Positions 1 to 64,000 of a stretch of DNA of 64,000 bases are shown piece after piece. The stretch covers positions 58 through 64,057 of the forward strand of contig CAYURP010000004.1 of the NCBI GenBank assembly GCA_964447175.1, written 5' to 3'. The position numbers and the translations under genes were made by a program. Numbering within the stretch: position 1 is the stretch's first letter; each line of letters begins with the position of its first letter. The notes below the pieces were generated by a model. The model worked only from the letters and a program-made list of their open reading frames with translations, was not told the origin of the DNA and ran no database searches. Source of the stretch: an uncultured Ignavibacteria bacterium. Lineage in GTDB: Bacteria; Zixibacteria; MSB-5A5; SM23-73-2.

Positions 1-3000
1 AGATGTTCTAACTTTATCAGCAGAGGATATTCCCACTAATGCGAGCTTTGTGGATTCGGGTAATGGAGCGGGATTATTTACCTTTAATCCAGATTATGAC
101 CAAGCTGGGGTACATAATGTTACCTTCATTGTCTCTGATGGTTCGTTGGCGGATACTGAATTGGTTGTTATAACGGTGAATGATGTTAATCGGGCGCCGG
201 CACTGGACTTAATAGGTTCCAAGATAGTGGAAGAGGGCCAGACTTTAGAGTTTAGAGTGAGTGGCACAGATCCGGATGGGGATGCAGTGATATTAACGGC
301 TGAGGATGTTCCCACTAATGCCAGCTTTGTGGATTCGGGCAACGGAGCGGGATCGTTTACTTTTGATCCGGATTACACCCAGTCCGGTTTATACAATGTG
401 ACCTTCATAGTCTCAGATGGGTTGCTTGCGGATTCGGAGTTAGTCTCCATCACGGTGAATGAGGTGGGTAATCATGCGCCGGTACTGGATTCGATTAGAG
501 CCAAATCAGTGGACGAGGGTCAGACCTTAGAATTCAGAGTGAGTACTTCAGATCCGGATGGGGATGCTCTGAGTTTAACAGCTGAAGATGTTCCTTCTAA
601 TGCTTCCTTTGTGGATTCAGGCAATGGAGCGGGGTCCTTTACCTTTAATCCAGATTATGATCAAGCTGGAGTACATAATGTTACCTTCATTGTCTCTGAT
701 GGTTCATTGGCAGATTCAGAGTTAGTGCAGATAACAGTCAATGATATAAATCAAGCACCAGCACTGGACTTGATAGGCTCTAAGATAGTGCAGGAGGGAC
801 AAACCTTAGAGTTCAGGATTAGTGCTTCAGATCCAGATGGTGATGCGATCGTATTATCAGCTGATAGTATTCCTGCAAATGCCAGTTTTGTGGATTCGGG
901 TAATGGAGCAGGATCATTTAGCTTTAATCCGGATTACACCCAATCTGGTTTATACAATGTGATCTTCGTAGCTTCTGATGGTTCGTTAGCTGACTCGGAG
1001 TTAGTATCCGTCACGGTGAATGATGCGGGCAATCAGGCACCGGTACTGGATTCTATTAGAGCTAAGTCAGTAGACGAGGGACAGACCTTAGAATTCAGGG
1101 TGAGCGCTACAGATCCAGATGGAGATGCCCTAATCTTAACAGCTGAAGATGTTCCTACTAATGCGAGCTTTGTGGATTCGGGCAATGGAGCGGGATCATT
1201 TACCTTTAATCCAGATTATGACCAGGCTGGAGTACATAATGTTACCTTTATTACTTCAGATGGTTCTTTGGCGGATACTGAATTGGTAGACATAACGGTG
1301 AATGATGTTAATCGGGCACCGGCCCTGGACTTAATAGGTTCCCAGATAGTGGAGGAGGGCCAGACCTTAGAGTTTAGAGTGAGTGGCACAGATCCGGATG
1401 GGGATGCAGTGATATTAACGGCTGAGGATGTTCCCACTAATGCCAGCTTTGTGGATTCGGGCAACGGAGCGGGATCGTTTACTTTTGATCCGGATTATAC
1501 CCAGTCAGGATTATATAATGTGACCTTCATAGCCTCAGATGGATTGCTTGCGGATTCGGAGTTGGTCTCCATCACGGTGAACGAAGCGGGTAATCAGGTA
1601 CCAGTATTGGATTCCATTGGAGCTAAGTCAGGAGAGGAGGGTCAGACCTTAGAGTTTGGGGTACATGCTACGGATCCAGATGGAGATGCCCTGACTTTAT
1701 CGGCTGAGGATGTTCCCACCAACGCTACTTTTGTGGATTCGGGCAATGGAGCGGGATCATTTACCTTCGATCCGGATTATACTCAGGCGGGATTACACTT
1801 TGTGACCTTTATAGTTTCAGATGGTTCATTGGCTGATTCAGAGTTGGTGGAAATATCGGTATCCGAAGCTGGGAATCAAGCGCCGGTAATTGACTCAATA
1901 GGTCCTCGAATTATTAATGAGGGAAATACCTTAATTATCCTTGTGACAGCCACTGATCCGGACAATGACAGTTTGCTCCTTTCGGTGAGCAATCAACCGT
2001 CTAATTCCAGCTTCATAGACAGTGGAAACGGAATTGGATTATTCACCTTTACTCCAGATTACTATCAATCTGGAGTGGATACCGTATCTTTCCTGGCAAT
2101 GGAGAAAAAGGAAAATCCATTGTCTGATTTTGAGAATGTAATCATAACTATAATTGATATAAATCAACCGCCAGTTTTTGATTCCATTGGACCTCAGAAT
2201 GTAGCAGTTTATCAGACCTTGAGAATTAGGGTGGTAGGAACAGATCTCACAGACCCGGATGGCGGGGCATTGCACTTAACCGCAGCCCACCTGCCCCTTA
2301 ACTCAACCTTTACAGACAGCGGAGGGGGAGTTGGCGGATTTGTCTTTGCTCCTGATACCTCTCAGATGGGGAGTGATACTGTAATATTCTATTGCTCGGA
2401 TGAAGGGTCACCCCCTGCTACTGGTTCGGAAACGGTGATTATTACTGTACAACAGGGGGCTAATCAGGCGCCTGTGCTGCAATACATTGGTTCTAAACAG
2501 GTTACAGAAGGCCAGACTTTGAGTTTTAAAGTCTCAGCATCAGATCCCAATGGAACTATACCCATTCTATACACTGGCAGTTTGCCCAGGAATGCTGCAT
2601 TTGTCGACAGCGGTAATGGTAGAGGTCTGTTTACCTTTTCACCTGACTACTCCCAACAGGGTTTGAAGGAGGTTACTTTCTATGCCAGTGACGGGCAGCT
2701 TGTGGATTACGAAAAAGTGTTGATTCAGGTCAAGGACGCTGGTAATCAACGCCCCACTTTGGATTCGATTGGAGCCAAATCTGTGACTGAGGGAGATACC
2801 TTAACATTCAGCGTTCATGCTACAGATCCAGATAGTACCAAACCCGGATTGTTTGCAGAGAATTTACCGATCAATGCCAGTTTTGTAGATAATGGTAATG
2901 GAAACGGGATCTTTACCTTTACTCCGGTATATGTACAATCCGGAACATACAATATCCTCTTCTTCGCCTATGATGGAGAATTGGCTGACTCTGAGGTGGT

Positions 3001-4438
3001 ACAAATCACAGTGAATGACGCTGGAAATCAGACTCCGGTTATGACTCCCATCGATTCTCAGGTGGTAGTGGAGGGACAACAATTGGTGATTTACGTTGAA
3101 GCCATTGATCCTGATAGCACCATTCCTTTTCTCAGAGCCTGGAACGTCCCGAGTAATGCTACTTTCACCGATATTGGCGATGGAAACGGAACGTTTGTCT
3201 TCAATCCCACCTATTTCCAGGCAGGGGTGGATACTGTTATATTCGAGGCTGTGGATTACGAGGATTCACTGGTGAAGGTTAGCCAGAGTGTTCAGATTAC
3301 CGTACAAAATGTAAACCGGCGACCTGTTTTCCAGCAGGTATCCACCCAGCAGTTGAATGAAGGAGACACGTTGATCTTCAATGTAATTGCTACCGATCCG
3401 GATAGCACTTTTCCCACACTTTTCTGTACACCCAAACCTCAGAATTCCACATTCTACGATTCTGGTAACGGGGTGGGAACATTTAGTTTCTATCCGGCCT
3501 ATTTTCAATCCGGAACCTTTTACCCCATGTTTTTTGCGATTGATAATGAATTACCAGCTGAGCCGGAAACAGCATACATGCAGGTTCAGATTATCGTTTA
3601 TGATGTTCCTCAGCCTCCAGCATGGGCTGATATCCCTGACACTTCCGTAACTGAGGGAGACACTTTAATTCTGCAGGTGAGCGCATCCGATCCGGATGGA
3701 GTTCCGCCGACTCTTTCAACTGTCGGATTACCCTCCAATTCCACCTTTACGGATCATAAGAATGGAACAGGTACATTTACTTTTACTCCCAACTTTGTGC
3801 AGGCTGGAACCTCCTGGGTTAGCTTCATTGCCACTGATCTTACCTCTATGGCTGATACTGAACAGGTGCAGATTGTAATAACAGAAGCTGGTAATCGATC
3901 TCCCATCTTAGCTTTGCTTCAGACAGAATGGGTTATTCCTGCCATATACGGTGACTCTTTCACCGTTTCTGCTGCGGATCCGGATTCGACCATTCCGGTT
4001 TTAAGTGCGGTCCAGCTTCCCCATAACGCAGGTTTTTACGACAGTGGCACTGGTGCGGGATTATTTACCTTTATCCCCGATACCACACAAGCGGATTCGG
4101 TATATGAGATCATATTCATCGCCTCAGATGGACTTTTAGCTGATTCTCATGCTGTGATCTGCTCTGTAATCGCCTATACCAGAGGGGATGCCAATGGGGA
4201 CGGGAATGTAAGCATAGCTGATGCAGTTTATCTGGTAAATTACCTTTTCAACGATGGCCCCACTCCTGTTCCCTGGGGTGCTGGAGATGCTAACGGGGAT
4301 GGTAATGTAAGTATAGTGGATGTGGTTTATCTGGTTAATTATCTTTTCAATGATGGTCCACCACCGCCAAAAATCGAGTGGATAGGCATTGGTTCAGACG
4401 AAAAGGGTAAATCAAACTTGGATAATCTAAAAAATTAA
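1..4438 (+). CDS. Giant secreted surface protein (adhesin), 5'-partial. It has at least 15 tandem ~95-aa cadherin-like/He_PIG Ig-like repeats and a C-terminal tandem type-I dockerin module.
   Basis: The reading frame is open from base 2, and translation of bases 2-49 continues the repeat sequence (DVLTLSAEDIPTNASFVDSG). The repeat unit is 'DPDGDA..LTAEDVP.NASFVDSGNGAGSFTF.PDY.Q.G..NVTF..SDG.LADSELV.ITVN..N.AP'. The C-terminus reads 'GDANGDGNVSIADAVYLVNYLFNDGP...GDANGDGNVSIVDVVYLVNYLFNDGPPPP', which matches the dockerin calcium-binding loop-helix pattern D-x-N-x-D-G-x-V-S-I-x-D-x-V-x-L-x-x-Y-L. Confidence 0.8.
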   Translation, partial: DVLTLSAEDIPTNASFVDSGNGAGLFTFNPDYDQAGVHNVTFIVSDGSLADTELVVITVNDVNRAPALDLIGSKIVEEGQTLEFRVSGTDPDGDAVILTAEDVPTNASFVDSGNGAGSFTFDPDYTQSGLYNVTFIVSDGLLADSELVSITVNEVGNHAPVLDSIRAKSVDEGQTLEFRVSTSDPDGDALSLTAEDVPSNASFVDSGNGAGSFTFNPDYDQAGVHNVTFIVSDGSLADSELVQITVNDINQAPALDLIGSKIVQEGQTLEFRISASDPDGDAIVLSADSIPANASFVDSGNGAGSFSFNPDYTQSGLYNVIFVASDGSLADSELVSVTVNDAGNQAPVLDSIRAKSVDEGQTLEFRVSATDPDGDALILTAEDVPTNASFVDSGNGAGSFTFNPDYDQAGVHNVTFITSDGSLADTELVDITVNDVNRAPALDLIGSQIVEEGQTLEFRVSGTDPDGDAVILTAEDVPTNASFVDSGNGAGSFTFDPDYTQSGLYNVTFIASDGLLADSELVSITVNEAGNQVPVLDSIGAKSGEEGQTLEFGVHATDPDGDALTLSAEDVPTNATFVDSGNGAGSFTFDPDYTQAGLHFVTFIVSDGSLADSELVEISVSEAGNQAPVIDSIGPRIINEGNTLIILVTATDPDNDSLLLSVSNQPSNSSFIDSGNGIGLFTFTPDYYQSGVDTVSFLAMEKKENPLSDFENVIITIIDINQPPVFDSIGPQNVAVYQTLRIRVVGTDLTDPDGGALHLTAAHLPLNSTFTDSGGGVGGFVFAPDTSQMGSDTVIFYCSDEGSPPATGSETVIITVQQGANQAPVLQYIGSKQVTEGQTLSFKVSASDPNGTIPILYTGSLPRNAAFVDSGNGRGLFTFSPDYSQQGLKEVTFYASDGQLVDYEKVLIQVKDAGNQRPTLDSIGAKSVTEGDTLTFSVHATDPDSTKPGLFAENLPINASFVDNGNGNGIFTFTPVYVQSGTYNILFFAYDGELADSEVVQITVNDAGNQTPVMTPIDSQVVVEGQQLVIYVEAIDPDSTIPFLRAWNVPSNATFTDIGDGNGTFVFNPTYFQAGVDTVIFEAVDYEDSLVKVSQSVQITVQNVNRRPVFQQVSTQQLNEGDTLIFNVIATDPDSTFPTLFCTPKPQNSTFYDSGNGVGTFSFYPAYFQSGTFYPMFFAIDNELPAEPETAYMQVQIIVYDVPQPPAWADIPDTSVTEGDTLILQVSASDPDGVPPTLSTVGLPSNSTFTDHKNGTGTFTFTPNFVQAGTSWVSFIATDLTSMADTEQVQIVITEAGNRSPILALLQTEWVIPAIYGDSFTVSAADPDSTIPVLSAVQLPHNAGFYDSGTGAGLFTFIPDTTQADSVYEIIFIASDGLLADSHAVICSVIAYTRGDANGDGNVSIADAVYLVNYLFNDGPTPVPWGAGDANGDGNVSIVDVVYLVNYLFNDGPPPPKIEWIGIGSDEKGKSNLDNLKN

Positions 4439-4578
4439 GGTAAACACCTAGGTAGTTTTTTGGGTGCTGGATTAAAAAAACTCCTGTCTTGACGATATAA
4501 AAATGAGAATCCCTTAGTTGACAAAAAGTTAGGAGAATAAAAAAATGAACAAAAAAAGCGGGAAGGGGCAAAAAAGAC

Positions 4579-4613
4579 TTGACAAATTCATTTTTTTGTT
4601 TTAATTATATAAT
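4579..4613 (+). promoter_or_regulatory. Conserved upstream motif TTGACAAATT-N16-TTATATAAT (copy 1 of 3), about 300 bp before the 4922 gene.
   Basis: The box is 'cTTGACAAATTcatttttttgttttaaTTATATaat'. The same box with the same spacing occurs at 8346 and 44426. Confidence 0.35.
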
Positions 4614-4921
4614 GAGAAGTTGTAAGAGATTATGAGCAATGTGATTTAATCGCAAGTTAGAGCGATAAGTTAACCTCGTGGGAGTAAATATCTAAAAAAG
4701 TTACTTGCTCAAAGAAAGTCTCAATTAGTAAGAAGCTACTGTGAATTTGTTTATTTTCCCATTATGGAGAAAAAGTTGAGAGTGGGAGATAAAATTATAC
4801 ATAGACCTGATGATGCAATTAACTTCTTAGCGTTTGGAAGGAGGTGAGAACCGGCAGATTTGTAGCAGAGGACTAATCTGGAGGGGAAAATCTATAAAAC
4901 CAAAGAGGAAAGGAGCAAGAG

Positions 4922-7900
4922 ATGGCAAAAAGACTAATGCTATTTCTGGCAGTGCTTTTGGTGGTTCTATTTACTGCCGGAATGGTCTGGAGCGCCAAAC
5001 AGAATCCCGATTTGCTTAAACCTGATCGTCCCATAAGAGGTGATGAATCATCCTTTGACTATCTGATAACCAAAGCTTCCACAGTTTTTCCGAATGCTTT
5101 TTGCGAGGAGACTACCATTCTTTCGCCCTATGACACTTGCATAGGCTGCACCTGGTACGATTATCAGCACAACTCCCGTATCCCCAGAATGTGCGCTAAC
5201 GATTATCAGACCATCGCTGCTGGCGGACATGGTCATCATTATTCTTTTATGTATCAGGATGCCTGGGGCGATGCAGGCAAAAGATACATAAACGTGACTT
5301 ACTATGATGCCGATTATGGCTGGGAGACGATTCCTGCACCCGTCATCACGGCTCAGGGTTACAGGGCTGGTTATTGTGGTATGAATATATTCCTGGATGG
5401 CCGAAGCGTACCCTACTATCATACCACTGGGGTAGTCGCCCCCAATCCCAATGATCTGGGCACGGTAATCAGCATCGAACCCAATCTTCCCGGGAAGTTA
5501 GAGTTTAAGAATAACAAGTACTGGTATGATATTCCGGACAGTGTAAACACTGAATTCATAGGTATGTGGCCCGCGGCAGATGTGGACTTCGATGATCAGA
5601 TCCATATTGTGATGAATGAGGGCGATACTGCAGCTGGTATAAGCTGGATGGGATATGTCCGCTGCACGGAGGGCCCGGATTCAGGCCAGATTACCTGTCA
5701 ATCGCCTGGATTGCCTATATACATTATTAACAAGGAGACTCCGTATTGGAATCCCATTAATCGTTGCATGGCCTTTGATTCTGCTGGAGTTATCGGTGCT
5801 AACTTGACCTGCTCCAGGGTTTCCAATAAGGTGGCCATCTGTTATGCAGCACTGGCAGAGACAGAGGACGATTCCACCTTGTATCAGGTTTCAAACGACG
5901 CCTTCTATCTCGAGTCCACCAATGGCGGTGATAACTGGTTTAGTGATCCCGACTCAATGCAATTCAGACGCAACTGCAGCCAGTATAAGGTGACAGATAA
6001 GATGCGTTGTTACGGAGAGGTAACTGCGGTATATGACTTTAATGATGACCTGCACGTCTACTGGTATACCCATTATTATGACAAGGTAGCAAATGAAGTC
6101 GACATAAACGATATTGCTCTGTGGCACTTCAGCGAGAATACCGTAAGGTTCTGCGATGGGGAATCTGTTTATGCCAACAAGATTACCGCAGCCAACTGGG
6201 AGGAGGCCACTGCCGGTGCATGGAACAGGCTGATAGCCAAGATCACCTCAGGAGTAGGTATACTGGAGGGAGATAACGAGAACTACCTGTATATCACCTG
6301 GACTCAGTTTGACACGGCCAAGTGGAACGATGCCGGAAATCAGACTCAGGGCGATTTATATACCACTGTTTCCACCGATGCTGGAATGACCTGGATGATA
6401 CCGGTTAACATTACCAACAGCACGGTTGACAGCTGTGTAGCTGGTCAATGTGCCAGCGATCACTGGGGCTCCATGGCTGAAAGGGTGGATGATTATCTCC
6501 ATTTGCAGTGGATCTATGATCTGGATGTGGGAGGCGCGGTTCAGGATGAGGGAGAGCCGACCAATAATCCGGTGCTGGTTTATGATTTCCCCAAGAGCAG
6601 TATTCCCTTGGAAAATAAGGCTCGAATTGGTTGGACTCCATCAGATTTCATCATCCCCTATGTCCATTGTCCCAAAAATGGCCAGACCACGACTACTTTA
6701 ACCGTAGAGAATATCGGAACTGCGACATTATCCAGCATCAGCCTAAGCGAATCTGCAACCTGGCTCAGCATCGGAACCTGTCCTTCGTCCATTGTTGCAG
6801 GCGGCTGCCCGGCAAAAGTGACCTTGACCATCACGGGCCAGGGCGCTGAGGAGTTCTATGTGGACAGCATCCACGTGACCTCCAACGACCAGGCTGGGAA
6901 TAACGACTTCTACGTCAGATTGCATGTGGTTATGTCCGACGTCTATGTGACTGAGGAGGATACCACAATTGATAATCCCACCATGTATGTTGGGTTTGCC
7001 AACGTGGGTAACCTGGGTGACCAGACCGATACTACCGGATACTATCTACACCAGGATGACAATGAACCCTACTTTCTGTACGACGGTACTGTGCTCCTGG
7101 CATTTACCGATTCCAATATTCCCGCAGATTCCCTGGTGGGCAGGTGGATCTTTGATGAACACTACCTACTGCCGGAAAGGGATGCGATTGTGACTGATAA
7201 TGCTCAGCTTAAAACCAAAATTGTGGATGCTGAGTTTAGTCCAACCACTCCCCAGGCACCATTGCCCTGGCATCACCGCTGGTGGTATTGGACCATCCGG
7301 ACCAAGGATTACATGTTCTACAGCCAATCCGCGACAGAAAATCTGGAACAGTACGTGACATTGAGGTATATCAAGCTCTATTATAATCCTCCTCCACCTT
7401 GGTGGCCAGACATAACTCCACCTACTTCTATTCCTGTTACCTATGTGGGTATGGGTCTGGATATTGACGCGCCTTCCGATTCCGGAGCATGGAACTATCC
7501 AGGCATAGATGAGAGCCGGCGGATGGCGTTTCTGCGAGGTTATGGTGGAACCAACGAAAACTACCGTATGGCTATAGCCCAGAGGGATACCTGTTACTGG
7601 ACTATCGGTCCTGTAGGTCCCGTTTATTGCTGCTGGCCGGATCCCGGCATAATTACAAAAGACATTCCTTTTGCCATGCACGTTTTGAGAAACGATTCAA
7701 CGGTCTATCCGCACGGTGGTTATTATGATCCTGAGCTTTACAAGTGGATGAGCATGCCTGGCGATTCCATCCTACCGGATTCTTCAGGTGACACACCTCC
7801 GGAGGACTACAACATAATCACAACAGGGAGGATAATTCCTGCCGGGACCTTCCCGCCAGTTGATACTTATGAGGTAGCTTATGCTCTGGTTGTCGCAGAT

Positions 7901-8155
7901 GAGTATGAGATCGACAAAATGAATGATATCGTGGATATGGTCATGTGCGGAAACGCTAACAGAGACCAGGCAGTTACTATCGCGGATGTGGTTTATATCG
8001 TTAGCTTCCTGTTTAAGAGTGGAGCCGAACCCTGGGTCTATGCAGCTGATGTTAATGCAAGTGGTGATGTAACCATAGCTGATTGTGTGTATCTGGTCAG
8101 CTACTTATTCAAGAGTGGACCACCACCACAATGTTCCAAGGACTGGAAACCATAG
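4922..8155 (+). CDS. Large secreted BNR/Asp-box repeat protein (sialidase-like beta-propeller fold) with an Ig-like region and a C-terminal tandem dockerin module.
   Basis: The N-terminal signal peptide is MAKRLMLFLAVLLVVLFTAGMVWSA. Asp-box-like motifs are 'STDAGMTW' and 'STNGGDNW'. The C-terminus 'NANRDQAVTIADVVYIVSFLFKSG...DVNASGDVTIADCVYLVSYLFKSGPPP' is dockerin-like. A good RBS, aggaaaggagcaagagATG, precedes the start. Confidence 0.75.
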   Translation: MAKRLMLFLAVLLVVLFTAGMVWSAKQNPDLLKPDRPIRGDESSFDYLITKASTVFPNAFCEETTILSPYDTCIGCTWYDYQHNSRIPRMCANDYQTIAAGGHGHHYSFMYQDAWGDAGKRYINVTYYDADYGWETIPAPVITAQGYRAGYCGMNIFLDGRSVPYYHTTGVVAPNPNDLGTVISIEPNLPGKLEFKNNKYWYDIPDSVNTEFIGMWPAADVDFDDQIHIVMNEGDTAAGISWMGYVRCTEGPDSGQITCQSPGLPIYIINKETPYWNPINRCMAFDSAGVIGANLTCSRVSNKVAICYAALAETEDDSTLYQVSNDAFYLESTNGGDNWFSDPDSMQFRRNCSQYKVTDKMRCYGEVTAVYDFNDDLHVYWYTHYYDKVANEVDINDIALWHFSENTVRFCDGESVYANKITAANWEEATAGAWNRLIAKITSGVGILEGDNENYLYITWTQFDTAKWNDAGNQTQGDLYTTVSTDAGMTWMIPVNITNSTVDSCVAGQCASDHWGSMAERVDDYLHLQWIYDLDVGGAVQDEGEPTNNPVLVYDFPKSSIPLENKARIGWTPSDFIIPYVHCPKNGQTTTTLTVENIGTATLSSISLSESATWLSIGTCPSSIVAGGCPAKVTLTITGQGAEEFYVDSIHVTSNDQAGNNDFYVRLHVVMSDVYVTEEDTTIDNPTMYVGFANVGNLGDQTDTTGYYLHQDDNEPYFLYDGTVLLAFTDSNIPADSLVGRWIFDEHYLLPERDAIVTDNAQLKTKIVDAEFSPTTPQAPLPWHHRWWYWTIRTKDYMFYSQSATENLEQYVTLRYIKLYYNPPPPWWPDITPPTSIPVTYVGMGLDIDAPSDSGAWNYPGIDESRRMAFLRGYGGTNENYRMAIAQRDTCYWTIGPVGPVYCCWPDPGIITKDIPFAMHVLRNDSTVYPHGGYYDPELYKWMSMPGDSILPDSSGDTPPEDYNIITTGRIIPAGTFPPVDTYEVAYALVVADEYEIDKMNDIVDMVMCGNANRDQAVTIADVVYIVSFLFKSGAEPWVYAADVNASGDVTIADCVYLVSYLFKSGPPPQCSKDWKP

Positions 8156-8181
8156 AATTTTGACCATATTGAGGATGGATT

Positions 8182-8218
8182 ATGGGATGGGATGTGATTT
8201 CCCATCCCATAATTTTAT
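8182..8218 (+). terminator. Rho-independent terminator after the 4922-8155 gene.
   Basis: There is a perfect 11-bp stem ATGGGATGGGA/TCCCATCCCAT with loop tgtgatt, followed by aattttat. Confidence 0.6.
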
Positions 8219-8345
8219 CTCCAATCTCCTGTTTAAACCAGTACAAGACTAATTCCAGTTTAAACTTAGCATAATCCATAAATCCAGTTTTCTTGATCCA
8301 AAATTTCCCTTAAGAAACACGATTTCATTTTTTTAAATTTTTTTG

Positions 8346-8380
8346 TTGACAAATTAGTTTGGATTTCTTTATTATAAGAT
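8346..8380 (+). promoter_or_regulatory. Conserved upstream motif TTGACAAATT-N16-TTATAAGAT (copy 2 of 3).
   Basis: The box is 'gTTGACAAATTagtttggatttctttaTTATAagat', about 165 bp upstream of the ATG at 8544. Confidence 0.35.
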
Positions 8381-8543
8381 AAAGAAAATGGAGGAGATAT
8401 TTGAGAACTGAAATTTAAAAGGAGGTGAAAAGATATATAACTTGTGTGTCAGCTCAGATTTAGATGATAGTCTTGGCTGAAGGTAAATTTAACTTTAGTA
8501 AAGGATTTGAAAGGATGAACAAAAAAACAGAGAGGGGTGAGTA

Positions 8544-9446
8544 ATGAATAAAAGAATTTTATTGTTGTCTTTTTCTTTAATCCTCGGTTTTTTGATGTTC
8601 GGTTTTTCTTCTGTTTATGCACAGGCACAACCATCTGAGGATGATACCATTGAGGTTGAAAAGATTACAGATATGCCCTCTGGAACATCGGTAGCAGTTA
8701 ATGTCTGGCTCAAAACAGATAGGAATTTGGGCGGTCTGACGATCCCCTTGAAATTCAGAAGTGCAGAGGGCGATACTGCCTTGGATGTGGAGTGTGATTC
8801 CATCCACTGGTCTGATTGGTTTTGGGATAATGTATCCTCTATCTATACCGGACAAGATACTACATCCTATATCGACAGCACGAATAAGACAATTTTAGTC
8901 TATGCACTTTGGTTTGGAATACCACCTTCAGCTGAATATCTGCCGGCAAACGATTCAGTAATCTTTACCATTTATTTCACTACTGGAACATATTGGGACC
9001 CAGGTGTGCCAGCTAAAATTGACACCTTCAGTATTGAATATCCCAAAAAACTTCTCACTATAGTCGATGAATCGACATTAGAAGACTTTATACCTATTTA
9101 TAAACCTGGCTCTTTAGGCGAGTTTAGCTGGGTTAGGGAAATTGGTGAGGAAGAAGCTAACGTTCCTGAGAAGTTTGTTCTGAACCAGAACTATCCCAAC
9201 CCCTTTAACCCCACCACCATAATCAGGTTCGCTCTTCCTGAGAATAGCTGGGTTAAAGTTGAAGTGTTTAACATTTTAGGACAGAAGATAACTACCTTGG
9301 TGGACGAGCATCTAACTGCCGGTTATAAGGAAACTGGGTGGGATGGTACAGATTCCAAGGGAACGAATGTGGCATCAGGAATATACTTCTACAAGATCAA
9401 AGCCAATAACTTCACGGACATCAAGAAAATGGTGCTATTGAAGTAA
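8544..9446 (+). CDS. Secreted protein of unknown function with a C-terminal T9SS sorting domain (Por_Secre_tail, type A).
   Basis: It has a signal peptide (MNKRILLLSFSLILGFLMFGFSSVYAQA). The C-terminus reads 'LNQNYPNPFNPTTIIRFALPENSWVKVEVFNILGQKITTLVDEHLTAGYKETGWDGTDSKGTNVASGIYFYKIKANNFTDIKKMVLLK', the canonical T9SS CTD signature. Confidence 0.8.
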   Translation: MNKRILLLSFSLILGFLMFGFSSVYAQAQPSEDDTIEVEKITDMPSGTSVAVNVWLKTDRNLGGLTIPLKFRSAEGDTALDVECDSIHWSDWFWDNVSSIYTGQDTTSYIDSTNKTILVYALWFGIPPSAEYLPANDSVIFTIYFTTGTYWDPGVPAKIDTFSIEYPKKLLTIVDESTLEDFIPIYKPGSLGEFSWVREIGEEEANVPEKFVLNQNYPNPFNPTTIIRFALPENSWVKVEVFNILGQKITTLVDEHLTAGYKETGWDGTDSKGTNVASGIYFYKIKANNFTDIKKMVLLK

Positions 9447-9474
9447 CCATTTTCCAAAAACTGTATGTTTTATT

Positions 9475-9511
9475 CCCTTCCTCTTTTTTCAAGGGGAGGG
9501 GAATTTTATTT
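9475..9511 (+). terminator. Rho-independent terminator between the convergent 8544 and GH57 genes.
   Basis: The stem is CCCTTCCTC/GGGGAGGGG (9 bp including 2 G:U pairs) with loop ttttttcaa, followed by aattttattt. Confidence 0.5.
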
Positions 9512-9635
9512 GGCTTGCAAGTTGTTCTACCACAAAAACTTAAAGTTGAGGTTTTTTTACGGTATACAAATAATACTCCCTGAAAAATGAATCAATTAAC
9601 TTTATTAGGATTGAAAAAGCTCCTTTAATACTGGG

Positions 9636-11795
9636 CTATGAAAGTGAATCTATACTCTGAGTGATTTTAGTACTCCAGGTTTGATCCGGTTTTAATCTCA
9701 TTTTCCAATTTGGAAATAATACCGAGGATTGGAAGTTTTTCTCAAAACCCGATTCTGACAGGGAAACTGTCAGGATGGGGAAATGCCACAGAAAAGCGGA
9801 CCTATCTGTTTTTAAATTTATATCTATTCTCAGTTTCTGATCTTTTATCCCGAATTCAAAGACACCCTGACTCTGAAATTTATCTAATAGCTTTTTTTCC
9901 TGATGATTTGTTCCGTTAATAAAATAAATCATTTTCCCATCTAATCCAGATGATGGAGTGAAATTGAACTCCACTCCAAACCACAGATCAACTGCTTCTT
10001 TAAAATTGTTCTTTATCAAATAGCTTATATCCCACAGGGAGCTATCGGCTTTGAGTATAATGGTTTTGGTTAAAGTCAGGGGAATTCTTCTATCTTTAAT
10101 CCAGATCCAGCCATCCCGGCTCAGCGTAAGCTTAAGTTTTTTCCCTTCCTTTTCGATCCTGGGTTGATAGGGCTGGTTGACAAAATCTCCCTGCTCGGGA
10201 TATTTACATCGAGAGAAACCATCAATTTGAGTACTATCCCCTAAGAAATGATCGATCAGAGAACCTCTTCTATACCAGTCATAGGTCAGATACTTCTCCA
10301 ATCCTTGCTCCTTGGTTAACACCAGGTCATGTATGCTGGCCACTTCTGTTTTGTTTTGGTTCTTTGATTTTTTTAAATCCGATATCTTTTTATGATATCC
10401 CTCCTCCCATCTGGAAAGGGAATTAATCAAATTGAAGGATTCAGGGACAAAATCCAACTCGTATAGAGCTCCTCCATATGAAGGCGAAAAATAAAGATTT
10501 AACCAGGCAGTGCTGATTAAAATATCGTCCTTTCCATCCTTATCCAGATCGAACAGCCGATAATCCACCCAATTTTCACTTTTGTGAGTTAACTGATTAT
10601 AGATTTTATCCCCGTGTATCAGGTGATTATACACTGCCTCCCTGAGGTGATAGAGGTATAACCCTCCGAAAACTCCATGCCAGTAAGGGCAGTTGCACTG
10701 GGATTTCCAGAGTTCATCCTGGGCTTGTTTAAGCTTTCCTTTTTCATGTTTTGCATTTGAGGAGCTTAACGAATGTATCCTTTCTGAAAGGTCTAACATC
10801 CTTTTATGGAGGTGATTTACCTCCGGGTATTTGGTTAAAAAGTTTCTCCAGAATCCACCTCTTACGAAAACGCCATACTTATCAAAAAGCTTTGAATCTT
10901 TAAGAAAATTCTCCAAGTTCTCATATTCTCTGAATCCCTGAGCCGGGAGAGACCACTGGGACATCTCGGCATAGGAGGAGGTGGGCAGATAAATTCTTCC
11001 TAAAGGGGGTAGTTTTTCCAATGCTTCGCTGAAATGAAGCATATTTATCCAATCGCTGTTTTTATCTATGGCTTTAAAAAATTTTAACATCCACTCATCC
11101 TCATAACAGTGTTTGTATGTACCGGGCCAGATGCCAAATTTTTCCCCGTCGTCAGCATAAACAATTAGAGGGTTATCTTCCTCCTGGGTGATTTTCTTAA
11201 AATATTGTAGTGTTTCCTCAGGTTCTTTAAAAGGTATAGTATATCTTAGGACTTGGCTGATAGGGAAGAGGTTGGTCACATAACCTTGTTCTTCTGTAAC
11301 ATAATATCCCAAAAGCTCTTTCTCGGATAATCCGGAGTATTTGAAATGGGTGTCATCCAGGATTACAAATTTAATCCCGGACTCAGAGATTATTTTAGGA
11401 AGATGGGGTTCCCAAACCCTTTCTGCCAGCCACATTCCCAAAGGGGTGGTTTTAAACTCCCCTTTTATGAATTGGGTTAGTTTTTGGATTTGACCCTTTT
11501 TGTCCCAATCCGGTATAACCGGAAGAATGGGCTCATAAAATCCACCGGTTAAAATTTCTACCTGCCTATTTTTAACCATCTGGGCGATCTCATCCATGGT
11601 TTCCGGATGATTGTTTTTTAGCCATTCCAAAAGGATACCGGAGTAATGTAAGGAGATTTTAAAGTTGGGATATTCTTTGAGCAGCTTCAAAAAGGGCCAA
11701 TAACAGCGCTGGTAAGCGTCCTGGAAGATGTGCTGGAAGTTTCCTATGGGCTGATGATTGTGAACCCCAAAGCAAAAGTTTATCTTTTGAGCCAT
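9636..11795 (-). CDS. Glycoside hydrolase family 57 enzyme (4-alpha-glucanotransferase/alpha-amylase-like).
   Basis: The N-terminus 'KINFCFGVHNHQPIGNFQHIFQDAYQRCYWPFL...HYSGILLEWL' matches the conserved GH57 N-terminal region, for example Thermococcus 4-alpha-glucanotransferase 'INFIFGIHNHQPLGNF...HFSGPLLEWI'. Confidence 0.85.
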   Translation of the reverse strand: MAQKINFCFGVHNHQPIGNFQHIFQDAYQRCYWPFLKLLKEYPNFKISLHYSGILLEWLKNNHPETMDEIAQMVKNRQVEILTGGFYEPILPVIPDWDKKGQIQKLTQFIKGEFKTTPLGMWLAERVWEPHLPKIISESGIKFVILDDTHFKYSGLSEKELLGYYVTEEQGYVTNLFPISQVLRYTIPFKEPEETLQYFKKITQEEDNPLIVYADDGEKFGIWPGTYKHCYEDEWMLKFFKAIDKNSDWINMLHFSEALEKLPPLGRIYLPTSSYAEMSQWSLPAQGFREYENLENFLKDSKLFDKYGVFVRGGFWRNFLTKYPEVNHLHKRMLDLSERIHSLSSSNAKHEKGKLKQAQDELWKSQCNCPYWHGVFGGLYLYHLREAVYNHLIHGDKIYNQLTHKSENWVDYRLFDLDKDGKDDILISTAWLNLYFSPSYGGALYELDFVPESFNLINSLSRWEEGYHKKISDLKKSKNQNKTEVASIHDLVLTKEQGLEKYLTYDWYRRGSLIDHFLGDSTQIDGFSRCKYPEQGDFVNQPYQPRIEKEGKKLKLTLSRDGWIWIKDRRIPLTLTKTIILKADSSLWDISYLIKNNFKEAVDLWFGVEFNFTPSSGLDGKMIYFINGTNHQEKKLLDKFQSQGVFEFGIKDQKLRIDINLKTDRSAFLWHFPILTVSLSESGFEKNFQSSVLFPNWKMRLKPDQTWSTKITQSIDSLS

Positions 11796-11809
11796 AAAAG
11801 GTTTTAACT

Positions 11810-12706
11810 TCAGAAAAGCTCGAACTTGAAGTATCTTTTAGGATTCTTCTTGATATCCTCAATTAGCTCATCGATGGATCTGGTAGTTTTCTTAAGATCC
11901 TGATATAAGCTTTTATCATTTATCATTTGACCCAATGTCCCTTCACCTTTTTCGATTTTTTCAGATAGCGTTTTTAAAGAAGCTGATAGCTCCTCTAAAG
12001 TTGAGGTGATTTTCACCAGGTCGTTTGAGGCGTGGCTGAACTTATCCAGGGTAGTATCCAGTTTGGGCTTACTTTGATCCACCATTATCTTCAATTCGGA
12101 GGATGCGTATGAAAGGTCATTTATCGACTGATCTATTTTGGGTTTGTTCTCCTTAAGCAGAGAAGCTAAATCCGAGGATAATTGGCTAACGTTTTTTATG
12201 GTCTCTTTTATCTTTTGCTCAGACCATTCGGTTCCCAGAGCGCCCTTTAGGTAACCGGTTAAGGTTCTGATCTCAGCGATCATCTGGCCCATCATCCCCA
12301 TTACTTCAGGAATGCCGGTATCATAAAAGCCTCTGGGTAATTGGGAGAGGTCTAAGGGTTTATCGCTGTGCCCGGGCTGAATGGCGATGAATCTTTCTCC
12401 CATCAAACCGATGTTCATCACTTTAAATTCTACATCCTCCATTAACTCTACGTCCGTGGTGAGATTAAATTTCACCAACACATCACCCTGGTAAAGTTTT
12501 ATTTGCTCAACCTCTCCCTTTTTCACCCCCAGAACCGTTACCGGATCTCCGATTTCTAAGGCTCCCACGTTGGGAAAAAGGACGTTTAAAGCATATCTTT
12601 CCTGCCTGAACCTGTATTCCTTAACCCATATGATTCCCCATACCAGAATGACAACAGCCAACGCTACGGCGATCCCCACCCTCAATTCAACTGATTGATC
12701 TCTCAT
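11810..12706 (-). CDS. MCE/MlaD-family protein (periplasmic lipid-trafficking component).
   Basis: It has an N-terminal TM helix and an MCE-domain-like region (YALNVLFPNVGALEIGDPVTVLGVKKGEVEQI). The C-terminal half is coiled-coil-rich. Confidence 0.65.
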   Translation of the reverse strand: MRDQSVELRVGIAVALAVVILVWGIIWVKEYRFRQERYALNVLFPNVGALEIGDPVTVLGVKKGEVEQIKLYQGDVLVKFNLTTDVELMEDVEFKVMNIGLMGERFIAIQPGHSDKPLDLSQLPRGFYDTGIPEVMGMMGQMIAEIRTLTGYLKGALGTEWSEQKIKETIKNVSQLSSDLASLLKENKPKIDQSINDLSYASSELKIMVDQSKPKLDTTLDKFSHASNDLVKITSTLEELSASLKTLSEKIEKGEGTLGQMINDKSLYQDLKKTTRSIDELIEDIKKNPKRYFKFELF

Positions 12707-12728
12707 AGTATTTCTTTTCTCCGGTATT

Positions 12729-13691
12729 TCACTCTATATCGCTTTCCAGATAATCTCTAACCTTCATCTTCCGGTTAATTTCCTCGGTGAGCCTTTTGGA
12801 GAATTTTTCAGCTGGATGCTGACCGTAAATCTTGAGCATATGGTTCATGGCTATTACCTCAGAGATGACGGTGATATTCTTTCCAGGGGAGATGGGAATG
12901 GTAACCACAGGTAACTCCACTCCCAGGATTTTAGTGAACTTGTCTTCAATGCCCAGCCTTTCATATTCCAATTCCTCTTCCCACCAGACCAATCTGACCT
13001 CTACCTCAATTCTCTTTTGAATCCTGATGGCTCTAATTCCAAAGAGTTTTTCCAAATCTATAATACCCACGCCTCTTATCTCCATGTGATGACCCAGAAA
13101 CTCGTATCCGGTTCCCACGATTACATCCGGGGTTTTTCTGATCACCTTGATGATGTCGTCTGCAACCAGCCGGTGTCCTCTTTCCACCAGATCCAGAGCG
13201 CATTCGGATTTACCTATGCCTGATTTCCCGGTGTAAAAAAGACCCACACCATAAACATCCACCAGAGTACCATGTAAAGTAACTGAAGGGGCAAAGATGT
13301 TATCCAGATAAAGAGATAAACGATTAGTCAACTCTGCTGTGGAGAGGCGGGTTTGAAAAACTGAAGTGTGGTGGCTCTCCGCTATCTGAATCAGCTCCCG
13401 GGGAGGAATCAAACCTTTGGTTACAATCAGGCAGGGTATCTCAAAGTTAAATAAATTTTCTAAAAGTTTTATCCTTTTCTCCTGGTTCAAACTCTTGAGA
13501 TATGCCAGCTCGGTTTCTCCCAGAACCTGGGGTCTGTTATGAGCGAATCTGTCAGTAAAGCCAGCCAGCGCCAGACCCGGACGGTGAATCTGATTATGGA
13601 TTATCTTTTTTTTAAGTCCATCCCCGGAGGTTAATAAAGTTAGCTCAAAGAACTCCTTCCTGTCCTTATATAGCTTCTCCACAGTTATCAT
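12729..13691 (-). CDS. hprK: HPr kinase/phosphorylase.
   Basis: It carries the Walker A motif 'GKSGIGKSECALDLVERGHRLVADD'. It lies downstream of rpoN-hpf, as in canonical clusters. Confidence 0.9.
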   Translation of the reverse strand: MITVEKLYKDRKEFFELTLLTSGDGLKKKIIHNQIHRPGLALAGFTDRFAHNRPQVLGETELAYLKSLNQEKRIKLLENLFNFEIPCLIVTKGLIPPRELIQIAESHHTSVFQTRLSTAELTNRLSLYLDNIFAPSVTLHGTLVDVYGVGLFYTGKSGIGKSECALDLVERGHRLVADDIIKVIRKTPDVIVGTGYEFLGHHMEIRGVGIIDLEKLFGIRAIRIQKRIEVEVRLVWWEEELEYERLGIEDKFTKILGVELPVVTIPISPGKNITVISEVIAMNHMLKIYGQHPAEKFSKRLTEEINRKMKVRDYLESDIE

Positions 13692-13709
13692 CTTAGGTGT
13701 TCCATATAA

Positions 13710-14075
13710 TTATAATATTTGTTCCTCCTGCTCCGATTCTGAACCTTTGTTTTCCGATTGTGTTTTTATGGCTTGTCCTTCTTTGGGCTTTTTGTCCTGC
13801 AATTTAGCTTTGTATTTTTTTAATTGAGTTTCCATCTTGCCTACCACCTTCTCAATTGAATCGTGAAGATCATAAGATCGGTATTTACTGCTTAGAGTTG
13901 TGCCGTATACTTTGGTTTTGAGTTCTGCTGTAATTCTGTTTTTCTCCTGATCCAGAATCAGGTGGCAATCTATGATATGATTAAAAAATTTTCCCAGTCT
14001 TTTGATCTCCTTTTGGGAGAAATCTTTAAGATCATCATTCAGATCGAAATGTCGCGCGGTGGTCCTGATCTGCAT
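13710..14075 (-). CDS. hpf: Ribosome hibernation promoting factor / sigma-54 modulation protein.
   Basis: 'MQIRTTARHFDLNDDLKDFSQKEIKRLGKFFNHIIDCHLIL' matches the HPF/RaiA family. It is positioned after rpoN. Confidence 0.85.
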   Translation of the reverse strand: MQIRTTARHFDLNDDLKDFSQKEIKRLGKFFNHIIDCHLILDQEKNRITAELKTKVYGTTLSSKYRSYDLHDSIEKVVGKMETQLKKYKAKLQDKKPKEGQAIKTQSENKGSESEQEEQIL

Positions 14076-14159
14076 AAGATACTCCTTTCTTTTGTTTGGT
14101 CAATCATTTTGACCTGCGATTGCAGCCTGAATGAAAAAGTAAAAAGTGTAACTTCGGGA

Positions 14160-15029
14160 TCAATACTTCCTTACGCATACCGGGGCTGCTCCGTTATTGA
14201 AAAGGTAGTTTATCAGGTAAACTACGTCGGCGATGCTTACCCCCCTGGCCTGGTTCACATCACCTGAGAGCTCCGGACACAATTGGGGTCCGTTATTGAA
14301 CAACCAGTTTATCATATAGACTGCGTCCACTATGCTGGTTTTGCCATCCGCATTCACATCCCCGCATTTACACTGCAGCAGATTGCCACACCAGGTTTGA
14401 TTTAAATACAGGGTTCCGAAGTTGAATTGAGTTTCCACCAGGTGCCCCTCAGTATCCGAAACGAAGCCATTCACTACTATATGAGCGCTCCGATCCTGGG
14501 TGGTGTCGGGCATACACAAAACGTCCAGATACAGTTTAAAAAGAACGCCTGACCCCGGGGGTATGGGACTTCCTTCATGTGCCATTCCTGCTACCTTGAC
14601 CCAGTCACAATCCAGAAAAGCGGTATCTCCCAACTCTCCGTGAGTCTGTATCCATTCGAAATTCTGAACTAAAGTTCCTGCTGTCTGGATCCGGCAGAAA
14701 CGAACAGCTGATGTATCCCAGGGAACGCTACTGGAGTCGATTTGAACATTGATCTTTTGTGTGGTGAAATCGTTTTCCGCTGGACGTCCCAGGGTGAACA
14801 TCAGTTCGATTCCTCTAATGGGAACATCATTTTGAAGCAAGATCGTAACTGGTTGATAAGTTTTTCCGCTGGCCAGAGAGGTATCTCCCACAGTCACATA
14901 GGCTTGCATCTGGGGGAAGGCAAGGTCAGCCCCTTTTGTTAAAAAGAAAAGCCAGAAAAAAATAAAAACTGAAACGATTTGTCTTTTTCTCATCAGGTTG
15001 CTCCTTTTTCGGAATTTTCTCATTAGCAT
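14160..15029 (-). CDS. Secreted protein of unknown function with a C-terminal tandem dockerin module.
   Basis: It has a signal peptide. The C-terminus reads 'GDVNADGKTSIVDAVYMINWLFNNGP...GDVNQARGVSIADVVYLINYLFNNGAAP'. It sits between rpoN and hpf. Confidence 0.7.
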   Translation of the reverse strand: MLMRKFRKRSNLMRKRQIVSVFIFFWLFFLTKGADLAFPQMQAYVTVGDTSLASGKTYQPVTILLQNDVPIRGIELMFTLGRPAENDFTTQKINVQIDSSSVPWDTSAVRFCRIQTAGTLVQNFEWIQTHGELGDTAFLDCDWVKVAGMAHEGSPIPPGSGVLFKLYLDVLCMPDTTQDRSAHIVVNGFVSDTEGHLVETQFNFGTLYLNQTWCGNLLQCKCGDVNADGKTSIVDAVYMINWLFNNGPQLCPELSGDVNQARGVSIADVVYLINYLFNNGAAPVCVRKY

Positions 15030-15148
15030 TCTTTCCCCTAACTCCAGTACGTAAGGGAAACTCTTTCGTTATTAATTATTCGAACGCTTTCACCAATGGT
15101 TTGGTTCTAATTGGGAAATAATAACTAAACCTGAAAAGGAAACACATC

Positions 15149-16600
15149 TCACTCCACATCAGATAGAGAGGGTGGTAATATTGCCTCTTCAGAACTCTCC
15201 TCTTTGCTGGTAAGAAATTTCTTTCTAAACCTGGCCGGGAGTATTTTAAGTTCCTCTCTATATTTGGTAACTGTTCTTCGGGCGATATTTATCCCTTCTT
15301 TCTTTAACCTCAGATAAATTTCCTGATCCGAAAGGGGAGCGGTGGGGTTTTCTTTTCTTACTATCTCCTCGATAATCCTTTTGACATTTCTTCTAGACAG
15401 TTCCTCGCCGTCCTCTTTTTTCAATCCGGAGGTGAAAAAGTACTTAATCTCAAATACTCCCTGAGGGGTTTGCACATATTTATCATTAGCCACTCTGGAG
15501 ATGGTAGCTACATTCATTCCCACCCTTTCGGCAATGGTCTCCATGATCAGAGGTTTTATATGTTCAATTCCATGTTCAAAGAATTCTTTTTGTTCCTCCA
15601 CAATGGCTTCCATTACCTTTATCATGGTGCTTCTTCTCTGATTCAGAGCATTGAGAAACCATCGAGCCTGCTCCAGTTTCTGCCTTATATAATTTTTAGT
15701 TTCGGGTGAGGAACCGGAACTTTTTTTGATCATCTGCTTGTAGGTGGGATTGATTCTCAAGCGTGGGACGTTTTTGTCGTTATGAAAAACTACGTATTCA
15801 TTGCCAATTTTTTCCACCATCAGGTCCGGCACGACGGGGGAGGCGCCCTTGGTGAATCTTCCTGAGGCTGGTCTGGGAGAGAGATTTTTTATTATCTCCA
15901 TCGCCTTTTGAACTTCCTCGAAGCTGACCTTGAGCAATTTGGATAGTTGAAAAGGGCTTTTTTTATCCAGCTGGGATAGATGCTGGTTTATTATCTGATA
16001 GGCTAAGCTTTCTTTTAAGTCTTTCTGTTCCAGCTGAATGAGTAGTGATTCCTTTAAATTCCTGGCTCCCACGCCCGGGGGATCAAACGTTTGGATCAGC
16101 TTGAGTATACTTTTGATCTTTTCCGGATCGAATTTTAAGGCAGATATTATCTCCTCAATGGAGCAACTGAGATAACCATTCTCATCTATATTGCCGATGA
16201 TATACTCTCCGATTTCGATTTCCTCCCGAGTCAGTTTATTGAATTTGAGCTGCTCTAAAAGGTGGTCATACAGGCTTTTTTCCACTACCGGAACGGGTTC
16301 AAAATGTTCCACTCCCCTCTCTTTCTGGTATTTTGCCTTATAATCCGTATCATCGCCTAAATAATCCTCCCAGTCGATCTTGGATAGTTCTGGATCTTCC
16401 TTGGGTTCCTCCTTCACCTGCTCCAATTCCGGTTCCTCGGTTTCCTGAAGGGAATCCACTTCCTCCAGAAGGGGATTTGTGGAAAGTTCCTGGCGCAGGG
16501 TCTGCTCCAACTTCAAAATAGGCATCTGAAGCATACGCAGGGATTGAATGAGCTGTGGTGCAAGCACCTGCTTCAGTCTGGTTTCTAAACCGAGTCTCAT
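15149..16600 (-). CDS. rpoN: RNA polymerase sigma-54 factor.
   Basis: The N-terminus 'LKQVLAPQLIQSLRMLQMPILKLEQTLRQELSTNPLLEE' matches region I. The C-terminal RpoN box 'ARRTVTKYRE' is present. Confidence 0.95.
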   Translation of the reverse strand: MRLGLETRLKQVLAPQLIQSLRMLQMPILKLEQTLRQELSTNPLLEEVDSLQETEEPELEQVKEEPKEDPELSKIDWEDYLGDDTDYKAKYQKERGVEHFEPVPVVEKSLYDHLLEQLKFNKLTREEIEIGEYIIGNIDENGYLSCSIEEIISALKFDPEKIKSILKLIQTFDPPGVGARNLKESLLIQLEQKDLKESLAYQIINQHLSQLDKKSPFQLSKLLKVSFEEVQKAMEIIKNLSPRPASGRFTKGASPVVPDLMVEKIGNEYVVFHNDKNVPRLRINPTYKQMIKKSSGSSPETKNYIRQKLEQARWFLNALNQRRSTMIKVMEAIVEEQKEFFEHGIEHIKPLIMETIAERVGMNVATISRVANDKYVQTPQGVFEIKYFFTSGLKKEDGEELSRRNVKRIIEEIVRKENPTAPLSDQEIYLRLKKEGINIARRTVTKYREELKILPARFRKKFLTSKEESSEEAILPPSLSDVE

Positions 16601-16640
16601 AATTCTTCTCTTTTCTTATTTCATCGGTATAATTCGTAAT

Positions 16641-17366
16641 CTAATTTAATCTGAACTTCTCACCCAGATATATCTTTTTTGCCTCCGGATCTGAAGCTAA
16701 GAACTCCGCCGATCCTGATTTCAAAATCTCACCTTCACACATAATATACGCATGATCGGTGATGGATAAAGTCTCTCTCACGTTATGATCGGTGATTAAA
16801 ACACCTAAGCCTTTGTTTTTTAACTCGTAGACTATCTTCTGGATTCCCTCCACTTTTATAGGATCGATCCCGGAAAAAGGCTCGTCCAGTAATATGAAGC
16901 GGGGCTCATTCACTAAAGCCCTGGTTATCTCCAATCTCCTCCTTTCCCCTCCGGATAGGGAATAAGCTTTTCTGTTTGCCAGGTGGGCTATATCCAGATC
17001 GTTTAAGAGCGCATTTAGTTTTTTTTCCCTTTGGCCTTTGTCTTTTTTCTGCATCTCCAAAATAGCCAGGATGTTCTGTCTTACAGTCAGCTTTCTGAAG
17101 ATCGAGGGCTCCTGGGACAGGTAGCCGATCCCATTTTGTGCTCTTTTATACATGGCCAGATGGGTAATATCCTGATCGTCGATTAACACTTTTCCCTGAT
17201 CCGGTTTGATGAATCCGATGATCATGTAAAAAGTGGTGGTTTTCCCGGCACCATTAGGACCCAAAAGCCCCACAATCTCTCCTTGTTTTACCTGAATGGA
17301 GACCTCATTTACCACCCGACGTTTTTTGTAAATCTTGACCAGATTTTCCGTTCTGAGAATTGACAT
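16641..17366 (-). CDS. lptB: LPS export ABC transporter ATP-binding protein.
   Basis: 'GLLGPNGAGKTTTFYMIIGFIKPDQG' has Walker A and the ABC signature 'LSGGERRR'. It lies immediately upstream of rpoN. Confidence 0.9.
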   Translation of the reverse strand: MSILRTENLVKIYKKRRVVNEVSIQVKQGEIVGLLGPNGAGKTTTFYMIIGFIKPDQGKVLIDDQDITHLAMYKRAQNGIGYLSQEPSIFRKLTVRQNILAILEMQKKDKGQREKKLNALLNDLDIAHLANRKAYSLSGGERRRLEITRALVNEPRFILLDEPFSGIDPIKVEGIQKIVYELKNKGLGVLITDHNVRETLSITDHAYIMCEGEILKSGSAEFLASDPEAKKIYLGEKFRLN

Positions 17367-17387
17367 CTCTAATAAAGCTGAAAGCGA

Positions 17388-17936
17388 TTAGGGATTTGAG
17401 TTTTTCTTTTTTACGATCTCACCTTTCACTTCCGTTTTTATCTTGATATTTTTTAATTCCTGATCTGCCTCAAGTCCGTATCCGGTCATTACGTCTTCAT
17501 CCTTGGTAATTTTAACAAAGTCCTCGGTAGTTATTTTTCTTTTGTTAGGATCCCAGTTCAAGGTTTGAGTCTCCAGCTTAACTTTTTCGTCTGTTATCAC
17601 CTGCACATTACCCCACACGCCTAACATCTGTGACTTCTCTTTGATCCAGCCGCTGTCCGCCACCAAAAGGGAGGTATGCTCTCCCTTCTCGTCGAAAAAA
17701 TCCACCAGCAGACTTTCAGCCTGGGTAAGATCTTTATTGCTCCATTTGGATATTGTCTTTGCTTTTATCACCGTCGTCTTTACCCCGTTCTGAGTGAAAA
17801 CCATGGTGGCATTGCTCAGCACCTGATCAGGTAAATTCCTGGGTAATGGTGCTTTTGGGGGTTGCTCCCTCTGGCAGCCACCTAAAAGAACCACTATTCC
17901 TGATAGTAATATAATATGTCTTTTGAAATTGTCCAT
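17388..17936 (-). CDS. LptC/LptA (OstA-like) family LPS transport protein.
   Basis: It is a small periplasmic protein with an N-terminal signal/lipobox-like sequence (LLGGC). Its position between lpxL-like and lptB is where lptC/lptA normally sit. Confidence 0.5.
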   Translation of the reverse strand: MDNFKRHIILLSGIVVLLGGCQREQPPKAPLPRNLPDQVLSNATMVFTQNGVKTTVIKAKTISKWSNKDLTQAESLLVDFFDEKGEHTSLLVADSGWIKEKSQMLGVWGNVQVITDEKVKLETQTLNWDPNKRKITTEDFVKITKDEDVMTGYGLEADQELKNIKIKTEVKGEIVKKKNSNP

Positions 17937-17989
17937 ACCAATCTAATTTAATACGGGAAGCCAATAGCCCGGTATACATTTTTTTGATT

Positions 17990-18910
17990 CTAAAACTTTT
18001 CTCCAGATGAGGCTGGTCTTGACTTCCATCTCTCATGCATCCAAAGCCACTGAGAAGGATATTGTCGGATAATCTCCTCCAAAACTTCAGTATATTTCTG
18101 AGCCAAATCAGCGATGTCTTTATTTTTATCTCCCCGGGGCTGAAACTTCAACTCTGGTTTTACCATGATTTTATATTTTTCATTTTCATTCCTCAGGATA
18201 AACATAGGCACTAGGGGAGATCCCAATTTCAGATGGAGAACGGCGGGACCTGTGGGCGTTCGAGCGAGTTTTCCAAAAAAATTTACAAAGGCTCCCTTGA
18301 CCCGGCTTGAATCCTGATCAGCTAATACCCCTAAAATCCTTTTGCCTTTTAAGACCTTAATTATTTCCTTCAAATCATCAGAGGAGGATATGTTTTCAAG
18401 ACCCACGGATTGCCTATTTTTCACCAGTAATCTGTTCAACCTGGGATCATAAGCTTCCCGACCGATTACTGAAAGTTTATATCCTTTTAATGAAAGATAT
18501 GCAGCTAAAAGCTCGAAGTTACCGATGTGTCCGGTTAATCCAATTACCCCTTTTCCCTTTTTACAGGCAAGATCAAGATGTTCAATACCTTCTGCCCGAA
18601 TAATCCTATCGACCTGTGCAGGGCTAAGTTTTCTGAAACGCGCTACATCAATAGCATTTTTGCCTATGTTTTCGAATGTCTCCATTGCTATTTTTTCTAT
18701 CTGCTTTTTATTTTTGATTTGTCCCAGGGTGAATTTCAGGTTTTTTAGTGTGGTCTTACGAGCATTCCTCAGCAAAAAGAATGCCCCTCTTCCCATAATT
18801 TTTCCCAAAACTATGGCATTTTCCCGGGAGAGTAAATTGAAAAATATTATTAATGATGTTATGAATCTAAAGATAAGCCAGTGTTTGATTCTTTTCTTTG
18901 TTTTTCTCAA
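17990..18910 (-). CDS. Lipid A biosynthesis (Kdo)2-lipid IVA acyltransferase (LpxL/HtrB family).
   Basis: It has a lysophospholipid acyltransferase fold (GLTGHIGNFE...ADQD). It lies in the KDO/LPS operon. Confidence 0.7.
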   Translation of the reverse strand: MRKTKKRIKHWLIFRFITSLIIFFNLLSRENAIVLGKIMGRGAFFLLRNARKTTLKNLKFTLGQIKNKKQIEKIAMETFENIGKNAIDVARFRKLSPAQVDRIIRAEGIEHLDLACKKGKGVIGLTGHIGNFELLAAYLSLKGYKLSVIGREAYDPRLNRLLVKNRQSVGLENISSSDDLKEIIKVLKGKRILGVLADQDSSRVKGAFVNFFGKLARTPTGPAVLHLKLGSPLVPMFILRNENEKYKIMVKPELKFQPRGDKNKDIADLAQKYTEVLEEIIRQYPSQWLWMHERWKSRPASSGEKF

Positions 18911-18915
18911 GGTGT

Positions 18916-19875
18916 TTAAACCACGCCTGACTTCAAGAGATCGTGCAGATGTATTATTCCGGTGGGCTGGTTTTTGCCGTTGGTTATAATAAGGCAGGTG
19001 ATGTTATAAGCCTCCATCTCATTTAAAGCTTTGGCTGCCAGCTCCTCCCCCTGGATGGTCTTGGGATTTTTAGTCATTACCTCCCGGGCTTTGAGCTTGA
19101 AGATCTCATCTGTTTTTTCCACCAATCTTCTCAGATCCCCGTCAGTGAAGACGCCTACCAGCTCTTTATTATCGTTAACCACGGTCGTTGCTCCGAACCG
19201 TTTGGAGGTCATCTCCAGTATGACATCTTTCATATTGGTATTTTCATAGACCATGGGAATTTGATCGCCGGCGTGCATGATGTCGGTTACTCTTAGAAGG
19301 AGTCTTTTGCCCAGATGCCCGGCAGGATGGAGCAAGGCGAAATCTTCAGAGGAGAAGCCCCGTTCCTCAAGCAAAGTCAAAGCTAAAGCATCCCCCATAA
19401 CTAAAGCTGCGGTGGTGCTGGAGGTGGGAACTAAATTGTTGGAACAGGCTTCCTCATTCACCGAGACATCTATCACCACGTCCGCCTTTTCCGCCACCGG
19501 GGATTTTAAATTGCCGGTGAAGACAATTATGGGCACTCCCAGCCTTTTGATCAAAGGAATCATCTGATAAAGCTCATCGGTGCCACCGGATTTGGTAATG
19601 GCGATGACCACATCCTCCCGACAAACCATACCTAAATCCCCGTGAACCCCTTCTGCTGGATGTAAAAATATGGCTGCGGTTCCGGTGGAAGCTAAGGTGG
19701 CTGCAATCTTTTTTCCTATTATGCCTGATTTACCAATTCCCGTCACTATAACTTTCCCCTTACAGCCTAAGATCAACTCCAATGCCCTTACAAACTCTGA
19801 GTTTATCTTTTTCTCCAAATCAGAAATTGCCTTGGCTTCTTTTCTTATAATCTGGCGAGCTTTTTCCAATATCAT
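18916..19875 (-). CDS. kdsD: Arabinose-5-phosphate isomerase (SIS plus tandem CBS domains).
   Basis: 'KVIVTGIGKSGIIGKKIAATLASTGTAAIFLHPAEGVHGDLGMV' is a SIS domain. The C-terminal CBS pair follows. Its 3' end overlaps kdsC by 4 nt. Confidence 0.9.
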   Translation of the reverse strand: MILEKARQIIRKEAKAISDLEKKINSEFVRALELILGCKGKVIVTGIGKSGIIGKKIAATLASTGTAAIFLHPAEGVHGDLGMVCREDVVIAITKSGGTDELYQMIPLIKRLGVPIIVFTGNLKSPVAEKADVVIDVSVNEEACSNNLVPTSSTTAALVMGDALALTLLEERGFSSEDFALLHPAGHLGKRLLLRVTDIMHAGDQIPMVYENTNMKDVILEMTSKRFGATTVVNDNKELVGVFTDGDLRRLVEKTDEIFKLKAREVMTKNPKTIQGEELAAKALNEMEAYNITCLIITNGKNQPTGIIHLHDLLKSGVV

Positions 19876-20396
19876 ATCAAATCCTCCAGATTTATCCTTT
19901 TGCTTTTAAGGATTAAATCTATTACCTCCCGCACCGCTCCCTGGCCTCCTTTGGCTTCTGTAACATATACTGCGTGTTTTTTGGTTAGGTGATTTGAATT
20001 TCTGACAGCAATGGGAACTCCCACTTTTTTCAAGACCGGAATGTCCAGAAGATCATCCCCCACAAAAGCGATCTCCTCGTCTTTGATTTTCAATTTGTTT
20101 CTGATTTTCTGGTAGGGGATAAGCTTTTCGTTTGCATCTAAAAAAGTTTCTTCTATTCTCAACTCTTTGGCTCTCAGTTGGGTGGCTTTGGATTTTCTGC
20201 CGGAGATTAAAGCTACCTTTAGTCCGGACTTCTTTGCCAGATAGATACCCATCCCGTCCGATACGTTGAATCTTTTAATTTCATCTCCATTCCCGCTCAG
20301 GTATAAGCTATTGTCCGTCAAGACGCCATCCACGTCCAGAATTAAAAGCTTAACCTTTTTGAATTTATTTTTTAATTTTGAATTTATCTTTTTCAA
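19872..20396 (-). CDS. kdsC: KDO-8-phosphate phosphatase (HAD family).
   Basis: 'LLILDVDGVLTDNSLY...GDDLLDIPVLKKVG' matches the KdsC family. Confidence 0.9.
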   Translation of the reverse strand: MKKINSKLKNKFKKVKLLILDVDGVLTDNSLYLSGNGDEIKRFNVSDGMGIYLAKKSGLKVALISGRKSKATQLRAKELRIEETFLDANEKLIPYQKIRNKLKIKDEEIAFVGDDLLDIPVLKKVGVPIAVRNSNHLTKKHAVYVTEAKGGQGAVREVIDLILKSKRINLEDLI

Positions 20397-21214
20397 CTCT
20401 TCAGAGCCTCCTCGATTTTTCTTAAATTTATTAGAAGCTCTTCCATCTTTTCCAGGGGCAGCATGGAATCTTTATCGCATAAAGCCTGACCTGGGTCAGG
20501 ATGGGTCTCCACAAACAACGCATCACAGCCGCAGGCAACTGCAGCCCGGGCCAAGGGGAGTATGAATTGGGGTTGACCTCCGGATGAGCTTCCGGCACCA
20601 CCGGGAAGCTGTAAGCTATGAGTAGCATCGAAAATCACCGGGTAACCCAGACCCCGCATTATAACCAGAGACCTCATATCCACAACTAAATTGTGATACC
20701 CAAAAGTGGTACCCCGCTCGGTTAAAAGAATCTTGTTATTACCAACTGATTCAGCCTTTTCAGCAATGGATTTCATATCTTCCGGGGCCAGGAACTGACC
20801 TTTTTTTATGTTCAGTGGCTTTTTGGTTTTGGCTGCTTCTATTACTAAATCCGTTTGCCGGCACAAAAAAGCTGGAATCTGTAAGACATCTACTACCTCT
20901 GACACCGGTTTGACTTCCTCCTTGGAATGTATGTCAGTTAATATTGGAATATCGAATTTTTTTTTTATTTTAACTAAAATTTTCAATCCCTTATCTAAAC
21001 CTGGACCAGTATAGGATTTTATATTTAACCTGTTTGCTTTAAGATAAGAGGATTTAAAAATGTAAGGGATTTTGTATTTCCGGGTGAGCTCTTTTACCTT
21101 TTCAGCAGTTTTGAAGGCGATTCCCTCGGATTCTAAAACACAGGGTCCTGCAATCAGAGCTAAAGGATTCCCTGGACCAACAATGCAATCATCAATTATT
21201 ACAGGACCTGCCAT
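20393..21214 (-). CDS. kdsA: 2-dehydro-3-deoxyphosphooctonate aldolase (KDO-8-P synthase).
   Basis: 'LALIAGPCVLESEGIAFKTAEKVKEL...IPYIFKSSYLKANR' matches KdsA. Confidence 0.9.
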   Translation of the reverse strand: MAGPVIIDDCIVGPGNPLALIAGPCVLESEGIAFKTAEKVKELTRKYKIPYIFKSSYLKANRLNIKSYTGPGLDKGLKILVKIKKKFDIPILTDIHSKEEVKPVSEVVDVLQIPAFLCRQTDLVIEAAKTKKPLNIKKGQFLAPEDMKSIAEKAESVGNNKILLTERGTTFGYHNLVVDMRSLVIMRGLGYPVIFDATHSLQLPGGAGSSSGGQPQFILPLARAAVACGCDALFVETHPDPGQALCDKDSMLPLEKMEELLINLRKIEEALKS

Positions 21215-21304
21215 CTGAGTCTTAATCCTTTTTATTCTATTAATTGAATTTGATTATGAGCCCTCAGAGTTTCTATTATACAAAATGGAAACAAGTTAAA
21301 GTTT

Positions 21305-23732
<2,428 letters not shown>

Positions 23733-23905
23733 AAACTGTCAACTCATACTACAAAACCTGAAATGAAATGTCAACTAAAAAAATATATTAACGGTAAAAT
23801 GAGGAACTTATTTGGATTTCTGTGATTTGGCTTGCTTTTCTAAAAAGAAATTCTTATTATTATTAGCAATTAATATAAATATATCCAATAAAAAGGAGTC
23901 CATTT

Positions 23906-24235
23906 ATGATAGTCTCGACAACGCCTTCTCTTGAGGGAAAAAAGATCGTCAAATACCTGGGATTAGTCAGCGGGGAGGCGATTTTAGGGGCAAATATTTT
24001 CAAGGACTTTTTTGCTGGAATCAGGGACATAGTAGGCGGCAGGTCAGCAGCTTACGAAGAAGAACTGCGAAAAGCCAAGACAATTGCCATAGAGGAGATG
24101 ACCCAAGAGGCAAAATCATTGGGTGCCAATGCGGTTTTGGGAGTTGACCTGGATTATGAGACCATTGGCATAAGCCGCGGCGGGAATATGTTAATGGTCA
24201 GCGCCAGCGGAACGGCAGTGGTATATGAGAATTAA
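23906..24235 (+). CDS. YbjQ/UPF0145 family protein.
   Basis: The 109-aa sequence matches the DUF74/YbjQ fold ([25 protein letters not shown]...[13 protein letters not shown]). Confidence 0.8.
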
Positions 24236-24285
24236 ATAACCTCGGGATGAATTGCTGTATTAATTAAGTACAGTATAGATTGGTA

Positions 24286-24320
24286 GCCCCACCTTGCCCC
24301 CAAGGTGGGGCATTATTGTT
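24286..24320 (+). terminator. Hairpin terminator after ybjQ.
   Basis: The stem is GCCCCACCTT/AAGGTGGGGC (10 bp, perfect) with loop gccccc. The following U-tract (attattgtt) is weak. Confidence 0.45.
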
Positions 24321-24334
24321 ATATTGTAAATTAG

Positions 24335-24408
24335 TGAATGGGTAGGGCAAGGTCTCCTGACCTTGTCAACTTGGCTCTGGATCGGGAGACCCAGAACTGC
24401 CCATTTGC
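24335..24408. repeat. Family-2 bipartite palindromic repeat element (A half GGGTAGGGCAAGGTCTCCTGACCTTGTC, B half GGATCGGGAGACCCAGAACTGCCCATTTG), copy 1.
   Basis: It is near-identical to the copies at 24492-24579 and 50788-50870. Internal palindromes are AGGTC-TCCT-GACCT and GGGTC/GATC-GGGA-GACCC. Confidence 0.7.
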
Positions 24409-24418
24409 TTGTTCTATG

Positions 24419-24467
24419 TGTGTCAAGTCACACTCATGGCAAGCCATGACCAAGACCTGACACAACA
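24419..24467. repeat. Family-1 palindromic repeat (TGTGTCAAGTCACACTCATGG...CAAGACCTGACACAACA), copy 1.
   Basis: It has a 10-bp inverted repeat GTGTCARGTC/GACCTGACAC around a ~26-nt loop. Two more copies lie at 49888 and 51615. Confidence 0.7.
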
Positions 24468-24491
24468 TGGAATTATTTTCGTTGGAAATGA

Positions 24492-24579
24492 GTGAATGGG
24501 TAGGACAAGGTTTCCTGACCTTGTTCTCTTGGTTCTGGGTCGGGAGACCCAGAACTACCCATTTGTATTATAACAGGTT
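24492..24579. repeat. Family-2 bipartite palindromic repeat element, copy 2. It is in tandem with copy 1 and separated from it by the family-1 hairpin.
   Basis: 'GGGTAGGACAAGGTTTCCTGACCTTGTTC...GGGTCGGGAGACCCAGAACTACCCATTTGTATTATAACAGGTT'. The 3' extension 'TTGTATTAnAACAGGTT' is shared with the 50.8-kb copy. Confidence 0.7.
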
Positions 24580-24738
24580 GTCTGCCCGGTCAGGAGGACA
24601 ACTGTTGAATCCTTATATAAAAGAAGTGCAAAAACTTGTTTTTGCAATGGCAACAATAAATTGTTGCACTCCAATTTGTTCGGGCAGCGACGGAGCTCTA
24701 CCCCTACATTTTTTTGATATTTAATTACTTTTAAAAGA

Positions 24739-25398
24739 CTATCTCACTATGTCCCCGAGCCTGGCCCACCTTACGCTGGTGGGGGTGTGGATGAGATAAT
24801 AGAAAAACATATGGACTACGGGGATTATATAAGGAGATTCAAATCTGGGGGTATCGGGATCCTGTTGCCAGGACCAGTAAATGATAATGGGCTTTCCGAT
24901 AATATGTCTTTTTTCCAGAAATCCCCAGAACCGGGAGTCCCGGGATTCATCCCGGTTATCCCCTAAAACGAATATCTGGCCCTTGGGTACCTGGTAGGGT
25001 CCAAAATTGTCCCTGGTGGAATATTCTTCTGGAAAAACAAGAGGGTCGATGAAATTCTCCCAATTGCGATTTTGAACTTTCTGTCCATCCACATACAAGA
25101 CTTTGTTCACTATCTGTACCGTCCGGCCTTCGTTGGCAATACATCTTTTGATAAAAGTCTTTTCTGGGTTTAATGGATATTTAAAGACTATTATATCACC
25201 TGGTTTAGGATCACCAAAATCATAGGCTAATTTATTGACCAGTACGAAATCTCCGGAAAGCAGAGTTTTCTCCATCGATTTTGAGGGTATCTTGTAGGCA
25301 CTGACCACAAATGCCCTTAAAACGAATGCGATGAGCAGAGCCATAACTATTATCTGGATGTATTCCAGGACGTTTGATTTTATCTTTACACCTATCAT
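24739..25398 (-). CDS. lepB: Signal peptidase I.
   Basis: It has an N-terminal TM helix. The catalytic motifs 'SKSMEKTLLSGDFVLVNK' (Ser box) and 'GDNRDESRDSRFWGF' are present. Confidence 0.9.
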   Translation of the reverse strand: MIGVKIKSNVLEYIQIIVMALLIAFVLRAFVVSAYKIPSKSMEKTLLSGDFVLVNKLAYDFGDPKPGDIIVFKYPLNPEKTFIKRCIANEGRTVQIVNKVLYVDGQKVQNRNWENFIDPLVFPEEYSTRDNFGPYQVPKGQIFVLGDNRDESRDSRFWGFLEKRHIIGKPIIIYWSWQQDPDTPRFESPYIIPVVHMFFYYLIHTPTSVRWARLGDIVR

Positions 25399-25666
25399 TT
25401 TTCCTTTTTATTTTTTTTATCGGAATAAAAGCAAAAAAAATAATTAAAAAGAAGAATATGTAGATATATTCTTGAAGTTAAAATCTTTTTGGTAAATTTG
25501 GTAAATAATGTTTGAATGAGAAGACGCAGAAGATTCAGTTTTGTAAACCAAAATGAGCGCTGGATTAATAAGACATTAGCTCCTTAGTCCTCCTTGAGTT
25601 AATAATAAACAAAAATTTAATAAGAGTTATTTTTAATGTGATTTTTTTAAGTTTTATTCTTTAAAA

Positions 25667-26854
25667 TTACTCTTTTTCCTCTTCCTTTTCCTCATCGGGA
25701 TTTTGTTCTTCTTGATCTTTTTCCTCTGAGGATGTCTCCTCCTCTGTGGCCAATTTTTCCTCTTCCTCCTCCTCTTCTGTTTTTCTCTCCAGAAGGTTCT
25801 CCTCGTCTTTTTTCTGGCGGATGATTATATAGGTCAGGGTTTGGCCCGTGCTTATGGTAGCCAAACCATAGGAGACCACCCCGAAAATTATCAGGATAAA
25901 GGTTATTCCGATTAAGAAGGCTGCTATGCTCTCTGACCAGTTTAAGAATGCTCCGAATCCTAAATCAGGGAGGTGAAACTTGAAATCAATACCCGGGAAG
26001 ATGTTGGTTAAGAAATCGAAAAACCAGGAAGGAAGGGTTAAATAAGCCAGGGCTCCGTCTATGATGTCGGCGAGTTTATCCCCCATAAAAAATCCACAGG
26101 ACCAGTTCAGAAGCTGAAGTGATCTAAAGGTAAAGTATCCCAGGACAAAAGTTCCTAATTTAGCTAAAACTCCAGCTAAAGCGGTGTAAAGGAAAAACCT
26201 CCAGGGCTGGCTCCAGATTGAGGAGAAAAGCTGAACTATGGTTTCAAAGATATCCTCCTTGGTGGCAGCTACTACTGCCGGGGTTAAAAGCAAGGAGAAG
26301 ACAAAAACAAAGAGAGTGTAAATCACAAAAAACGCTACTAAAAAGATGGGAACACCATAAAAGATTCCCACAGCTAACTCACCCACATAGGGGATTTTGC
26401 CAAAAAGACCCACGATTATCCCCCCTATAACCAGGATAGCGGAGAAGACCACCAGAGAAAGGGGGGTTAAAAATACTGTTTTCCCGTGTTTTTTTAAGAA
26501 TTTTAAAGAATCTTTGGCGGAATAGAACTCATCCCCTTTAAGCTGCTCATAGGTCACCTTTCCCACAGCTGCGGAGGCCAAAAGCCAGGTGACTAAAAGA
26601 AAAAGACAGCCAATAATGAATATCAACCAGCTAAGCCAGTTGGTGAAGGTAAAACCCCATACCGGAAAAAGACCATAGCTTTCCCATATATCTGCAAGAC
26701 TCATCTTGCTGACTAAAAAAGCAACGTAGGTCAGGATCAGATACCCCACATATCCTATCATAAGTCCCAGACACTGGATCAGAATCTTTTTGCCGGATAA
26801 GGCTAACCTGGGTGCCCTGAAGATATCCCGGATATCAAAGTACAGCTTATACAT
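25667..26854 (-). CDS. Polytopic membrane protein of unknown function with an acidic (E/K-rich) C-terminal tail.
   Basis: It has about 8 predicted hydrophobic helices. The C-terminus reads 'EEEEEEEKLATEEETSSEEKDQEEQNPDEEKEEEKE'. No recognisable family. Confidence 0.5.
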   Translation of the reverse strand: MYKLYFDIRDIFRAPRLALSGKKILIQCLGLMIGYVGYLILTYVAFLVSKMSLADIWESYGLFPVWGFTFTNWLSWLIFIIGCLFLLVTWLLASAAVGKVTYEQLKGDEFYSAKDSLKFLKKHGKTVFLTPLSLVVFSAILVIGGIIVGLFGKIPYVGELAVGIFYGVPIFLVAFFVIYTLFVFVFSLLLTPAVVAATKEDIFETIVQLFSSIWSQPWRFFLYTALAGVLAKLGTFVLGYFTFRSLQLLNWSCGFFMGDKLADIIDGALAYLTLPSWFFDFLTNIFPGIDFKFHLPDLGFGAFLNWSESIAAFLIGITFILIIFGVVSYGLATISTGQTLTYIIIRQKKDEENLLERKTEEEEEEEKLATEEETSSEEKDQEEQNPDEEKEEEKE

Positions 26855-26937
26855 CTCTCCTCCTTTTTAGAACCATTAAGTTTGAAATTAATAATTTGGG
26901 TTTAACTTTGTCAAGGAAAAAAATTACCAAACTTCGT

Positions 26938-27962
<1,025 letters not shown>

Positions 27963-28078
27963 CTAAATTAGAATATCTAATCTTTTAAGAATATATAAGA
28001 TATAATTGGAATACACTTAAGCATAATTCAGATTCTGGTTTTAATTTAAATTTCAGAAATGATAGTTAAGAAATAATT

Positions 28079-29035
28079 ATGAAAGTTCTGATAACAGGAA
28101 TTGCTGGATTTGTGGGTTCTCATCTGGCGGAATTTTTGATTCAAAAGAAGCAAAAAATTTACGGAACCTGCCTGGCGTGTGAACCTCAAGATAATATTGC
28201 CCATATCAAAGAAAAAATAAAGATAACTGAATGTGACGTAACTGATTTCAATTCCCTTAGAAAACTGATAAACAGGATAAAACCTGATCGAATATATCAT
28301 CTGGCTGCTTTTTCCTCGGTGGGTGAATCTTTTACCAAACCCCTGGATGCAGTTGAGGTCAATGTCAGGGGCACTTTGTATCTGCTGGAGATCTTAAGGA
28401 AAATTAAAAAAAGGATTAGGCTTTTAGTTGTCAGTTCTTCGGATATCTACGGAAAGGTCAAAAAAAAGGATTTGCCAATAAAGGAGACTCATAACCTGAA
28501 TCCAATATCCCCTTATGGAGCAAGTAAAGCCTGTGCCGACCTTTTGGCTTATCAGTATTACCAATCTTACGGGACTTTGGTCATTAGAACCAGATCTTTT
28601 AATCACACCGGACCCAGGCAAAGACTGGGATTCGTTGTGCCCGATTTTGCTTCTCAGATAGCCAGAATCGATAAAGGGATTTCTAAACCGCTAATGAAAG
28701 TCGGTAATCTGAGTGCCAGAAGGGATGTATCCGATGTCCGGGATGTGGTAAGAGCTTACTATCTTCTAATGGAGAAAGGCAGACCGGGTGAGGCTTATAA
28801 TGTATGTTCAGATAAAGCTTACAAAATTGAAACTTTTCTTTCCACCCTTCTACGATTTTCATCAAAGCATATCAAAGTAAGGAAAAAGGGTAAAACCAGA
28901 CCAGCTGAAATACCGATTCTTTTAGGGGATAATTCCAAAATAGAAAAAGAAGTGGGCTGGAAACCACGTATATCTATTCATAAAACACTGAAGGATACTT
29001 TAGATTACTGGAGAGAAAGGTATAGCCGAGGATAA
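28079..29035 (+). CDS. NAD-dependent epimerase/dehydratase, GDP-4-dehydro-6-deoxy-D-mannose reductase (Rmd)-like.
   Basis: 'MKVLITGIAGFVGSHLAEFLI' is a Rossmann fold. 'YGASKACADLLAYQY' gives the YxxxK catalytic pair. It lies immediately after gmd, as in GDP-D-rhamnose loci. Confidence 0.6.
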   Translation: MKVLITGIAGFVGSHLAEFLIQKKQKIYGTCLACEPQDNIAHIKEKIKITECDVTDFNSLRKLINRIKPDRIYHLAAFSSVGESFTKPLDAVEVNVRGTLYLLEILRKIKKRIRLLVVSSSDIYGKVKKKDLPIKETHNLNPISPYGASKACADLLAYQYYQSYGTLVIRTRSFNHTGPRQRLGFVVPDFASQIARIDKGISKPLMKVGNLSARRDVSDVRDVVRAYYLLMEKGRPGEAYNVCSDKAYKIETFLSTLLRFSSKHIKVRKKGKTRPAEIPILLGDNSKIEKEVGWKPRISIHKTLKDTLDYWRERYSRG

Positions 29036-29056
29036 CATTTAGATAGGAGGTTCAAC

Positions 29057-30379
29057 TTGTCTTCGAGAAGTTTAGCATACAAAAACCTGGAAAAAAAGAT
29101 TAAAGACAAAACGGCAGTAGTAGGGGTGGTAGGTCTGGGATATGTAGGACTCCCTTTGGCTGCGGAGATGGGTAATTCGGGATTTCGTGTTTTAGGGCTG
29201 GAGATAAACAAAAGGAAGGTAAAGCTGGTTAACTCAGGAATATCAGACATTGACGATGTGAAAAATGAACAGGTCAAGAAATTAGTGATTAATAAAAAAT
29301 TGAAAGCTTCCACCAATTTTTCACTTCTGAAAAAGGCTGATTGCGTTTGTGTCTGTGTGCCTACCCCACTGAGCAAGACCAAGGATCCGGACGTTTCTTT
29401 TATACTCTCCGCATTCTCCCAGGTGAAAAAATACCTGCATCGGGGTCAGCTGGTGATCCTGGAGAGCACTACCTATCCCGGGACCACAGAGGAACTTATC
29501 CGTCCTATGCTGGAGGAGACAAAACTTAAAGTCGGGAAGGACTTCTTCTTAGCTTTCTCGCCGGAGAGGGTGGACCCAGGAAATGCAACATATGACATAA
29601 AAAATACTCCCCGGGTAGTAGGAGGAACCACTCCCCTTTGTACCAAAATTGCCAAGTTGTTTTATGAGCAGACCATAATTAAAGTAGTTCCGGTATCCTC
29701 AACCCAGTCAGCGGAGATGGTTAAGCTTCTGGAGAATACTTTTCGCAGCGTTAACATCGGTTTAGTTAATGAGGTGGCTTTGATGTGTGATCGTCTGAAA
29801 ATAAATGTATGGGAGATAATCGATGCTGCTGACTCCAAACCATTTGGATTTATGAAGTTTTATCCCGGTCCGGGTTTGGGTGGACATTGCATTCCCATCG
29901 ATCCCCATTATCTTTCCTGGAAATTGAAATCCCTTAACTATTATGCCCGATTCATAGAGTTAGCCGGAGATATAAACTCCCGAATGCCGGAGTATGTAAC
30001 CGAGAGGGTCAGTTTGGCTCTGAATCAAAGTGGAAAGAACCTCAAAGGTTCTGACATCCTGGTGCTGGGAGCAGCCTATAAAGGAAATATCTCCGATGTC
30101 CGGGAGTCGCCGGCTTTGGATGTGATGAGACTTCTGGAGGAAAGGGGTGCTGAAGTAACCTACAGCGATCCTTTTGTTCCCAGGGTGATAATGAACGGTT
30201 ACACCTTAAAATCAAAAAAGTTAACCTCAGGGATCCTGAGAAAAGCGGATTGTGTGGTCATCCTAACCGATCACAGTAACTATGATTATCCCTGGATAGT
30301 GAAAAACTCTAAGCTGATCTTCGATTCCAGAAACGCCACCCGGAGAATCAAAAACAAAAAGAAGATTGTGAAGCTATAA
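29057..30379 (+). CDS. Nucleotide-sugar dehydrogenase (UDP-glucose/GDP-mannose/UDP-ManNAc dehydrogenase family).
   Basis: 'VVGVVGLGYVGLPLAAEMGNSGFRVLGLE' is the N-terminal NAD-binding domain. The catalytic Cys region 'GPGLGGHCIPIDP' is present. Confidence 0.85.
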   Translation: MSSRSLAYKNLEKKIKDKTAVVGVVGLGYVGLPLAAEMGNSGFRVLGLEINKRKVKLVNSGISDIDDVKNEQVKKLVINKKLKASTNFSLLKKADCVCVCVPTPLSKTKDPDVSFILSAFSQVKKYLHRGQLVILESTTYPGTTEELIRPMLEETKLKVGKDFFLAFSPERVDPGNATYDIKNTPRVVGGTTPLCTKIAKLFYEQTIIKVVPVSSTQSAEMVKLLENTFRSVNIGLVNEVALMCDRLKINVWEIIDAADSKPFGFMKFYPGPGLGGHCIPIDPHYLSWKLKSLNYYARFIELAGDINSRMPEYVTERVSLALNQSGKNLKGSDILVLGAAYKGNISDVRESPALDVMRLLEERGAEVTYSDPFVPRVIMNGYTLKSKKLTSGILRKADCVVILTDHSNYDYPWIVKNSKLIFDSRNATRRIKNKKKIVKL

Positions 30380-30431
30380 ACGTGGTTTTATACCTCTGAG
30401 GGTTAATCTTGCCTGCGGAGGTTTTAGTTTA

Positions 30432-31961
30432 TTGAAAAAAAGAACAAATATACTGATAAAGGGAATTCTTTTTGTTTTTTTAGCTGCATGCAATCTCTCT
30501 TATGCTTCCTTATTGGAGAACATCCCTCTAAATAGCTGGGTTTACCCGGCTGTTGATGAGCTCTATATTCAAGGTATTTTCCCCCAACTGCATAAAAACA
30601 TTAAACCTTATGAGAGAGGGGAAATCGCTTCTTTTTTAATTCAGGTTGATGAGAAGATAAAAAATAGGGAACTAAGTCCCACCCCTCCTCAGGTCTGGTT
30701 ATTAGATAAGCTCAAGGAGGAGTTTTCCCTGGAGATGAAGATGTTGAGGGAAAAGAATGGGAAAAACGTTTTGAAATGTGGGCTTGATCCTTATTTTTAC
30801 CTTACTCAGAACAGAATTGATACTTCCTGGACCAGGGGTAAACTGGAACTGGATCTTGCTTTTCAATTTAAAGACAGGCTGCTTTTGAAAGACAAGATAC
30901 TCCTTGATTCCAAAGCGGAAAAGGATCCCAATCTCTATGGCAGGGAATGGAAAAAAGACTTAACCGGTATTTTTGATCAGGGTTATCTGAAACTCGATTT
31001 TAAATATCTTAGTCTTTTATTCGGAAGGGACTATTTGAGATGGGGACCGGGTCAGAACGACTTTTTGCTTGTCTCTGGTTTTGCCCCGCCATTTGATATG
31101 CTGAAACTGGGAGGGGAAATAGGTAAGTTCAAATTCTTATTTTTTGCAACTGTTTTAGATGGGATAACTATATCTGATACCCTGTATAAAAGGTATCTCT
31201 CAGGTCACAGGATCAATTTCAAGCCAGAGCCATATCTGGAGTTAGGAGTATCGGAGGTGGTGCTCTATGGAGGAGCTGATAGATCTTTGGAGCTTTACTA
31301 TCTGAATCCTGTTTTTTTATATTATGGGGAGCAGTTCAACCAGGGGATGGATGATAATCCTTTGTGGAGCTTTGATTTCAGCTTAACCCGGATCAGGAAT
31401 GTTGAACTTTATGGTGAGTTCATGATCGATGATTTTCAATATGATTTCAAAACAGAGCCTCACCAGATCGGATTCAGGCTGGGAGCCAATTGCTCTAATA
31501 TCTTTAAGATTCAGGGGAGTTTTTTAAATCTTGAATATGTCAGAGTCAACAACTGGGTCTACGGACAGGTCAAACCCTGGAACCTTTATACCTATCATAA
31601 TATCGGAATGGGAAGCTCTTTGGGTCCGGATGCGGATATGATTAGCCTTTCCTCTATTTATCATTTGAATTCCGACCTGCAAGTTGATTTCTCCTTTTCC
31701 CACCGAAGAAAAGGGGAAGGGAAAATCCAGGTTCAACCACCTAAAGTTCCTAGACACGAGAAGTTTCCCACAGGTGTGGTCGAGTATACCAAATCCGTTC
31801 AGTTTCTTTTGTTATTCCAGCCCGATGCTAATCTTCAAATTCAGGGCGGAGCAGGTTTCAATAAGGTGGATAACGCTTTTAACTATGAAAACGAAGATGA
31901 AGATAATTTTTATATAAAATTTGGAATAAACTATAATTACTGGGAGGAGTGGTGGTTTTAA
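30432..31961 (+). CDS. Putative outer-membrane beta-barrel protein, possibly Wzi-like (capsule assembly).
   Basis: It has a signal peptide and a TTG start. It is beta-strand-rich with alternating aromatic residues, and its C-terminus '...YNYWEEWWF' ends in aromatics typical of OM barrels. It is adjacent to sugar-nucleotide genes. The family assignment is tentative. Confidence 0.35.
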   Translation: MKKRTNILIKGILFVFLAACNLSYASLLENIPLNSWVYPAVDELYIQGIFPQLHKNIKPYERGEIASFLIQVDEKIKNRELSPTPPQVWLLDKLKEEFSLEMKMLREKNGKNVLKCGLDPYFYLTQNRIDTSWTRGKLELDLAFQFKDRLLLKDKILLDSKAEKDPNLYGREWKKDLTGIFDQGYLKLDFKYLSLLFGRDYLRWGPGQNDFLLVSGFAPPFDMLKLGGEIGKFKFLFFATVLDGITISDTLYKRYLSGHRINFKPEPYLELGVSEVVLYGGADRSLELYYLNPVFLYYGEQFNQGMDDNPLWSFDFSLTRIRNVELYGEFMIDDFQYDFKTEPHQIGFRLGANCSNIFKIQGSFLNLEYVRVNNWVYGQVKPWNLYTYHNIGMGSSLGPDADMISLSSIYHLNSDLQVDFSFSHRRKGEGKIQVQPPKVPRHEKFPTGVVEYTKSVQFLLLFQPDANLQIQGGAGFNKVDNAFNYENEDEDNFYIKFGINYNYWEEWWF

Positions 31962-31962
31962 T

Positions 31963-32802
31963 TTGATCCGGCTTAAATCATTTGCTAAAATAAATCTATG
32001 TCTCTATGTTTTAAGAAAAAGGAGGGATGGGTATCACCAGATCTACACGGTAATGCAGGCTGTGGATCTTTATGACAGGTTAAGTTTATACAAGATACCA
32101 AAAGGTATAATTATTCAGACCAACAACCCCCAGCTCCCCACAGACAGGAGAAATTTAGTTTATAAAGCTTCTGAGATTTTTTTTAATCAGACCGGAATTG
32201 ATCAGGGGGTGAGAATAAAAATTCAAAAAAGAATTCCACTATCCTCAGGTTTGGGCGGTGGCAGCAGCAATGCAGCTTTTACACTGATGGGATTGAATAA
32301 ACTTTTCAATACTAACTTATCCCAAAGGAAACTTGTGGAAATGGCAAAGCACATAGGTTCAGACGTTCCTTTCTTTTTATCCTCCGGGCAGGCCCTGGCT
32401 ACCGGAAGGGGAGAGAAAATCAGGGAGATTAGGCTGCCCCGGGACTACTGGATCGTTTTGATAAATCCGGGTATAAAAATTTCCACCTCCCGGGCTTATG
32501 AAAATTTTAAAATTCACTTGACAAGAAAGAGGAAATTAATTAAAATTTATAAAAGTAAAAAGAGCTTCCTTGATTATATAGCCGGATGGAAAAACGAACT
32601 GGAAAAGACTTCGGAAAAAAAGTATCCTCAGCTAAAAAAGCTCAGAGAAAAACTGACTCAAATTGGGGCAATTAAAACATCTATGTCAGGAAGTGGACCT
32701 ACAGTATATGGAATTTTTTTGGACAAACCCAGATACAAGGAGGTGAAGAGTCTGCGAAGTAAAGAGTGTCAAATTTGGGTGACACGACCAATCCCTTTAT
32801 AG
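31963..32802 (+). CDS. ispE: 4-diphosphocytidyl-2-C-methyl-D-erythritol kinase.
   Basis: 'KINLCLYVLRKRRDGYHQI...IPLSSGLGGGSSNAA' is the GHMP kinase motif. Confidence 0.9.
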   Translation: MIRLKSFAKINLCLYVLRKRRDGYHQIYTVMQAVDLYDRLSLYKIPKGIIIQTNNPQLPTDRRNLVYKASEIFFNQTGIDQGVRIKIQKRIPLSSGLGGGSSNAAFTLMGLNKLFNTNLSQRKLVEMAKHIGSDVPFFLSSGQALATGRGEKIREIRLPRDYWIVLINPGIKISTSRAYENFKIHLTRKRKLIKIYKSKKSFLDYIAGWKNELEKTSEKKYPQLKKLREKLTQIGAIKTSMSGSGPTVYGIFLDKPRYKEVKSLRSKECQIWVTRPIPL

Positions 32803-32865
32803 GTCCTTTAGTGTCATCAGGTAAATGTTACATAGCAAGCTATTCATGCAGAGGAGGAAAATAAA

Positions 32866-33135
32866 GTGGATATTACTGAGGTGAGGATCACCCTGCGGGA
32901 TGAGGATAGACTCAAGGCATTTGCTAATGTGACCTTCGATAACGCTTTTGTGGTGCGTGGTTTGAAAGTCATCAATGGCAACTCAGGTTATTTCGTTTCC
33001 ATGCCCTCAAGAAAAAGACCTGATGGGACGCACCAGGATATAGCCCATCCGGTCAACAACCAAATGCGTAAAGTTATTGAAGACAGAGTATTGGAGGCTT
33101 ATGAGAGCGAGTTGAAGTCAAGAGAGAACTTATAG
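32866..33135 (+). CDS. spoVG: Septation/regulatory protein SpoVG.
   Basis: 'MDITEVRITLRDEDRLKAFANVTFDNAFVVRGLKVINGNSGYFVSMPSRK' closely matches SpoVG. It has a GTG start. The ispE-spoVG linkage is conserved. Confidence 0.95.
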   Translation: MDITEVRITLRDEDRLKAFANVTFDNAFVVRGLKVINGNSGYFVSMPSRKRPDGTHQDIAHPVNNQMRKVIEDRVLEAYESELKSRENL

Positions 33136-33139
33136 ATAT

Positions 33140-33213
33140 TGGGGCGTCGTCAAGTGGCAAGACACAAGACTTTGGATCTTGGATCCCAGGTTCGAATCCT
33201 GGCGCCCCAGCCA
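33140..33213 (+). tRNA. tRNA-Gln (anticodon UUG).
   Basis: Manual fold: the acceptor stem is TGGGGCG/CGCCCCA. The anticodon stem is CAAGA/TCTTG with loop CTTTGGA, giving anticodon TTG. The T-arm is CCAGG-TTCGAAT-CCTGG. Discriminator G and CCA are encoded. It resembles E. coli tRNA-Gln (U1-A72, ...CCCCAGCCA). Confidence 0.85.
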
Positions 33214-33264
33214 AAATTTTTTAACGTGTTTCAGTTTTCTTAAAACCAGAAGGAGGAAGTGGGT

Positions 33265-33816
33265 ATGAAAATCCAGAAAATCAGCTTATTTTTTTTATTG
33301 GTTTTCTCTCTTCTTATAATTGCCTGTGGCCAAAAAGAGGAAAAGAAATCGGAACCCCAGTTGGAGATCAAAGTTAAAACCTCAGAGAAAATAAATTTTG
33401 CATATGTGGAGAATGTTGGATCTTATGCTGAATTGGGTCCGGTTTTTGCGCAGGTCATGCAGTACGCTATGGGTAAAGAAATTACCGGAATGCCCATGGG
33501 AATATTTTATGATGATCCTTCCGTGGTTGCAGAGGAGAGTTTAAGGTGTGAAATCGGAGTGCCTGTGGCAGAGGGTTTCGAACCTGAACCGCCCTTTCAA
33601 GTGAAGGAACTGCCTCCCCAGGAGGTTGCATTTGTGGTTCTCAAGGGTTCCTATGCCGAGATAGCAACAAAATATGACCAGATAATGAAATGGATACAGG
33701 AAAACGGTTATATGATGGTGGGACCGCCCAGAGAAATATATCTCAAGGGCGGTGAGGAGGTGCCCGAATCCGAATACTTAACCGAGATTCAGTTTCCAAT
33801 AGCTAAAGGATATTAA
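33265..33816 (+). CDS. Lipoprotein with a GyrI-like small-molecule-binding domain.
   Basis: The lipobox is LLIIAC. 'FAYVENVGSYAELGPVFAQVMQYAMGKEI...GPPREIYLKG' resembles the GyrI-like effector-binding fold. The RBS is aggagg-7nt-ATG. Confidence 0.55.
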   Translation: MKIQKISLFFLLVFSLLIIACGQKEEKKSEPQLEIKVKTSEKINFAYVENVGSYAELGPVFAQVMQYAMGKEITGMPMGIFYDDPSVVAEESLRCEIGVPVAEGFEPEPPFQVKELPPQEVAFVVLKGSYAEIATKYDQIMKWIQENGYMMVGPPREIYLKGGEEVPESEYLTEIQFPIAKGY

Positions 33817-34356
33817 ATTAGAAATATCTTAAAGAAATCATCTCAAAAAAAAATTAACATCAACAGACAATAAAATGCTCCCTTTTGGATAAACAGGGGG
33901 AGGGGGGGATTTTTTTGTTTTAATTAGCTCTTCAGTTCTCCTACCAATGCCCGGAACTTAAGAATGGTAAGAGGTGTTAGGCGGTTATGTGTTTGTTACT
34001 ATTCACCTTAAGACAAAAAGCTTCGTTTTTTTGGAGATAAAAAGTTTTCAGCTATTTATGATTTAGTATCGTAAATAGACAAAGGAGTTGATTTCTGGGT
34101 TTTATCTAAACCAAATAAAATTTAAACTTTTTTATGCCCCTTATCAAGGAAGTGAGGAAATTCAGAGGGGTAAAAAGGCTTTATGGGTTCTTTATTTAAA
34201 AGGAGATCAGTTATAATCAAAAGGATCCAATTTCTGGCGGGAATTTACTTGTTCAGATTTAAAATTGAAGTTAAAGGGCGGTCAAAGTTTGACGATATGA
34301 TTAAAGAAAACGTTTTGAAGTGTTGGAATTTACAATAATCATAACAGGAGGGTAAG

Positions 34357-34653
34357 ATGGTTCAGATCAGCCCTAAAACCAAAAAGGTTGATTTCACCTT
34401 TTCCGGGGTGGAGGCCAATAAGGTTTTCGTAGTTGGCGACTTCAACAAATGGAACAGAACCAAACACCGGATGAAAAGAGAAAGGAGCAACTGGAAGCTT
34501 TCAGTAGAGCTCCCTGCCGGTGAGTATAAGTTTAAGTATCTGGCGGACGGAAACTGGTTTAACGATCCCGCTGCCCATAAATATGTGGAAAATCCTTATG
34601 GCGGTGAGGACTCGGTAGTTGTCGTTCCCGGTACCAGAAGCGGCAGGAAATAA
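34357..34653 (+). CDS. CBM48/glycogen-binding (AMPK-beta/isoamylase-N-like) domain protein.
   Basis: 'VDFTFSGVEANKVFVVGDFNKWNRTKHRMKRERSNWKLSVELPAGEYKFKYLADGNWFNDP' matches the typical CBM48 / E-set pattern. Confidence 0.65.
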   Translation: MVQISPKTKKVDFTFSGVEANKVFVVGDFNKWNRTKHRMKRERSNWKLSVELPAGEYKFKYLADGNWFNDPAAHKYVENPYGGEDSVVVVPGTRSGRK

Positions 34654-34699
34654 AGGAATCTGTCAAAAAATATTTTGATCCTGCAGGATTCTCACTATG

Positions 34700-34744
34700 G
34701 AAGGATAATTTCTTGAATTAATGAAATTATCCTTCTTTTTATTT
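34700..34744 (+). terminator. Rho-independent terminator.
   Basis: It has a perfect 12-bp stem GAAGGATAATTT/AAATTATCCTTC with loop cttgaattaatg, followed by tttttatttcc. Confidence 0.7.
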
Positions 34745-34926
34745 CCATACTTTTTCAATTATGTTGAGTAAATGACGAGATTTGAGAACAAATTGTAAGC
34801 TTTGTATTCGTACAGTAAAAATCCAGGCATCAACCTTTCTTATATTTGCAGAAGGAATATGCTATTTCAAAGAAATGGTTGACAATTATAAGAACTTGTT
34901 TATAATTATAATTTAGGTTTGAAGTT

Positions 34927-35805
34927 ATGATCGCAAGCATGACAGGTTTTGGCAAAGCCGAGCTATTAAAAGACGATGTCAAAACGGCAGTGGAGATATC
35001 CTCGGTTAACAACCGCTTCTGTGAGATCCAATTAAGATTGCCCAAATTCTTAACCTCACTTGAACCCCGGATCAAGGAGATGATTCTAAAGACCATGTCC
35101 CGGGGTAAGATCAACTATACCCTTTCCTGGGAGGAGGGCTTGCCTAACTCCAGCTTTGTTAAATTGAACCGTGAGGTGGCAGATGTGTATTACAATCTTT
35201 TCAAGGAGTTAAAAGATAAATACCATCTCTCAGGTGAGATCAAGATTGATAACTTTATAAATCTACCCGATTTGATGAAGGTGGAAAGGGAGGAATACGA
35301 TCTGGAAAAGGCGTGGAAGATTGTAAAAGAGGTAACCCGGATGGCTCTAAATGAATTCAATGACATAAGAAAAAATGAGGGTGAACGGCTGGCTCAGGAT
35401 CTGAAATCCCGGATATCTGAAGTGGAGGAGACTGTTGGCGAGATTGAGAAACTTTCTGTTTTGAATGTTGAGCAATATCGAAAAAAGTTAAAGAATAAAA
35501 TCTCCGAGCTGCTTCAAGGACAGGAGCTGGACGAGCTAAGGTTAGCTCAGGAGGTAACTTTTTTGGCGGAACGCTGTGATGTAACGGAGGAATGCATCAG
35601 GCTCCGATCCCACAATCAGCAGTTCGTCTCCGCATTGGAGGAGGGTGTTCCTGTGGGGAAAAGATTAACCTTTCTTTTACAGGAAATGAACCGGGAAGCC
35701 AATACCATCGGGGCAAAAGCCAGCCATGCTGAGATCTCAAAAAAAGTTATCTTTCTAAAGGAGGAAGCAGAAAAACTCAGGGAACAGGTTCAAAATATAG
35801 AGTGA
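34927..35805 (+). CDS. yicC: YicC-family stress-induced protein (YicC_N/DUF1732).
   Basis: 'MTGFGKAELLKDDVKTAVEISSVNNRFCEIQLRLPK' matches YicC. The yicC-gmk-rpoZ arrangement is conserved. Confidence 0.9.
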   Translation: MIASMTGFGKAELLKDDVKTAVEISSVNNRFCEIQLRLPKFLTSLEPRIKEMILKTMSRGKINYTLSWEEGLPNSSFVKLNREVADVYYNLFKELKDKYHLSGEIKIDNFINLPDLMKVEREEYDLEKAWKIVKEVTRMALNEFNDIRKNEGERLAQDLKSRISEVEETVGEIEKLSVLNVEQYRKKLKNKISELLQGQELDELRLAQEVTFLAERCDVTEECIRLRSHNQQFVSALEEGVPVGKRLTFLLQEMNREANTIGAKASHAEISKKVIFLKEEAEKLREQVQNIE

Positions 35806-35976
35806 GAGCTCAACATACTTTTACATCTTCAATAGTAATTAACCATTTAAAACAAGAAATAATTTTCCATCATCATTAATATTTTTCCTGTAGTATGATT
35901 TAAAGATGAGGTGAAAATTTAAACTGACATATTTTAAATTAAAAAATTTTTCTTTGATTTATTAAAAGGAATAAAA

Positions 35977-36588
35977 TTGGGTAAGCCAGCTCTTTTGTTT
36001 GTGATTTCCTCTCCATCCGGAACAGGTAAGACCACCATAGCAAAAAAACTTTTGTCCAGACATCCTGAGTTTATGAAATCCATTTCATTTACTACCAGAG
36101 AAAAAAGGAAGGGTGAACGGGAGGGCAAAGATTACTCATTTATAAGTGAAGCTGAGTTTTTGAAAAAGATCAAAAAGAAGGAGCTGATTGAGTGGGCTCA
36201 GGTTTACGGCAGCTACTATGGGACGCCAAAGAAATTCGTGAGAAAGGCCCTGAAGGAGAAAAAGGTTTTACTTTTGGTTTTGGATGTGAGGGGAGGATTA
36301 GAGATCAAACGAAAATATCCGCAGAGCGTATTGGTTTTTGTGCTACCCCCCACTTTCACAGAATTGAAGAGAAGGATGAGGAAGAGAGGTGCGGAAGCCA
36401 AAAGTCAGCAAGATCTCAGATTGAATGCCGCATTAAAGGAAATCAGATTCCTGTCGAACTACGATTATGTCGTGGTAAACAGTGATTTAAACGAGAGCGT
36501 GAAACTAATCCAAAGCATCATCTTAACCGAGCTTCATAAAGCATCCAGATTCAATTTGAAAAAATGGAAAAAAATCACTAAGATATAG
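35977..36588 (+). CDS. gmk: Guanylate kinase.
   Basis: 'LFVISSPSGTGKTTIAKKL...FTTREKRKGEREGKDYSFIS' matches Gmk. It has a probable TTG start. Confidence 0.9.
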   Translation: MGKPALLFVISSPSGTGKTTIAKKLLSRHPEFMKSISFTTREKRKGEREGKDYSFISEAEFLKKIKKKELIEWAQVYGSYYGTPKKFVRKALKEKKVLLLVLDVRGGLEIKRKYPQSVLVFVLPPTFTELKRRMRKRGAEAKSQQDLRLNAALKEIRFLSNYDYVVVNSDLNESVKLIQSIILTELHKASRFNLKKWKKITKI

Positions 36589-36600
36589 AGGAATTAAAAA

Positions 36601-36825
36601 ATGAGCTTTAAGTCCTTGGATAAGTTGGAGGATCTAACGGGTAATCGATATGCTGCAGTTTTGATCGCAGCTAAAAGAGCCCGTAAAATAAACGAGAAAA
36701 GATTAAAGGAACAGGAACAGCTGGTCGAAGAGGAGAAAGTGGAAAAACCTGGTGACAAGGTTACCATTGAAGCATTAGATGAACTTCTCCAAGGAAAGAT
36801 AAAATTCGAATATCCCAAGAAATAG
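36601..36825 (+). CDS. rpoZ: DNA-directed RNA polymerase subunit omega.
   Basis: 'LDKLEDLTGNRYAAVLIAAKRARKINE' matches RpoZ. Confidence 0.85.
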   Translation: MSFKSLDKLEDLTGNRYAAVLIAAKRARKINEKRLKEQEQLVEEEKVEKPGDKVTIEALDELLQGKIKFEYPKK

Positions 36826-36859
36826 ATAAATTACTTTAAACTTTAATCCGGTATATTAT

Positions 36860-39130
36860 TTGTCAATGGTGGCGGGTATGAATTTAGTCATAGTGGAGTC
36901 TCCTACCAAAACTAAAACTCTGAAAAAATTTTTGGGTCAGGGCTGGGAGGTGGATGCCTCCAAAGGGCACATAAAGGATCTTCCCCAGAGGAAACTGGGA
37001 GTGAAGGTGGAGGATGATTTCGATCCGGAGTATGTAATTATAAAAGGGAAGAAGGGAATCATTCAAAGTCTCAAGAAATCGGCAAAGAAGGCTTCCAAGG
37101 TATATCTGGCACCTGATCCGGACCGGGAAGGCGAAGCCATTGCCTGGCACATCTCCCAGGAAATAGGGAAAATCAATCCTGAGGTTTACCGGGCCTCGTT
37201 TAACGAGATCACAAAACAAGCGGTGATGAACGGGATCAGGGATGCAGGCCCGATTGACCTGAACAAAGTCCAGGCACAGCAGGCTCGAAGAATCATGGAC
37301 CGATTGGTGGGTTACAAGGTGAGTCCGCTTTTATGGAAAACCATTTACCGGGGATTGAGTGCGGGAAGGGTACAATCTGTAGCCTTGCGTCTTGTCTGCG
37401 AGAGGGAACGGGAGATTAAAGAATTTGATCCTCAAGAATACTGGTCCATAATAGCTCTTCTGGAAACCCCAAAAAAAGAAAATTTCACAGCTAAATTATT
37501 TAAGGTGGACCAGAAACAGATTGAAATAATAACTCAAGATGAGGCTTCAGCTTTAGTTAAAGATATCCAGGGGAAAAAATTTCAGGTTATAGAGGTAAAA
37601 ACTCAAAGAAGAAGGAAAAGCCCTTACCCCCCCTATATTACCAGCACCCTGCAGCAAGATGCAGCCAGAAGACTTTATTTCCCTTCTCGAAAAACCATGA
37701 TGATTGCCCAGCAGCTGTATGAGGGAGTGGAGTTAGGAGAAAAAGGGAGCGTGGGTTTGATAACCTATATGAGAACCGACTCGGTAAGAGTGGCAGACAC
37801 TGCCATGGCAAAAGCCAAGGGTTTTATCCAAGAAGCTTATGGTGAAAATTATCTCCCTTCCAAACCCAGGAGATTCAAATCTCCAAAAGCTGCCCAGGAA
37901 GCTCACGAAGCCATTCGTCCCACCTCCCTGGAATATGCCCCGGAGAAAATAGAAAAATACCTTTCCAGGGATCAATCCAGACTGTATCAGCTTATCTGGT
38001 CTCGTTTTCTTGCATCCCAGATGAGCGATGCCCTGTATGATCTCACCTCGGTGGATATTCAGGCTGATAGGTATCTTTTCAGGGCGTCCAGCTCGGTTTT
38101 AGCTTTTGATGGTTTCCAGAAAGTCTATATGGATGTAAAGGAAAACGGTCCGGAGGAGGAAAAAGTAACTTTACCTCAACTTCAGGAGGGGGAAAAACTT
38201 CATCTTTTAAAATTAACCCCGGAGCAGCACTTCACCAAGCCGCCTCCCAGGTTCACCGAAGCCAGCTTAATAAAGGAGCTTGAGTCCAAGGGGATCGGGC
38301 GTCCCTCAACCTATGCCCAGATAGTATATACTATCAAAGAGAGAAAATATGTCTCAACCGAAAAGAGAAAGATTTATCCCACAGATCTGGGAGAGATGGT
38401 CAATAAGATCCTGGTGGAGAAGTTCCCTAAGATTTTCAACGTTAACTTCACTGCTGATATGGAGGCAGAACTGGATAAAATCGCTGAGGGAGAACATAAC
38501 TGGATTAAGGTATTAAGGGATTTTTACACCCCGTTCAGCGCTACCCTGGAAAAGGTGGAAAAAGAGAAATCCGAGATAAAGAAACAAATAGAGGAAAAAA
38601 CAGATGTGATGTGTGAAAAATGCGGGAGCCCCATGGTTATAAAATGGGGCAGAAATGGCAAATTTTTAGCTTGCTCCGCTTATCCTGAGTGCAAAAACAC
38701 CAAGCCTTTAAACTCCAAGGAGGACGAGGCTTTGGTACAGGGGGAAAAATGTGAGATCTGCGGCGCTCCCATGATTTTGAAAACCGGGAGGTTCGGCAAG
38801 TTTTTAGCCTGTTCCCGTTTTCCGGAATGCAAAAGCACCAAGCCCTTTTCATTGAAAATAAAATGCCCTAAAGAGGGATGTGGAGGGGAGATAGTCGAGA
38901 AAAAAACAAAAAAGGGCAGGTTTTTTTATGGATGTTCCAATTACCCCAAATGTGATTTTGCCAGTTGGTACAAACCAGTTGCGCAAAGATGCCCCAAGTG
39001 CGGGGCTGATTTTTTAGTGCTCAAAAAAACTAAAGCTCAAGACGAAATCCTTCAATGCCTTAAGTGTAAATACGAGAAAGCTTTTGAGACTCCAGCCCCC
39101 GAGTTAACTGAAAAAGATGCAGAAGCTTGA
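36860..39130 (+). CDS. topA: DNA topoisomerase I with C-terminal zinc-ribbon repeats.
   Basis: 'LVIVESPTKTKTLKKFLGQGWEVDASKGHIKDLP' is the Toprim domain. The C-terminus has three C4 ribbons (CEKCGSPM...C, CEICGAPM...C, CPKEGCGG...C). The start is TTG at 36860 or ATG at 36878. Confidence 0.95.
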   Translation: MSMVAGMNLVIVESPTKTKTLKKFLGQGWEVDASKGHIKDLPQRKLGVKVEDDFDPEYVIIKGKKGIIQSLKKSAKKASKVYLAPDPDREGEAIAWHISQEIGKINPEVYRASFNEITKQAVMNGIRDAGPIDLNKVQAQQARRIMDRLVGYKVSPLLWKTIYRGLSAGRVQSVALRLVCEREREIKEFDPQEYWSIIALLETPKKENFTAKLFKVDQKQIEIITQDEASALVKDIQGKKFQVIEVKTQRRRKSPYPPYITSTLQQDAARRLYFPSRKTMMIAQQLYEGVELGEKGSVGLITYMRTDSVRVADTAMAKAKGFIQEAYGENYLPSKPRRFKSPKAAQEAHEAIRPTSLEYAPEKIEKYLSRDQSRLYQLIWSRFLASQMSDALYDLTSVDIQADRYLFRASSSVLAFDGFQKVYMDVKENGPEEEKVTLPQLQEGEKLHLLKLTPEQHFTKPPPRFTEASLIKELESKGIGRPSTYAQIVYTIKERKYVSTEKRKIYPTDLGEMVNKILVEKFPKIFNVNFTADMEAELDKIAEGEHNWIKVLRDFYTPFSATLEKVEKEKSEIKKQIEEKTDVMCEKCGSPMVIKWGRNGKFLACSAYPECKNTKPLNSKEDEALVQGEKCEICGAPMILKTGRFGKFLACSRFPECKSTKPFSLKIKCPKEGCGGEIVEKKTKKGRFFYGCSNYPKCDFASWYKPVAQRCPKCGADFLVLKKTKAQDEILQCLKCKYEKAFETPAPELTEKDAEA

Positions 39131-40097
39131 GACCCAAATCAAGAGATTTATATTCCACCTTAAAACTGAGAAAAACTGTTCCACTCATACTTTGATCTCG
39201 TATCACAATGATCTCATTGATCTTTTTGAATATCTAAGCATTGTAAAAGAACTTAAACACATTGATCCTTCTAAGATAAAGAGAAATGAATTAAGAAGCT
39301 TCCTTGTTTATATGAAGCAAAAAGGATTATCTAATAGAAGTATTATACGTAAAATATCAGCCATAAGGTCTTTTTATAGGTTTCTATTTAGAGAGGGGAA
39401 AATCAAATCTGATCCATCTTCTTATATATTGACTCCCAAAGTGAAAAAAATGCTGCCCGAGGTTTTGACATCTGGTGAGATGGAAAATGTCTTTAATTTA
39501 CCATATTTTAAAGACCCCCAACTCTTAGAAAGAAGGAAGCTTTGGCTTCTTCGTGATTTGGCGATTCTTGAGGTATTCTATAGCACTGGAATGAGACTGG
39601 ATGAGCTGACTCAGCTGGATGTTTCCTCTTTTGATTTTAATGGAGAGACTGTCCGGGTTCTGGGTAAAGGGAAAAAAGAGAGAGTGATCCCTGTGGGCCG
39701 AAAGGCATTGAAAGCTTTGAGAATCTACCTTGATGAAAGAAAAAGGCTTTCTTTTTTAGAGAACCAGGCGGTTTTCATCAATAAGTTTAAAAAAAGACTA
39801 TCCTCCAGAAGTATCTCCCGAATAGTCAAGAAATATCTGTCTAAAATCACCGAGAAAAAAAAGATTTCTCCCCATATTATCAGGCATAGCTTTGCCACCC
39901 ATCTTCTGGATGCTGGAGCTGATCTTATGGCAGTAAAGGAGCTTTTGGGCCACAAAAAACTCTCCACCACCCAGATTTATACTCACGTAACAATGGATAG
40001 ATTGAAAAAGGTTTACAGACAGGCTCATCCGAGAGCAGAGAAGGAAATCTCAGTTAGAATGCAAGGGAAACAAAAATTTTCTGGAGCGAAAAGATGA
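39117..40097 (+). CDS. xerC: Tyrosine recombinase XerC/CodV.
   Basis: '[36 protein letters not shown]' is the catalytic R-H-R-Y region. The topA-xerC-hslV-hslU order is the same as B. subtilis topA...codV-clpQ-clpY. Confidence 0.9.
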
Positions 40098-40618
40098 AAT
40101 CCACTACCATTATCGGGGTAAGACATAAAGGCAAGGTAGCCATTGGTGGGGATGGGCAGGTGAGTTTTGAGAATACCATATTGAAACATAATGCCAATAA
40201 GTTGCGTAAGTTATTCAACAACAAAATATTGGCTGGTTTCGCTGGTGCCACAGCCGATGCCTTCACCCTTTTTGAAAGATTTGAATCTAAAATCGAGAAA
40301 TACCACGGTAACCTCCCGCGAGCAGCTGTGGAGTTGGCTAAAGATTGGAGAACCGACAAATATCTCAGAAGACTTGAAGCTCTTTTGGCTGTGCTGGATA
40401 AAGAATACGCCCTGATCATCTCCGGAAATGGGGATGTGATCGAAAAGGATGATGGGATAGTAGCTATTGGATCCGGGGGACCCTATGCTCTGGCTGCTGC
40501 CCGAGCCTTGAAGGAGTTCTCCGATCTGGATGCCAAAGGGATCGTTAAAAAATCCCTGGAGATCGCTGCATCTATCTGTGTTTATACTAATCAGAACTTT
40601 TTTATAGAGGAACTTTGA
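40094..40618 (+). CDS. hslV: ATP-dependent protease subunit HslV.
   Basis: '[22 protein letters not shown]...[19 protein letters not shown]' matches HslV. The N-terminal Thr follows Met. Confidence 0.95.
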
Positions 40619-40643
40619 TCCCAACCCGGAACAGGAGAAGCAA

Positions 40644-42008
40644 ATGAAGGAACTTACTCCTCAGCAAATAGTAGCTGAACTGGACAAATATATCATCGGC
40701 CAGGACAAAGCCAAAAAATCTGTAGCCATAGCCCTGAGAAACAGATGGAGACGTCAGCAGGTAAAAGGGGATTTAAAAGACGAGATACTGCCCAACAACA
40801 TCGTTATGATAGGACCCACCGGAGTAGGTAAAACCGAAATCGCACGGAGATTGGCTAATCTGGCCAATGCTCCATTTATTAAGGTAGAAGCCTCAAAATA
40901 TACTGAGGTGGGCTATGTGGGAAGAGACGTTGAATCCATGGTCAGAGACCTGACCGATCTGTCTGTGAGTATGGTCAAAAGGGAAAAGGCTGATCAGGTC
41001 AGCAAGAAGGCTGAGTTTTTAGCTGAGGAAAGGATTCTGGATTTGCTTCTGCCTCTCCCGCCTAAAAGGAAACAGGCGAATCACTCCAATTTGTCCTCGG
41101 ATATTGAGGAGAATATGGAAAATAAAAGGGAAAGGACAAGAGAAAAACTCAGGGCACAACTGCACCAGGGAAAACTGGGCAACCGTTATGTGGAGGTTCA
41201 GAGAAAAGATGAAAGGTTTCCCATTATCGAGGTTTTTTCCCCTCAGGGAATTGAGGAGCTGGGGATCAACTTCCAGGAGATGTTTTCGGGAATGATGCCC
41301 AAAAAGACCAAAAGAAGAAAGGTGACAGTGGATGAAGCTAAAAGGATTTTGACACAGGAGGAGATCTCCAGGCTCATCGACATAGATGAGGTGATCACTG
41401 AAGCCATCAACCGGGTGGAAAACTCGGGGATAATTTTTGTGGATGAGATAGACAAAATCGCCGGGGAGAAAGCTAAAGAAGGACCGGATGTGTCCCGGGA
41501 AGGAGTTCAGCGTGATCTTTTGCCCATTGTTGAGGGAACATCGGTGATGACCAAATATGGCATGGTTAAAACCGATCATGTCCTTTTCATAGCAGCGGGT
41601 GCATTTCATTCCTCCAAACCGTCCGATTTAATACCCGAGATGCAGGGAAGGTTTCCGATCAGGGTGGAATTAAATAGTTTAACTACGAAAGACTTCATAA
41701 GGATTTTGACTGAACCTAAGAATGCACTGATAAAACAATATACAGCACTTTTAGCCACAGAGGGCGTGGAGATCAGTTTCACTTCCGATGCTATCGACGA
41801 AATAGCCAGAACCGCCAATCTGGTTAACGATAGAATGGAGAATATCGGCGCCAGAAGACTGCACACCATAATGACCACCTTGCTGGAGGACGTAATGTTC
41901 AGAATCCCCGATCTGGATTCAAAAAAGATACGGGTCACCAAGAAAATGGTAATAGATACCCTGCAGAGTATCGTAAAAGACGAGGACTTGAGCAGGTACA
42001 TTCTGTAG
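40644..42008 (+). CDS. hslU: ATP-dependent protease ATPase subunit HslU.
   Basis: '[34 protein letters not shown]...[19 protein letters not shown]' matches HslU. Confidence 0.95.
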
Positions 42009-42042
42009 AGTTGAGAGTTAAAAGTGAAGAGTAGAGAGTTTA

Positions 42043-42072
42043 AGCGGAGTCCTTAAGGACTCCGCTTTTTTG
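42043..42072 (+). terminator. Rho-independent terminator after hslU.
   Basis: It has a perfect 10-bp stem AGCGGAGTCC/GGACTCCGCT with loop ttaa, followed by TTTTTTG. Confidence 0.75.
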
Positions 42073-42134
42073 TTTGACTTAAGGAGAAAAAAATTTAAAT
42101 TGCAGAAAAGATGAAAAGCTATAAAGCAATATTC

Positions 42135-42301
42135 GGGTCGGGAGACCCGAAACTACCCGCATCCTTTGCACCGGATAAAGGCAGGTCATCAGAATCTCCA
42201 TCGAGTAGCGGTAAGTTTTCTGAACGGTCAACTCAACCGGGTAGAAGTAGGTCTTTTGAAACGCCATCTCCTCCGGGTAGGGGCAGGTCTCCTGACCTGC
42301 C
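42135..42301. repeat. Family-2 repeat, rearranged copy. A B-half (GGGTCGGGAGACCCGAAACTACCCG) and an A-half (GGGTAGGGGCAGGTCTCCTGACCTGCC) lie in swapped order ~115 bp apart, with degraded A-like fragments between them.
   Basis: Compared directly with the copies at 24.3 and 50.8 kb. The inner fragment 'CCGGGTAGAAGTAGGTCTTTTGAAACGCC' resembles a decayed A-half. Confidence 0.55.
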
Positions 42302-42322
42302 TAAAAAAAGAAAGGAGCAAAA

Positions 42323-43228
42323 ATGCCCAAGGATTTTTTGACCATAACTGATTTTAATAAAGATGAAATAGCTCAGTTATTTAAACTGGCAAAGGATTTA
42401 AAGGGAAAAAAGATTAAACCCCAGCCCCTCACAGGGAAAACTGTTGCCTGCATATTTCATAAGCCCTCCCTGAGAACAAGGATCAGCTTTGAGACGGGCA
42501 TCGGAGAGTTAGGTGGAAAATCTTTGTATATCACCGAAAAGGAGATAGAGCTGGGCAAAAGGGAGTCCATTTACGATGCGGCTAAGGTTATATCCAGGTA
42601 TGTGGGGATGATCGTAATTCGAACCTTCAGCCACCAGGACGTGGAGAAGCTGGCACAGCATGCGGACGTTCCGGTGATAAATGCGCTAACGGATCTGCTT
42701 CACCCCTGTCAGGTAATGGGGGATATGTTCTCCATTGTGGAGAAAAAGGGTAAAATGGATGGTTTAACCGTAACCTATCTGGGTGATGGGAACAACGTGT
42801 GTAATTCCTGGCTCAATGCCTGCACCAGGTTTCCCTTCAACCTCAAGATAGGCACATCCAGAAAAACAGAACCTGATAAGAAAATACTGGAAAACGCAAA
42901 GAAGGTGGGTTTGAGCAAAATCACTTTGACCTATGATCCAAAGGAAGCAGTAAAGGATGCGGACGTGGTCTATACCGATGTCTGGGCATCTATGGGACAA
43001 AAAGACTTGGCAGAACAAAAGGCTAAGCTCCTGAAAGATTTTCAGGTGAATACAAAACTTCTGTCCCTTGCTAAAAAGGACTGCCTGGTGATGCACTGTT
43101 TGCCTGCCAACCGGGGTGAGGAGATAACTGATGAGGTTATGGACGGATCCAATTCAATTGTCTTCGATCAGGCAGAGAACAGGCTCCATATCCAGAAAGC
43201 AATAATGGCGAAATTGCTTTCAGGATAA
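42323..43228 (+). CDS. argF: Ornithine carbamoyltransferase.
   Basis: The carbamoyl-phosphate-binding motif is 'SLRTRISFE'. The ornithine-binding motifs are 'HPCQ' and 'HCLPANRGEE'. Confidence 0.9.
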   Translation: MPKDFLTITDFNKDEIAQLFKLAKDLKGKKIKPQPLTGKTVACIFHKPSLRTRISFETGIGELGGKSLYITEKEIELGKRESIYDAAKVISRYVGMIVIRTFSHQDVEKLAQHADVPVINALTDLLHPCQVMGDMFSIVEKKGKMDGLTVTYLGDGNNVCNSWLNACTRFPFNLKIGTSRKTEPDKKILENAKKVGLSKITLTYDPKEAVKDADVVYTDVWASMGQKDLAEQKAKLLKDFQVNTKLLSLAKKDCLVMHCLPANRGEEITDEVMDGSNSIVFDQAENRLHIQKAIMAKLLSG

Positions 43229-43249
43229 TAAACTCTTTGGGAGAGGAAA

Positions 43250-43684
43250 ATGAAGCTCATAAAAAGATATAGCAACTGCTTTGTCTGCGGCGATAAAAAC
43301 AAATGCGGCTTGAAGGTGGATTTCTTTGATGAACAGGGTGTGGCAAAAGCTGAGTATCAAGCCTCGTCTGTTTTCGAGGGCTATAAAGACGTCCTCCACG
43401 GTGGCATAATCTCAGCCCTTTTGGATGAGGTGATGATAAAGGCAGTTTTGGCTAAAGATATTCTTGCGGTTACAGGCTCAATTGAGGTCAAATTCAAACA
43501 GCCGGTTAAAATAGGGGAGAAACTGTCACTTGAAGGAAAGATCATAGAGCATAAAGGAAGAGTTATCACCACCGAGGGAAAAGCCCTTAAGGAAGACAAA
43601 AGTGTAGCAGCTTTGGGCTTTGCCAGATACGTCAAAGCCGACGATAGGATGAAGCTTCTCCTGCAGGAAAGCCTGGAAAGCTGA
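43250..43684 (+). CDS. Hotdog-fold acyl-CoA thioesterase (PaaI/YbgC-like).
   Basis: The 144-aa sequence has 'HGGIISALLDEVMIKAV' typical of the 4HBT/hotdog thioesterase core. Confidence 0.65.
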   Translation: MKLIKRYSNCFVCGDKNKCGLKVDFFDEQGVAKAEYQASSVFEGYKDVLHGGIISALLDEVMIKAVLAKDILAVTGSIEVKFKQPVKIGEKLSLEGKIIEHKGRVITTEGKALKEDKSVAALGFARYVKADDRMKLLLQESLES

Positions 43685-43907
43685 TCCAAATTTATCTCTT
43701 TATAATCTAACCCTGCAATAAATGTGAATCCTGTTGCAGGGATAATGCCCGCTAATCCTTACATCACTTTTTCCCGTCTCAATACCCTTTTCCTTAATCT
43801 CCTTAAACGCAATTAATTACATCACACACCATCTTTATCCATCGGTTCCTTTATCATCCGGGACACTGGCATATCAATTGCTTTTTATCGGGGTGGAGGG
43901 AAAAGCC

Positions 43908-44393
43908 ATGAAATGCTACTTTACAGCAAAACCTGAGTCAACTGATGAGCCGGGAAAAAAGAGAGTATTGACCTCCTTTGCCATACCCGATCTGGGTGTT
44001 TTATTCAGGACCCATTATTCAGGTGAAGTGGATGAATGCAATTATATAAGCCTTTTGAAGCTTTTGAAATTCGTCGAGTCAAATCCCAAGGTCTTCGATA
44101 ATCATAAAATTCAGGTTTACTCCCACGAGCCCCAGATTGTCTATCAGGTGAACGGGAAAATCCCCTGTGGCGAGAGGCTGCAAAAGTTAAATGGCTTAGC
44201 CCTTTTGTATAAGGCAAAACTCAAGTACTCGCTGGACTGGGTACATTTAAAGGATAACAAAGCTGAGAAGGGGATTATAGACCAGCCCCAGACGAAAATC
44301 CTACTCCCCCTCAACTTTGATGAATTGGACGATTCGCTTAAAAAAAGAATGAAACCCAGATCCAATACAAAGCGCTCCCCTTTGTCCATGTAA
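43908..44393 (+). CDS. Hypothetical protein.
   Basis: The ORF has a good RBS (ggaggg-7nt-ATG at 43908). No family recognised. Confidence 0.4.
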   Translation: MKCYFTAKPESTDEPGKKRVLTSFAIPDLGVLFRTHYSGEVDECNYISLLKLLKFVESNPKVFDNHKIQVYSHEPQIVYQVNGKIPCGERLQKLNGLALLYKAKLKYSLDWVHLKDNKAEKGIIDQPQTKILLPLNFDELDDSLKKRMKPRSNTKRSPLSM

Positions 44394-44425
44394 CGTAACT
44401 TTCAGTATTTCATTAAATTATCTCC

Positions 44426-44460
44426 TTGACAAATTTCGATTTTTAGTTAAATTATTTTAA
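44426..44460 (+). promoter_or_regulatory. Conserved upstream motif TTGACAAATT-N16-TTATTTTAA (copy 3 of 3).
   Basis: The box is 'cTTGACAAATTtcgatttttagttaaaTTATTttaa', ~70 bp upstream of the 44530 ATG. The same box and spacing occur at 4579 and 8346. Confidence 0.35.
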
Positions 44461-44529
44461 AGGACATAATAACCTTGAATCTTATTCTCTATTTGGCATA
44501 GAGGATAGAATTTTGAGCGGGGTGAGAAA

Positions 44530-46515
44530 ATGTTCAGAAAAATAGCGATTTTGGCTGCATTCCTTGCTTTTGTCGCATTTGATCTGAATGCTCGTTCTCT
44601 GATTTCAGAAGAGCCAATTAAAATGAACGGAATCCCTGAGGCTCAGCAGAGGGTGCATAGAGTGGGGAACGTTTATTTCTGCAACACCAACTGGGGTTTT
44701 TTAGGAAGCCAGATGAGAGACATATATGAGTCCATAGGTGGGTGCTTCAATCCCAACCCTGAGAAGGAAGTTCAGGCTCCTTCGTTTGAGACTCCACCGA
44801 ATTCTGGATTAGAATACCTTTTCCAGGGTGCGCTCTGGATCGGAGCTATAGTTACAACCAATACAGAAATTGAGACACTGGTAACTGTGGGTGCGGATGG
44901 CTGGTGGTGGATCTATGAGATGGCACCAGGTGAGGGGTCGGAGTATGGGATAATCGAGAAGTCCACAATCCATCCAACTTCCTGTTATTCTCCGGAGGCT
45001 CTTTCTGCACAGGATATAATAGGAATTTTCTCGGATACTGCTGATGCTCCACTTTCTCCCTGGGATCCGAGTACAGACTGGGATGGCAGACCGCATCATC
45101 CCTTAGGAGTAGAAATCACTCAAATTGGTTACTCCTGGTCATTGCCGGAGTATGGCGATTTCATAATTCTATGCTATATAGTTAAGAACATCGGAACCTA
45201 TAATTTGTCTGAAATGTACCTGGGTTTCTATATGGATACAGATATCTGTCATATCAGCGAGAATCCCTATAATCCAGATGAAGGAGCTCAAGATGACATA
45301 ACCGGCTTTTTGAAGAATTACGTTACACCATCTGGAGAAACAACTGAGGTGAATATTGCCTGGGCTGCTGATAATGATGGCCAGCCATACTCAGGAGTAT
45401 TTACTGAACTCAGTCCTACAGGTGTGATAGGGCTGAAACTGCTGGGTTGTAGCAACCCTAATGTCGGAATTTCATATAATTGGTGGATTTCAAATTATCA
45501 AGGTTATCCATGGGACTGGGGTCCCTGGCTTAAGGTAAATCAACAAAAATGGGAGGAAATCAACCCATACGGATCGGGAAACCGTTTTCCAGATAATGCC
45601 ATGGGCACACCAGGAGGTGATCGGTCCAAATATTTTATCTTGTCCAACGGAGAGATGGATTTTGATCAGATATTCACAGATACCTTGCCCAAGCTGGATA
45701 CTTCCTGGGTTCCAGCTCAAAGTTCAGTATCCCAGGATTTGGTTGATGGATATGATATTAGATTTCTTTATTCATTGGGCCCTTTTAATCTTCCTCCAGG
45801 TGATAGTATTTTCGCAGCAATAGCATTGATGGCTGGTGGAAGTTTTCATAGTGATCCTGAAAACGAGGATGTTAACCTGCCTTTGTATCCTTATACCTAC
45901 TACTCAAATCTTGATTTCTCGAACTTAATTGAAAATGCACAGATAGCCCAGCAGATTTATGATACTTTACTTGACTTCCACCCACCTGCGTCAATCAAAA
46001 ATCTTAGAGCGAGCTTAATTGAAAATGGCTCAGTTACTCTTACCTGGACCACCCCTGGTGATGACTGGGATTTCGGTATAGCTTCTTTTTATGATTTAAG
46101 ATATTCAGATTTACCTGTGGAAGAAGATACCATTTCCTGGTGGGAGCAAGCATATATAGCTACAAATTTGCCTGTCCCTTCTGAGCCAGGATCTATAGAT
46201 AGCTGCCAGGTTTCAGGCCTTTCATCAGACAGTGTTTATTATTTCATTATCAGAGCCTGTGACGATGTGGGTTATTGCTCAGATTTTTCTAATATCGCCT
46301 ATTCAGGGCTATCTGGTGATATTGACCTGAACGGTCAGGTTGATATAGACGACATCTTAATTGTAGTTCAATATACATTAAAATCTGGTTATCTTGTGCT
46401 TCCACTGGCTGCTGCGGATGTGAATGGTGACTGCTTGGTCAACATTGTTGACGTGGTTTATCTGGTTAACTATGTGTTCAAAGGAAGAGCTGCTCCTCAA
46501 ATTGGATGTGCTTAG
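44530..46515 (+). CDS. Secreted protein with an FN3-like domain and a C-terminal tandem dockerin module.
   Basis: The signal peptide is MFRKIAILAAFLAFVAFDLNARS. The FN3-like stretch is 'IKNLRASLIENGSVTLTWTTPGDDW...YYFIIRACDD'. The C-terminus reads 'GDIDLNGQVDIDDILIVVQYTL...ADVNGDCLVNIVDVVYLVNYVFKG'. Confidence 0.7.
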   Translation: MFRKIAILAAFLAFVAFDLNARSLISEEPIKMNGIPEAQQRVHRVGNVYFCNTNWGFLGSQMRDIYESIGGCFNPNPEKEVQAPSFETPPNSGLEYLFQGALWIGAIVTTNTEIETLVTVGADGWWWIYEMAPGEGSEYGIIEKSTIHPTSCYSPEALSAQDIIGIFSDTADAPLSPWDPSTDWDGRPHHPLGVEITQIGYSWSLPEYGDFIILCYIVKNIGTYNLSEMYLGFYMDTDICHISENPYNPDEGAQDDITGFLKNYVTPSGETTEVNIAWAADNDGQPYSGVFTELSPTGVIGLKLLGCSNPNVGISYNWWISNYQGYPWDWGPWLKVNQQKWEEINPYGSGNRFPDNAMGTPGGDRSKYFILSNGEMDFDQIFTDTLPKLDTSWVPAQSSVSQDLVDGYDIRFLYSLGPFNLPPGDSIFAAIALMAGGSFHSDPENEDVNLPLYPYTYYSNLDFSNLIENAQIAQQIYDTLLDFHPPASIKNLRASLIENGSVTLTWTTPGDDWDFGIASFYDLRYSDLPVEEDTISWWEQAYIATNLPVPSEPGSIDSCQVSGLSSDSVYYFIIRACDDVGYCSDFSNIAYSGLSGDIDLNGQVDIDDILIVVQYTLKSGYLVLPLAAADVNGDCLVNIVDVVYLVNYVFKGRAAPQIGCA

Positions 46516-46548
46516 AGTTCTCCTAAAAATCTCTTGATATTTTCCTAG

Positions 46549-46578
46549 GCTGGAGTTAAATTACTCCAGCTTTTTTAT
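46549..46578 (+). terminator. Rho-independent terminator.
   Basis: The stem is GCTGGAGT/ACTCCAGC (8 bp, perfect) with loop taaatt, followed by TTTTTTAT. Confidence 0.65.
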
Positions 46579-46616
46579 TTCTGGATAGTCAATGTCAATG
46601 TTGGCTTACGTGACTT

Positions 46617-46799
46617 TTGCCAATGATTAAGTTGAATAAAATTCTATGCGGCAGGTGCGGGGGGTGTGTGGCGGTATGCGAGCCCGATGCCCTGGAATTA
46701 AACTCGAATGAATTGATAATAAAAGAAGAACTTTGCACCCAGTGCAATAACTGTGTTATTTTTTGTCCATCCAGTGCTTTAGAAAACGAAGATGAATGA
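46617..46799 (+). CDS. 4Fe-4S ferredoxin.
   Basis: It has two Cys clusters, 'CGRCGGCVAVCEP' and 'CTQCNNCVIFCP'. Its end overlaps the downstream reductase. Confidence 0.8.
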   Translation: MPMIKLNKILCGRCGGCVAVCEPDALELNSNELIIKEELCTQCNNCVIFCPSSALENEDE

Positions 46800-47973
46800 G
46801 AAATTCGACTGTATAGTCATAGGTGCTGGTCCAGCCGGGTCAATGGCAGCTAAGACTATGGCTGAAAAAGGACTTGACGTCCTGCTTCTGGAAAAGGATA
46901 AGGTTATCGGACAGCCCCTATCCTGCGCTGAGGGTATAAGTGTTCTGGGTTTGAATCAGTTCTTTGAGCCTGATCCCCGCTGGATATGTGCTAAAATCCA
47001 CAAACTCCTTCTGGTCAGCCCATCAGGTAACAAAGCGGAAACAGATCACCCGGATGCTGCTTATGTGCTGGATCGAAAGCTTTTTGATAAAGAGCTGGCA
47101 GAGCAGGCAGGTTCTTCCGGGGCTGAGGTTAAGGTGGACTCCTGTGCTGTGGGCTTGACCAGAAACCAGAATAGGATTTCTGGAGTGAGAGTAACAGAAA
47201 ATGGACGGGAAAAAGAATATTATGCGAAAGTAATAATCGGGGCTGATGGTATTGAATCTAAAGTGGGCCGGTGGGCTGGTATCGATACATCGCTGGAACT
47301 GGGAAGATTGGATTCGGCATTTCAGTATCTTCTGGTTTCAGATGAAATTGATCCTGAGTGTATGGAGTTCTACGTGGGAGAAAAGATCGCACCTGGAGGT
47401 TATGCCTGGATCTTCCCTAAAGGGCGAAATTGTGCCAATGTGGGCCTGGGCATCTCTCCTGCTTTGGCTCCTGATCTTAAACCAAAAGAGCTTCTGGATG
47501 AGTTCGTTAAGAAAAGATTCAATCGATTCTCGGTGGATGAAACAATGATGGGCGGGACACCCACTTTTTCCCGGGATAACGTTATAGTCAAGAAAAACGT
47601 GCTTCTGGTGGGCGATGCTGGCAGGATTGTTGATTCCCTGTCCGGAGCAGGCATTGCCAATGCCTTATTGTCCGGCAAAATAGCAGGCCAAGTGGTGAGC
47701 CAATACGTAAAAGAGAATCCGGGGTCAGTTGAATTCTTGAAAAAATACGAAAAAGAACTAATGAAAAGGAGGGGACGGGAGCTTCGGTTTTACTCTTTCT
47801 GCAGGAAGGTTTTTTTGAAGATGAACGACGAGGACTTTGACCTCGTGGTTAAATTTTTGGATGACTATCTGGGCGGGAAAAAGGTAAAAGGGCTGGACCC
47901 TTTTGCCATAGTCAAGGCGATATTTAAGTCTAATCCCAAGCTTTTGAGGCTTTTAAAACATGTGGTCTGGTAA
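46792..47973 (+). CDS. Geranylgeranyl reductase family FAD-dependent oxidoreductase.
   Basis: 'FDCIVIGAGPAGSMAAKTMAEKGLDVLLLEK' is the FAD-binding GxGxxG motif. The length and the 'GDAAG' motif match GGR/ChlP-like enzymes. Confidence 0.8.
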   Translation: MNEKFDCIVIGAGPAGSMAAKTMAEKGLDVLLLEKDKVIGQPLSCAEGISVLGLNQFFEPDPRWICAKIHKLLLVSPSGNKAETDHPDAAYVLDRKLFDKELAEQAGSSGAEVKVDSCAVGLTRNQNRISGVRVTENGREKEYYAKVIIGADGIESKVGRWAGIDTSLELGRLDSAFQYLLVSDEIDPECMEFYVGEKIAPGGYAWIFPKGRNCANVGLGISPALAPDLKPKELLDEFVKKRFNRFSVDETMMGGTPTFSRDNVIVKKNVLLVGDAGRIVDSLSGAGIANALLSGKIAGQVVSQYVKENPGSVEFLKKYEKELMKRRGRELRFYSFCRKVFLKMNDEDFDLVVKFLDDYLGGKKVKGLDPFAIVKAIFKSNPKLLRLLKHVVW

Positions 47974-47979
47974 AAAAGA

Positions 47980-48258
47980 TCAATCCTTTTTTTCCTCAGA
48001 GGATGAGGCTAATTTGTTAACCAGCTTTGACAGGCGGGCTTTGGTTCGGGCAGCTGTTTTTTTATGGATTATCTTTTGCCTGACTGCTTTATCCAAAGCG
48101 GAAACAGCCTCTTTTAAATTTTCCTGAGCTTGCTTTAAATCAGATGAGTCTTCCACTTTTTTTATCAGGCTTTTTATCTTGGCTTTTATGGAACGATTAC
48201 GCAGATTGGCTTTATGGCTCTGTCTTAACCTTTTAACAACTGATATATGTTCTACCAA
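47980..48258 (-). CDS. rpsT: 30S ribosomal protein S20.
   Basis: 'HISVVKRLRQSHKANLRNRSIKAKIKSLIKK...KIIHKKTAARTKARLSKLV' matches RpsT. Confidence 0.9.
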   Translation of the reverse strand: MVEHISVVKRLRQSHKANLRNRSIKAKIKSLIKKVEDSSDLKQAQENLKEAVSALDKAVRQKIIHKKTAARTKARLSKLVNKLASSSEEKKD

Positions 48259-48316
48259 AATTCCTCCTTTTTTGAAAAAACAATTTAACTAAAATTTGTG
48301 ATTTGTCAACCCAAAA

Positions 48317-49879
48317 ATGAACCAGGACGATAAATTATTTAAATCTACCGGCATCGTCAGCTCAGCTACCTTTCTCTCAAGGGTTCTGGGTCTGGTAAGG
48401 GAGCAGATGTTTGCCTATCTTTTCGGAGCGGGATATTCAATGGATGCCTTTGTGGCTGCCTTCAGAATTCCCCATCTTCTGCGGGATCTTTTTGCCGAGG
48501 GAGCCTTAGCCACCGCCTTTGTTCCGGTCTTCACGGATCATCTAACTAATAAAGGGAAAAAAGAGGCTTTTTATCTGGGGAATCTGGTGATAAATACCCT
48601 TCTGGTAGTCCTGAGCCTGGTGATCCTTTTGGGGATACTTTTTGCCCCTTTTCTGGTGAATTTGATCGCTCCCGGTTTTGGTGAAATTCCCGGAAAACTC
48701 GAGCTGACCACCCAGCTCACCCGCATACTTTTTCCGTTTTTAGCCTTGGTTTCCTTAGCAGCAGTGGTTATGGGAATGCTTAACTCCTTCGGACATTTTG
48801 CCACCCCGGCCCTGGCTCCCACTATGTTTAATATAGGTATAATCTTTTCCGGATTTGTGCTTAGCCCGCTTTTTGATCCTCCTATTCTGGGAATAGCTTT
48901 GGGAGCGCTTTTGGGTGGTCTGGGACAGCTGGGTATTCAGATTCCCAGACTCAGAAAAGAAGGATTCCGATATAAACCGGTTCTAAATTTTCGAGACCCG
49001 GGATTGAAAAGGATTCTTCTTCTGATGACCCCGGCTGTTTTCGGTATAGCTTCAACTCAGATAAATGTCTTTGTGGCAACCAACCTGGCTTCGCTTCTTC
49101 CTCAGGGAAGCGTCTCCTACCTCAGTTACGCCTTCCGCTTGATGTATTTCCCTCTGGGAGTGTTCGGGGTGGCTGTAGCTACTGTGACCTTACCTTTAGT
49201 TTCCATTCATGCTGCCCAGAATAAAACCGACCAGGTGCTTTCCACCTATAGCACCTCTTTAAAGCTGGTCTTTTTTCTGGTGATTCCCTGCACTATTTTT
49301 TTAATTGTGGCAGCTGGTCCCATAATATCTTTGCTTTTTCAGCATGGAAAATTTCAATACTTAGACACAGTTGCCACCTCCAGGGCTTTGATTTTGTATT
49401 CGCTGGGCCTCATTGGTTTTGCTGTTATCCGGATAACTGCACCGGTGTTCTATGCTTTGAAGGACACCAAGACTCCGGTGATAATATCCGCCATATCCGT
49501 AGCCCTAAACATCATTCTGAACATCATTTTGATGCGATCTATGGGTTATCTGGGATTAGCTTTAGCCACCTCCATAGCTGGCTGGGTGAATATGCTTTTA
49601 CTTCTTCTGATGCTTAACCAAAAGATCGGACCCTTTGATTTTAAGGACCTGTTCAAAGCCTCTTATGAGATAATCCTGGCATCTTTTATAATGGGAGGAT
49701 TGGTCTGGTTGTTCTTTTCCTTTTACCATTTGGATTTAAGCGTTGCTCCATTATCGCAGAAGATTTTATCAGTTTTGATTTCAATGGGCTTGGGTCTTTT
49801 GGCCTATGTTTCAATTTGTCGTTTTTTTAATGTGGCTGAATTAAAAAGGATTTTGGATATATTCAGAAAAGTTCGTTAA
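48317..49879 (+). CDS. murJ: Lipid II flippase MurJ/MviN.
   Basis: 'SATFLSRVLGLVREQMFAYLFGAGYSMDAFVAAFRIPHLLRDLFAEGALATAFVPVF' matches MurJ. It has 14 predicted TM segments. Confidence 0.9.
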   Translation: MNQDDKLFKSTGIVSSATFLSRVLGLVREQMFAYLFGAGYSMDAFVAAFRIPHLLRDLFAEGALATAFVPVFTDHLTNKGKKEAFYLGNLVINTLLVVLSLVILLGILFAPFLVNLIAPGFGEIPGKLELTTQLTRILFPFLALVSLAAVVMGMLNSFGHFATPALAPTMFNIGIIFSGFVLSPLFDPPILGIALGALLGGLGQLGIQIPRLRKEGFRYKPVLNFRDPGLKRILLLMTPAVFGIASTQINVFVATNLASLLPQGSVSYLSYAFRLMYFPLGVFGVAVATVTLPLVSIHAAQNKTDQVLSTYSTSLKLVFFLVIPCTIFLIVAAGPIISLLFQHGKFQYLDTVATSRALILYSLGLIGFAVIRITAPVFYALKDTKTPVIISAISVALNIILNIILMRSMGYLGLALATSIAGWVNMLLLLLMLNQKIGPFDFKDLFKASYEIILASFIMGGLVWLFFSFYHLDLSVAPLSQKILSVLISMGLGLLAYVSICRFFNVAELKRILDIFRKVR

Positions 49880-49887
49880 TTGCATAG

Positions 49888-49934
49888 GTGTCAGGTCACA
49901 CTCATAAAAAACATTAGCAAGACCTGACACAACA
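49888..49934. repeat. Family-1 palindromic repeat, copy 2 (GTGTCAGGTCACACTCATAAAAAACATTAGCAAGACCTGACACAACA).
   Basis: The 10-bp inverted arms are GTGTCAGGTC/GACCTGACAC. It is in direct orientation relative to the copy at 51615. Confidence 0.7.
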
Positions 49935-50005
49935 AGAAGAAAATTTTTATTATATTTATTAATAAGTAATCCAATTGGATTGCTGTTCATAGGTTAAGTG
50001 ATTAA

Positions 50006-50608
50006 ATGGCAAAGTTTCGCCATGCAGTTTTAAATGAGATGAGTCTCGGTGGTCGTGTCAGAGTTTTTGCAGAACCCTTAGTCATTGAGGAAATATTGAA
50101 GCACGTCAAGCAAAGTGGGGCTAAGAGCAAAAAGCAATTTCAGAATGTCTTTTTTTATCATAGGTTGCCTTCACCGATTGATCTTCTTTGCCTCGAGATA
50201 TTAGGTGAAGCAATTATGTTAGGCAAATTAGATGTTCTTAGTGAATTCATTTTGATCCCTCCTAAAATTGATCCCTCCTTGAAGCATATAGGCGGAAGAA
50301 GAGGAAGAACAACCGAATCCCCAGAACACCAAGGGATGAAAATATGGGTAAGAGATTTCCTACATTCTAAAGAAATTTCAGCTGTGTGGGAGATATCATA
50401 CTTGGGTTATCATGTGGACGTAGGATGCCTCAAAAAACTGATTTTTGTTGAATGTGGTGACACGGAACCTCGTAAGATATTTGAATTCCTTCGTCAAAAT
50501 CTGAGCATCGGTATACTTCAGTATGATTCTGAAGAAATCTTATGGTTTAAACCTAAAGCCTCTTTTACGGAATTCGCGAATTCCAAGGCTGATGGGCTGA
50601 TTGTTTAG
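50006..50608 (+). CDS. Hypothetical protein (200 aa) inside the repeat-bracketed segment.
   Basis: It is an intact ORF with no recognisable family. Confidence 0.4.
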   Translation: MAKFRHAVLNEMSLGGRVRVFAEPLVIEEILKHVKQSGAKSKKQFQNVFFYHRLPSPIDLLCLEILGEAIMLGKLDVLSEFILIPPKIDPSLKHIGGRRGRTTESPEHQGMKIWVRDFLHSKEISAVWEISYLGYHVDVGCLKKLIFVECGDTEPRKIFEFLRQNLSIGILQYDSEEILWFKPKASFTEFANSKADGLIV

Positions 50609-50787
50609 GTGTGCAACTGAAAACAGAAGTTTTTTTGTTCTATCGGGTCTTGCCCGGCGGGTGTGATCTGCCTGCTTCGCTGCGTAAATTGTAGTTTGCC
50701 GATTCATCGGCTATAATAAGCCCCATAAATGTGGCAACTACAATACAAAACACGCCCAATGAATTGGGCAACTACAAGAGAATTTCA

Positions 50788-50870
50788 TCGGGTAGGACAA
50801 GGTCTCCTGACCTTGTCTACAGAGTTCTGGGTCAGGAGACCCAGAACTACCCAATTGTATTAACACAGGT
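50788..50870. repeat. Family-2 bipartite palindromic repeat element, copy 3.
   Basis: 'TCGGGTAGGACAAGGTCTCCTGACCTTGTCTACAGAGTTCTGGGTCAGGAGACCCAGAACTACCCAATTGTATTAACACAGGTT'. Confidence 0.7.
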
Positions 50871-51089
50871 TATTTGTTGGTGGCGGAATTGTCGTCAAGA
50901 CCCGTTTCGGGGATTTCCGCCACCTTATTTTATAGGTTGGGCAAATCCAATTGCCCAACCAACAGGAGAAAAACACAGGTTGGGACAACATGTGATACCG
51001 ATTTTCATTTTTCTATCCACCAATAACCAATCGCCCATCTACCAACAGGGTGGAGCCAAGCTCCACCCCTTCGCGTTATTTTGAATGTT

Positions 51090-51545
51090 TTATGCTGCCT
51101 TTAGCTCTGATGTACAGTTAGGGCAACGGGTTGCCTTTATTGATATCTTTGAGAAACAGTAGGGACAATCTTTGGTGGTGGGTTCAGGGGGCGGAGCTTC
51201 CTCTTTGCGCTTGAGCTTGTTGATACCGCGAATGAGAAGGAATACCGCAAAAGCAACTATTAAAAAACTGATAATGGTGTTTATGAAGACCCCGTAGTTC
51301 AATGAAACCGCACCGGCTGCCTGAGCATCATTAAGGGAAGCATAGGGTCCGGGAGTAGTACCACTTTTCAGAATCACAAAAAGGTTGGAAAAATCCACGT
51401 TACCCAATAGCAGGCCGATGGGTGGCATAATGACATCGGTAACCAGTGATTTGACGATTGTTCCGAAAGCAGCACCGATGATGATCCCTACTGCCATGTC
51501 CACTACGTTGCCCCGCATGGCAAACTCTTTGAAATCCTTCAGCAT
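51090..51545 (-). CDS. mscL: Large-conductance mechanosensitive channel.
   Basis: '[44 protein letters not shown]' matches MscL. Confidence 0.9.
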
Positions 51546-51614
51546 AAGGACACCTCCTATGAGTTTGGCTTGGTTGTTTTTGTTATTGGCTTCATTTCGC
51601 CTATTTGTTACATA

Positions 51615-51663
51615 TGTGTCAGGTCACACTCATAATAAACCATGAGCAAGACCTGACACAACA
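51615..51663. repeat. Family-1 palindromic repeat, copy 3 (TGTGTCAGGTCACACTCATAATAAACCATGAGCAAGACCTGACACAACA).
   Basis: It matches the copies at 24419 and 49888. Confidence 0.7.
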
Positions 51664-51884
51664 GGAACTCCTTTAAGTTAAGAGTCATATTTATAAAGCT
51701 TTTTGAAAACTGCATTATTTTTAAACCTCTTCTGAGTTGGTCAAACGAGCAATAGAGATGAGTCAGTTCTGTTCTTGCGTCTTGATATTCAGATTCATTT
51801 TTGCCCGAGCTGTACCCAACCCGATGTAATTTAATAATTCAGATTAAAAGCGGAAAAGTCAACTGGTTTTTAAGATTTTTTAAC

Positions 51885-51913
51885 TTGACAATTGGGGTTG
51901 AGCTTAATAAGAT
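51885..51913 (+). promoter_or_regulatory. Sigma-70-like promoter for comEC.
   Basis: TTGACA-17 nt-TAAGAT, ~70 bp upstream of the 51986 ATG. Confidence 0.4.
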
Positions 51914-51985
51914 GAAAATGTCTACATTTTGGAACGACTAAGGGTGTTTAGTATGTTCAAGAGTTTTAAGGTGGTAAAAAAATAA

Positions 51986-54316
51986 ATGACAAGCAGGAAA
52001 CCTGCGCTTTTTATAACCATTGCTTTTGTTTTCGGGGTGATTCTGGGGAACCATCTGGAGGTTTCCTCGACTCTTCTATTTATCTGCTTATTTTCACTTC
52101 TTGTTTTATCCCTTATTTTATGTTTTAAGAGATTAAAAACAGCTTTGAGTTTTGTTTTTATTCTCTGTTTTATTTTGGCTGGATTTTTCGTTCATGAATT
52201 GAAAACAAAGGATTTTCCTGCAGACCATATCATTCATTTCCTGGATCTGAACCGCAAGATCAGCTTAAGCGGAACTGTGTGCAGAGACCCGGATATCAGG
52301 GAGGACAAGACCTTTCTAACCGTAAATTCCGAAAGCATACTTCTAGATGGGTCATTTATCAAAATATCCGGAAGGGTGCTTATTAAAATCAAATCTCCAA
52401 CTAATCGCTTCAATTACGGGGATCATATAAGGGTAAAAGGTTACCTGGGATCACCTTATTCCTCCCGAAATCCGGGAGCTTTTGATTATAAGAAATATCT
52501 GGCTCAATCCAATATTTTCGGTCTTTTGACTGTAAGAAATCCTAATGACGTTAAGATACTTTTCCAGGAGAGGGAAAATCCGTTTTTATCCTACGTTGTC
52601 TACCCGGTCAAACATTTCATCTTAAAAGTTTTCCGAACTACGCTCAGAGGTGCGCATCAGGCTCTGCTCTCCGGATTTGTGCTGGGTGAGAGAAGAGATA
52701 TTCCTGAGGATGTCTACCAGATGTTTACGGATACGGGGACTTTGCACCTTTTAGCAATCTCCGGATCGAATGTGGGATTGGTTGTTTTGTTCTTTTTTGG
52801 CTTTTTCAGGCTTGTCAGATTTCCGAGGAAGTTGTGTATTTTATTAACTTTACCGGCTATAATCATTTTTTCTTATGTGACTAATAATCAGCCCTCGGTG
52901 GTCAGAGCCTCGATTATGGCAATCATTTTTCTTCTGGCTTTTTTCTGGGAAAGGGAAAAGGATTTAATTAATATCTTAGCTTTTTCTGCGCTTTTGATTT
53001 TGTTTTTCTCACCTTTGAGTCTTTTCGATGTGGGGTTTCAGCTCTCTTTCGGTGTAACTTTGGGGCTTTTGGTTTTCGTTGTTCACCCCGATTCTCTTTT
53101 CCACAAAATTTCCCTTAAGTTTAAAGGTTTTGTCAAGAACTGGATAATATTGCCTGTTTTTGTCTCCCTGGTAGCTCAGATAGCCAGCTACCCTATACTG
53201 GCTTATCATTTCAACCAGATCAGCTTGTACGCTTTTGCAGCGAATCTGGTGGTAGTTCCTCTGGTAAGTGTTGCGGTGATAACCGGAAGCTTAACCGTTA
53301 TTTCTGCACTTTTTAGCATAAGTTTAGCTCAAATCCTTTCTGCTTTCAACTGGGTGGTTCTGACCTTCACCCTCAAGGTGGTGGGGTTTTTCTCCCAGCT
53401 TCCCGGTGCAACTTTAGATCTGCCCTCACCTTCATATCTTTTTATTATTCTCTACTATCTTTTCTTTTTAGTTATCCTGATTGGCTGGGGCAAAAAAGCC
53501 AGGAGAATAGGTTTTTTCAGTTTGATTTGTCTGAGCGCTTTGATTATAAGCCAGGAAGTTTTATCCCGAAAAGGGAAATTGGAGATAACATTTATGGATG
53601 TGGGCCGGGGGCAGAGTATTCTAATAGATTTAACTTCAAAAGAAAAAATACTTATAGATACCGGACCAAAAAGCTCAACCTGGGATGCCGGGGAAAGGGT
53701 GGTGGTTCCCTATCTAATAAAGAAAAACATAAGATTCATAGACCGGCTTATACTGACATCTGAGGGAGATGAGTTCAATGGTGGTCTGGAGTCGGTGCTT
53801 CAAGAGGTGAAAGTGGGGAAGGCGATGATTTCAGATTCTTCTCAGAAATTAGCCCAGTTATTAGAAGGTTATGGAATCCCTTATCAGAACATGCAGGAAG
53901 GCTTTGATTTGGATGGGAACGTAAAGATTTTTAACTATTTGCCCGATAAAGAAAAGAAAGGATACCTTTTGACCCTGGAGTATGGGGATTTTAATGCCTT
54001 TTTTTTAAATTCTAATCCAGGAAAAGGGATTCTTAATTTACTTAGAGGTAAAGACTTCCATTTGGTGAGCACATTGTCAGAGTGTGTGGAGGAGGATGAA
54101 TTCAAAGAGGTAGTTGATGCTTTAAAACCGCAGGCGATCATATTGACAAGCTATGAACATCCCTGGGATGTGCCTGATCTTAAAAGACTGGATTTTAAAG
54201 TTCCCGTATTCTGGACTAAGGATAAGGGTGCGATAAAGATTGAGATTAAAGGATCTGATTTAAAATTAAAATGGATGTTGGGTAAGAAAAGATCAAAAAG
54301 ATTTAGGTTGAGGTGA
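51986..54316 (+). CDS. comEC: DNA internalisation competence protein ComEC/Rec2 with a C-terminal metallo-beta-lactamase domain.
   Basis: It is polytopic. The competence-domain motif is 'LHLLAISGSNVGLVVLFF'. The C-terminal MBL-like domain starts at 'LEITFMDVGRGQSILIDL'. Confidence 0.9.
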   Translation: MTSRKPALFITIAFVFGVILGNHLEVSSTLLFICLFSLLVLSLILCFKRLKTALSFVFILCFILAGFFVHELKTKDFPADHIIHFLDLNRKISLSGTVCRDPDIREDKTFLTVNSESILLDGSFIKISGRVLIKIKSPTNRFNYGDHIRVKGYLGSPYSSRNPGAFDYKKYLAQSNIFGLLTVRNPNDVKILFQERENPFLSYVVYPVKHFILKVFRTTLRGAHQALLSGFVLGERRDIPEDVYQMFTDTGTLHLLAISGSNVGLVVLFFFGFFRLVRFPRKLCILLTLPAIIIFSYVTNNQPSVVRASIMAIIFLLAFFWEREKDLINILAFSALLILFFSPLSLFDVGFQLSFGVTLGLLVFVVHPDSLFHKISLKFKGFVKNWIILPVFVSLVAQIASYPILAYHFNQISLYAFAANLVVVPLVSVAVITGSLTVISALFSISLAQILSAFNWVVLTFTLKVVGFFSQLPGATLDLPSPSYLFIILYYLFFLVILIGWGKKARRIGFFSLICLSALIISQEVLSRKGKLEITFMDVGRGQSILIDLTSKEKILIDTGPKSSTWDAGERVVVPYLIKKNIRFIDRLILTSEGDEFNGGLESVLQEVKVGKAMISDSSQKLAQLLEGYGIPYQNMQEGFDLDGNVKIFNYLPDKEKKGYLLTLEYGDFNAFFLNSNPGKGILNLLRGKDFHLVSTLSECVEEDEFKEVVDALKPQAIILTSYEHPWDVPDLKRLDFKVPVFWTKDKGAIKIEIKGSDLKLKWMLGKKRSKRFRLR

Positions 54317-54317
54317 A

Positions 54318-55484
54318 ATGAGTCTGGTAGGAAATTTAAAGACGGTTTCTTTTTCTGATCTTTTGCAGCTTATCAGCACCAACAAGAAGAGCGGTATGCT
54401 TTCCATAACCCGCCAGAACCAGCAAAAAAGCCTTTTCTTTTTGGAAGGGGATCTGATTTCATTTGTCACCAGCGAGCAGGAGGATTGGTATCTGAGTCAG
54501 CTTCTGATACGCAAAAGGAAAATAGACAAAAAGGATTGGGATAGGGCTCTGCTTTTATCGAAAAGCTCCGGAAAGGGAATTGCAGAAACCCTGGTGGAAT
54601 TGGGTTTGATATCCAGGCGAGATGTTCTGGAGGCTTTAAAAACACGAATTGAGGAGGTGGTTTTCGCCATTTTTGGCTGGGAGGAGGCTGATTTTGAGTT
54701 TATGGAAGGTAAGCTGCCACCCCCAACTGATTCCAAATTGAAAATGAATACCATGGGTCTGATAATGGAGGGAGCCAAAAGGGTGGATGAATGGTCGGAG
54801 ATTCAGAAGACCCTTCCGCCGGGTGATTTTACCCTGGAACTGAACCTGAAGCCTCCAGCTAAAGATGGAATGTTAAACTTGACCCTGGATGAATACCAAA
54901 CCTTGCTTCTGATAAACGGACAAAGAAGTGTCAGCGAGATTTTAATGGAAAGTCCTCTGGGGGAGTTCACCACCTCCAAATCTTTGTCTCTTCTGATCTC
55001 AAATGGGTTGGTGATGAAAGGAGAACAAAAAACTGCATACCAGAACAAAGAGGATGAGGAGAAAGCTTTGCTGGATATAGTTTTTCAGGTTTATCATCAT
55101 TGTTTTTCCGTTACGGAGGAGGTCTTAATCCAGAAGCTGGGACAGGGGAAAGACGAACTGCTAGACCGTCTTGTTGGCCAGCAGAAAAGATACTATCCTA
55201 TTCTGGGGAGATTATTAAAAAAAGGTTTTTTGGGAAAAGATAACTTTTTATCGGTAGCAAAGGAGATCCCCCAGGAAATCAGATTGCATAAAATTTTGGA
55301 TTTGCTTAATTCGGTTTTATTTGCATACTTGAAAAACCTGCATTCGATTCTGGGTATAAATATAAAAAATAACCTATATGACCAGCTTAAGAGGGAAATT
55401 GCCCCTTTTCTGGAAGCTGATAAATTGGTAGCTGAAAAATATCAGCTCCAACAGGAAATATACAGGATTTTAGATAAAGTTTGA
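54318..55484 (+). CDS. DUF4388 (PATAN-like N-terminal) domain protein.
   Basis: The N-terminus 'GNLKTVSFSDLLQLISTNKKSGMLSITRQNQQKSLFFLEGDLI' matches the DUF4388 signature (G.L.......LLQ.L.....G.L.L). It lies upstream of the roadblock/MglA genes. Confidence 0.65.
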   Translation: MSLVGNLKTVSFSDLLQLISTNKKSGMLSITRQNQQKSLFFLEGDLISFVTSEQEDWYLSQLLIRKRKIDKKDWDRALLLSKSSGKGIAETLVELGLISRRDVLEALKTRIEEVVFAIFGWEEADFEFMEGKLPPPTDSKLKMNTMGLIMEGAKRVDEWSEIQKTLPPGDFTLELNLKPPAKDGMLNLTLDEYQTLLLINGQRSVSEILMESPLGEFTTSKSLSLLISNGLVMKGEQKTAYQNKEDEEKALLDIVFQVYHHCFSVTEEVLIQKLGQGKDELLDRLVGQQKRYYPILGRLLKKGFLGKDNFLSVAKEIPQEIRLHKILDLLNSVLFAYLKNLHSILGINIKNNLYDQLKREIAPFLEADKLVAEKYQLQQEIYRILDKV

Positions 55485-55882
55485 ATGGGAAATATGAGAT
55501 GAAGGGAAAGTTTTTTTTCTTAGTTCTGTTGTTTATACTATCAGGGATAAGCTTTTCCCAAACTTATGCCCAGATCGAAGGTGATGTTTCAGTGCAAGGC
55601 TCTTTTCTGGATGTGATTTTGAATTTCGCGATTCTTTTAGCTGTCTCTGGGTGTTTTGTTTACACTAAAAAAATCGAGTCATTCCTTAAAGGAGGCGAGC
55701 TTTCCCCGGGCTGGTTATTAATACTGATTTCATTTTTCGTGCTGGTGCTCTTGCAGTTTGTCAAGCTGGGGAATTCAATGAATATCTTTAACTTCGATTC
55801 AGCTCTTTATTCATTTTTAAAGCTAATATGGGTGATTCTCTTGGGATGGGGGATTTATCAATTGAAGAAGGTTATAAGCTAA
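55481..55882 (+). CDS. Small membrane protein, hypothetical.
   Basis: It has a signal peptide plus ~3 hydrophobic helices. Its start overlaps the stop of the upstream gene. Confidence 0.4.
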   Translation: MNGKYEMKGKFFFLVLLFILSGISFSQTYAQIEGDVSVQGSFLDVILNFAILLAVSGCFVYTKKIESFLKGGELSPGWLLILISFFVLVLLQFVKLGNSMNIFNFDSALYSFLKLIWVILLGWGIYQLKKVIS

Positions 55883-55962
55883 ACCAAAAACTCAAGTGGT
55901 TTGAGTGGATTTACCGGGCTTTAGTGACGATAGAAAATAAAGGGTGAAGTGAGAGGTTACAG

Positions 55963-56799
55963 ATGGTAAATGCTGATGAATTAGATGACAGAATCGATAA
56001 ATGTAAAAAAATATTATCTAAAGACCCGGAGTCTTTGATATTCGCTGCCCTGTCCGAGGCTTATCGAAGAAAAGGGGATTTGAATATGGCCACCAAGGTC
56101 TGCAATCAGGGTCTCAAAACCCATCCGGATTACGGTTCTGCTCATCTGGTTCTGGCTAAAATAAATATGGACAAAAGGTTTTTTGCTGAGGCGGAGAAGG
56201 AGCTCTTTTTGGCTATCAAAGCCGATGGCCAAACCAGAGCCAACGAGCTCCTTTTATCTGAGATATTGATAAAAAAGGGCAAGTCTATGGAAGCAAAAAA
56301 ACTCCTGGATAAACTTTTTGCTACAGATCCGGAAAACCCTCAGGTAACAAAACTTCTTGAGGAGATCGAGAGCCAAGAGAAAGCAGGGGAAACCGAAGTC
56401 AAATGGAAGGATATTCCAACCGATTATAAGATCTTCAAACAACTCAAAGAGAAACTCTCTCCCCGGGAAGCTCTGGATGAGATTTTAAAAGTACCTGGTG
56501 TTCTGGGTTGTTTAATTATAGATAAAGATGGTCTGATAACCGAACATAGATTCAAACAGGAATCAAACATCGAAGCCATAGGTGTAGCAAGTGCTGTGGT
56601 CTTTGGGGAGATTCAGAAAAGTTTGCCCCGGATAGATTTCGGCACACTGGATCAAGCCCTGATTGAAAGCAAAGAGATGAACTTTTTGGTGCTGAAATTG
56701 GATAATTTACTTTTGAGTGTGTGCTGTGATAACCGGACCAATTTCGGCTATATGAAAATCAGGCTTTCTAAGGTCAGGGAAAGGATATCTATTACATAG
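55963..56799 (+). CDS. TPR-repeat protein fused to a C-terminal roadblock/LC7 (MglB-like) domain.
   Basis: The N-terminal TPR-like helices are LIFAALSEAYRRKGDLNMA and YGSAHLVLAKINMD. The C-terminus 'VPGVLGCLIIDKDGLITEHRFKQESNIEAIGVASAVVFGEI' shows the roadblock pattern. Confidence 0.55.
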   Translation: MVNADELDDRIDKCKKILSKDPESLIFAALSEAYRRKGDLNMATKVCNQGLKTHPDYGSAHLVLAKINMDKRFFAEAEKELFLAIKADGQTRANELLLSEILIKKGKSMEAKKLLDKLFATDPENPQVTKLLEEIESQEKAGETEVKWKDIPTDYKIFKQLKEKLSPREALDEILKVPGVLGCLIIDKDGLITEHRFKQESNIEAIGVASAVVFGEIQKSLPRIDFGTLDQALIESKEMNFLVLKLDNLLLSVCCDNRTNFGYMKIRLSKVRERISIT

Positions 56800-56822
56800 A
56801 GGTAAAAATAACGGAGAAAAGA

Positions 56823-57734
56823 ATGAAAAAAGAAAATAGAAGGGAGCAAAGGCTTTTGATTTTGTTGGGATTTTTTCTGGCAGTGGTCCCTTTGGCATTT
56901 TTTCCTAATGATTTGGGCGTGAAAATCGATACCACCCCTTTTCTTGTCTTTCCTTTTGAGATGCTATGGTATTTCGTGGTTTATCTTCTCTTGTTCTCTG
57001 AGTTACCTTTGTCTGTTCCTTTTCTTTATGCTCTTATCACTTTAGGCTTAAGGCTTATAATTGGAGCCGTTTTTGGCATGCTGCTTTATATTATGTTTCC
57101 ATTGGAAACAATATCCCTGATGAAGGTAAATATCTTCACGTATTTTCCCGCATTATTGATCCAGGCAACTTTGTTGCCTTTTGTGGTAAAGATTTCTCTG
57201 GGAAACACAATAGAAGCTTCCTGGAAAGAAAGAAAAAGACCCCATAAGGTTTTCCTTTCTTCCTTCCAGCCATCTGAAGAGAAAAAAGAAACTGTAGCAG
57301 AAAAGCCGGAGAAAATCCAGGTGGACTTAGAAGCGGCTTTGGATTACGTTAAGGAGTATTCAGGCGTGGAAGGTGTAATCCTGCTGGACCAAGAAGGTTT
57401 GGTGGTTGCCAATAGAGTTAATTCTGGTTGGGATGACGAGAAAATCGCACCCCTGGCTTTGCTGTTAAGAAAAATTAACTCCCAAGAGTTGGGCAAAATA
57501 GATACCAGCCCGATTGAGAGAATGGAGCTTTTGTCTCAAAAACTCTGGATCAGTTTGAATAATATTGGCGATTTTACCTTGGTATGCCTGGCTCATCGGT
57601 CCACAGATGAACTTCTAAATATCAGGATATTAAAGGCTGTGGAAATGATAAGGAAATATTTAGATGAAAAATATGCCGGAATATTTTCGAAAAATCAGGA
57701 GGTAGAGAATGTACCAGATCTTAGAAGAGCTTAA
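56823..57734 (+). CDS. Membrane-anchored roadblock/LC7 domain protein.
   Basis: It has ~5 N-terminal TM helices. A cytoplasmic C-terminal roadblock-like domain follows ('VKEYSGVEGVILLDQEGLVVANRVNSGWDDEKIAPLALLL'). Confidence 0.5.
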   Translation: MKKENRREQRLLILLGFFLAVVPLAFFPNDLGVKIDTTPFLVFPFEMLWYFVVYLLLFSELPLSVPFLYALITLGLRLIIGAVFGMLLYIMFPLETISLMKVNIFTYFPALLIQATLLPFVVKISLGNTIEASWKERKRPHKVFLSSFQPSEEKKETVAEKPEKIQVDLEAALDYVKEYSGVEGVILLDQEGLVVANRVNSGWDDEKIAPLALLLRKINSQELGKIDTSPIERMELLSQKLWISLNNIGDFTLVCLAHRSTDELLNIRILKAVEMIRKYLDEKYAGIFSKNQEVENVPDLRRA

Positions 57735-58056
57735 CAAGACCTCTGGTATAACCGGAAGTCTTTTGGTGGGCTCCGATGGGATAATCATCGCAGCAGATTT
57801 AGATACTCGTTTTCAGGATGAAACTGTTGGTGCTCTGGCAGCCTCCATAGTGAGCACTGTGGATAAATCGCTGGAGAAACTTCAGGGGACTCCTTTCAAA
57901 CAGGTAACCATCGAGGCAGATAAGGGAAAACTATTCCTCATGGATGTGGGAATAGGGGTTTTGGTGGTAACCACTGAACCGGATGTTAATATGGGTCTGG
58001 TGAGGTTGGAGATCAAAAACGCTCGTCATAGGATCCAAACCAGAGAATCAATGTAA
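57709..58056 (+). CDS. Roadblock/LC7 domain protein (MglB/MglC-like).
   Basis: 'LNKTSGITGSLLVGSDGIIIAADLDTRFQDETVGALAASIVST...FLMDVGIGVLVVTTEPDVNMGLVRLEIKNA' matches the roadblock fold. Confidence 0.8.
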   Translation: MYQILEELNKTSGITGSLLVGSDGIIIAADLDTRFQDETVGALAASIVSTVDKSLEKLQGTPFKQVTIEADKGKLFLMDVGIGVLVVTTEPDVNMGLVRLEIKNARHRIQTRESM

Positions 58057-58071
58057 AAAGAATAAAGGAAT

Positions 58072-59046
58072 ATGGTCTCAATAAATTATGCTTTCAAGGA
58101 GATTTCCTGTAAAATAGTATACTATGGACCGGGATTGAGTGGTAAAACCACCAACTTACAATATGTTCATAAGAAAATTCCGTCCAATACCAAAGGGGAG
58201 TTGATATCCTTGGCTACCGATGCGGACAGAACTTTGTTCTTTGATTTTCTTCCTTTAAATATTGGGGACATTCATGGGTTCTCTGCCAAGTTCCAGCTTT
58301 ATACTGTGCCCGGTCAGGTTTTCTATAATGCCACCAGAAAGTTGGTCTTACGTGGGGTGGATGGTCTGGTTTTTGTGGCTGATTCCCAGGGATCTAAAAT
58401 GGATGAAAATTTAGAGAGTCTGGAAAACCTTAAAGAGAATTTGAGGGAATATGGTTATGATATGGACAAGCTGCCTATGGTTTTTCAATATAACAAAAGG
58501 GATCTGCCGGACATCACTTCCCTGGAGGAACTGGAAGCCCAGCTTAATCCTAAAGAACTGGTTTTTTTTGAGTCTGTAGCCACCACCGGACAAGGCGTTT
58601 TCGACACCCTTAAGTGCATCACTAAAATGGTTCTGGATAAAACCAAAGGTAAACCGGAAGTTAGCGAAAGCGAAAAATATGTCTCCCCGGAGTTGGAAAT
58701 GGCACAATACAGAGCAGAAAAGTTAAAAGCTAAAATAGTTCCCGGGGCAATGGAGAAGATTCTTGTGGCTGAGGAATCTGAAGAAAGAGTTCCAGAAGAG
58801 GTCTTAACTCCAAAAACTGCCGTTTTAGAAAAGCAGGATCAAGTGGAAACAAAAATACCCATTTACCAACCCGTTCCTTCTGAACTCAAGAGGAAAATCT
58901 TAACTGAGAAAAAAACTGAGCACAGGGAAAAGATCGTATCAGCACCAATTTCCCGGGAGAAGATATTTGCGATTTCCGTGAAAAGAAAACGAACCCCCAG
59001 AGGTTTTTCCTTGTGGGGTTGGATAAAGAAACTAATAGGACAATAA
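58072..59046 (+). CDS. mglA: Ras-like GTPase MglA with a ~125-aa C-terminal extension.
   Basis: Residues 1-195 align almost colinearly with M. xanthus MglA. The conserved blocks are INY...EI.CKIVYYGPGL.GKTTNLQY, DRTLFFDFLPL, LYTVPGQVFY, GVDG.VFVADSQ, MESLENL and QYNKRDLP. A K/E-rich extension follows, ending 'RGFSLWGWIKKLIGQ'. Confidence 0.9.
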   Translation: MVSINYAFKEISCKIVYYGPGLSGKTTNLQYVHKKIPSNTKGELISLATDADRTLFFDFLPLNIGDIHGFSAKFQLYTVPGQVFYNATRKLVLRGVDGLVFVADSQGSKMDENLESLENLKENLREYGYDMDKLPMVFQYNKRDLPDITSLEELEAQLNPKELVFFESVATTGQGVFDTLKCITKMVLDKTKGKPEVSESEKYVSPELEMAQYRAEKLKAKIVPGAMEKILVAEESEERVPEEVLTPKTAVLEKQDQVETKIPIYQPVPSELKRKILTEKKTEHREKIVSAPISREKIFAISVKRKRTPRGFSLWGWIKKLIGQ

Positions 59047-59062
59047 CCCAGGAGGTATCCCC

Positions 59063-59551
59063 TTGAACTCAAGTGATCTTGTGATCTATGAAGATCAAAT
59101 AGAGGAGATCGATAAGGCGCTGATCAAATTAATCAAAGGCGCGGAAGCCAAATGTGCACTTCTGGTGGATAAAGATGGTTATCTTATTACCCGCCAGGGG
59201 TTCACACATTCTCTGGATACCACGGCTTTATCAGCGCTTCTGGCCGGAAGCTTCGCCTCCACCAAGGAAATCGCTCGCTTGGTGGGCGAACCTGAATTTA
59301 GCGTCCTTTTTCACCAGGGCAAAAGGGATCACATCCACCTTTGTCTGATTGATGAACGCACTATTCTGGCAGTGATCTTTGACGACCGAACTACAATCGG
59401 AATGGTGAGATTATACGCAAAAGAGGTATCGGAGGATCTGGCCAGAATCCTTTCTCAAGCCCAGAAAGACAATAAACCCAAAGATTCCAAGCTGGACTCT
59501 GAATTTACCCGCTCGGTGGAAAACAAGCTGGATGATATCTTCAAAGACTAA
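59063..59551 (+). CDS. mglB: MglB (roadblock/LC7 GAP of MglA).
   Basis: 'LVDKDGYLITRQGFTHSLDTTALSALLAGSFAST...ILAVIFDDRTTIGMVRLYAKEVSEDL' is closely colinear with M. xanthus MglB (FLVDKNGQLIS...DTTSLASLTAGN...VVLVVIFDNRTSLGLVRLRIKKASDEL). Confidence 0.85.
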   Translation: MNSSDLVIYEDQIEEIDKALIKLIKGAEAKCALLVDKDGYLITRQGFTHSLDTTALSALLAGSFASTKEIARLVGEPEFSVLFHQGKRDHIHLCLIDERTILAVIFDDRTTIGMVRLYAKEVSEDLARILSQAQKDNKPKDSKLDSEFTRSVENKLDDIFKD

Positions 59552-59560
59552 GGATGGGAG

Positions 59561-61252
59561 ATGTCAGTTGAATTAGGTGGAATGCTGGTCAAAGCGGGCA
59601 AGATCACCCAAAACGAGCTTGACCAGGCCCTGGAGAAACAAAAAAAGACCAATGGCAAGTTAAGTGAGATTTTAATTGAACTGGGAGCCATTGTAGACGA
59701 GGAGGAGCTTTTCCAATTTGTGGGAAAACAGCTGAACATCGGAGCCTTAAGGCTCTCCGATGTGGAGCTTAATCCCGAAGTGGTAAAGCTCATTCCTTTA
59801 GATATAGCTAGAAAATTCAATGTAATTGCCATCAGCAGAATTGGGAAAACTTTAATTGTAGCTATTTCAGATCCCAACAACATCTATGTTTTAGATGCCA
59901 TTAAATTTATAACCGGATGTAATATTCAGCCGGTTATCTCGCCGGAGAAATCGATTCAAAAAGCCATAGAAACCTATTATCACGATTCCGGGGCCATTGA
60001 TGAAATCTTAAGGGGTTTAGAGGATGAGGGATTGGAGGTGATAGAAAACGAGGAACTGCCCTCGGAGCAAGATCTTCAGTCTCAGGTTCAGGATAAACCT
60101 CTGGTCAGGTTAGTGGACGGAATCATCACCGATGCTATCCGAAGAAATGCCTCAGACATTCACATCGAAACCTACGAGAAGAGGATAAGGGTCAGATTCA
60201 GAATCGACGGATTACTTCAGGAAATGGCTCCTTTGCCCTTCAAATACCGGGCAGCCATAGTATCAAGGATCAAGATCATGGCTGATCTGGATATCTCCGA
60301 AAGAAGACTGCCCCAGGATGGGCGAATAAAAGTGAGAGTGGGGGATAGGGCTATTGACATTCGTCTGTCAGTCCTTCCCACTTTGTTCGGGGAGAAGGTA
60401 GTGATGCGTATTTTGGATCCTAGGAGTTTGATGGTGGATTTAACTAAGTTAGGTTTTCCTGAGAGGGGATTAAAAGAATTCGCTCGAGCCATAAGCCTAC
60501 CTTATGGGATGATACTGGTCACCGGTCCCACGGGAAGTGGTAAGACCACCACTCTTTATTCGGCTTTGAAACAGGTGAATGCTCCTGAGGTAAATATCTT
60601 AACCGCTGAGGACCCGATCGAGTTTAATTTCGATGGGATAAATCAGATTCAGGTTAAACCGGATATCGGTTTCACTTTTGCCTCCTCCCTGAGGTCTTTT
60701 CTTCGACAGGACCCGGACATAATAATGGTGGGTGAGATCAGAGATGAGGAAACAGCAGAGATTGCTATTCGAGCTGCTTTGACCGGACACCTGGTATTTT
60801 CCACATTGCATACCAACGATGCGCCCAGTACCCTTAATCGACTTTTGGATATGAACATTCCCAATTATCTGGTAGCTTCAGCAGTGAGATTGATTATGGC
60901 TCAGCGGATAGTGCGAAAAATCTGCAATCACTGCAGAGAGGAGTTCTCGATTCAGCCAGAGACGTGGGAGATGTTGGGAATAGATGAGGAACAAAGAAAG
61001 GATTTCAAAGTTTACCGAGGCCGGGGTTGCCCGGAATGCAATAATACCGGCTACTCCGGAAGAATCGGAATTTTTGAGGTCATGCCCATTACCCGGGATG
61101 TGGAAAAGATGATTTTCTCCAAAGCCTCCAGTCAGGATCTAAAAGATCAGGCTAAAGCCGAGGGTATGCTTACTTTAAGAGACGCTGCCATAGAGAAACT
61201 CAAAAACGGGATTACCTCAGTGGAAGAGGTCCTGGCAGCAACAATCATGTAA
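59561..61252 (+). CDS. pilB: Type IV pilus assembly ATPase PilB (GspE family).
   Basis: The N-terminal T2SSE_N-like domain is LVKAGKITQNELDQALEKQK. The Walker A is 'GPTGSGKTTTLYSAL'. The C-terminal tetracysteine is CNHC...CPEC. Confidence 0.9.
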   Translation: MSVELGGMLVKAGKITQNELDQALEKQKKTNGKLSEILIELGAIVDEEELFQFVGKQLNIGALRLSDVELNPEVVKLIPLDIARKFNVIAISRIGKTLIVAISDPNNIYVLDAIKFITGCNIQPVISPEKSIQKAIETYYHDSGAIDEILRGLEDEGLEVIENEELPSEQDLQSQVQDKPLVRLVDGIITDAIRRNASDIHIETYEKRIRVRFRIDGLLQEMAPLPFKYRAAIVSRIKIMADLDISERRLPQDGRIKVRVGDRAIDIRLSVLPTLFGEKVVMRILDPRSLMVDLTKLGFPERGLKEFARAISLPYGMILVTGPTGSGKTTTLYSALKQVNAPEVNILTAEDPIEFNFDGINQIQVKPDIGFTFASSLRSFLRQDPDIIMVGEIRDEETAEIAIRAALTGHLVFSTLHTNDAPSTLNRLLDMNIPNYLVASAVRLIMAQRIVRKICNHCREEFSIQPETWEMLGIDEEQRKDFKVYRGRGCPECNNTGYSGRIGIFEVMPITRDVEKMIFSKASSQDLKDQAKAEGMLTLRDAAIEKLKNGITSVEEVLAATIM

Positions 61253-61439
61253 ATTCTCCCTTAATAACCTAAAACAAGGATTAGAAAACCTCAGACGGAT
61301 TCAATTTATTCATAAGAATTAAAAAACTATGGGGAAAAGATTACTGGCCACTCCTATTCCTTTTTAATAACACTATGTTTAAGAATTCCTTTTTTGGGTC
61401 GATAATATAAAAGAAAAGCCAAATCATGAGGGGAGGTCA

Positions 61440-62519
61440 ATGGTTACCCTAAGAGAGCTTTTAGAGTTGATGACCAAAAGGAATGCCTCGGATTTGCATT
61501 TAACTGTGGGATCACCACCCCAGTTAAGGATAGATGGTAAACTGGTCAAAACCGAGTACGATCCCTTGACTCCGGAGGATACCAGGAAATTAGCTTATAG
61601 CATTATGACAGAGAAGCAGAGGAAAAGATTTGAGGAGGAATCGGAACTGGATTTATCCTTCGGGATAGAGCAGATGAGCCGCTTCAGATGTAACGTTTTT
61701 ATGCAGAGAGGGAATGTGGCCGTAGCATTGAGACTTATCCCCTTCAGGATCAGAAGTTTTGAAGAGCTGGGAATACCTAAGGTGGTGGTGGATTTTGCCA
61801 AACTCCCCCGGGGCCTGGTGTTAGTCACTGGTCCTACGGGAAGCGGAAAATCGACTACCTTAGCCTCAATCATAAACAAGATCAATCTGGAACGCCACGA
61901 ACATATCCTGACCGTGGAGGATCCTATTGAATATCTTCATAGACATAACTGTGCCCTGATAAACCAGAGGGAGGTTTACTCGGATACCGCTTCCTTTGCC
62001 AGTGCCTTAAAATATGCTTTAAGGGAGGATCCGGATGTAGTTCTCATTGGCGAGATGAGGGATCTGGAAACAACCGATGCCGCTTTAACCATTTCGGAGA
62101 CCGGGCATCTGGTATTTGCTACCCTGCATACCAACTCCTGTGCCGAGTCGATCAACCGAATAATTGACATCTTCCCCTCCAATCAGCAGGAGCAGGTGCG
62201 GGTAGTGCTCTCTTTTGTGCTGCAGGCTGTAGTGACCCAGCAGCTGATTCCTAAAATTGGTGGGGGAAGGGTTTTGGGTTTAGAGATAATGGTCTGTACT
62301 CCAGCCATACGTGCTCTGATCCGGGATGACAAAATACATCAGATCTACAGCATGATTCAGGCCGGACAAAAGTATGGGATGAAAACCATGAACCAGTCAT
62401 TATCTGAGCTTTATTTAAATAAGAAAATTACAATGAGCGATGCCTTGGGCCGAAGCTCTAATATTCAAGAACTTAATGAGATGATTTCCAGGAAACATAA
62501 GACTTTTGCATCGGTATAG
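61440..62519 (+). CDS. pilT: Twitching motility retraction ATPase PilT.
   Basis: 'ASDLHLTVGSPPQLRIDGKL' is present. The Walker A is 'GPTGSGKSTTLASI'. The 'VLIGEMRDLET' motif and the ~360-aa length are PilT-like. Confidence 0.9.
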   Translation: MVTLRELLELMTKRNASDLHLTVGSPPQLRIDGKLVKTEYDPLTPEDTRKLAYSIMTEKQRKRFEEESELDLSFGIEQMSRFRCNVFMQRGNVAVALRLIPFRIRSFEELGIPKVVVDFAKLPRGLVLVTGPTGSGKSTTLASIINKINLERHEHILTVEDPIEYLHRHNCALINQREVYSDTASFASALKYALREDPDVVLIGEMRDLETTDAALTISETGHLVFATLHTNSCAESINRIIDIFPSNQQEQVRVVLSFVLQAVVTQQLIPKIGGGRVLGLEIMVCTPAIRALIRDDKIHQIYSMIQAGQKYGMKTMNQSLSELYLNKKITMSDALGRSSNIQELNEMISRKHKTFASV

Positions 62520-62550
62520 AATAATAAAAGAAAATCCTTGGAGGTGAAAT

Positions 62551-63750
62551 TTGCCAGTATTTGAATATAAGGGTAAGACATTAACTGGCTCAGCTGTTGC
62601 CGGGGAGTTGAAAGCCAGGAACAAAGTAGAACTTCAGAGGATCCTGCGGAACAATAAGATTCTGGTTACCTCCGTCACTCGAAAGGCCTCCCAGATCACC
62701 ATAAGGTTGAGAAGAAGGATAAAGAAGATTCACATTTCCAGATTCACCCGACAATTTTCTACCATGATTGGTGCGGGATTGCCCATGGTTCAGTGCCTGG
62801 AGATATTAGCCCAGCAATCGGAATCACCAGAACTGAGGGAGGTAATCGATAAGGTCAAGGAAAGCGTGCAATCCGGAAGCACCTTGGCAGATGGTTTGTC
62901 CCGACATAAAAAAGCATTTGACGATCTTTACGTGAGCATGGTGGATGCCGGAGAAATTGGGGGTGCTTTAGATCAGATACTTCTCCGATTAGCCACTTAC
63001 CGGGAAAAGGCGGATGCTTTATCCAGAAAAGTCAGGGGCGCTTTAGTCTATCCATCGGTAATAGTGGTGGTGGCCACTGGTGTGACTTTTATTATGTTGA
63101 CTTATATTGTTCCGGTCTTTGCCAAGATGTTTGAGGGCCTGGGAGCGGAGCTTCCTATGCCCACCCAGATGGTCTTGAAATTAAGCGGTTTCCTGAGAGG
63201 CAACATACTGGTTGGGATTGTCCTTTTGATACTCCTTTTGATTTTCTACCGCTGGTATTCCAAGACGGACAAAGGAAGGCTTTTGATTGACAGAGTGAAA
63301 TTAAAAGCACCTCTTCTGGGTAGTCTTTTGAGGAAAACGGCTATCTCCAGGTTTACCCGAACCCTGGGAACCCTGATCTCATCCGGTGTTTCCATTCTGG
63401 ATGCACTGGAGATTACTGCTAAGACCGCCGGGAACCGGGTGATTCAGGACGCTATTAAAAGAAGCGTGGTTTCAATTGCCGAGGGTGAAACCATAACTCA
63501 TCCCTTAAAGGAGACGGGAGTTTTCCCTCCCATGGTTACCCAGATGATCTCGGTGGGAGAGAAAACCGGAGGTTTAGACGATATGCTCCAGAAGATTGCC
63601 GACTTTTACGATGAAGAGGTGGATGCTGCTGTTGCAGCTTTGACCTCGATTATCGAACCGGTGATCATAGTACTTATGGGACTGGTAATCGGTGGAATCC
63701 TGATTGCCATGTATCTGCCCATGTTCGACATCATCGGAAAGATCAGCTAA
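62551..63750 (+). CDS. pilC: Type IV pilus inner-membrane platform protein PilC (GspF family).
   Basis: It has two GspF repeats (FTRQFSTMIGAGLPMVQCLEIL and FTRTLGTLISSGVSILDALEI). It has a TTG start. Confidence 0.9.
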   Translation: MPVFEYKGKTLTGSAVAGELKARNKVELQRILRNNKILVTSVTRKASQITIRLRRRIKKIHISRFTRQFSTMIGAGLPMVQCLEILAQQSESPELREVIDKVKESVQSGSTLADGLSRHKKAFDDLYVSMVDAGEIGGALDQILLRLATYREKADALSRKVRGALVYPSVIVVVATGVTFIMLTYIVPVFAKMFEGLGAELPMPTQMVLKLSGFLRGNILVGIVLLILLLIFYRWYSKTDKGRLLIDRVKLKAPLLGSLLRKTAISRFTRTLGTLISSGVSILDALEITAKTAGNRVIQDAIKRSVVSIAEGETITHPLKETGVFPPMVTQMISVGEKTGGLDDMLQKIADFYDEEVDAAVAALTSIIEPVIIVLMGLVIGGILIAMYLPMFDIIGKIS

Positions 63751-63825
63751 GTTTTTATCTGAAGCAGGAGGCAAAGTAATATTTCTTTACTTTAAGAATG
63801 AAAATTAGATAAACTCTTTATAAAG

Positions 63826-63866
63826 AAAACACCATCGCTTTTTAAGCGATGGTGTTTGGTGTTTTA
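63826..63866 (+). terminator. Rho-independent terminator after pilC.
   Basis: It has a perfect 11-bp stem AACACCATCGC/GCGATGGTGTT with loop ttttttaa, followed by tggtgtttt. Confidence 0.7.
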
Positions 63867-63877
63867 GAAAGAAAAAA

Positions 63878-64000
63878 TGTCAGGATCAATCCAGAAGACC
63901 GGCTACGCACTTCACTGGCTTTTAACTCTGAGACTGATCATATATGTTCTATTGCTTGGTATTGTGGTCTTTTTTTTGAAATCGCCTGGATTTCTGGTAA
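63878..64000 (+). CDS. 3'-truncated ORF encoding a hydrophobic N-terminus (MSGSIQKTGYALHWLLTLRLIIYVLLLGIVVFFLK...). It may be a membrane or prepilin-like protein.
   Basis: The open frame runs from the ATG at 63878 to the window end. It is too short to classify. Confidence 0.25.

Follow-up and report, generated by a model that had tools for sequence, protein, structure and literature searches.

Dockerin-tagged proteins and cohesin-fold modules suggest a non-cellulosomal surface display system in an uncultured diderm bacterium

The pairing of cohesins with dockerins is best known from the cellulosomes of Gram-positive bacteria. In the clostridial scaffoldins that form our comparison set (OlpA/OlpC and SdbA of Clostridium thermocellum and ScaB/ScaC of Acetivibrio cellulolyticus), an anchor consists of a cohesin and a surface module, an adaptor consists of a cohesin and a dockerin, and the cargos carry tandem Ca-binding dockerins, a layout that the locus described below resembles. 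Non-cellulosomal cohesins and dockerins are represented by Archaeoglobus fulgidus (2xdh) and by the toxin complexes of Clostridium perfringens (2vo8, 2w1n, 2jh2). Bacteroidota use T9SS for direct display, in which cargo bearing a C-terminal domain is attached to anionic LPS. In the uncultured Candidatus Stygibacter (Cloacimonadota), a cellulosome-like complex has been inferred, in silico only (Williams et al. 2021, Front Microbiol, PMC8542988). Our literature search found no paper that treats Zixibacteria together with dockerins, and the top-ranked papers on cohesin, T9SS or cellulosome do not mention Zixibacteria.

We analysed a 64-kb stretch of DNA (the window) whose close homologues and syntenic MAG contigs are named Candidatus Zixiibacteriota (Zixibacteria); a scan of genome contigs for the syntenic locus returned one locus. 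Five coding spans, here called P1 to P5, are all present as the initial annotation had listed them, except that the first is read in frame 2 and the start of P3 is corrected. Genes for LptB, LptC, a lipid A acyltransferase and enzymes of the KDO pathway also lie in the window, and from these genes we conclude that the host cell has an LPS outer membrane; the proposal that the lineage is non-cellulosomal is supported, the host being a non-cellulosomal diderm. We consider it probable that this diderm cell has a small non-cellulosomal display system of cohesins and dockerins, of which P1 to P5 are the parts in view.

The C-terminal modules of P1 to P4 are real dockerins. Each comprises two segments of about 22 residues in which an EF-hand-like Ca loop (D-x-N-x-D-G-x-x-x-x-x-D; D or N expected at positions 1, 3 and 5 and D at 12) is followed by a helix, giving eight segments in all. 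A motif scan and an HMM trained on these modules themselves find the four, and no more, in six frames. They lie on the plus strand in P1 (4184–4372, aa 1395–1457), P2 (7943–8134, aa 1008–1071) and P4 (46312–46500, aa 595–657), and on the minus strand in P3 (14175–14369, aa 209–273). Measured against the gathering threshold of 22.9 bits of the Pfam Dockerin_1 model (PF00404), which served as our test for type I dockerins, P1 (41.0 bits, E 2.2e-10), P4 (28.6 bits) and P3 (24.6 bits) score above, whereas P2 gives no match with the full protein and falls slightly below when its C-terminus is searched alone (20.4 bits, E 5.9e-4). The initial annotation had called four tandem type I dockerins and had named failure at the HMM thresholds as grounds for giving up the call; all four are real modules, three are above the cut-off and P2 is marginally short of it. 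Leave-one-out HMMs regain each of the four left-out modules with E values from 9e-16 to 9e-27 (70 bits and E 4e-21 for P2, 53 bits for P4), all other ORFs in the window having E > 0.07, and a phmmer search of PDB sequences pairs the P4 dockerin with a solved type I dockerin (3ul4_B, E 1.3e-5). The two segments of P1 are near-identical, DANGDGNVSI[AV]D[AV]VYLVNYLFNDGP. In both P2 (NANRDQ) and P4 (DIDLNG) the first Ca loop is partly degenerate, and the first dockerin segments of these two proteins (the spans beginning at 4922 and 44530) deviate from the previously quoted consensus. Helix residues are near-identical in the P1, P2 and P4 dockerins, [ST]-I-[AV]-D-x-V-Y-L-[VI]-N-Y-L-F. The window's dockerins finish in a G-P-x-P-x-C motif with flanking cysteines; Cys residues flank the P2 module, and alignment of homologues identifies four family-invariant cysteines in P3 (C208, C210, C239 and C273).

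The proteins that carry these modules are otherwise diverse. P1 (2–4438, plus strand), whose 5' end lies outside the window, is a large protein of about 13 tandem-95/Big_9/cadherin-like repeats with the dockerin at its C-terminus; it matches Pfam Big_9 (296 bits), Cadherin_5 and He_PIG as well as the NCBIfam tandem-95 repeat (274.7 bits, 13 stretches), its DNA contains a 282-bp tandem array of 6.6 copies at 14–1860, and we regard it as a putative adhesin-like cargo. P2 (4922–8155, plus strand, 1077 aa) has a Sec-type signal peptide and a C-terminal dockerin, matches no Pfam or NCBIfam family and is a predicted secreted cargo of the display system. The BNR/Asp-box propeller once assigned to P2 finds no support: there is one canonical Asp-box (STDAGMTW, aa 484) and one degenerate one (STNGGDNW, aa 332), and we dropped a sialidase-like propeller because the Pfam BNR model is not significant (11.4 bits against a cut-off of 27, E 0.36). 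P4 (44530–46515, plus strand, 661 aa), in which a signal peptide is followed by a domain of ~480 aa, an fn3-like domain and the dockerin, appears to be a cargo drawn from a large Zixibacteria paralogue family. When searched in isolation, the halves of P2, the N-terminal region of P4 and the N-terminal modules of P3 and P5 give no usable Pfam match at E<=10. Pfam and NCBIfam scans of the five proteins find no GH, PL, CE or CBM family, in keeping with the earlier remark that the dockerin proteins have no obvious cellulolytic domain.

The same annotation saw no cohesin partner in view and considered the scaffoldin unknown, yet two cohesin-fold modules lie within the proteins that it listed, at the N-termini of P5 and P3. 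P5 (8544–9446, plus strand, 300 aa) consists of a signal peptide, a cohesin-fold module (8625–9128, aa 28–195) and a T9SS type-A C-terminal sorting domain (9192–9443, aa 217–300). The last of these, already recognised in the first reading of the DNA, is confirmed by Pfam Por_Secre_tail (PF18962, 34.7 bits, cut-off 27) and by NCBIfam TIGR04183 (41.5 bits, cut-off 23), the match covering aa 217–297 of 300 at the extreme C-terminus. P3 (14160–14993, minus strand, 277 aa) consists of a signal peptide, a cohesin-fold module (14379–14909, aa 29–205) and a dockerin. Its start is most likely the ATG at 14993, since AAGGAG lies 7 nt upstream and all homologues begin there; the longer span given before, 14160–15029, took an upstream ATG. 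P3 looks like an adaptor because it combines a cohesin-fold module and a dockerin in one protein, and P5 is a putative cell-surface anchoring cohesin. The dockerins and the T9SS tail that led to the idea of a display system working alongside T9SS are real, but P5, since it carries a cohesin-fold module, is likely to be the anchor of that same system.

Several lines of evidence bear on the identity of these modules. In AF2 models of only moderate confidence (mean pLDDT 59 and 64), both are nine-stranded jelly-roll beta-sandwiches that fit solved cohesins more closely than they fit other folds; the cohesins of OlpA, OlpC and ScaC are among the best structural matches, and sequence identity to solved cohesins is only 10–19%. 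A profile of 71 P5-type modules is homologous to Pfam-recognised cohesin segments (HHalign 95.3%, E 2.3e-8, 125 columns). For the P3-type module the match to the P5-type family reaches 92.9%, over 39 columns, and the direct match to the cohesin segments 9%, so that its tie to cohesins runs through its fold and the 39-column profile match only. This signal is seen with the broadened 71-domain profile only, as a narrow P3 profile against a 7-sequence P5 profile gives a probability of 5%; HHalign of full-length family alignments was discarded as spurious, the tails alone being matched. Simpler searches are negative: the P3 and P5 modules are not significantly similar by BLASTP, Pfam Cohesin (PF00963) does not match either N-terminal module even at E<=10, and no cohesin is found among PDB sequences by phmmer/hmmsearch with P3, P5 or the P5-module profile as query. 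HMMs of both modules detect no further copy of either in the six frames of the window.

The relatives of P5 indicate the company that its module keeps. An exhaustive search for the P5-type module, in which the family motif C-D-S-x-x-W-x-D-W is invariant, yields only 61 cluster representatives. Among the 59 of these that were scanned for architecture, 32 have a T9SS C-terminal domain at their end, Dockerin_1 is present in 14 and Pfam Cohesin elsewhere in the chain in six, and PF00963 matches within the module itself in none; these architectures mirror those of anchoring and adaptor scaffoldins. One relative that also has Pfam Cohesin, P0058, clusters with a protein named 'cohesin domain-containing protein [candidate division Zixibacteria]', and its neighbour (locus L009) is a 272-aa protein with a Pfam Cohesin match and a weak match to FlgD_ig, a Pfam family that co-matches T9SS C-terminal domains here. 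If the FlgD_ig end is such a domain, this neighbour would have the P5 architecture with a canonical cohesin. The existence in Zixibacteria of proteins with both Pfam Cohesin and a T9SS C-terminal domain (P0058, P0083, P0088 and, with its presumed tail, the 272-aa neighbour) speaks for an explanation that we hold to be unlikely though a real possibility, in which functional dockerins pair with canonical PF00963 cohesins borne by large scaffoldins from elsewhere in the genome, the P5 and P3 modules being cohesin-shaped beta-sandwiches with another role; that this role might be, for example, stalk, adhesion or carbohydrate binding is likewise unlikely. Pfam Cohesin does miss both modules, and a cohesin fold is not in itself proof that a dockerin is bound. 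Against this explanation, P5-type modules share chains with dockerins and with canonical cohesins, hold the position and have the tails of canonical single-cohesin proteins, and are homologous by profile to Pfam cohesins, and dockerin genes adjoin P5 in every locus examined. The two readings are not mutually exclusive, and we favour the one in which the P5 and P3 modules are the predicted partners of the window's dockerins.

Dockerins and T9SS tails replace one another on the same domains. Of the top 120 matches in the P4 family, a dockerin is found in 57, a T9SS C-terminal domain in 25 and a divergent end that resembles such a domain in about 31. Four tandem P4 paralogues stand in a syntenic locus of another genome; the first and the last of them finish in a T9SS tail, the second in a dockerin and the third in a tail-like end. 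This split fits direct and indirect routes to the same place. Since the interchange occurs on the same domain in two families, as it might with sorting signals, it also lends something to the improbable notion that the tails act independently of cohesins, as Ca-binding stabilisers, as a tag for sorting or retention in a different envelope pathway or by binding some surface component other than protein. Some relatives (P0036–38) have a single dockerin segment only, and dockerins without known cohesins are said to be found in many genomes (Peer et al. 2009, cited in PMC8542988), which would count on the same side. Tail swapping, however, is expected equally under direct versus indirect anchoring. 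Moreover, the four proteins, otherwise unrelated, show strong conservation of helix residues beyond the Ca ligands, which points to a shared protein interface, and cohesin-fold modules are encoded beside dockerins and fused to them.

Gene order is kept as well. The succession dockerin gene, dockerin gene, cohesin/T9SS gene recurs in three loci (L001, L005 and L006), in each of which a P2 orthologue with a dockerin adjoins the P5 orthologue, directly upstream, and in two others (L003 and L007) a dockerin gene stands directly upstream of the P5 homologue; P3 is flanked by rpoN (15149–16600) and hpf (13710–14075), a position kept in L001, L002 and L006. It is very improbable that the grouping is without functional meaning, five such proteins having come together in 64 kb by chance. 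In favour of chance, secreted proteins of Zixibacteria commonly end in a dockerin or a T9SS tail (in the P4 family alone, >530 relatives have one or the other), P4 is 30 kb away from the other four, P3 lies within a housekeeping operon, and in the DNA between P1, P2 and P5 promoter- and terminator-like sites do not exceed their frequency in shuffled sequence. Against it, both the succession P1-P2-P5 and the place of P3 between rpoN and hpf persist in genomes where P5 identity is only 33–37%, and two small proteins, P5 and P3, carry exactly the type of module known to be bound by dockerins.

In the mechanism that we propose, all of the proteins would reach the periplasm through Sec signal peptides, which are seen in P2 to P5, the N-terminus of P1 being outside the window. 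By analogy with Bacteroidota T9SS cargo, P5 would cross the outer membrane and lose its C-terminal domain, fixing its cohesin on the cell surface. P1, P2 and P4 would dock onto the cohesin modules through their Ca-binding tandem dockerins, thereby placing the adhesin-like repeat protein together with P2 and P4 on the surface, and P3 could extend or branch the assembly as an adaptor. Two further observations count against this scheme: no T9SS machinery gene (SprA, PorK/L/M/N, PorU, PorV) lies within the window, and the dockerin proteins, which have no T9SS tail, have no evident route across the outer membrane. The dockerin cargos bear a signal for Sec but none for export across that membrane, and we raise the highly doubtful variant that they bind the P5/P3 cohesin in the Ca-containing periplasm and leave as folded complexes through the T9SS translocon. 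That export is driven by the C-terminal domain of the cohesin protein, with the cohesin-dockerin pair serving as secretion adaptor plus surface tether, is just as speculative. Such hitch-hiking, if true, would account for the interchange of dockerin and T9SS C-terminal domain on one and the same cargo domain and for the retention of a small gene, for a cohesin with a C-terminal domain, directly downstream of dockerin genes.

In the display system that we favour, the plug-and-socket logic of cohesin and dockerin would serve for other cargo in a deep-branching, uncultured phylum of diderms, with the socket on a T9SS anchor and in a cohesin family that escapes standard domain models. Since those models miss this family, surveys of 'dockerins without cohesins' may undercount cohesins. 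P5 and P3 are compact, naturally minimal candidates (277–300 aa) for anchor and adaptor modules as orthogonal display parts, and the locus poses the concrete question of how dockerin cargo passes across the outer membrane.

Among known systems, the Stygibacter complex (PMC8542988) is similar in several respects: both hosts are uncultured diderms of the FCB group, signal-peptide proteins in both end in dockerins, and in both, in silico only, a cohesin protein with a T9SS C-terminal domain is proposed as the surface attachment. The Stygibacter scaffoldin, however, is a single protein of 3,755 aa that bears CBM2/CBM3 modules and a tandem series of cohesins recognised by Pfam, whereas the carriers here have one module each, are missed by Pfam and are without a CBM. 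Its cargos are recognisable enzymes (GH18, GH57, S8, C25), in contrast to an adhesin-like repeat protein, P2 and P4, and the GH57 gene adjacent to our locus (9636–11795) is without a dockerin. Clostridial scaffoldins differ in using SLH or sortase to attach to a Gram-positive wall, where P5 would use its T9SS C-terminal domain to attach to the outer membrane; the low identity to solved cohesins and the cysteine-bearing ends of the dockerins also set the present proteins apart, as does the lack of glycoside hydrolases and CBMs among them. Because neither GH nor CBM is present, we rejected filing the system as a cellulosome, a class defined by dockerin-bearing polysaccharide-degrading enzymes and a CBM scaffoldin. 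The A. fulgidus and C. perfringens cases have no T9SS anchoring, their hosts being an archaeon and a monoderm. With the direct T9SS display of Bacteroidota, finally, the locus shares type-A C-terminal domains above curated thresholds, on P5 and on many P4-family paralogues, but a subset of the cargo has swapped this domain for a dockerin, which implies a second, indirect and non-covalent layer of display.

The five coding spans proposed in the initial annotation are all genuine open reading frames with the translations described, although the window boundary cuts off part of P1 (2-4438, +; frame 2), and the start of P3 (14160-14993, -) differs from the one given. The ATG at 14993 is most likely the true P3 start, since it is preceded by AAGGAG at a distance of 7 nt and is the start used by all homologues (30/30). 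The same annotation had described P1, P2 (4922-8155, +), P3 and P4 (44530-46515, +) as dockerin-tagged, and three approaches bear this out. A motif scan of all six frames of the window confined the dockerin-type Ca loop plus helix to these four proteins, with two segments per module in each of the four. An HMM built from the four modules gave exactly four matches in the window, the next ORF having an E of 0.36, and leave-one-out HMMs, built to avoid circularity, recovered every omitted module (53-88 bits, E 9e-16 to 9e-27), with no other window sequence scoring below E 0.07. Finally, P1 (41.0 bits), P3 (24.6 bits) and P4 (28.6 bits) pass the Pfam Dockerin_1 gathering threshold of 22.9 bits, whereas P2 gives no match as a whole protein and its C-terminal 71 residues alone fall slightly below it (20.4 bits, E 5.9e-4). 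By sequence, the P4 dockerin also matches 3ul4_B, a type I dockerin of known structure from C. thermocellum (E 1.3e-5).

Beyond the Ca ligands, helix residues are also shared among the eight segments: position 10 is I, 17 is V/I, 18 is N/S/Q, and 11 is A or V in seven of the eight; such conservation is consistent with a single shared partner surface, or with similar ones. The dockerins at 14175-14369 (-), 7943-8134 and 46312-46500 are cysteine-flanked with a G-P-x-P-x-C ending. In P3, C208, C210, C239 and C273 of the dockerin region are invariant across 31 homologues, which suggests that the dockerin cysteines form disulfide clasps atypical of clostridial dockerins. The N-terminal module of P3 has its own conserved cysteines (C100, C129 and C202 invariant, C160 nearly so).

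The dockerins had been reported to have no cohesin partner in view, and here the initial annotation has to be revised: cohesin-fold modules are present in both P5 (8544-9446, +) and P3, as judged by predicted fold and profile match. The N-terminal ~170-180 residues of each resembled cohesin on visual inspection, but a Pfam search relaxed to E<=10 assigned them to nothing, and no PDB sequence matched them. We gathered homologues (34 for P3, 6 for P5; alignments A1 and A2) and then predicted structures, obtaining moderate confidence for P5 (pLDDT 63.6; module 65-87) and P3 (pLDDT 59; core strands 70-88). Independent agreement came from Foldseek, in which cohesins made up 19 of the 20 best matches to the P5 model (E 2e-6 to 6e-4). 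A profile built from 71 P5-type modules could be aligned over 125 columns with the cohesin segments that Pfam recognises elsewhere in the chains of P5 relatives (HHalign probability 95.3%, E 2.3e-8). The P3-type module matched the P5-type family with an HHalign probability of 92.9% (E 3.7e-7) over the first 39 columns only, so the putative assignment of P3 as a cohesin rests mainly on its modeled fold. The T9SS C-terminal domain attributed to P5 passes both curated models, PF18962 (34.7 bits, cut-off 27) and TIGR04183 (41.5 bits, cut-off 23).

An exhaustive HMMER search of 1.84 billion cluster representatives with a P5-module profile (A3) returned just 61 proteins at E<=1e-3, indicating from sequence that P5-type modules are a small, distinct family. 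When 59 of these relatives were scanned with Pfam, Por_Secre_tail was found in 32, Dockerin_1 in 14 and Cohesin in 6. The Cohesin matches fall elsewhere in the chain, and the P5-type module itself was never recognised by this model in the 59. It does occur in the same polypeptides as canonical cohesins, dockerins and T9SS tails: in P0058, for example, residues 30-179 form a P5-type module, and the chain also contains a pair of Pfam cohesins (best-matched stretch 1152-1248) together with a T9SS tail. Two small forms dominate: a signal peptide, the module and a T9SS C-terminal domain in ~270-300 aa, as in P5, or a signal peptide, the module and a dockerin (for example P0041, P0061 and P0062). 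In P0036-38, close relatives of P5, the T9SS tail is exchanged for a single dockerin segment of one Ca loop and one helix ending GPPPC[DE], a half-dockerin that may need dimerisation to function. Multi-module members include P0083 (2056 aa; ten BACON domains and a T9SS tail) and P0046/P0052 (two dockerins and a Pfam cohesin). The gene adjoining P0058 encodes a 272-aa protein with a Pfam Cohesin match and a weak FlgD_ig match; since FlgD_ig co-matches T9SS C-terminal domains here, we read the latter as a tail-like end, in which case the protein would have the P5 architecture with a canonical cohesin. Public automatic annotation names some relatives "dockerin type I repeat-containing", "T9SS type A sorting domain-containing" or "cohesin domain-containing".

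Exchange of dockerins and T9SS tails is also seen in the large P4 cargo domain family, which has >530 matches, most of them bearing Zixibacteria names. Of the best 120, 57 have a dockerin at the C-terminus, 25 have a canonical T9SS C-terminal domain there and ~31 (~880 aa) a divergent tail-like sequence, "...SGIYLFSVE..GKFVIIK"; the remainder are fragments. P0117, P0121 and P0204 (~880 aa), relatives of window 44530-46299, exemplify the last group with "...VSGIYLFSVE...GKFVIIK", an ending that resembles a T9SS C-terminal domain of divergent sequence. Most of the ~31 have no family in precomputed Pfam domain lists, and their tail may be a sorting-domain subtype outside present models. At L008 10001-18408, a locus syntenic to P4 in another genome, there are four tandem paralogues of the P4 cargo domain whose tails are, in gene order, T9SS, dockerin, tail-like and T9SS, and downstream of them lie the reductase and murJ that also come after P4; the arrangement indicates local duplication with tail exchange.

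Close homologues carry the taxon label Candidatus Zixiibacteriota or candidate division Zixibacteria, and the contigs syntenic with the window belong to Zixiibacteriota MAGs. Gene order from P1 through P2, P5, GH57, mlaD, hprK, hpf and P3 to rpoN is kept in loci L001, L002 (partially) and L006, even though the L006 P5 homologue is just 33-37% identical. By local HMM scans, upstream genes in L001, L005 and L006 carry dockerins and a dockerin ends the gene upstream of the P5 homologue in L003 and L007, so that a dockerin lies upstream of the P5 homologue in every locus having upstream sequence. P3 sits between rpoN and hpf within an otherwise classical lptC-lptB-rpoN-hpf-hprK operon of sigma-54 and ribosome hibernation (13710-16600, -), a placement shared by three or more Zixibacteria contigs that are divergent from one another (the window, L001 7336-10225 and L006 13644-16575). 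Directly downstream of P5, with synteny kept, is a GH57 alpha-amylase/4-alpha-glucanotransferase (9636-11795, -) that is probably cytoplasmic, since its Pfam domains span aa 9-711 of 719, too much of the protein for a signal peptide to fit, and since a dockerin is absent.

The remaining window is core chromosome, with that operon and GH57, KDO/lipid A genes, CTP synthase, signal peptidase, sugar-nucleotide enzymes, Wzi, topA, xerC, hslVU, pyrB, geranylgeranyl reductase, murJ, mscL and comEC; by this gene content the host is an LPS-bearing diderm. No T9SS machinery genes are found in the window. At 54318-63750, DUF4388, TPR plus Roadblock/LC7, a Ras/Arf-like small GTPase and a second Roadblock protein form an MglA/MglB-like polarity module directly upstream of pilB-, pilT- and pilC-like genes (T2SSE, T2SSE, T2SSF). 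This cluster probably serves to control type IV pilus motility and could be relevant to dockerin cargo secretion. Pfam searches at E<=1e-3 or 1e-4 assigned nothing to four ORFs of 171-395 aa (25667-26854, -; 43878-44393, just upstream of P4; 50006-50608; 56823-57734).

Building on what is established here about the modules (their identity, fold and homology) and about protein architectures and conserved gene order, we propose a display system in which P5 would be a T9SS-exported single cohesin fixed on the cell surface, P1, P2 and P4 would be dockerin cargos, and P3, carrying both cohesin and dockerin, would act as an adaptor. The P5 and P3 modules would bind the dockerins, and P5 would be surface-anchored by analogy with Bacteroidota. 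The dockerin proteins would also need a route across the outer membrane; that they hitch-hike through T9SS via a cohesin seems to us unlikely. P1 is an adhesin-like tandem-95 repeat protein with a dockerin. Its repeats are recognisable in DNA at 14-1860 (period 282 bp, 6.6 copies, 74% matches), pointing to fairly recent expansion or ongoing homogenisation. The BNR propeller ascribed to P2 lacks HMM support (Pfam BNR E 0.36), its Asp-boxes being one canonical and one degenerate.

The earlier interpretation is supported in part: the view that a non-cellulosomal lineage couples a cohesin-dockerin system to T9SS stands, but the statement that no cohesin is to be seen does not. Cellulosome identity was considered and rejected, since the defining features are lacking, with no GH or CBM present in the system. 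Among the papers searched, none joined Zixibacteria with dockerin, and in a looser literature search Zixibacteria went unmentioned in the top-ranked papers. The closest precedent is the cellulosome-like complex described in silico for Ca. Stygibacter (Cloacimonadota), in which dockerin-bearing enzymes accompany a scaffoldin of 3,755 aa that combines tandem cohesins and CBMs with a T9SS C-terminal domain (PMC8542988). A GH57 of Ca. Stygibacter carries a dockerin (PMC8542988), whereas the GH57 of the window does not. The system proposed here further differs in belonging to another phylum, in having cargo that is non-enzymatic or of unassigned function, in its carriers, which are minimal single-module proteins of a cohesin family missed by Pfam, and in possessing a candidate cohesin-dockerin adaptor, P3.

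Follow-up and report, generated by a model that had tools for sequence, protein, structure and literature searches.

Two families of short palindromic repeats on a Zixibacteria chromosome are probably REP elements, and one of them flanks RAYT genes in related contigs

Repetitive extragenic palindromes (REPs) are small hairpin DNA elements that are copied by a domesticated REP-associated tyrosine transposase (RAYT). According to the literature, REPIN–RAYT systems are lineage-specific and for the most part inherited vertically, and to our knowledge REP/RAYT systems have been studied almost solely in Proteobacteria. GTAG tags, a head-to-head, tail-to-tail and heterodimer organisation and REPtrons were reported by Di Nocera et al. 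(2013; PMC3733652), and Corneloup et al. (2021; PMC8266576) found that group-3 TnpA(REP) recognises its target by GTAG together with the loop and upper stem. The other close systems are the REPINs of Bertels and Rainey (2011; PMC3116915), the group-2 REPtron of E. coli, in which REP/BIME elements are associated with TnpA(REP) (PDB 4ER8), and the IS200/IS605 elements with their PATEs, derivatives that lack an ORF.

The DNA analysed here, referred to as the window, is a stretch of 64,000 nucleotides from a Zixibacteria metagenome-assembled genome (MAG). A preliminary description had noticed two families of interspersed repeats in it, F1 and F2, and had proposed that they were REP-like or MITE-like elements or a small structured RNA family. 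Both families are real and have copies where it had placed them; the core 14-16-mers of F1 and F2 occurred three to five times in the window versus 0.15-0.5 expected, and none of 100 shuffles reached such counts. With a probability of about 0.8, F1 and F2 are REPs, non-autonomous hairpin DNA elements of the Zixibacteria chromosome. F2 is a putative REP judged on its anatomy alone, and the link between F1 and RAYT genes comes from related contigs. The families are new at the sequence level, as had been claimed, but elements of this kind are well known. The features of the window are given below with scores from covariance models R1 (F1) and R2 (F2).

24283..24310, + strand: F3 REP, GTAG-CCCCACCTTG-CCCC-CAAGGTGGGG, found as a GTAG-tagged perfect hairpin
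24336..24406: F2 head-to-head dimer 1, monomers a 24336-24371 (+) and b 24371-24406 (-); R2 47.3 and 30.7 bits; fold z -5.0
24416..24469, + strand: F1 unit 1; R1 65.9 bits; lower stem with a G>A change
24494..24564: F2 head-to-head dimer 2, monomers 24494-24529 (+) and 24529-24564 (-); R2 43.4 and 46.8 bits; fold z -5.3
24573..24610, + strand: small hairpin AACAGGTTGTC...GACAACTGTT containing the 'tail' motif, read from the sequence
42127..42162, - strand: F2 monomer b, left half of the tail-to-tail dimer in the hslU/argF gap; R2 40.6 bits
42271..42306, + strand: F2 monomer a, right half of the same dimer; R2 44.2 bits; argF start codon 17 nt downstream
49884..49936, + strand: F1 unit 2; R1 61.1 bits; hairpin begins 9 nt past the murJ ORF
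50634..50678, - strand: degenerate inverted F1 unit; R1 13.3 bits, E 0.16; matches a decayed unit at 487-540 of related locus L049
50715..50782, + strand: two tandem 34-nt units of repeat family D20; conserved at L049 590-660
50786..50856: F2 head-to-head dimer 3, monomers 50786-50821 (+) and 50821-50856 (-); R2 49.6 and 49.1 bits; orthologous copy at L049 664-734
51612..51665, + strand: F1 unit 3; R1 70.9 bits; divergent region between mscL and comEC

The F2 module was 36 nt long (GGGTAG-N5-GGTC-TCCY-GACC-N5) and was present in two copies in inverted orientation, so that the unit previously called bipartite is one module occurring twice. The monomer core was a 26-nt GTAG-tagged perfect palindrome, GTAG-N-stem-GGTC-TCCY-GACC-stem. 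Its hairpins, thought to have 5 bp, had 8-9 bp and were closed by the outer GGGTAG/CTACCC pairing. The window contained exactly eight F2 monomers, four per strand. They formed three head-to-head dimers, corresponding to the three copies already recognised as intact, and one tail-to-tail dimer with a spacer of 108 nt, whose neighbours hslU and argF were identified by Pfam. The latter dimer had been regarded as a rearranged and decayed copy at 42135-42301, but both of its monomers were intact. Partners within the dimers were stem variants, and the dimers are a REPIN/BIME-type arrangement. The 3' tail ascribed to F2, ending in TTGTATTAnAACAGGTT, was found in copies 2 and 3 only and belonged to a separate small hairpin; hairpins resembling that at 24573-24610 also followed F2 in L006 and L049.

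Because the search patterns fixed the invariant core of F1 and that of F2, the constancy of these positions across loci is by construction. The GTAG tag lay outside the F2 pattern, and it was found in a fixed register, 5 nt ahead of GGTC, in 27 of 37 F2 monomers (the others included three GTAA and one ATAG). In the window, seven of the eight monomers carried GTAG, and the remaining one (24371-24406) had GCAG and one A.C mismatch. The number of GT[AG]G-tagged perfect hairpins in the window was 11, versus 0-4 in shuffles. The stem cells of F2 monomers were paired in 97% of cases, with 75 double-change cells versus 27.8 in shuffles. Lone monomers were present in L036, L063, L085 and L090, and five exact F2 dimers were found in the fragmented MAG JBARPA01. 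The seven matches to half of the F2 pattern in viral contigs were at chance level, located within genes and without hairpin extension.

F2 thus described is like the GTAG REPs (PMC3733652), including the group-3 REPs of Pseudomonas and Stenotrophomonas (PMC8266576), in its GTAG, 9-bp perfect palindrome and 4-nt loop, in head-to-head pairs with a conserved short spacer and tail-to-tail pairs with a long variable one, and in heterodimers whose partner stems differ, the loop and upper stem being constant and the lower stem covarying. The invariant tip combined with a variable lower stem fits the group-3 mode of recognition (PMC8266576). F2 differs from these REPs in its host phylum, Zixibacteria, and a family with the GGTC-TCCY-GACC tip was not found in the searched text and supplements of PMC3733652. 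As in REPIN–RAYT systems (PMC3116915), what is repeated seems to be an inverted REP doublet, the copies are multiple and extragenic, and the RAYT is apparently single-copy. Unlike REPINs, the F2 halves differ in stem, which gives two hairpins in a Y shape instead of one long hairpin, and the identity of the F2 tip across phyla is unexpected for vertically inherited REPINs.

F1 was about 48 nt long, with the consensus NN-GTCAGGTC-ACA-[variable hairpin]-CAA-GACCTGAC-N'N'-AAC. Its lower stem of 10 bp ended in GGTC/GACC, its internal loop ACA/CAA was conserved, its apical hairpin was variable, and its tag was an unpaired AAC (GTT on the opposite strand), not the canonical GTAG. The three copies counted before were recovered as three intact units, each on the + strand, with 61-71 bits; the degenerate unit at 50634-50678 was supported by synteny with L049. 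F1 resembles the E. coli REP in being a long imperfect palindrome with a conserved internal loop and differs from it in the GTT/AAC tag and in the freely varying apical hairpin, which was missing in L100 and is dispensable.

The F1 pattern was matched by 64 metagenome contigs and was not found in viral contigs. Pairs left free in the search pattern showed 108 double-change cells versus 29.8 in shuffles, with none of 500 shuffles reaching that number, and 93% of cells were paired versus 25-35% with the partner slid. The check for compensatory changes proposed earlier revealed covariation in both families, strong in F1, which shows that pairing is under selection and is compatible with single-stranded DNA and RNA alike. 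A looser scan, in which AAC was no requirement, gave 117 F1 units, followed by AAC in 111 cases. These units formed 16 dimers in -+ and nine in +- arrangement versus three tandem pairs, and only eight of the 117 lay within ORFs of at least 120 aa, which made up 80% of bases. L016 contained a hybrid with the stem and tag of F1 and the loop of F2.

The F3 element at 24283 was the first member of a REP cluster located downstream of ybjQ. Relatives of F3 (GT[AG]G-CCCACC...GGTGGG) flanked RAYT genes of a second type in L092, L094, L095 and L096. Each of the 34-nt units at 50715-50782 consisted of a short hairpin and, after it, AACTAC, which is the GTAG tag inverted.

Every F1 and F2 copy in the window was intergenic, in agreement with the preliminary description; the sole ORF overlapping the units, 50731-51084 with a GTG start, is probably spurious. 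Both families are short palindromes with maintained pairing, extragenic, frequently paired in inverted and rarely in tandem orientation, as expected of REPs, and the GTAG tag typical of such elements is carried by F2 but not by F1. The closest syntenic relatives showed about 70-80% DNA identity, and in the closest MAG synteny stopped at the hslU terminator, short of the site of the tail-to-tail F2 dimer. GC skew tracked gene direction, so the replication strand could not be read from it.

No RAYT gene was present within the 64-kb window. At seven loci in relatives, F1 units stood on both sides of a gene of 160 aa, the 5' unit being inverted and the 3' unit direct; this layout was seen in L032, L045, L072/L067, L073, L078 (a pseudogene) and L100, with a variant in L099. 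The ORFs adjoining F1 in L032 and L073 matched the NF047646 model (REP_Tyr_transpos) with 94.3 and 97.1 bits (cut-off 80) and the IS200 model with just 19-25 bits (cut-off 55). They also matched Pfam Y1_Tnp and contained the HUH motif SHVHLLI and the Tyr motif YIHNNP. For the RAYTs beside F1 and F3 as a whole, NF047646 scores were 91.7-108.2 bits (cut-off 80) and scores on the IS200 model NF033573 were 19-36 bits (cut-off 55); the genes beside both families in relatives have the HUH/Tyr motifs and lie above the RAYT and below the IS200 threshold. The only solved-structure match of the F1-linked RAYT was TnpA(REP) 4ER8, a weak one (E 1.4e-8, 38 bits, about 125 residues). The F1-flanked arrangement in the relatives is a classic REPtron, like that of E. 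coli, in which a REP and an inverted REP flank the RAYT gene. The earlier suggestion to look for a Y1 transposase thus led to REP-associated tyrosine transposase genes.

F1-type units also flanked the homologues of the type 1 RAYT, P0137 and P0194. RAYT type 2 passed NF047646 as well and was flanked by the F3 family; its sampled homologues (P0005, P0058, P0090 and P0091) all had F3-type flanks and none had F2. None of about 100 loci had a RAYT with F2 monomers at its sides, and a regular-expression screen for HUH/Tyr motifs in 20 genome loci was empty, these loci having no RAYT.

If F1 and F2 are REPs, a mechanism may be drawn from what biochemistry has established for TnpA(REP). The folded single-stranded REP would be bound by a single-copy HUH/Y1 RAYT encoded elsewhere in the genome, which would read the tag, loop and upper stem of the REP and then cut and rejoin the DNA beside the hairpin. 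Copies would in this way be spread and homogenised without target duplications, and lower stems would be free to vary provided that pairing was kept. We infer activity of the elements in the genome of the window, and the RAYT acting on F2 would be encoded elsewhere in that genome. Between convergent genes, the hairpins may additionally serve as 3'-end stabilisers or terminators as a side effect.

Three other explanations were weighed against the REP reading. It is very unlikely that F2, and perhaps F1, are small structured RNAs, with F2 forming a Y-shaped three-way junction with kissing loops UCCU/RGGA and acting as an sRNA or a cis-regulatory element. The stable folds of the repeat units (z -4 to -6), the covarying stems, a few G.U-type pairs on the + strand, the loop sequences conserved across phyla and the complementarity kept in the L004 loop variant (TTTA/TAAA) are in line with RNA. 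However, complementary loops arise automatically once one module is inverted; TCCT is indeed complementary to RGGA, but the loop-loop RNA interpretation of this complementarity is not supported. Furthermore, F2 halves also occurred singly and tail-to-tail, each with GTAG in a fixed register; the genes on either side of the units were convergent, tandem or divergent, and the units shared neither an orientation nor a downstream gene; promoter-like sites were not enriched at them; and inverted F1 units bracket a transposase gene. Rfam contained no match to F1 or F2 at gathering or E-value thresholds, the best sub-threshold hits being at chance level, and the only gathering-level match in the window was tRNA-Gln. 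A full-text literature search with 12-mers of the repeats returned only unrelated primer sequences. For the AGGA/TCCT loops, a CsrA-type GGA-loop decoy and a Shine-Dalgarno/anti-Shine-Dalgarno mimic were also considered and dropped, as the two loops are a single module read from either strand, and the TTTA/TAAA variant exists.

Movement of MITEs or IS200/IS605-type ends (PATEs) by a classical multi-copy transposase, and not by a domesticated RAYT, would also yield short, palindromic, multi-copy intergenic units associated with a protein of the Y1/HUH superfamily, acting on folded single-stranded DNA hairpins without target duplication, and two tandem copies of RAYT type 2 were indeed found on L094. 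This explanation is nevertheless extremely unlikely. The transposases score below the cut-off of the IS200 model but above that of the RAYT equivalog, most RAYT clusters occurred on 1-4 contigs, and there was no tnpB near the transposase genes. The units flanking the genes are the dispersed units themselves in inverted orientation, whereas the left end of IS200/IS605 differs from the right end. None of the three F2 dimers or the three F1 units was bordered by a target-site duplication, the likeness of the flanks of copies 1 and 2 being part of a larger local duplication (D7); a MITE of a DDE-type insertion sequence was rejected on this ground, and the MITE-like option also accords poorly with monomers that are single, head-to-head and tail-to-tail. 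Separate origins as host regulatory sites without transposition, be it as intrinsic terminators, mRNA-stabilising hairpins or operators bound by a dimeric protein at GGTC-N4-GACC, are highly improbable as the primary explanation, even though at five of the seven sites the units come after a gene's 3' end and the REP region was 80% identical between the window and L049 versus 69% for the neighbouring comEC. Within 24150-24800, only F3, which scores terminator-like, and one F2 hairpin fitted a lax terminator pattern, while F1 and the other F2 hairpins had no T-run; one F1 unit lay in a divergent promoter region. Near-identical units of 50-85 nt at unrelated loci, together with the flanking of RAYT genes, point to copying and not to independent origin. 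As a secondary function, a regulatory role is compatible with the units being REPs.

The exact F2 tip (GGTC-TCCY-GACC) was also found in Elusimicrobiota, Schekmanbacteria, Brocadiaceae and other Planctomycetota. Together with hybrids of the L016 type, this raises the idea, unlikely at present, that F1 and F2 form one superfamily and that either a REPIN–RAYT lineage passes from phylum to phylum or a host factor common to these phyla maintains the tip, for which an RNA loop-loop contact or a conserved protein binding DNA or RNA would be candidates. If true, either would contradict the strictly vertical, lineage-specific view of REPIN–RAYT systems. For the annotation of MAGs, the units call for caution, as they mimic structured RNAs and terminators, and they may contribute to contig breaks in metagenome-assembled genomes. 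The uncultivated phylum Zixibacteria thus harbours two types of RAYT and no fewer than three families of REPs. F1 breaks the GTAG rule with its GTT tag, conserved internal loop and dispensable apical hairpin, and its natural covariation shows which positions matter, offering substrates for testing how RAYTs read hairpins.

Both palindromic repeat families proposed in the preliminary description, Family 1 (F1, a unit of ~48 nt) and Family 2 (F2, an inverted dimer of a 36-nt module), were found where it had placed them, by sequence reading and by a repeat finder (families D7, D9, D10, D13 and D14), and all copies in the window were indeed intergenic. Their core motifs occurred 3–5 times in the window versus 0.15–0.5 expected by chance, and none of 100 dinucleotide-preserving shuffles reached the observed counts. 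Perfect hairpins with a GT[AG]G tag numbered 11 versus 0–4 in shuffles. The surrounding genes were ordinary chromosomal ones (kdsB-like, ybjQ, lepB, hslU, argF, murJ, mscL and comEC). The following features were delimited, partly with covariance models for the F1 unit (R1) and the F2 monomer (R2).

24236-24738, repetitive extragenic palindrome (REP) cluster in a 503-nt convergent spacer, in the order F3, F2 dimer, F1, F2 dimer, small extra hairpin
24283-24310, F3 unit (third REP family), GTAG-CCCCACCTTG-CCCC-CAAGGTGGGG, relatives of which flank type 2 transposase genes
24336-24406, F2 pair, head-to-head, tags outside (R2)
24494-24564, F2 pair, head-to-head, tags outside (R2)
42127-42162 (-) and 42271-42306 (+), F2 pair, tail-to-tail (R2)
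50634-50678, degenerate inverted F1 copy (R1)
50715-50782, pair of 34-nt units in tandem, both made up of a short hairpin and a following AACTAC (inverted GTAG tag), immediately ahead of the third F2 dimer
50786-50856, F2 pair, head-to-head, tags outside (R2)

The spacer at 24236-24738 is a REP cluster because the F3 unit joins F2 and F1 there. The AACA(C)AGGTT motif following F2 dimers supplied the 5' arm of another, distinct small hairpin (AACAGGTTGTC...GACAACTGTT), present at 24565-24610 of the window and in the fetched loci L006 (about 2095-2130) and L049 (730-770). In other Zixibacteria the motif likewise followed F2, and in the Elusimicrobiota contig L004 it followed a sister element with TTTA/TAAA loops.

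A metagenome scan with a pattern that constrained F1 only in the inner part of its lower stem and in some of the junction matched 64 contigs. The 61 distinct units aligned as NN-GTCAGGTC-ACA-CTC[variable hairpin]GAG-CAA-GACCTGAC-N'N'-AAC, with strong covariation in the pairs left free by the pattern: the two outermost pairs occurred as GC, CG, AU and UA, and double changes were found in four of the seven inner helix pairs. Double-change cells amounted to 108 versus 29.8 in shuffles (0 of 500 reached 108), and 93% of cells were paired versus 25–35% with the partner slid. The three F1 copies of the window scored 61–71 bits on the + strand and 18–26 bits on the - strand with R1, so the unit is directional. 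A looser scan gave 117 units across 64 loci; AAC, left open by the scan, came after 111 of them, and only eight fell within ORFs of 120 aa or longer, such ORFs making up 80% of bases. Pairs within 120 nt were mostly inverted (16 -+ and 9 +-, only 3 tandem).

At three F1 loci, an ORF ending in ...EYIHNNPVKSGLV..EDW.WSS was located just upstream of the F1 unit. The ORFs of loci L032 and L073 matched Pfam Y1_Tnp, carried the HUH motif SHVHLLI and the Tyr motif YIHNNP, and scored 94.3 and 97.1 bits on the NCBIfam equivalog model of REP-associated tyrosine transposases (RAYTs; cut-off 80). The sole solved structure matched by this type 1 RAYT was 4ER8, the complex of E. coli TnpA(REP) with a REP. 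Searches with tblastn and a small HMM detected type 1 genes in L032, L045, L067/L072, L073 and L078, the last interrupted by a stop codon, and none in the 64-kb window. Every one found had an inverted F1-type unit no more than about 15 nt away from its start codon, with a direct unit beyond the stop codon, and two further homologues on the long MAG contigs L100 and L099 were flanked likewise, with a variant stem in L099. The type 1 gene with its F1 flanks is thus a REPtron in these related loci, which bears out for F1 the earlier suggestion of a REP element linked to a Y1 transposase. Homologues with 52–100% identity came from Zixibacteria wherever the source named a phylum, and some were already annotated by JGI as 'REP element-mobilizing transposase RayT'.

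The F2 unit folded into two 8–9-bp hairpins, with an outer GGGTAG/CTACCC stem closing the structure (z-scores -5 to -5.9); seen from the opposite strand, the second hairpin repeated the module of the first. The loop complementarity seen previously arises because one module is inverted. All GGTC-TCCY-GACC hairpins of the fetched DNA, 37 monomers, aligned without gaps as NNNN-GGGTAG-N5-GGTC-TCCY-GACC-N5. Although outside the search pattern, GTAG stood at one register in 27 of the 37 (plus three GTAA and one ATAG). All five outer stem pairs covaried freely, with 97% of stem cells paired (21–49% with the partner slid) and 75 double-change cells versus 27.8 in shuffles. Exactly eight monomers, four per strand, were detected in the window by R2. 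The copy at 42135-42301, formerly regarded as decayed, proved to be the other legal arrangement, a tail-to-tail pair of monomers. As the partners differ in stem (GACAAGGTC versus TTCTGGGTC), the F2 dimer is a heterodimer; this arrangement matches the head-to-head, tail-to-tail and heterodimer forms described for GTAG-tagged REP dimers (PMC3733652).

No RAYT flanked by F2 monomers was found among about 100 loci, so the assignment of F2, for which the REP/Y1-transposase reading is very likely, rests on anatomy. Its conservation pattern is the recognition pattern of group-3 TnpA(REP), in which the GTAG tag, loop and upper stem decide binding and cleavage and the lower stem tolerates change (PMC8266576). 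F2 monomers shared contigs with F1 in six cases (L029, L036, L049, L063, L085 and L090).

A structured RNA with kissing loops, with which the covariation and stable folds would be compatible, is argued against by the fixed GTAG tag of each F2 half, the existence of single monomers and tail-to-tail pairs, the mixed gene contexts of the units, the position of F1 on either side of a transposase gene and the lack of Rfam matches at the repeat sites, at gathering level or with E-values up to 1–10. Miniature elements of a DDE-type transposase were not supported, target-site duplications being absent, nor were IS200/IS605 ends, as the L032 and L073 proteins stayed at 19–25 bits, below the IS200 model cut-off of 55, and the gene flanks were inverted copies of a dispersed unit. 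A terminator or operator role is possible and would be secondary at most, because F1 and F2 lack T-runs. The elements spotted in the preliminary description are real. As sequence families they are new, but REPs as a kind of element are already known; the REP reading is borne out for F1 and very likely for F2.

A second, incomplete RAYT in locus L057 shared 29% identity with type 1. Through it a type 2 family was identified, with proteins of about 178 aa, and this family likewise passed the RAYT model. Its members in L092, L094, L095 and L096 were flanked by GT[AG]G-CCCACC...GGTGGG hairpins. The F3 unit at 24283-24310 also resembles a ybjQ terminator. RAYTs are usually single-copy, so the two tandem type 2 genes in L094 (3779-5537), with GTGG-CCCACCC hairpins around each, are unusual.

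The kinship hinted at by the shared AGGTC/GACCT core gained support from the unclassified MAG contig L016 (3990-4420, 7340-7430). F1 and F2 are thus relatives: some hybrids of this contig join the F2 loop TCCT to an F1-type tag and stem (GTT-NN-GTCAGGTC), and in others the F1 stem bears other loops. Five of the 20 exact F2 matches in a species-representative collection came from the Candidatus Zixiibacteriota MAG JBARPA01, whose HslU was 91% identical to that of the window. The remainder came from Schekmanbacteria, Elusimicrobiota, Brocadiaceae and several other Planctomycetota, among others; as the search pattern fixed the F2 tip, the presence in many phyla is informative and the invariance is not. 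The lower and outer stems of matches from other phyla differed yet still paired. No mention of REPs in Zixibacteria was found in the literature searched.

Several other features of the window were observed. A 31-nt motif, (C/G)TTGACAAATT..., was common to 4578-4608, 8345-8375 and 44425-44455, upstream of three genes (4922 and 44530, with dockerin-like repeats, and the Por_Secre_tail gene 8544), and may be a common promoter. Dockerin-like repeat pairs recurred in several secreted proteins (4184-4360, 7973-8121, 46414-46490), and a very large ORF (1-4400) was made of tandem coding repeats of about 280 nt. The spacer after hslU contained the tail-to-tail F2 dimer; four independent contigs with the same HslU (L102–L105) stopped 40–460 nt past hslU, and the repeats may break assemblies there.

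Locus L049 was syntenic with 50.6–54.7 kb of the window, with 80% identity in the REP region and 69% in comEC. It retained the mini-hairpins (590-660) and the F2 dimer, together with an F1 unit in decayed form, and mscL, located between the repeats in the window (51090-51545, -), was missing. The F2 dimer and F1 unit were separated by about 145 nt in L049 (compared: window 50856-51612 versus L049 734-877). A gene between REP units has been either gained or lost, and the retention of the units in L049 indicates that REP units can survive at orthologous positions despite considerable divergence.

Follow-up and report, generated by a model that had tools for sequence, protein, structure and literature searches.

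An mglA-mglB operon of Zixibacteria with three additional roadblock genes and the pilus extension ATPase gene pilB

The polarity module of Myxococcus xanthus comprises MglA, MglB, MglC, RomR/RomX and RomY, with an MglA-SgmX-FrzS-SopA path to PilB. The route from MglA through the TPR protein SgmX to PilB has been described (PMC11580455, PMC7519303), as have the roadblock stacking of RomR, MglC and MglB and its analogy to Ragulator (PMC10329633). Apart from the two-gene operon mglBA, the M. xanthus genes are scattered, with mglC, sgmX and the pil genes at other sites (PMC4719450, PMC11580455). In Thermus, MglAB affect pilus localisation, and deletion alters the polar localisation of the pili (PMC12024867). 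PATAN regulators bind PilB1 (bioRxiv 10.1101/2021.06.11.447907), and PATAN genes occur near mglA and mglB (PMC4316618). The actinobacterial conservons (CvnA-D) use a group-2 MglA, the histidine-kinase-like CvnA and the DUF742 protein CvnC (PMC4316618).

The window, i.e. the whole 64-kb stretch of DNA analysed here, belongs to Zixibacteria, a non-myxobacterial lineage as had been supposed. All ten ORFs from g1 to pilC are present, all on the plus strand (Table 1), and the gene order and domain assignments of the preliminary description, among them DUF4388 in the first protein, were correct by ORF check and Pfam. In a set (L001-L035) of about 34 loci at 35-45% identity, nearly all of them labelled Zixibacteria, no contig of sufficient length departs from the order PATAN protein, small membrane protein, TPR-roadblock protein, membrane-roadblock protein, roadblock protein, mglA, mglB, pilB. 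Given this recurrence the arrangement is far beyond chance, and an operon that is phylum-wide in Zixibacteria and vertically inherited is the best explanation. The core g3-g4-g5-mglA-mglB is always spaced by at most 42 nt (30-33 loci), with overlapping or near-abutting reading frames kept across loci; at the g4/g5 junction there is an overlap or a 1 nt gap in 33 of 33 loci, and a 26 nt overlap in the window. The gap between g2 and g3 has a median of 260 nt across loci, and g1-g2 may therefore form a separate transcription unit.

Table 1. Features of the locus, with positions in the window.
Feature	Position	Strand	Description
comEC	51986..54316	+	DUF4131 and Competence domains (Pfam)
g1, PATAN (DUF4388/PatA_N) protein	54318..55484	+	388 aa; PF14332 99.7 bits, E 1.5e-28
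g2, small polytopic membrane protein	55481..55882	+	133 aa; signal-peptide-like N-terminus and about 3 TM (3-4 hydrophobic segments)
g3, TPR-roadblock protein	55963..56799	+	278 aa; TPR_19/TPR_14 and Robl_LC7 31.3 bits, cutoff 23 (Pfam)
g4, membrane-roadblock protein	56823..57734	+	303 aa; Robl_LC7 17.1 bits, below Pfam cutoff
g5, free single-domain roadblock protein	57709..58056	+	115 aa; Robl_LC7 51.1 bits (Pfam)
mglA	58072..59046	+	324 aa; E 2e-79 to M. xanthus MglA over residues 3-192
mglB	59063..59551	+	162 aa; E 1.4e-31 to M. xanthus MglB over residues 4-161; Robl_LC7 44.7 bits
pilB, type IVa pilus extension ATPase	59561..61252	+	TIGR02538 726.2 bits, cutoff 675.65
pilT, retraction ATPase	61440..62519	+	TIGR01420 495 bits, cutoff 319
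pilC, inner-membrane platform protein	62551..63750	+	two T2SSF domains, 223.8 bits
hairpin	63827..63857	.	14-bp perfect stem, 77 nt 3' of pilC
pilS-like sensor kinase ORF start	63877..64000	+	runs off the window; translation MSGSIQKTGYALHWLLTLRLIIYVLLLGIVVFFLKSPGFLV

The three pil genes are bona fide by their TIGRFAM and T2SSF matches, in agreement with the initial assignment; PilB carries an N-terminal MshEN domain (PF05157), and PilC scores 490 bits against NF052606, below the model cutoff of 700. The hairpin is likely the end of the transcription unit, with a weak T-tail on the plus strand. The ORF that starts beyond it resembles the N-terminus of a 6TM_PilS kinase found after pilC in L002 and L034. 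Downstream of mglB, pilB follows in every locus with a continuing contig, after a gap of 9 nt in the window that across loci is variable and larger than the core gaps (median 104 nt). The kept synteny argues for functional coupling of the module to the pilus motor. Direct coupling to both pilus extension and retraction had been proposed; the link to pilB, i.e. extension, is invariant, but retraction was overstated, since pilT with pilC follows pilB in only about 60% of the loci (about 17 of about 28 informative). RomR/RomX, SgmX and pilMNOPQ were not found within the 64-kb window.

It is probable that an MglA/MglB switch with roadblock accessories controls PilB. This judgement covers the general statement only; the four steps of the membrane platform given here are a more tentative proposal. 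A group-1 MglA and its GAP MglB would be built into a membrane-associated regulatory platform acting on PilB, so that pilus assembly is gated. First, a long flexible tether ending in an amphipathic, polybasic C-terminal helix would keep MglA at the inner membrane. Second, the polytopic g4 would nucleate a membrane-anchored stack of roadblock dimers, probably paired with the translationally coupled g5, that docks MglB and/or MglA and would therefore set the site of GTP hydrolysis; possible parallels are the stacks of MglC with MglB in Myxococcus and of Ragulator with Rag in eukaryotes. Third, with g3 and g1 as intermediaries, MglA-GTP would bring PilB to the PilC platform or license it there, by analogy with SgmX in M. 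xanthus and with the PATAN regulators that bind PilB1 in Synechocystis. Fourth, the MshEN-like insertion of g1 may supply a c-di-GMP input in some lineages. As output, pili would be extended at particular sites or times, for twitching and, as comEC adjoins the module, possibly also for DNA uptake.

In the window comEC lies directly 5' of g1, its stop codon 1 nt before the ATG of the PATAN gene, and the two are possibly co-transcribed; a promoter-like site at 51885-51913 is a consensus match only. This neighbourhood is the basis of a different reading, in which comEC is the first gene of the operon and the timing or positioning of a transformation pilus, not motility or polarity, is the task of the MglA/roadblock set. 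The comEC gene is 5' of the module in 10 loci, within 40 nt of g1 in 6 of them, the murJ-comEC-module neighbourhood is kept in L003 and L034, and, to judge from the title of Salzer 2015 (cited in PMC12024867), Thermus mglA and mglB mutants were examined for natural competence and pilus functions. In many loci, however, comEC is missing from the flank or lies beyond other genes or more than 250 nt away, and pilB, pilT, pilC and pilS are a standard T4aP set serving both functions, so that the two roles are not mutually exclusive. A regulator dedicated to competence is considered unlikely.

The PATAN protein g1 contains an alpha-helical insertion (residues about 59-112) with a tandem MshEN-like (MshEN-type c-di-GMP) motif, followed by a helical C-terminal part of about 230 aa of no known family. 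The motif is matched in 13 of 14 g1 orthologues (best E 2.7e-13), and its strict form RLGxxLLxxGLLxxxxLxxxLxxQ occurs in 5 of 27. The window copy scores 33.2 bits against the c-di-GMP motif NF053729, below the cutoff of 38, and its insertion is degenerate, the key Arg being missing. The protein encoded by g2 matches no Pfam family, and has no relationship to the TM domain of g4 by hhalign. It is less conserved than any other member (median 29% identity) and is seen at the same position in 26 loci. The comEC adjacency, the MshEN-like insertion, and the MglA linker with its polybasic amphipathic tail were missed in the preliminary description.

As had been claimed, MglA and MglB are by sequence members of the M. 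xanthus-type (group 1) family. MglA is about 73% identical to its M. xanthus counterpart and has the motifs GPGLSGKT (P-loop), DRT (switch I), TVPGQ and NKRD. MglB is a homologue of the roadblock-fold GAP with a median identity of 80% across the phylum, and the match includes the C-terminal helix present in both organisms. Matches to Thermus are weaker (E 2e-72 for MglA, 1e-19 for MglB); T. thermophilus has a coupled mglA-mglB pair and is likewise non-myxobacterial. To our knowledge Thermus has no extra roadblock paralogues, PATAN or TPR-roadblock partners, or MglA C-terminal extension; the chain of its MglA in the PDB has 198 aa. In M. xanthus, MglA consists of the G domain alone (about 195 aa judging from the PDB chains), with neither tether nor tail, whereas in the window the G domain (1-195) is followed by an E/K-rich variable linker (196 to about 300) and a tail that is conserved, polybasic and aromatic (…KRKRTPRGFSLWGWIKKLIGQ). 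A variable linker of 118-254 aa and a terminal tail of this kind (…KGFFLWRFLKKLLNR) are found in all Zixibacteria MglA proteins, the tail motif being present in 32 of 32 orthologues with lengths of 313-449 aa; the linker has 15% identity, in contrast to the conserved tail.

The tail has a net charge of about +7 and a median best hydrophobic moment of 0.81, and is less amphipathic in the window than in most orthologues; it is likely a membrane-targeting helix. Alternatively it could be a tethered peptide ligand for an operon partner, e.g. the TPR groove of g3, and form an auto-regulatory or scaffold-binding switch. C-terminal peptides are common ligands of TPR domains; tail and g3 TPR are specific to Zixibacteria and found together at every locus, and no other accessory domain is as well conserved as this TPR. 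The tail is nevertheless strongly basic and aromatic/hydrophobic, resembling membrane-targeting sequences of the MinD or FtsA type, and the TPR of g3 lacks an acidic character (net charge about 0 to +1); the ligand reading is regarded as improbable.

Roadblock domains in all three extra proteins, as first proposed, were found by Pfam, profile-profile comparison, and AlphaFold2 with Foldseek. In g3, TPRs (residues 1-140, about four repeats) precede a disordered linker and the roadblock domain (166-278), and the AF2 model (pLDDT 86.5) has eight TPR helices, the disordered linker and a roadblock fold. Across the phylum the TPR part is about twice as conserved as the roadblock part (55% vs 27% identity). 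In g4, a TM domain (1-137; 4-5 TM) with invariant E46, W49, Y50, R77 and K123 is joined by a disordered linker to a cytoplasmic roadblock domain (168-285), and g4 orthologues carry PF03259. Its AF2 model gives 4-5 TM helices and an alpha-beta-beta-alpha-beta-beta-beta-alpha domain (block-mean pLDDT 79-90), for which Foldseek matched Asgard roadblock, LAMTOR2/3 and MglB (target TM-scores 0.8-0.88). The roadblock domains of g3, g4 and g5 are one paralogous group distinct from MglB (hhalign probability 97.9% for g4 vs g3, 95.7% for g4 vs g5). No chain named MglC was among the PDB matches of g5, and the soluble MglC is not detectably similar to g3-g5. The g3 and g4 families were found only in Zixibacteria-labelled or unlabelled metagenomic records (178 homologues for g3, all those with an organism name being Zixibacteria), which bears out the view that they are unusual. 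A GEF-GAP system had been suggested, but the analysis does not support a GEF; a role as scaffold, anchor or modulator of the GAP would suit these extra proteins just as well.

The small g5 is highly conserved (59-94% identity). Together with MglB and the MglA G domain it shows 65-80% identity, similar to the PilBTC core and consistent with direct contacts. In the PDB, g5 is matched best by Asgard roadblock proteins (profile search, E 7e-14; MglB only 6e-5), and this archaeal affinity could point to an MglA-independent role, in which the extra roadblock proteins regulate PilB or PilT directly or respond to a signal at the membrane. NTPase regulation is a generic function of roadblock proteins, which are also present in archaeal type IV pilus loci without MglA, and the invariant charged E46, R77 and K123 of g4 suggest sensing or coupling. 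Against this, g3-g4-g5 always lie directly against mglA-mglB, while the gap to pilB is larger and variable; such independence has a low probability. The only argument for a functionally meaningless neighbourhood of unrelated genes in one genome is the general one that function cannot be proved from gene order alone; this reading is effectively refuted by an order and overlapping frames kept across about 34 loci whose accessory proteins have diverged to 27-45% identity.

Compared with M. xanthus, both systems have roadblock paralogues beyond the GAP, TPR and PATAN proteins in the MglA/PilB network, and PilB as output; here the genes form one operon, RomR/RomX were not seen in the window, and SgmX has 14 TPRs without a roadblock domain. 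Ragulator-Rag (LAMTOR) likewise combines several roadblock-fold proteins, a membrane anchor and a small GTPase, and the modelled roadblock domain of g4 can be superposed on LAMTOR2/3. In place of the lipidated LAMTOR1 wrapper, the anchor of the Zixibacteria system is a polytopic TM part joined to a roadblock domain within one protein, and the GTPase carries no roadblock domain itself. The resemblance is one of architecture, not a demonstrated homology of assemblies. Conservons are also conserved operons with a membrane protein, a roadblock protein and an MglA-family GTPase, but have no pilus link, and their group-2 MglA, CvnA and CvnC are absent here. In the cyanobacterial PATAN-REC regulators (PixG, PixE, PilG-type) a PATAN protein is tied genetically or physically to the extension ATPase PilB1; g1 differs in having no receiver domain, a tandem MshEN-like motif inside PATAN, a distinct C-terminal region, and a place in an MglA/roadblock operon. 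The Zixibacteria operon is a more elaborate form of a known bacterial polarity switch, with features for membrane attachment, and by analogy with the described systems the role of the module would be in polarity.

Ten open reading frames lie on the forward strand between positions 54318 and 63750, with short or negative spacers. The preliminary description had listed them as a PATAN (DUF4388) protein (g1), a small membrane protein (g2), a TPR-roadblock fusion (g3), a membrane roadblock protein (g4), a free roadblock protein (g5), mglA, mglB, pilB, pilT and pilC, and this list proved correct by Pfam and NCBIfam identification (see the table). PilB and PilT exceed the cutoffs of the curated models TIGR02538 (726.2 bits, cutoff 675.65) and TIGR01420 (495.3 bits, cutoff 319.1), respectively. 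PilC contains two Pfam T2SSF domains (223.8 bits, cutoff 25.2) and scores under the cutoffs of the lineage-specific equivalog models. On these profile matches the three proteins are identified as a type IVa pilus motor.

Features of the mglA/roadblock-pil region and of related loci (window coordinates unless a locus is named; identities are medians to the window protein or domain)
Feature	Coordinates	Strand	Description	Median identity
g1	54318-55484	+	388 aa; PATAN/DUF4388, PF14332 99.7 bits (cutoff 25)	N-terminal 43%, C-terminal 35%
g1 insertion	residues ~59-112 of 54318-55484	+	tandem MshEN-type motif in PATAN alpha-helical insertion	
g1 orthologues with canonical motif	L002:6348-7562; L016:4537-5751		tandem MshEN-type motif	
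g2	55481-55882	+	133 aa; no family matched; signal-peptide-like N-terminus, ~3 hydrophobic segments	29%
g3	55963-56799	+	278 aa; TPR repeats and Robl_LC7, 31.3 bits (cutoff 23)	TPR domain 55%, roadblock domain 27%
g4	56823-57734	+	303 aa; several hydrophobic segments; Robl_LC7 17.1 bits, sub-threshold	TM domain 39%, roadblock domain 47.5%
g5	57709-58056	+	115 aa; Robl_LC7 51.1 bits	65%
mglA	58072-59046	+	324-aa small GTPase	G domain 77%
MglA extension	58657-59046 (residues 196-324)	+	variable linker, then conserved polybasic aromatic tail	
mglB	59063-59551	+	162 aa; Robl_LC7 44.7 bits	roadblock domain 80%
pilB / pilT / pilC				74 / 82 / 76%
Hairpin	63827-63857		strong, perfect 14-bp stem, 3' of pilC	
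pilS-like ORF	63877-64000, past window end	+	N-terminus matches 6TM PilS-type sensor kinases after pilC in L002 and L034	

Group 1 MglA proteins are recognized by the P-loop GxxxxGKT, a switch I Arg-Thr pair with the intrinsic arginine finger, a TxxGQ motif with the catalytic Gln, and NKxD. The G domain of the MglA encoded here aligns with M. xanthus MglA (PDB 5ymx) over residues 3-192 at ~73% identity (E 1.9e-79), and the alignment shows that GPGLSGKT, the Arg-Thr within DRTLFFDF, YTVPGQ and YNKRD are all kept. MglB aligns with its M. xanthus counterpart across residues 4-161, a stretch that takes in the region of the C-terminal helix (E 1.4e-31); on the Thermus-specific equivalog NF052242 it scores 91.9 bits, below the cutoff of 200, as expected for a lineage other than Thermus. 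The start of mglB lies 16 nt past mglA, and 32 related loci have 2-20 nt between the two genes. The orthology to the Myxococcus pair that had been claimed holds by these sequence features of the M. xanthus type (group 1), for both proteins.

Profile searches, the check that could have refuted the claim of three additional roadblock paralogues, support it. Both g3 and g5 reach the gathering score of Pfam PF03259 (Roadblock/LC7, 23 bits), whereas g4 stays under it when the window sequence is taken alone; its assignment comes from its orthologues, for which precomputed PF03259 matches are present, and from a structural model. The AlphaFold2 model of g4, based on 15 homologues, shows an alpha-beta-beta-alpha-beta-beta-beta-alpha domain at residues 169-283 (block-mean pLDDT 79-90), for which Foldseek returned Asgard roadblock, LAMTOR2/3 and MglB structures at E 2e-8 to 1e-6 with target TM-scores of 0.75-0.88. 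The g3 model (pLDDT 86.5) has eight TPR helices followed, after a disordered linker, by a roadblock fold of the same topology as in g4, with block-mean pLDDT of 84-93 that falls to 78 at the C-terminal end. Profiles and models together identify g3, g4 and g5 as roadblock-fold proteins.

In hhalign profile-profile comparisons of alignments from related loci, the roadblock domains of the three group together and MglB is more distant: g3 versus g5 gave 98.8% probability (E 6e-17), g4 versus g3 97.9% and g4 versus g5 95.7%; for MglB the E-values were 1e-5 to 1e-7 with g4 or g5 and 0.0016 with g3. The nearest solved relatives of g5, by profile against the PDB, are Asgard archaeal roadblock proteins (E 7e-14), MglB reaching only 6e-5. 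When the g5 profile was run against the full set of PDB sequences (E up to 10), Asgard roadblock, MglB, CvnB5 and LAMTOR2 were listed and no chain named MglC was among them, so that an MglC-like identity of the extra roadblock proteins has no sequence support from this search. Since MglC and MglB have themselves diverged to an extreme degree (8% identity; PMC4719450), an analogy to MglC in function may still exist.

The TM domain of g4 carries the invariant polar residues E46, W49, Y50, R77 and K123. Both its N-terminus and the stretch past the last TM helix are basic, which by the positive-inside rule suggests a cytoplasmic roadblock domain. A derivation of g2 from a duplicated g4 TM domain was ruled out (hhalign probability 0.2%). 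Some 20 short proteins with lengths of 130-150 aa (e.g., P0396, P0400, P0403 and P0414, representatives from the g4 profile search) match the g4 profile in its roadblock half only, at E 1e-20 to 1e-32. Three that were looked up come from contigs of ~0.6-1.6 kb; these short proteins could stem from fragmented genes or form a family of soluble paralogues in other organisms.

A tblastn search with the window proteins recovered the order g1-g2-g3-g4-g5-mglA-mglB-pilB in every related locus with a long enough contig, despite identities of 27-48% for the accessory proteins, and the gene calls in these loci concur. Behind pilB, pilT-pilC follow in ~17 loci and unrelated genes in ~10, such as ATP synthase genes in L003 and capsule genes in L001. 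The g3-g4, g4-g5, g5-mglA and mglA-mglB spacings are all at most 42 nt in 30-33 loci, and g4 and g5 overlap or stand 1 nt apart in 33 of 33. The g2-g3 gap has a median of 260 nt and the mglB-pilB gap one of 104 nt (9 nt in the window). From this tight spacing, g3-g4-g5-mglA-mglB is an invariant and probably translationally coupled core, with g1-g2 upstream and pilB downstream as constant neighbours. The median identities in the table indicate that g5 is constrained nearly as strongly as the GTPase and its GAP, and that the TPR domain is the conserved half of g3.

Among the homologues of g4 (52 clusters) and g3 (178), every taxon name present is Zixibacteria. When one genome per GTDB species was scanned with the g4 alignment, 30 loci were obtained, from Candidatus Zixiibacteriota and from MAGs that bear the generic label 'uncultured Ignavibacteria' or, in one case each, 'Terriglobales' and 'uncultured bacterium'. 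A HMMER search of 1.84 billion cluster representatives with g4 returned 313 proteins at E up to 1e-3, 111 of which match at E 1e-30 or better and are mostly full length (300-350 aa); of ten representatives looked up, three belong to clusters with an organism name, which is Zixibacteria each time. The best 120 of 880 g5 homologues are Zixibacteria orthologues, all at least 64% identical. Among named records, the g3 and g4 architectures are restricted to Zixibacteria. The parts of the module, their order and their coupling are likewise direct observations, and the module is a conserved feature of an uncultured phylum and not a peculiarity of a single genome.

All 32 Zixibacteria orthologues of MglA are 313-449 aa long, compared with ~195-203 aa for the M. 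xanthus and Thermus chains in the PDB. In the orthologues the G domain is followed by an E/K/P-rich linker of 118-254 aa with 15% identity and then by a conserved tail (for example …KSKGFFLWRFLKKLLNR); the tail in the window reads …KRKRTPRGFSLWGWIKKLIGQ. The last 24 residues have a median net charge of +7 in the orthologues, and the best 11-residue hydrophobic moment a median of 0.81; the amphipathicity of the window's own tail is lower than in most orthologues. Membrane-targeting helices of the MinD and FtsA type combine charge with amphipathicity. Since charge and hydrophobic moment are combined here in the same way, the tail is predicted to be an amphipathic membrane-targeting helix of this type. 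The linker and tail do not figure in the preliminary description, and a literature search for an MglA with such a tether found no description of one.

The PF14332 match of g1 covers residues 5-160 on a model of 122 positions, hence an insertion of ~35 aa, an element that likewise had not been noticed earlier. MshEN domains consist of two 24-residue motifs, RLGxx(L/V/I)(L/V/I)xxG(L/V/I)(L/V/I)xxxxLxxxLxxQ, joined by a 5-residue spacer. Of 14 g1 orthologues, 13 match the model NF053729 ('c-di-GMP motif, MshE-related'), at best with E 2.7e-13. In 5 of 27 orthologues, such as those in L002, L013, L014, L016 and L017, the second motif follows the strict canonical form (RLGxxLLxxGLLxxxxLxxxLxxQ), and a first motif precedes it by exactly 29 residues, matching the 24+5+24 arrangement of MshEN. 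In the window, Arg, Gly and Gln of the motif are replaced (GIAETLVELGLISRRDVLEALKTR) and g1 scores 33.2 bits on NF053729, under the cutoff of 38. Binding of c-di-GMP by the g1 of this organism was therefore marked down and is doubtful, the motif being degenerate and the Arg lost.

Some of these elements have been noted before: mglA genes linked to a pair of mglB-like genes, and PATAN genes that occasionally lie next to mglA of groups 1 and 5 (PMC4316618, PMC4719450). In the literature searched, no mention of MglA in Zixibacteria was found, nor a description of the complete operon, the TPR-roadblock fusion, a polytopic-membrane roadblock protein, a polybasic-tailed tethered MglA, or a tandem MshEN motif within PATAN in such a context. 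The actinobacterial conservon (CvnABCD) also places a roadblock protein beside a GTPase, together with the histidine-kinase-like CvnA and CvnC (DUF742). Pfam and NCBIfam searches of g1 to mglB matched neither HATPase/HisKA nor DUF742, and the GTPase is group-1-like, unlike that of a conservon; since CvnA and CvnC are absent, the reading of the module as a conservon was rejected.

In M. xanthus, both an MglA-TPR-PilB axis and roadblock stacking are already established. MglA-GTP brings PilB to the pilus base through the TPR protein SgmX (PMC7519303, PMC11580455), PATAN proteins being among the candidate SgmX partners (PMC11580455), and homodimers of MglC and MglB stack in an interaction that MglA-GTP breaks, which its authors liken to Rag/Ragulator (PMC10329633). 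PATAN-domain regulators of Synechocystis bind PilB1 (bioRxiv 10.1101/2021.06.11.447907). For a probable control of PilB by MglA and the roadblock proteins in Zixibacteria, we infer a mechanism by analogy with M. xanthus and Ragulator. MglA-GTP would be kept at the membrane by its own tail. MglB would control MglA, and a roadblock assembly built on g4 and anchored in the membrane would determine the position or activity of MglB. Translational coupling of the g4 and g5 genes makes g5 the likely dimer partner of g4, and the precedents of SgmX (a TPR protein) and of PATAN proteins acting on or near PilB make g3 and g1 natural candidates for the link to PilB. A GEF role is assigned to none of g3-g5, because RomRX has been questioned as a GEF and MglB given a dual GAP/GEF character (PMC13408092). 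Taken together, it is possible, and proposed here tentatively, that Zixibacteria have a bacterial Ragulator-type platform, in which g4, g5 and the TPR-roadblock adaptor g3 would form a membrane-anchored stack of roadblock dimers that captures the Ras-like GTPase, tethered by its hypervariable linker and tail, and that switches on the pilus extension ATPase at a particular place on the membrane. In this reading the MglA tail would do the work that the hypervariable region and its lipid anchor do in eukaryotic Ras/Rho proteins, and in some lineages c-di-GMP would feed in through the PATAN-embedded MshEN motif. A Ragulator-like scaffold is defined by stacked roadblock (hetero)dimers that are tethered to the membrane and bind a small GTPase depending on its nucleotide; of such a scaffold the analysis shows the components, namely a roadblock protein with a TM anchor, additional roadblock proteins and the GTPase.

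The flanks bear on a different reading, in which the module serves a competence pilus. The stop codon of comEC (51986-54316) lies 1 nt before g1, and the two genes are at most 40 nt apart in 6 of 10 loci (e.g., L003, L008, L010 and L034), an adjacency that may reflect transcriptional coupling of DNA uptake with the pilus regulatory module. A competence role is nevertheless considered unlikely. The wider neighbourhood is kept in several loci, with geranylgeranyl reductase, rpsT, murJ and comEC upstream and pilS downstream. At the 3' end, the hairpin after pilC and the start of the pilS-like ORF at 63877 were taken, along with the comEC stop at the other end, as likely limits of the operon. A promoter scan was uninformative (23 sites found, 22 expected). 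Between murJ and comEC the window holds a 200-aa ORF of no family (50006-50608) and, on the reverse strand, an MscL homologue (51090-51545; PF01741, E 4e-44) with a C-terminal extension that carries a CxxC…CxxC zinc-ribbon-like motif; in L003 and L034 comEC follows murJ directly.

Elsewhere in the 64-kb window, ORFs with a family match are of housekeeping or cell-surface type, and a scan of the window ORFs for pilMNOPQ, romR/romX and gliding genes found none. The cell-surface proteins include one of 1462 aa with nine Big_9/cadherin-like repeats and a C-terminal dockerin domain (50-4438), one of 661 aa with a dockerin domain (44530-46515), and one of 300 aa with a T9SS Por_Secre_tail sorting domain (8544-9446), a signal that fits an organism of the FCB group. 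Pfam, at E up to 1e-5, leaves three sizeable ORFs unmatched: 4922-8155 (+, 1077 aa), 25667-26854 (-, 395 aa) and 14160-15029 (-, 289 aa). A XerC/D-type tyrosine recombinase (39117-40097) was rejected as a mobile element, as its setting between topA and hslVU is a classical housekeeping arrangement.

Two further alternatives concern the MglA tail and the roadblock proteins. The MglA tail could be a ligand of the g3 TPR domain rather than a membrane anchor, which we regard as quite unlikely. It is similarly improbable that the roadblock proteins act on the pilus ATPases without involvement of MglA, a reading favoured by archaeal type IV pilus loci, which often contain roadblock genes (PMC4858521). 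Adjacency without meaning is excluded by the invariant order and spacing across the related loci.

MglA and MglB are the paradigm of bacterial Ras-like polarity control, whose mechanism is known almost wholly from M. xanthus, where the components are scattered in the genome. Here one conserved operon holds the whole candidate pathway, consisting of the GTPase, its GAP, three roadblock accessories with the TPR adaptor among them, a PATAN protein and the pilus motor, and it therefore offers a compact, defined parts list for reconstitution. If the Ragulator-type reading is true, the principle of GTPase-regulated stacked roadblock dimers, proposed to link MglC/MglB with Ragulator/Rag, would be extended to a membrane-anchored bacterial case. 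The MglA described here would be, to our knowledge, the first with a built-in membrane tether. The operon also points to type IV pilus function, in motility and possibly in DNA uptake, as a core and regulated property of Zixibacteria, an uncultured phylum.
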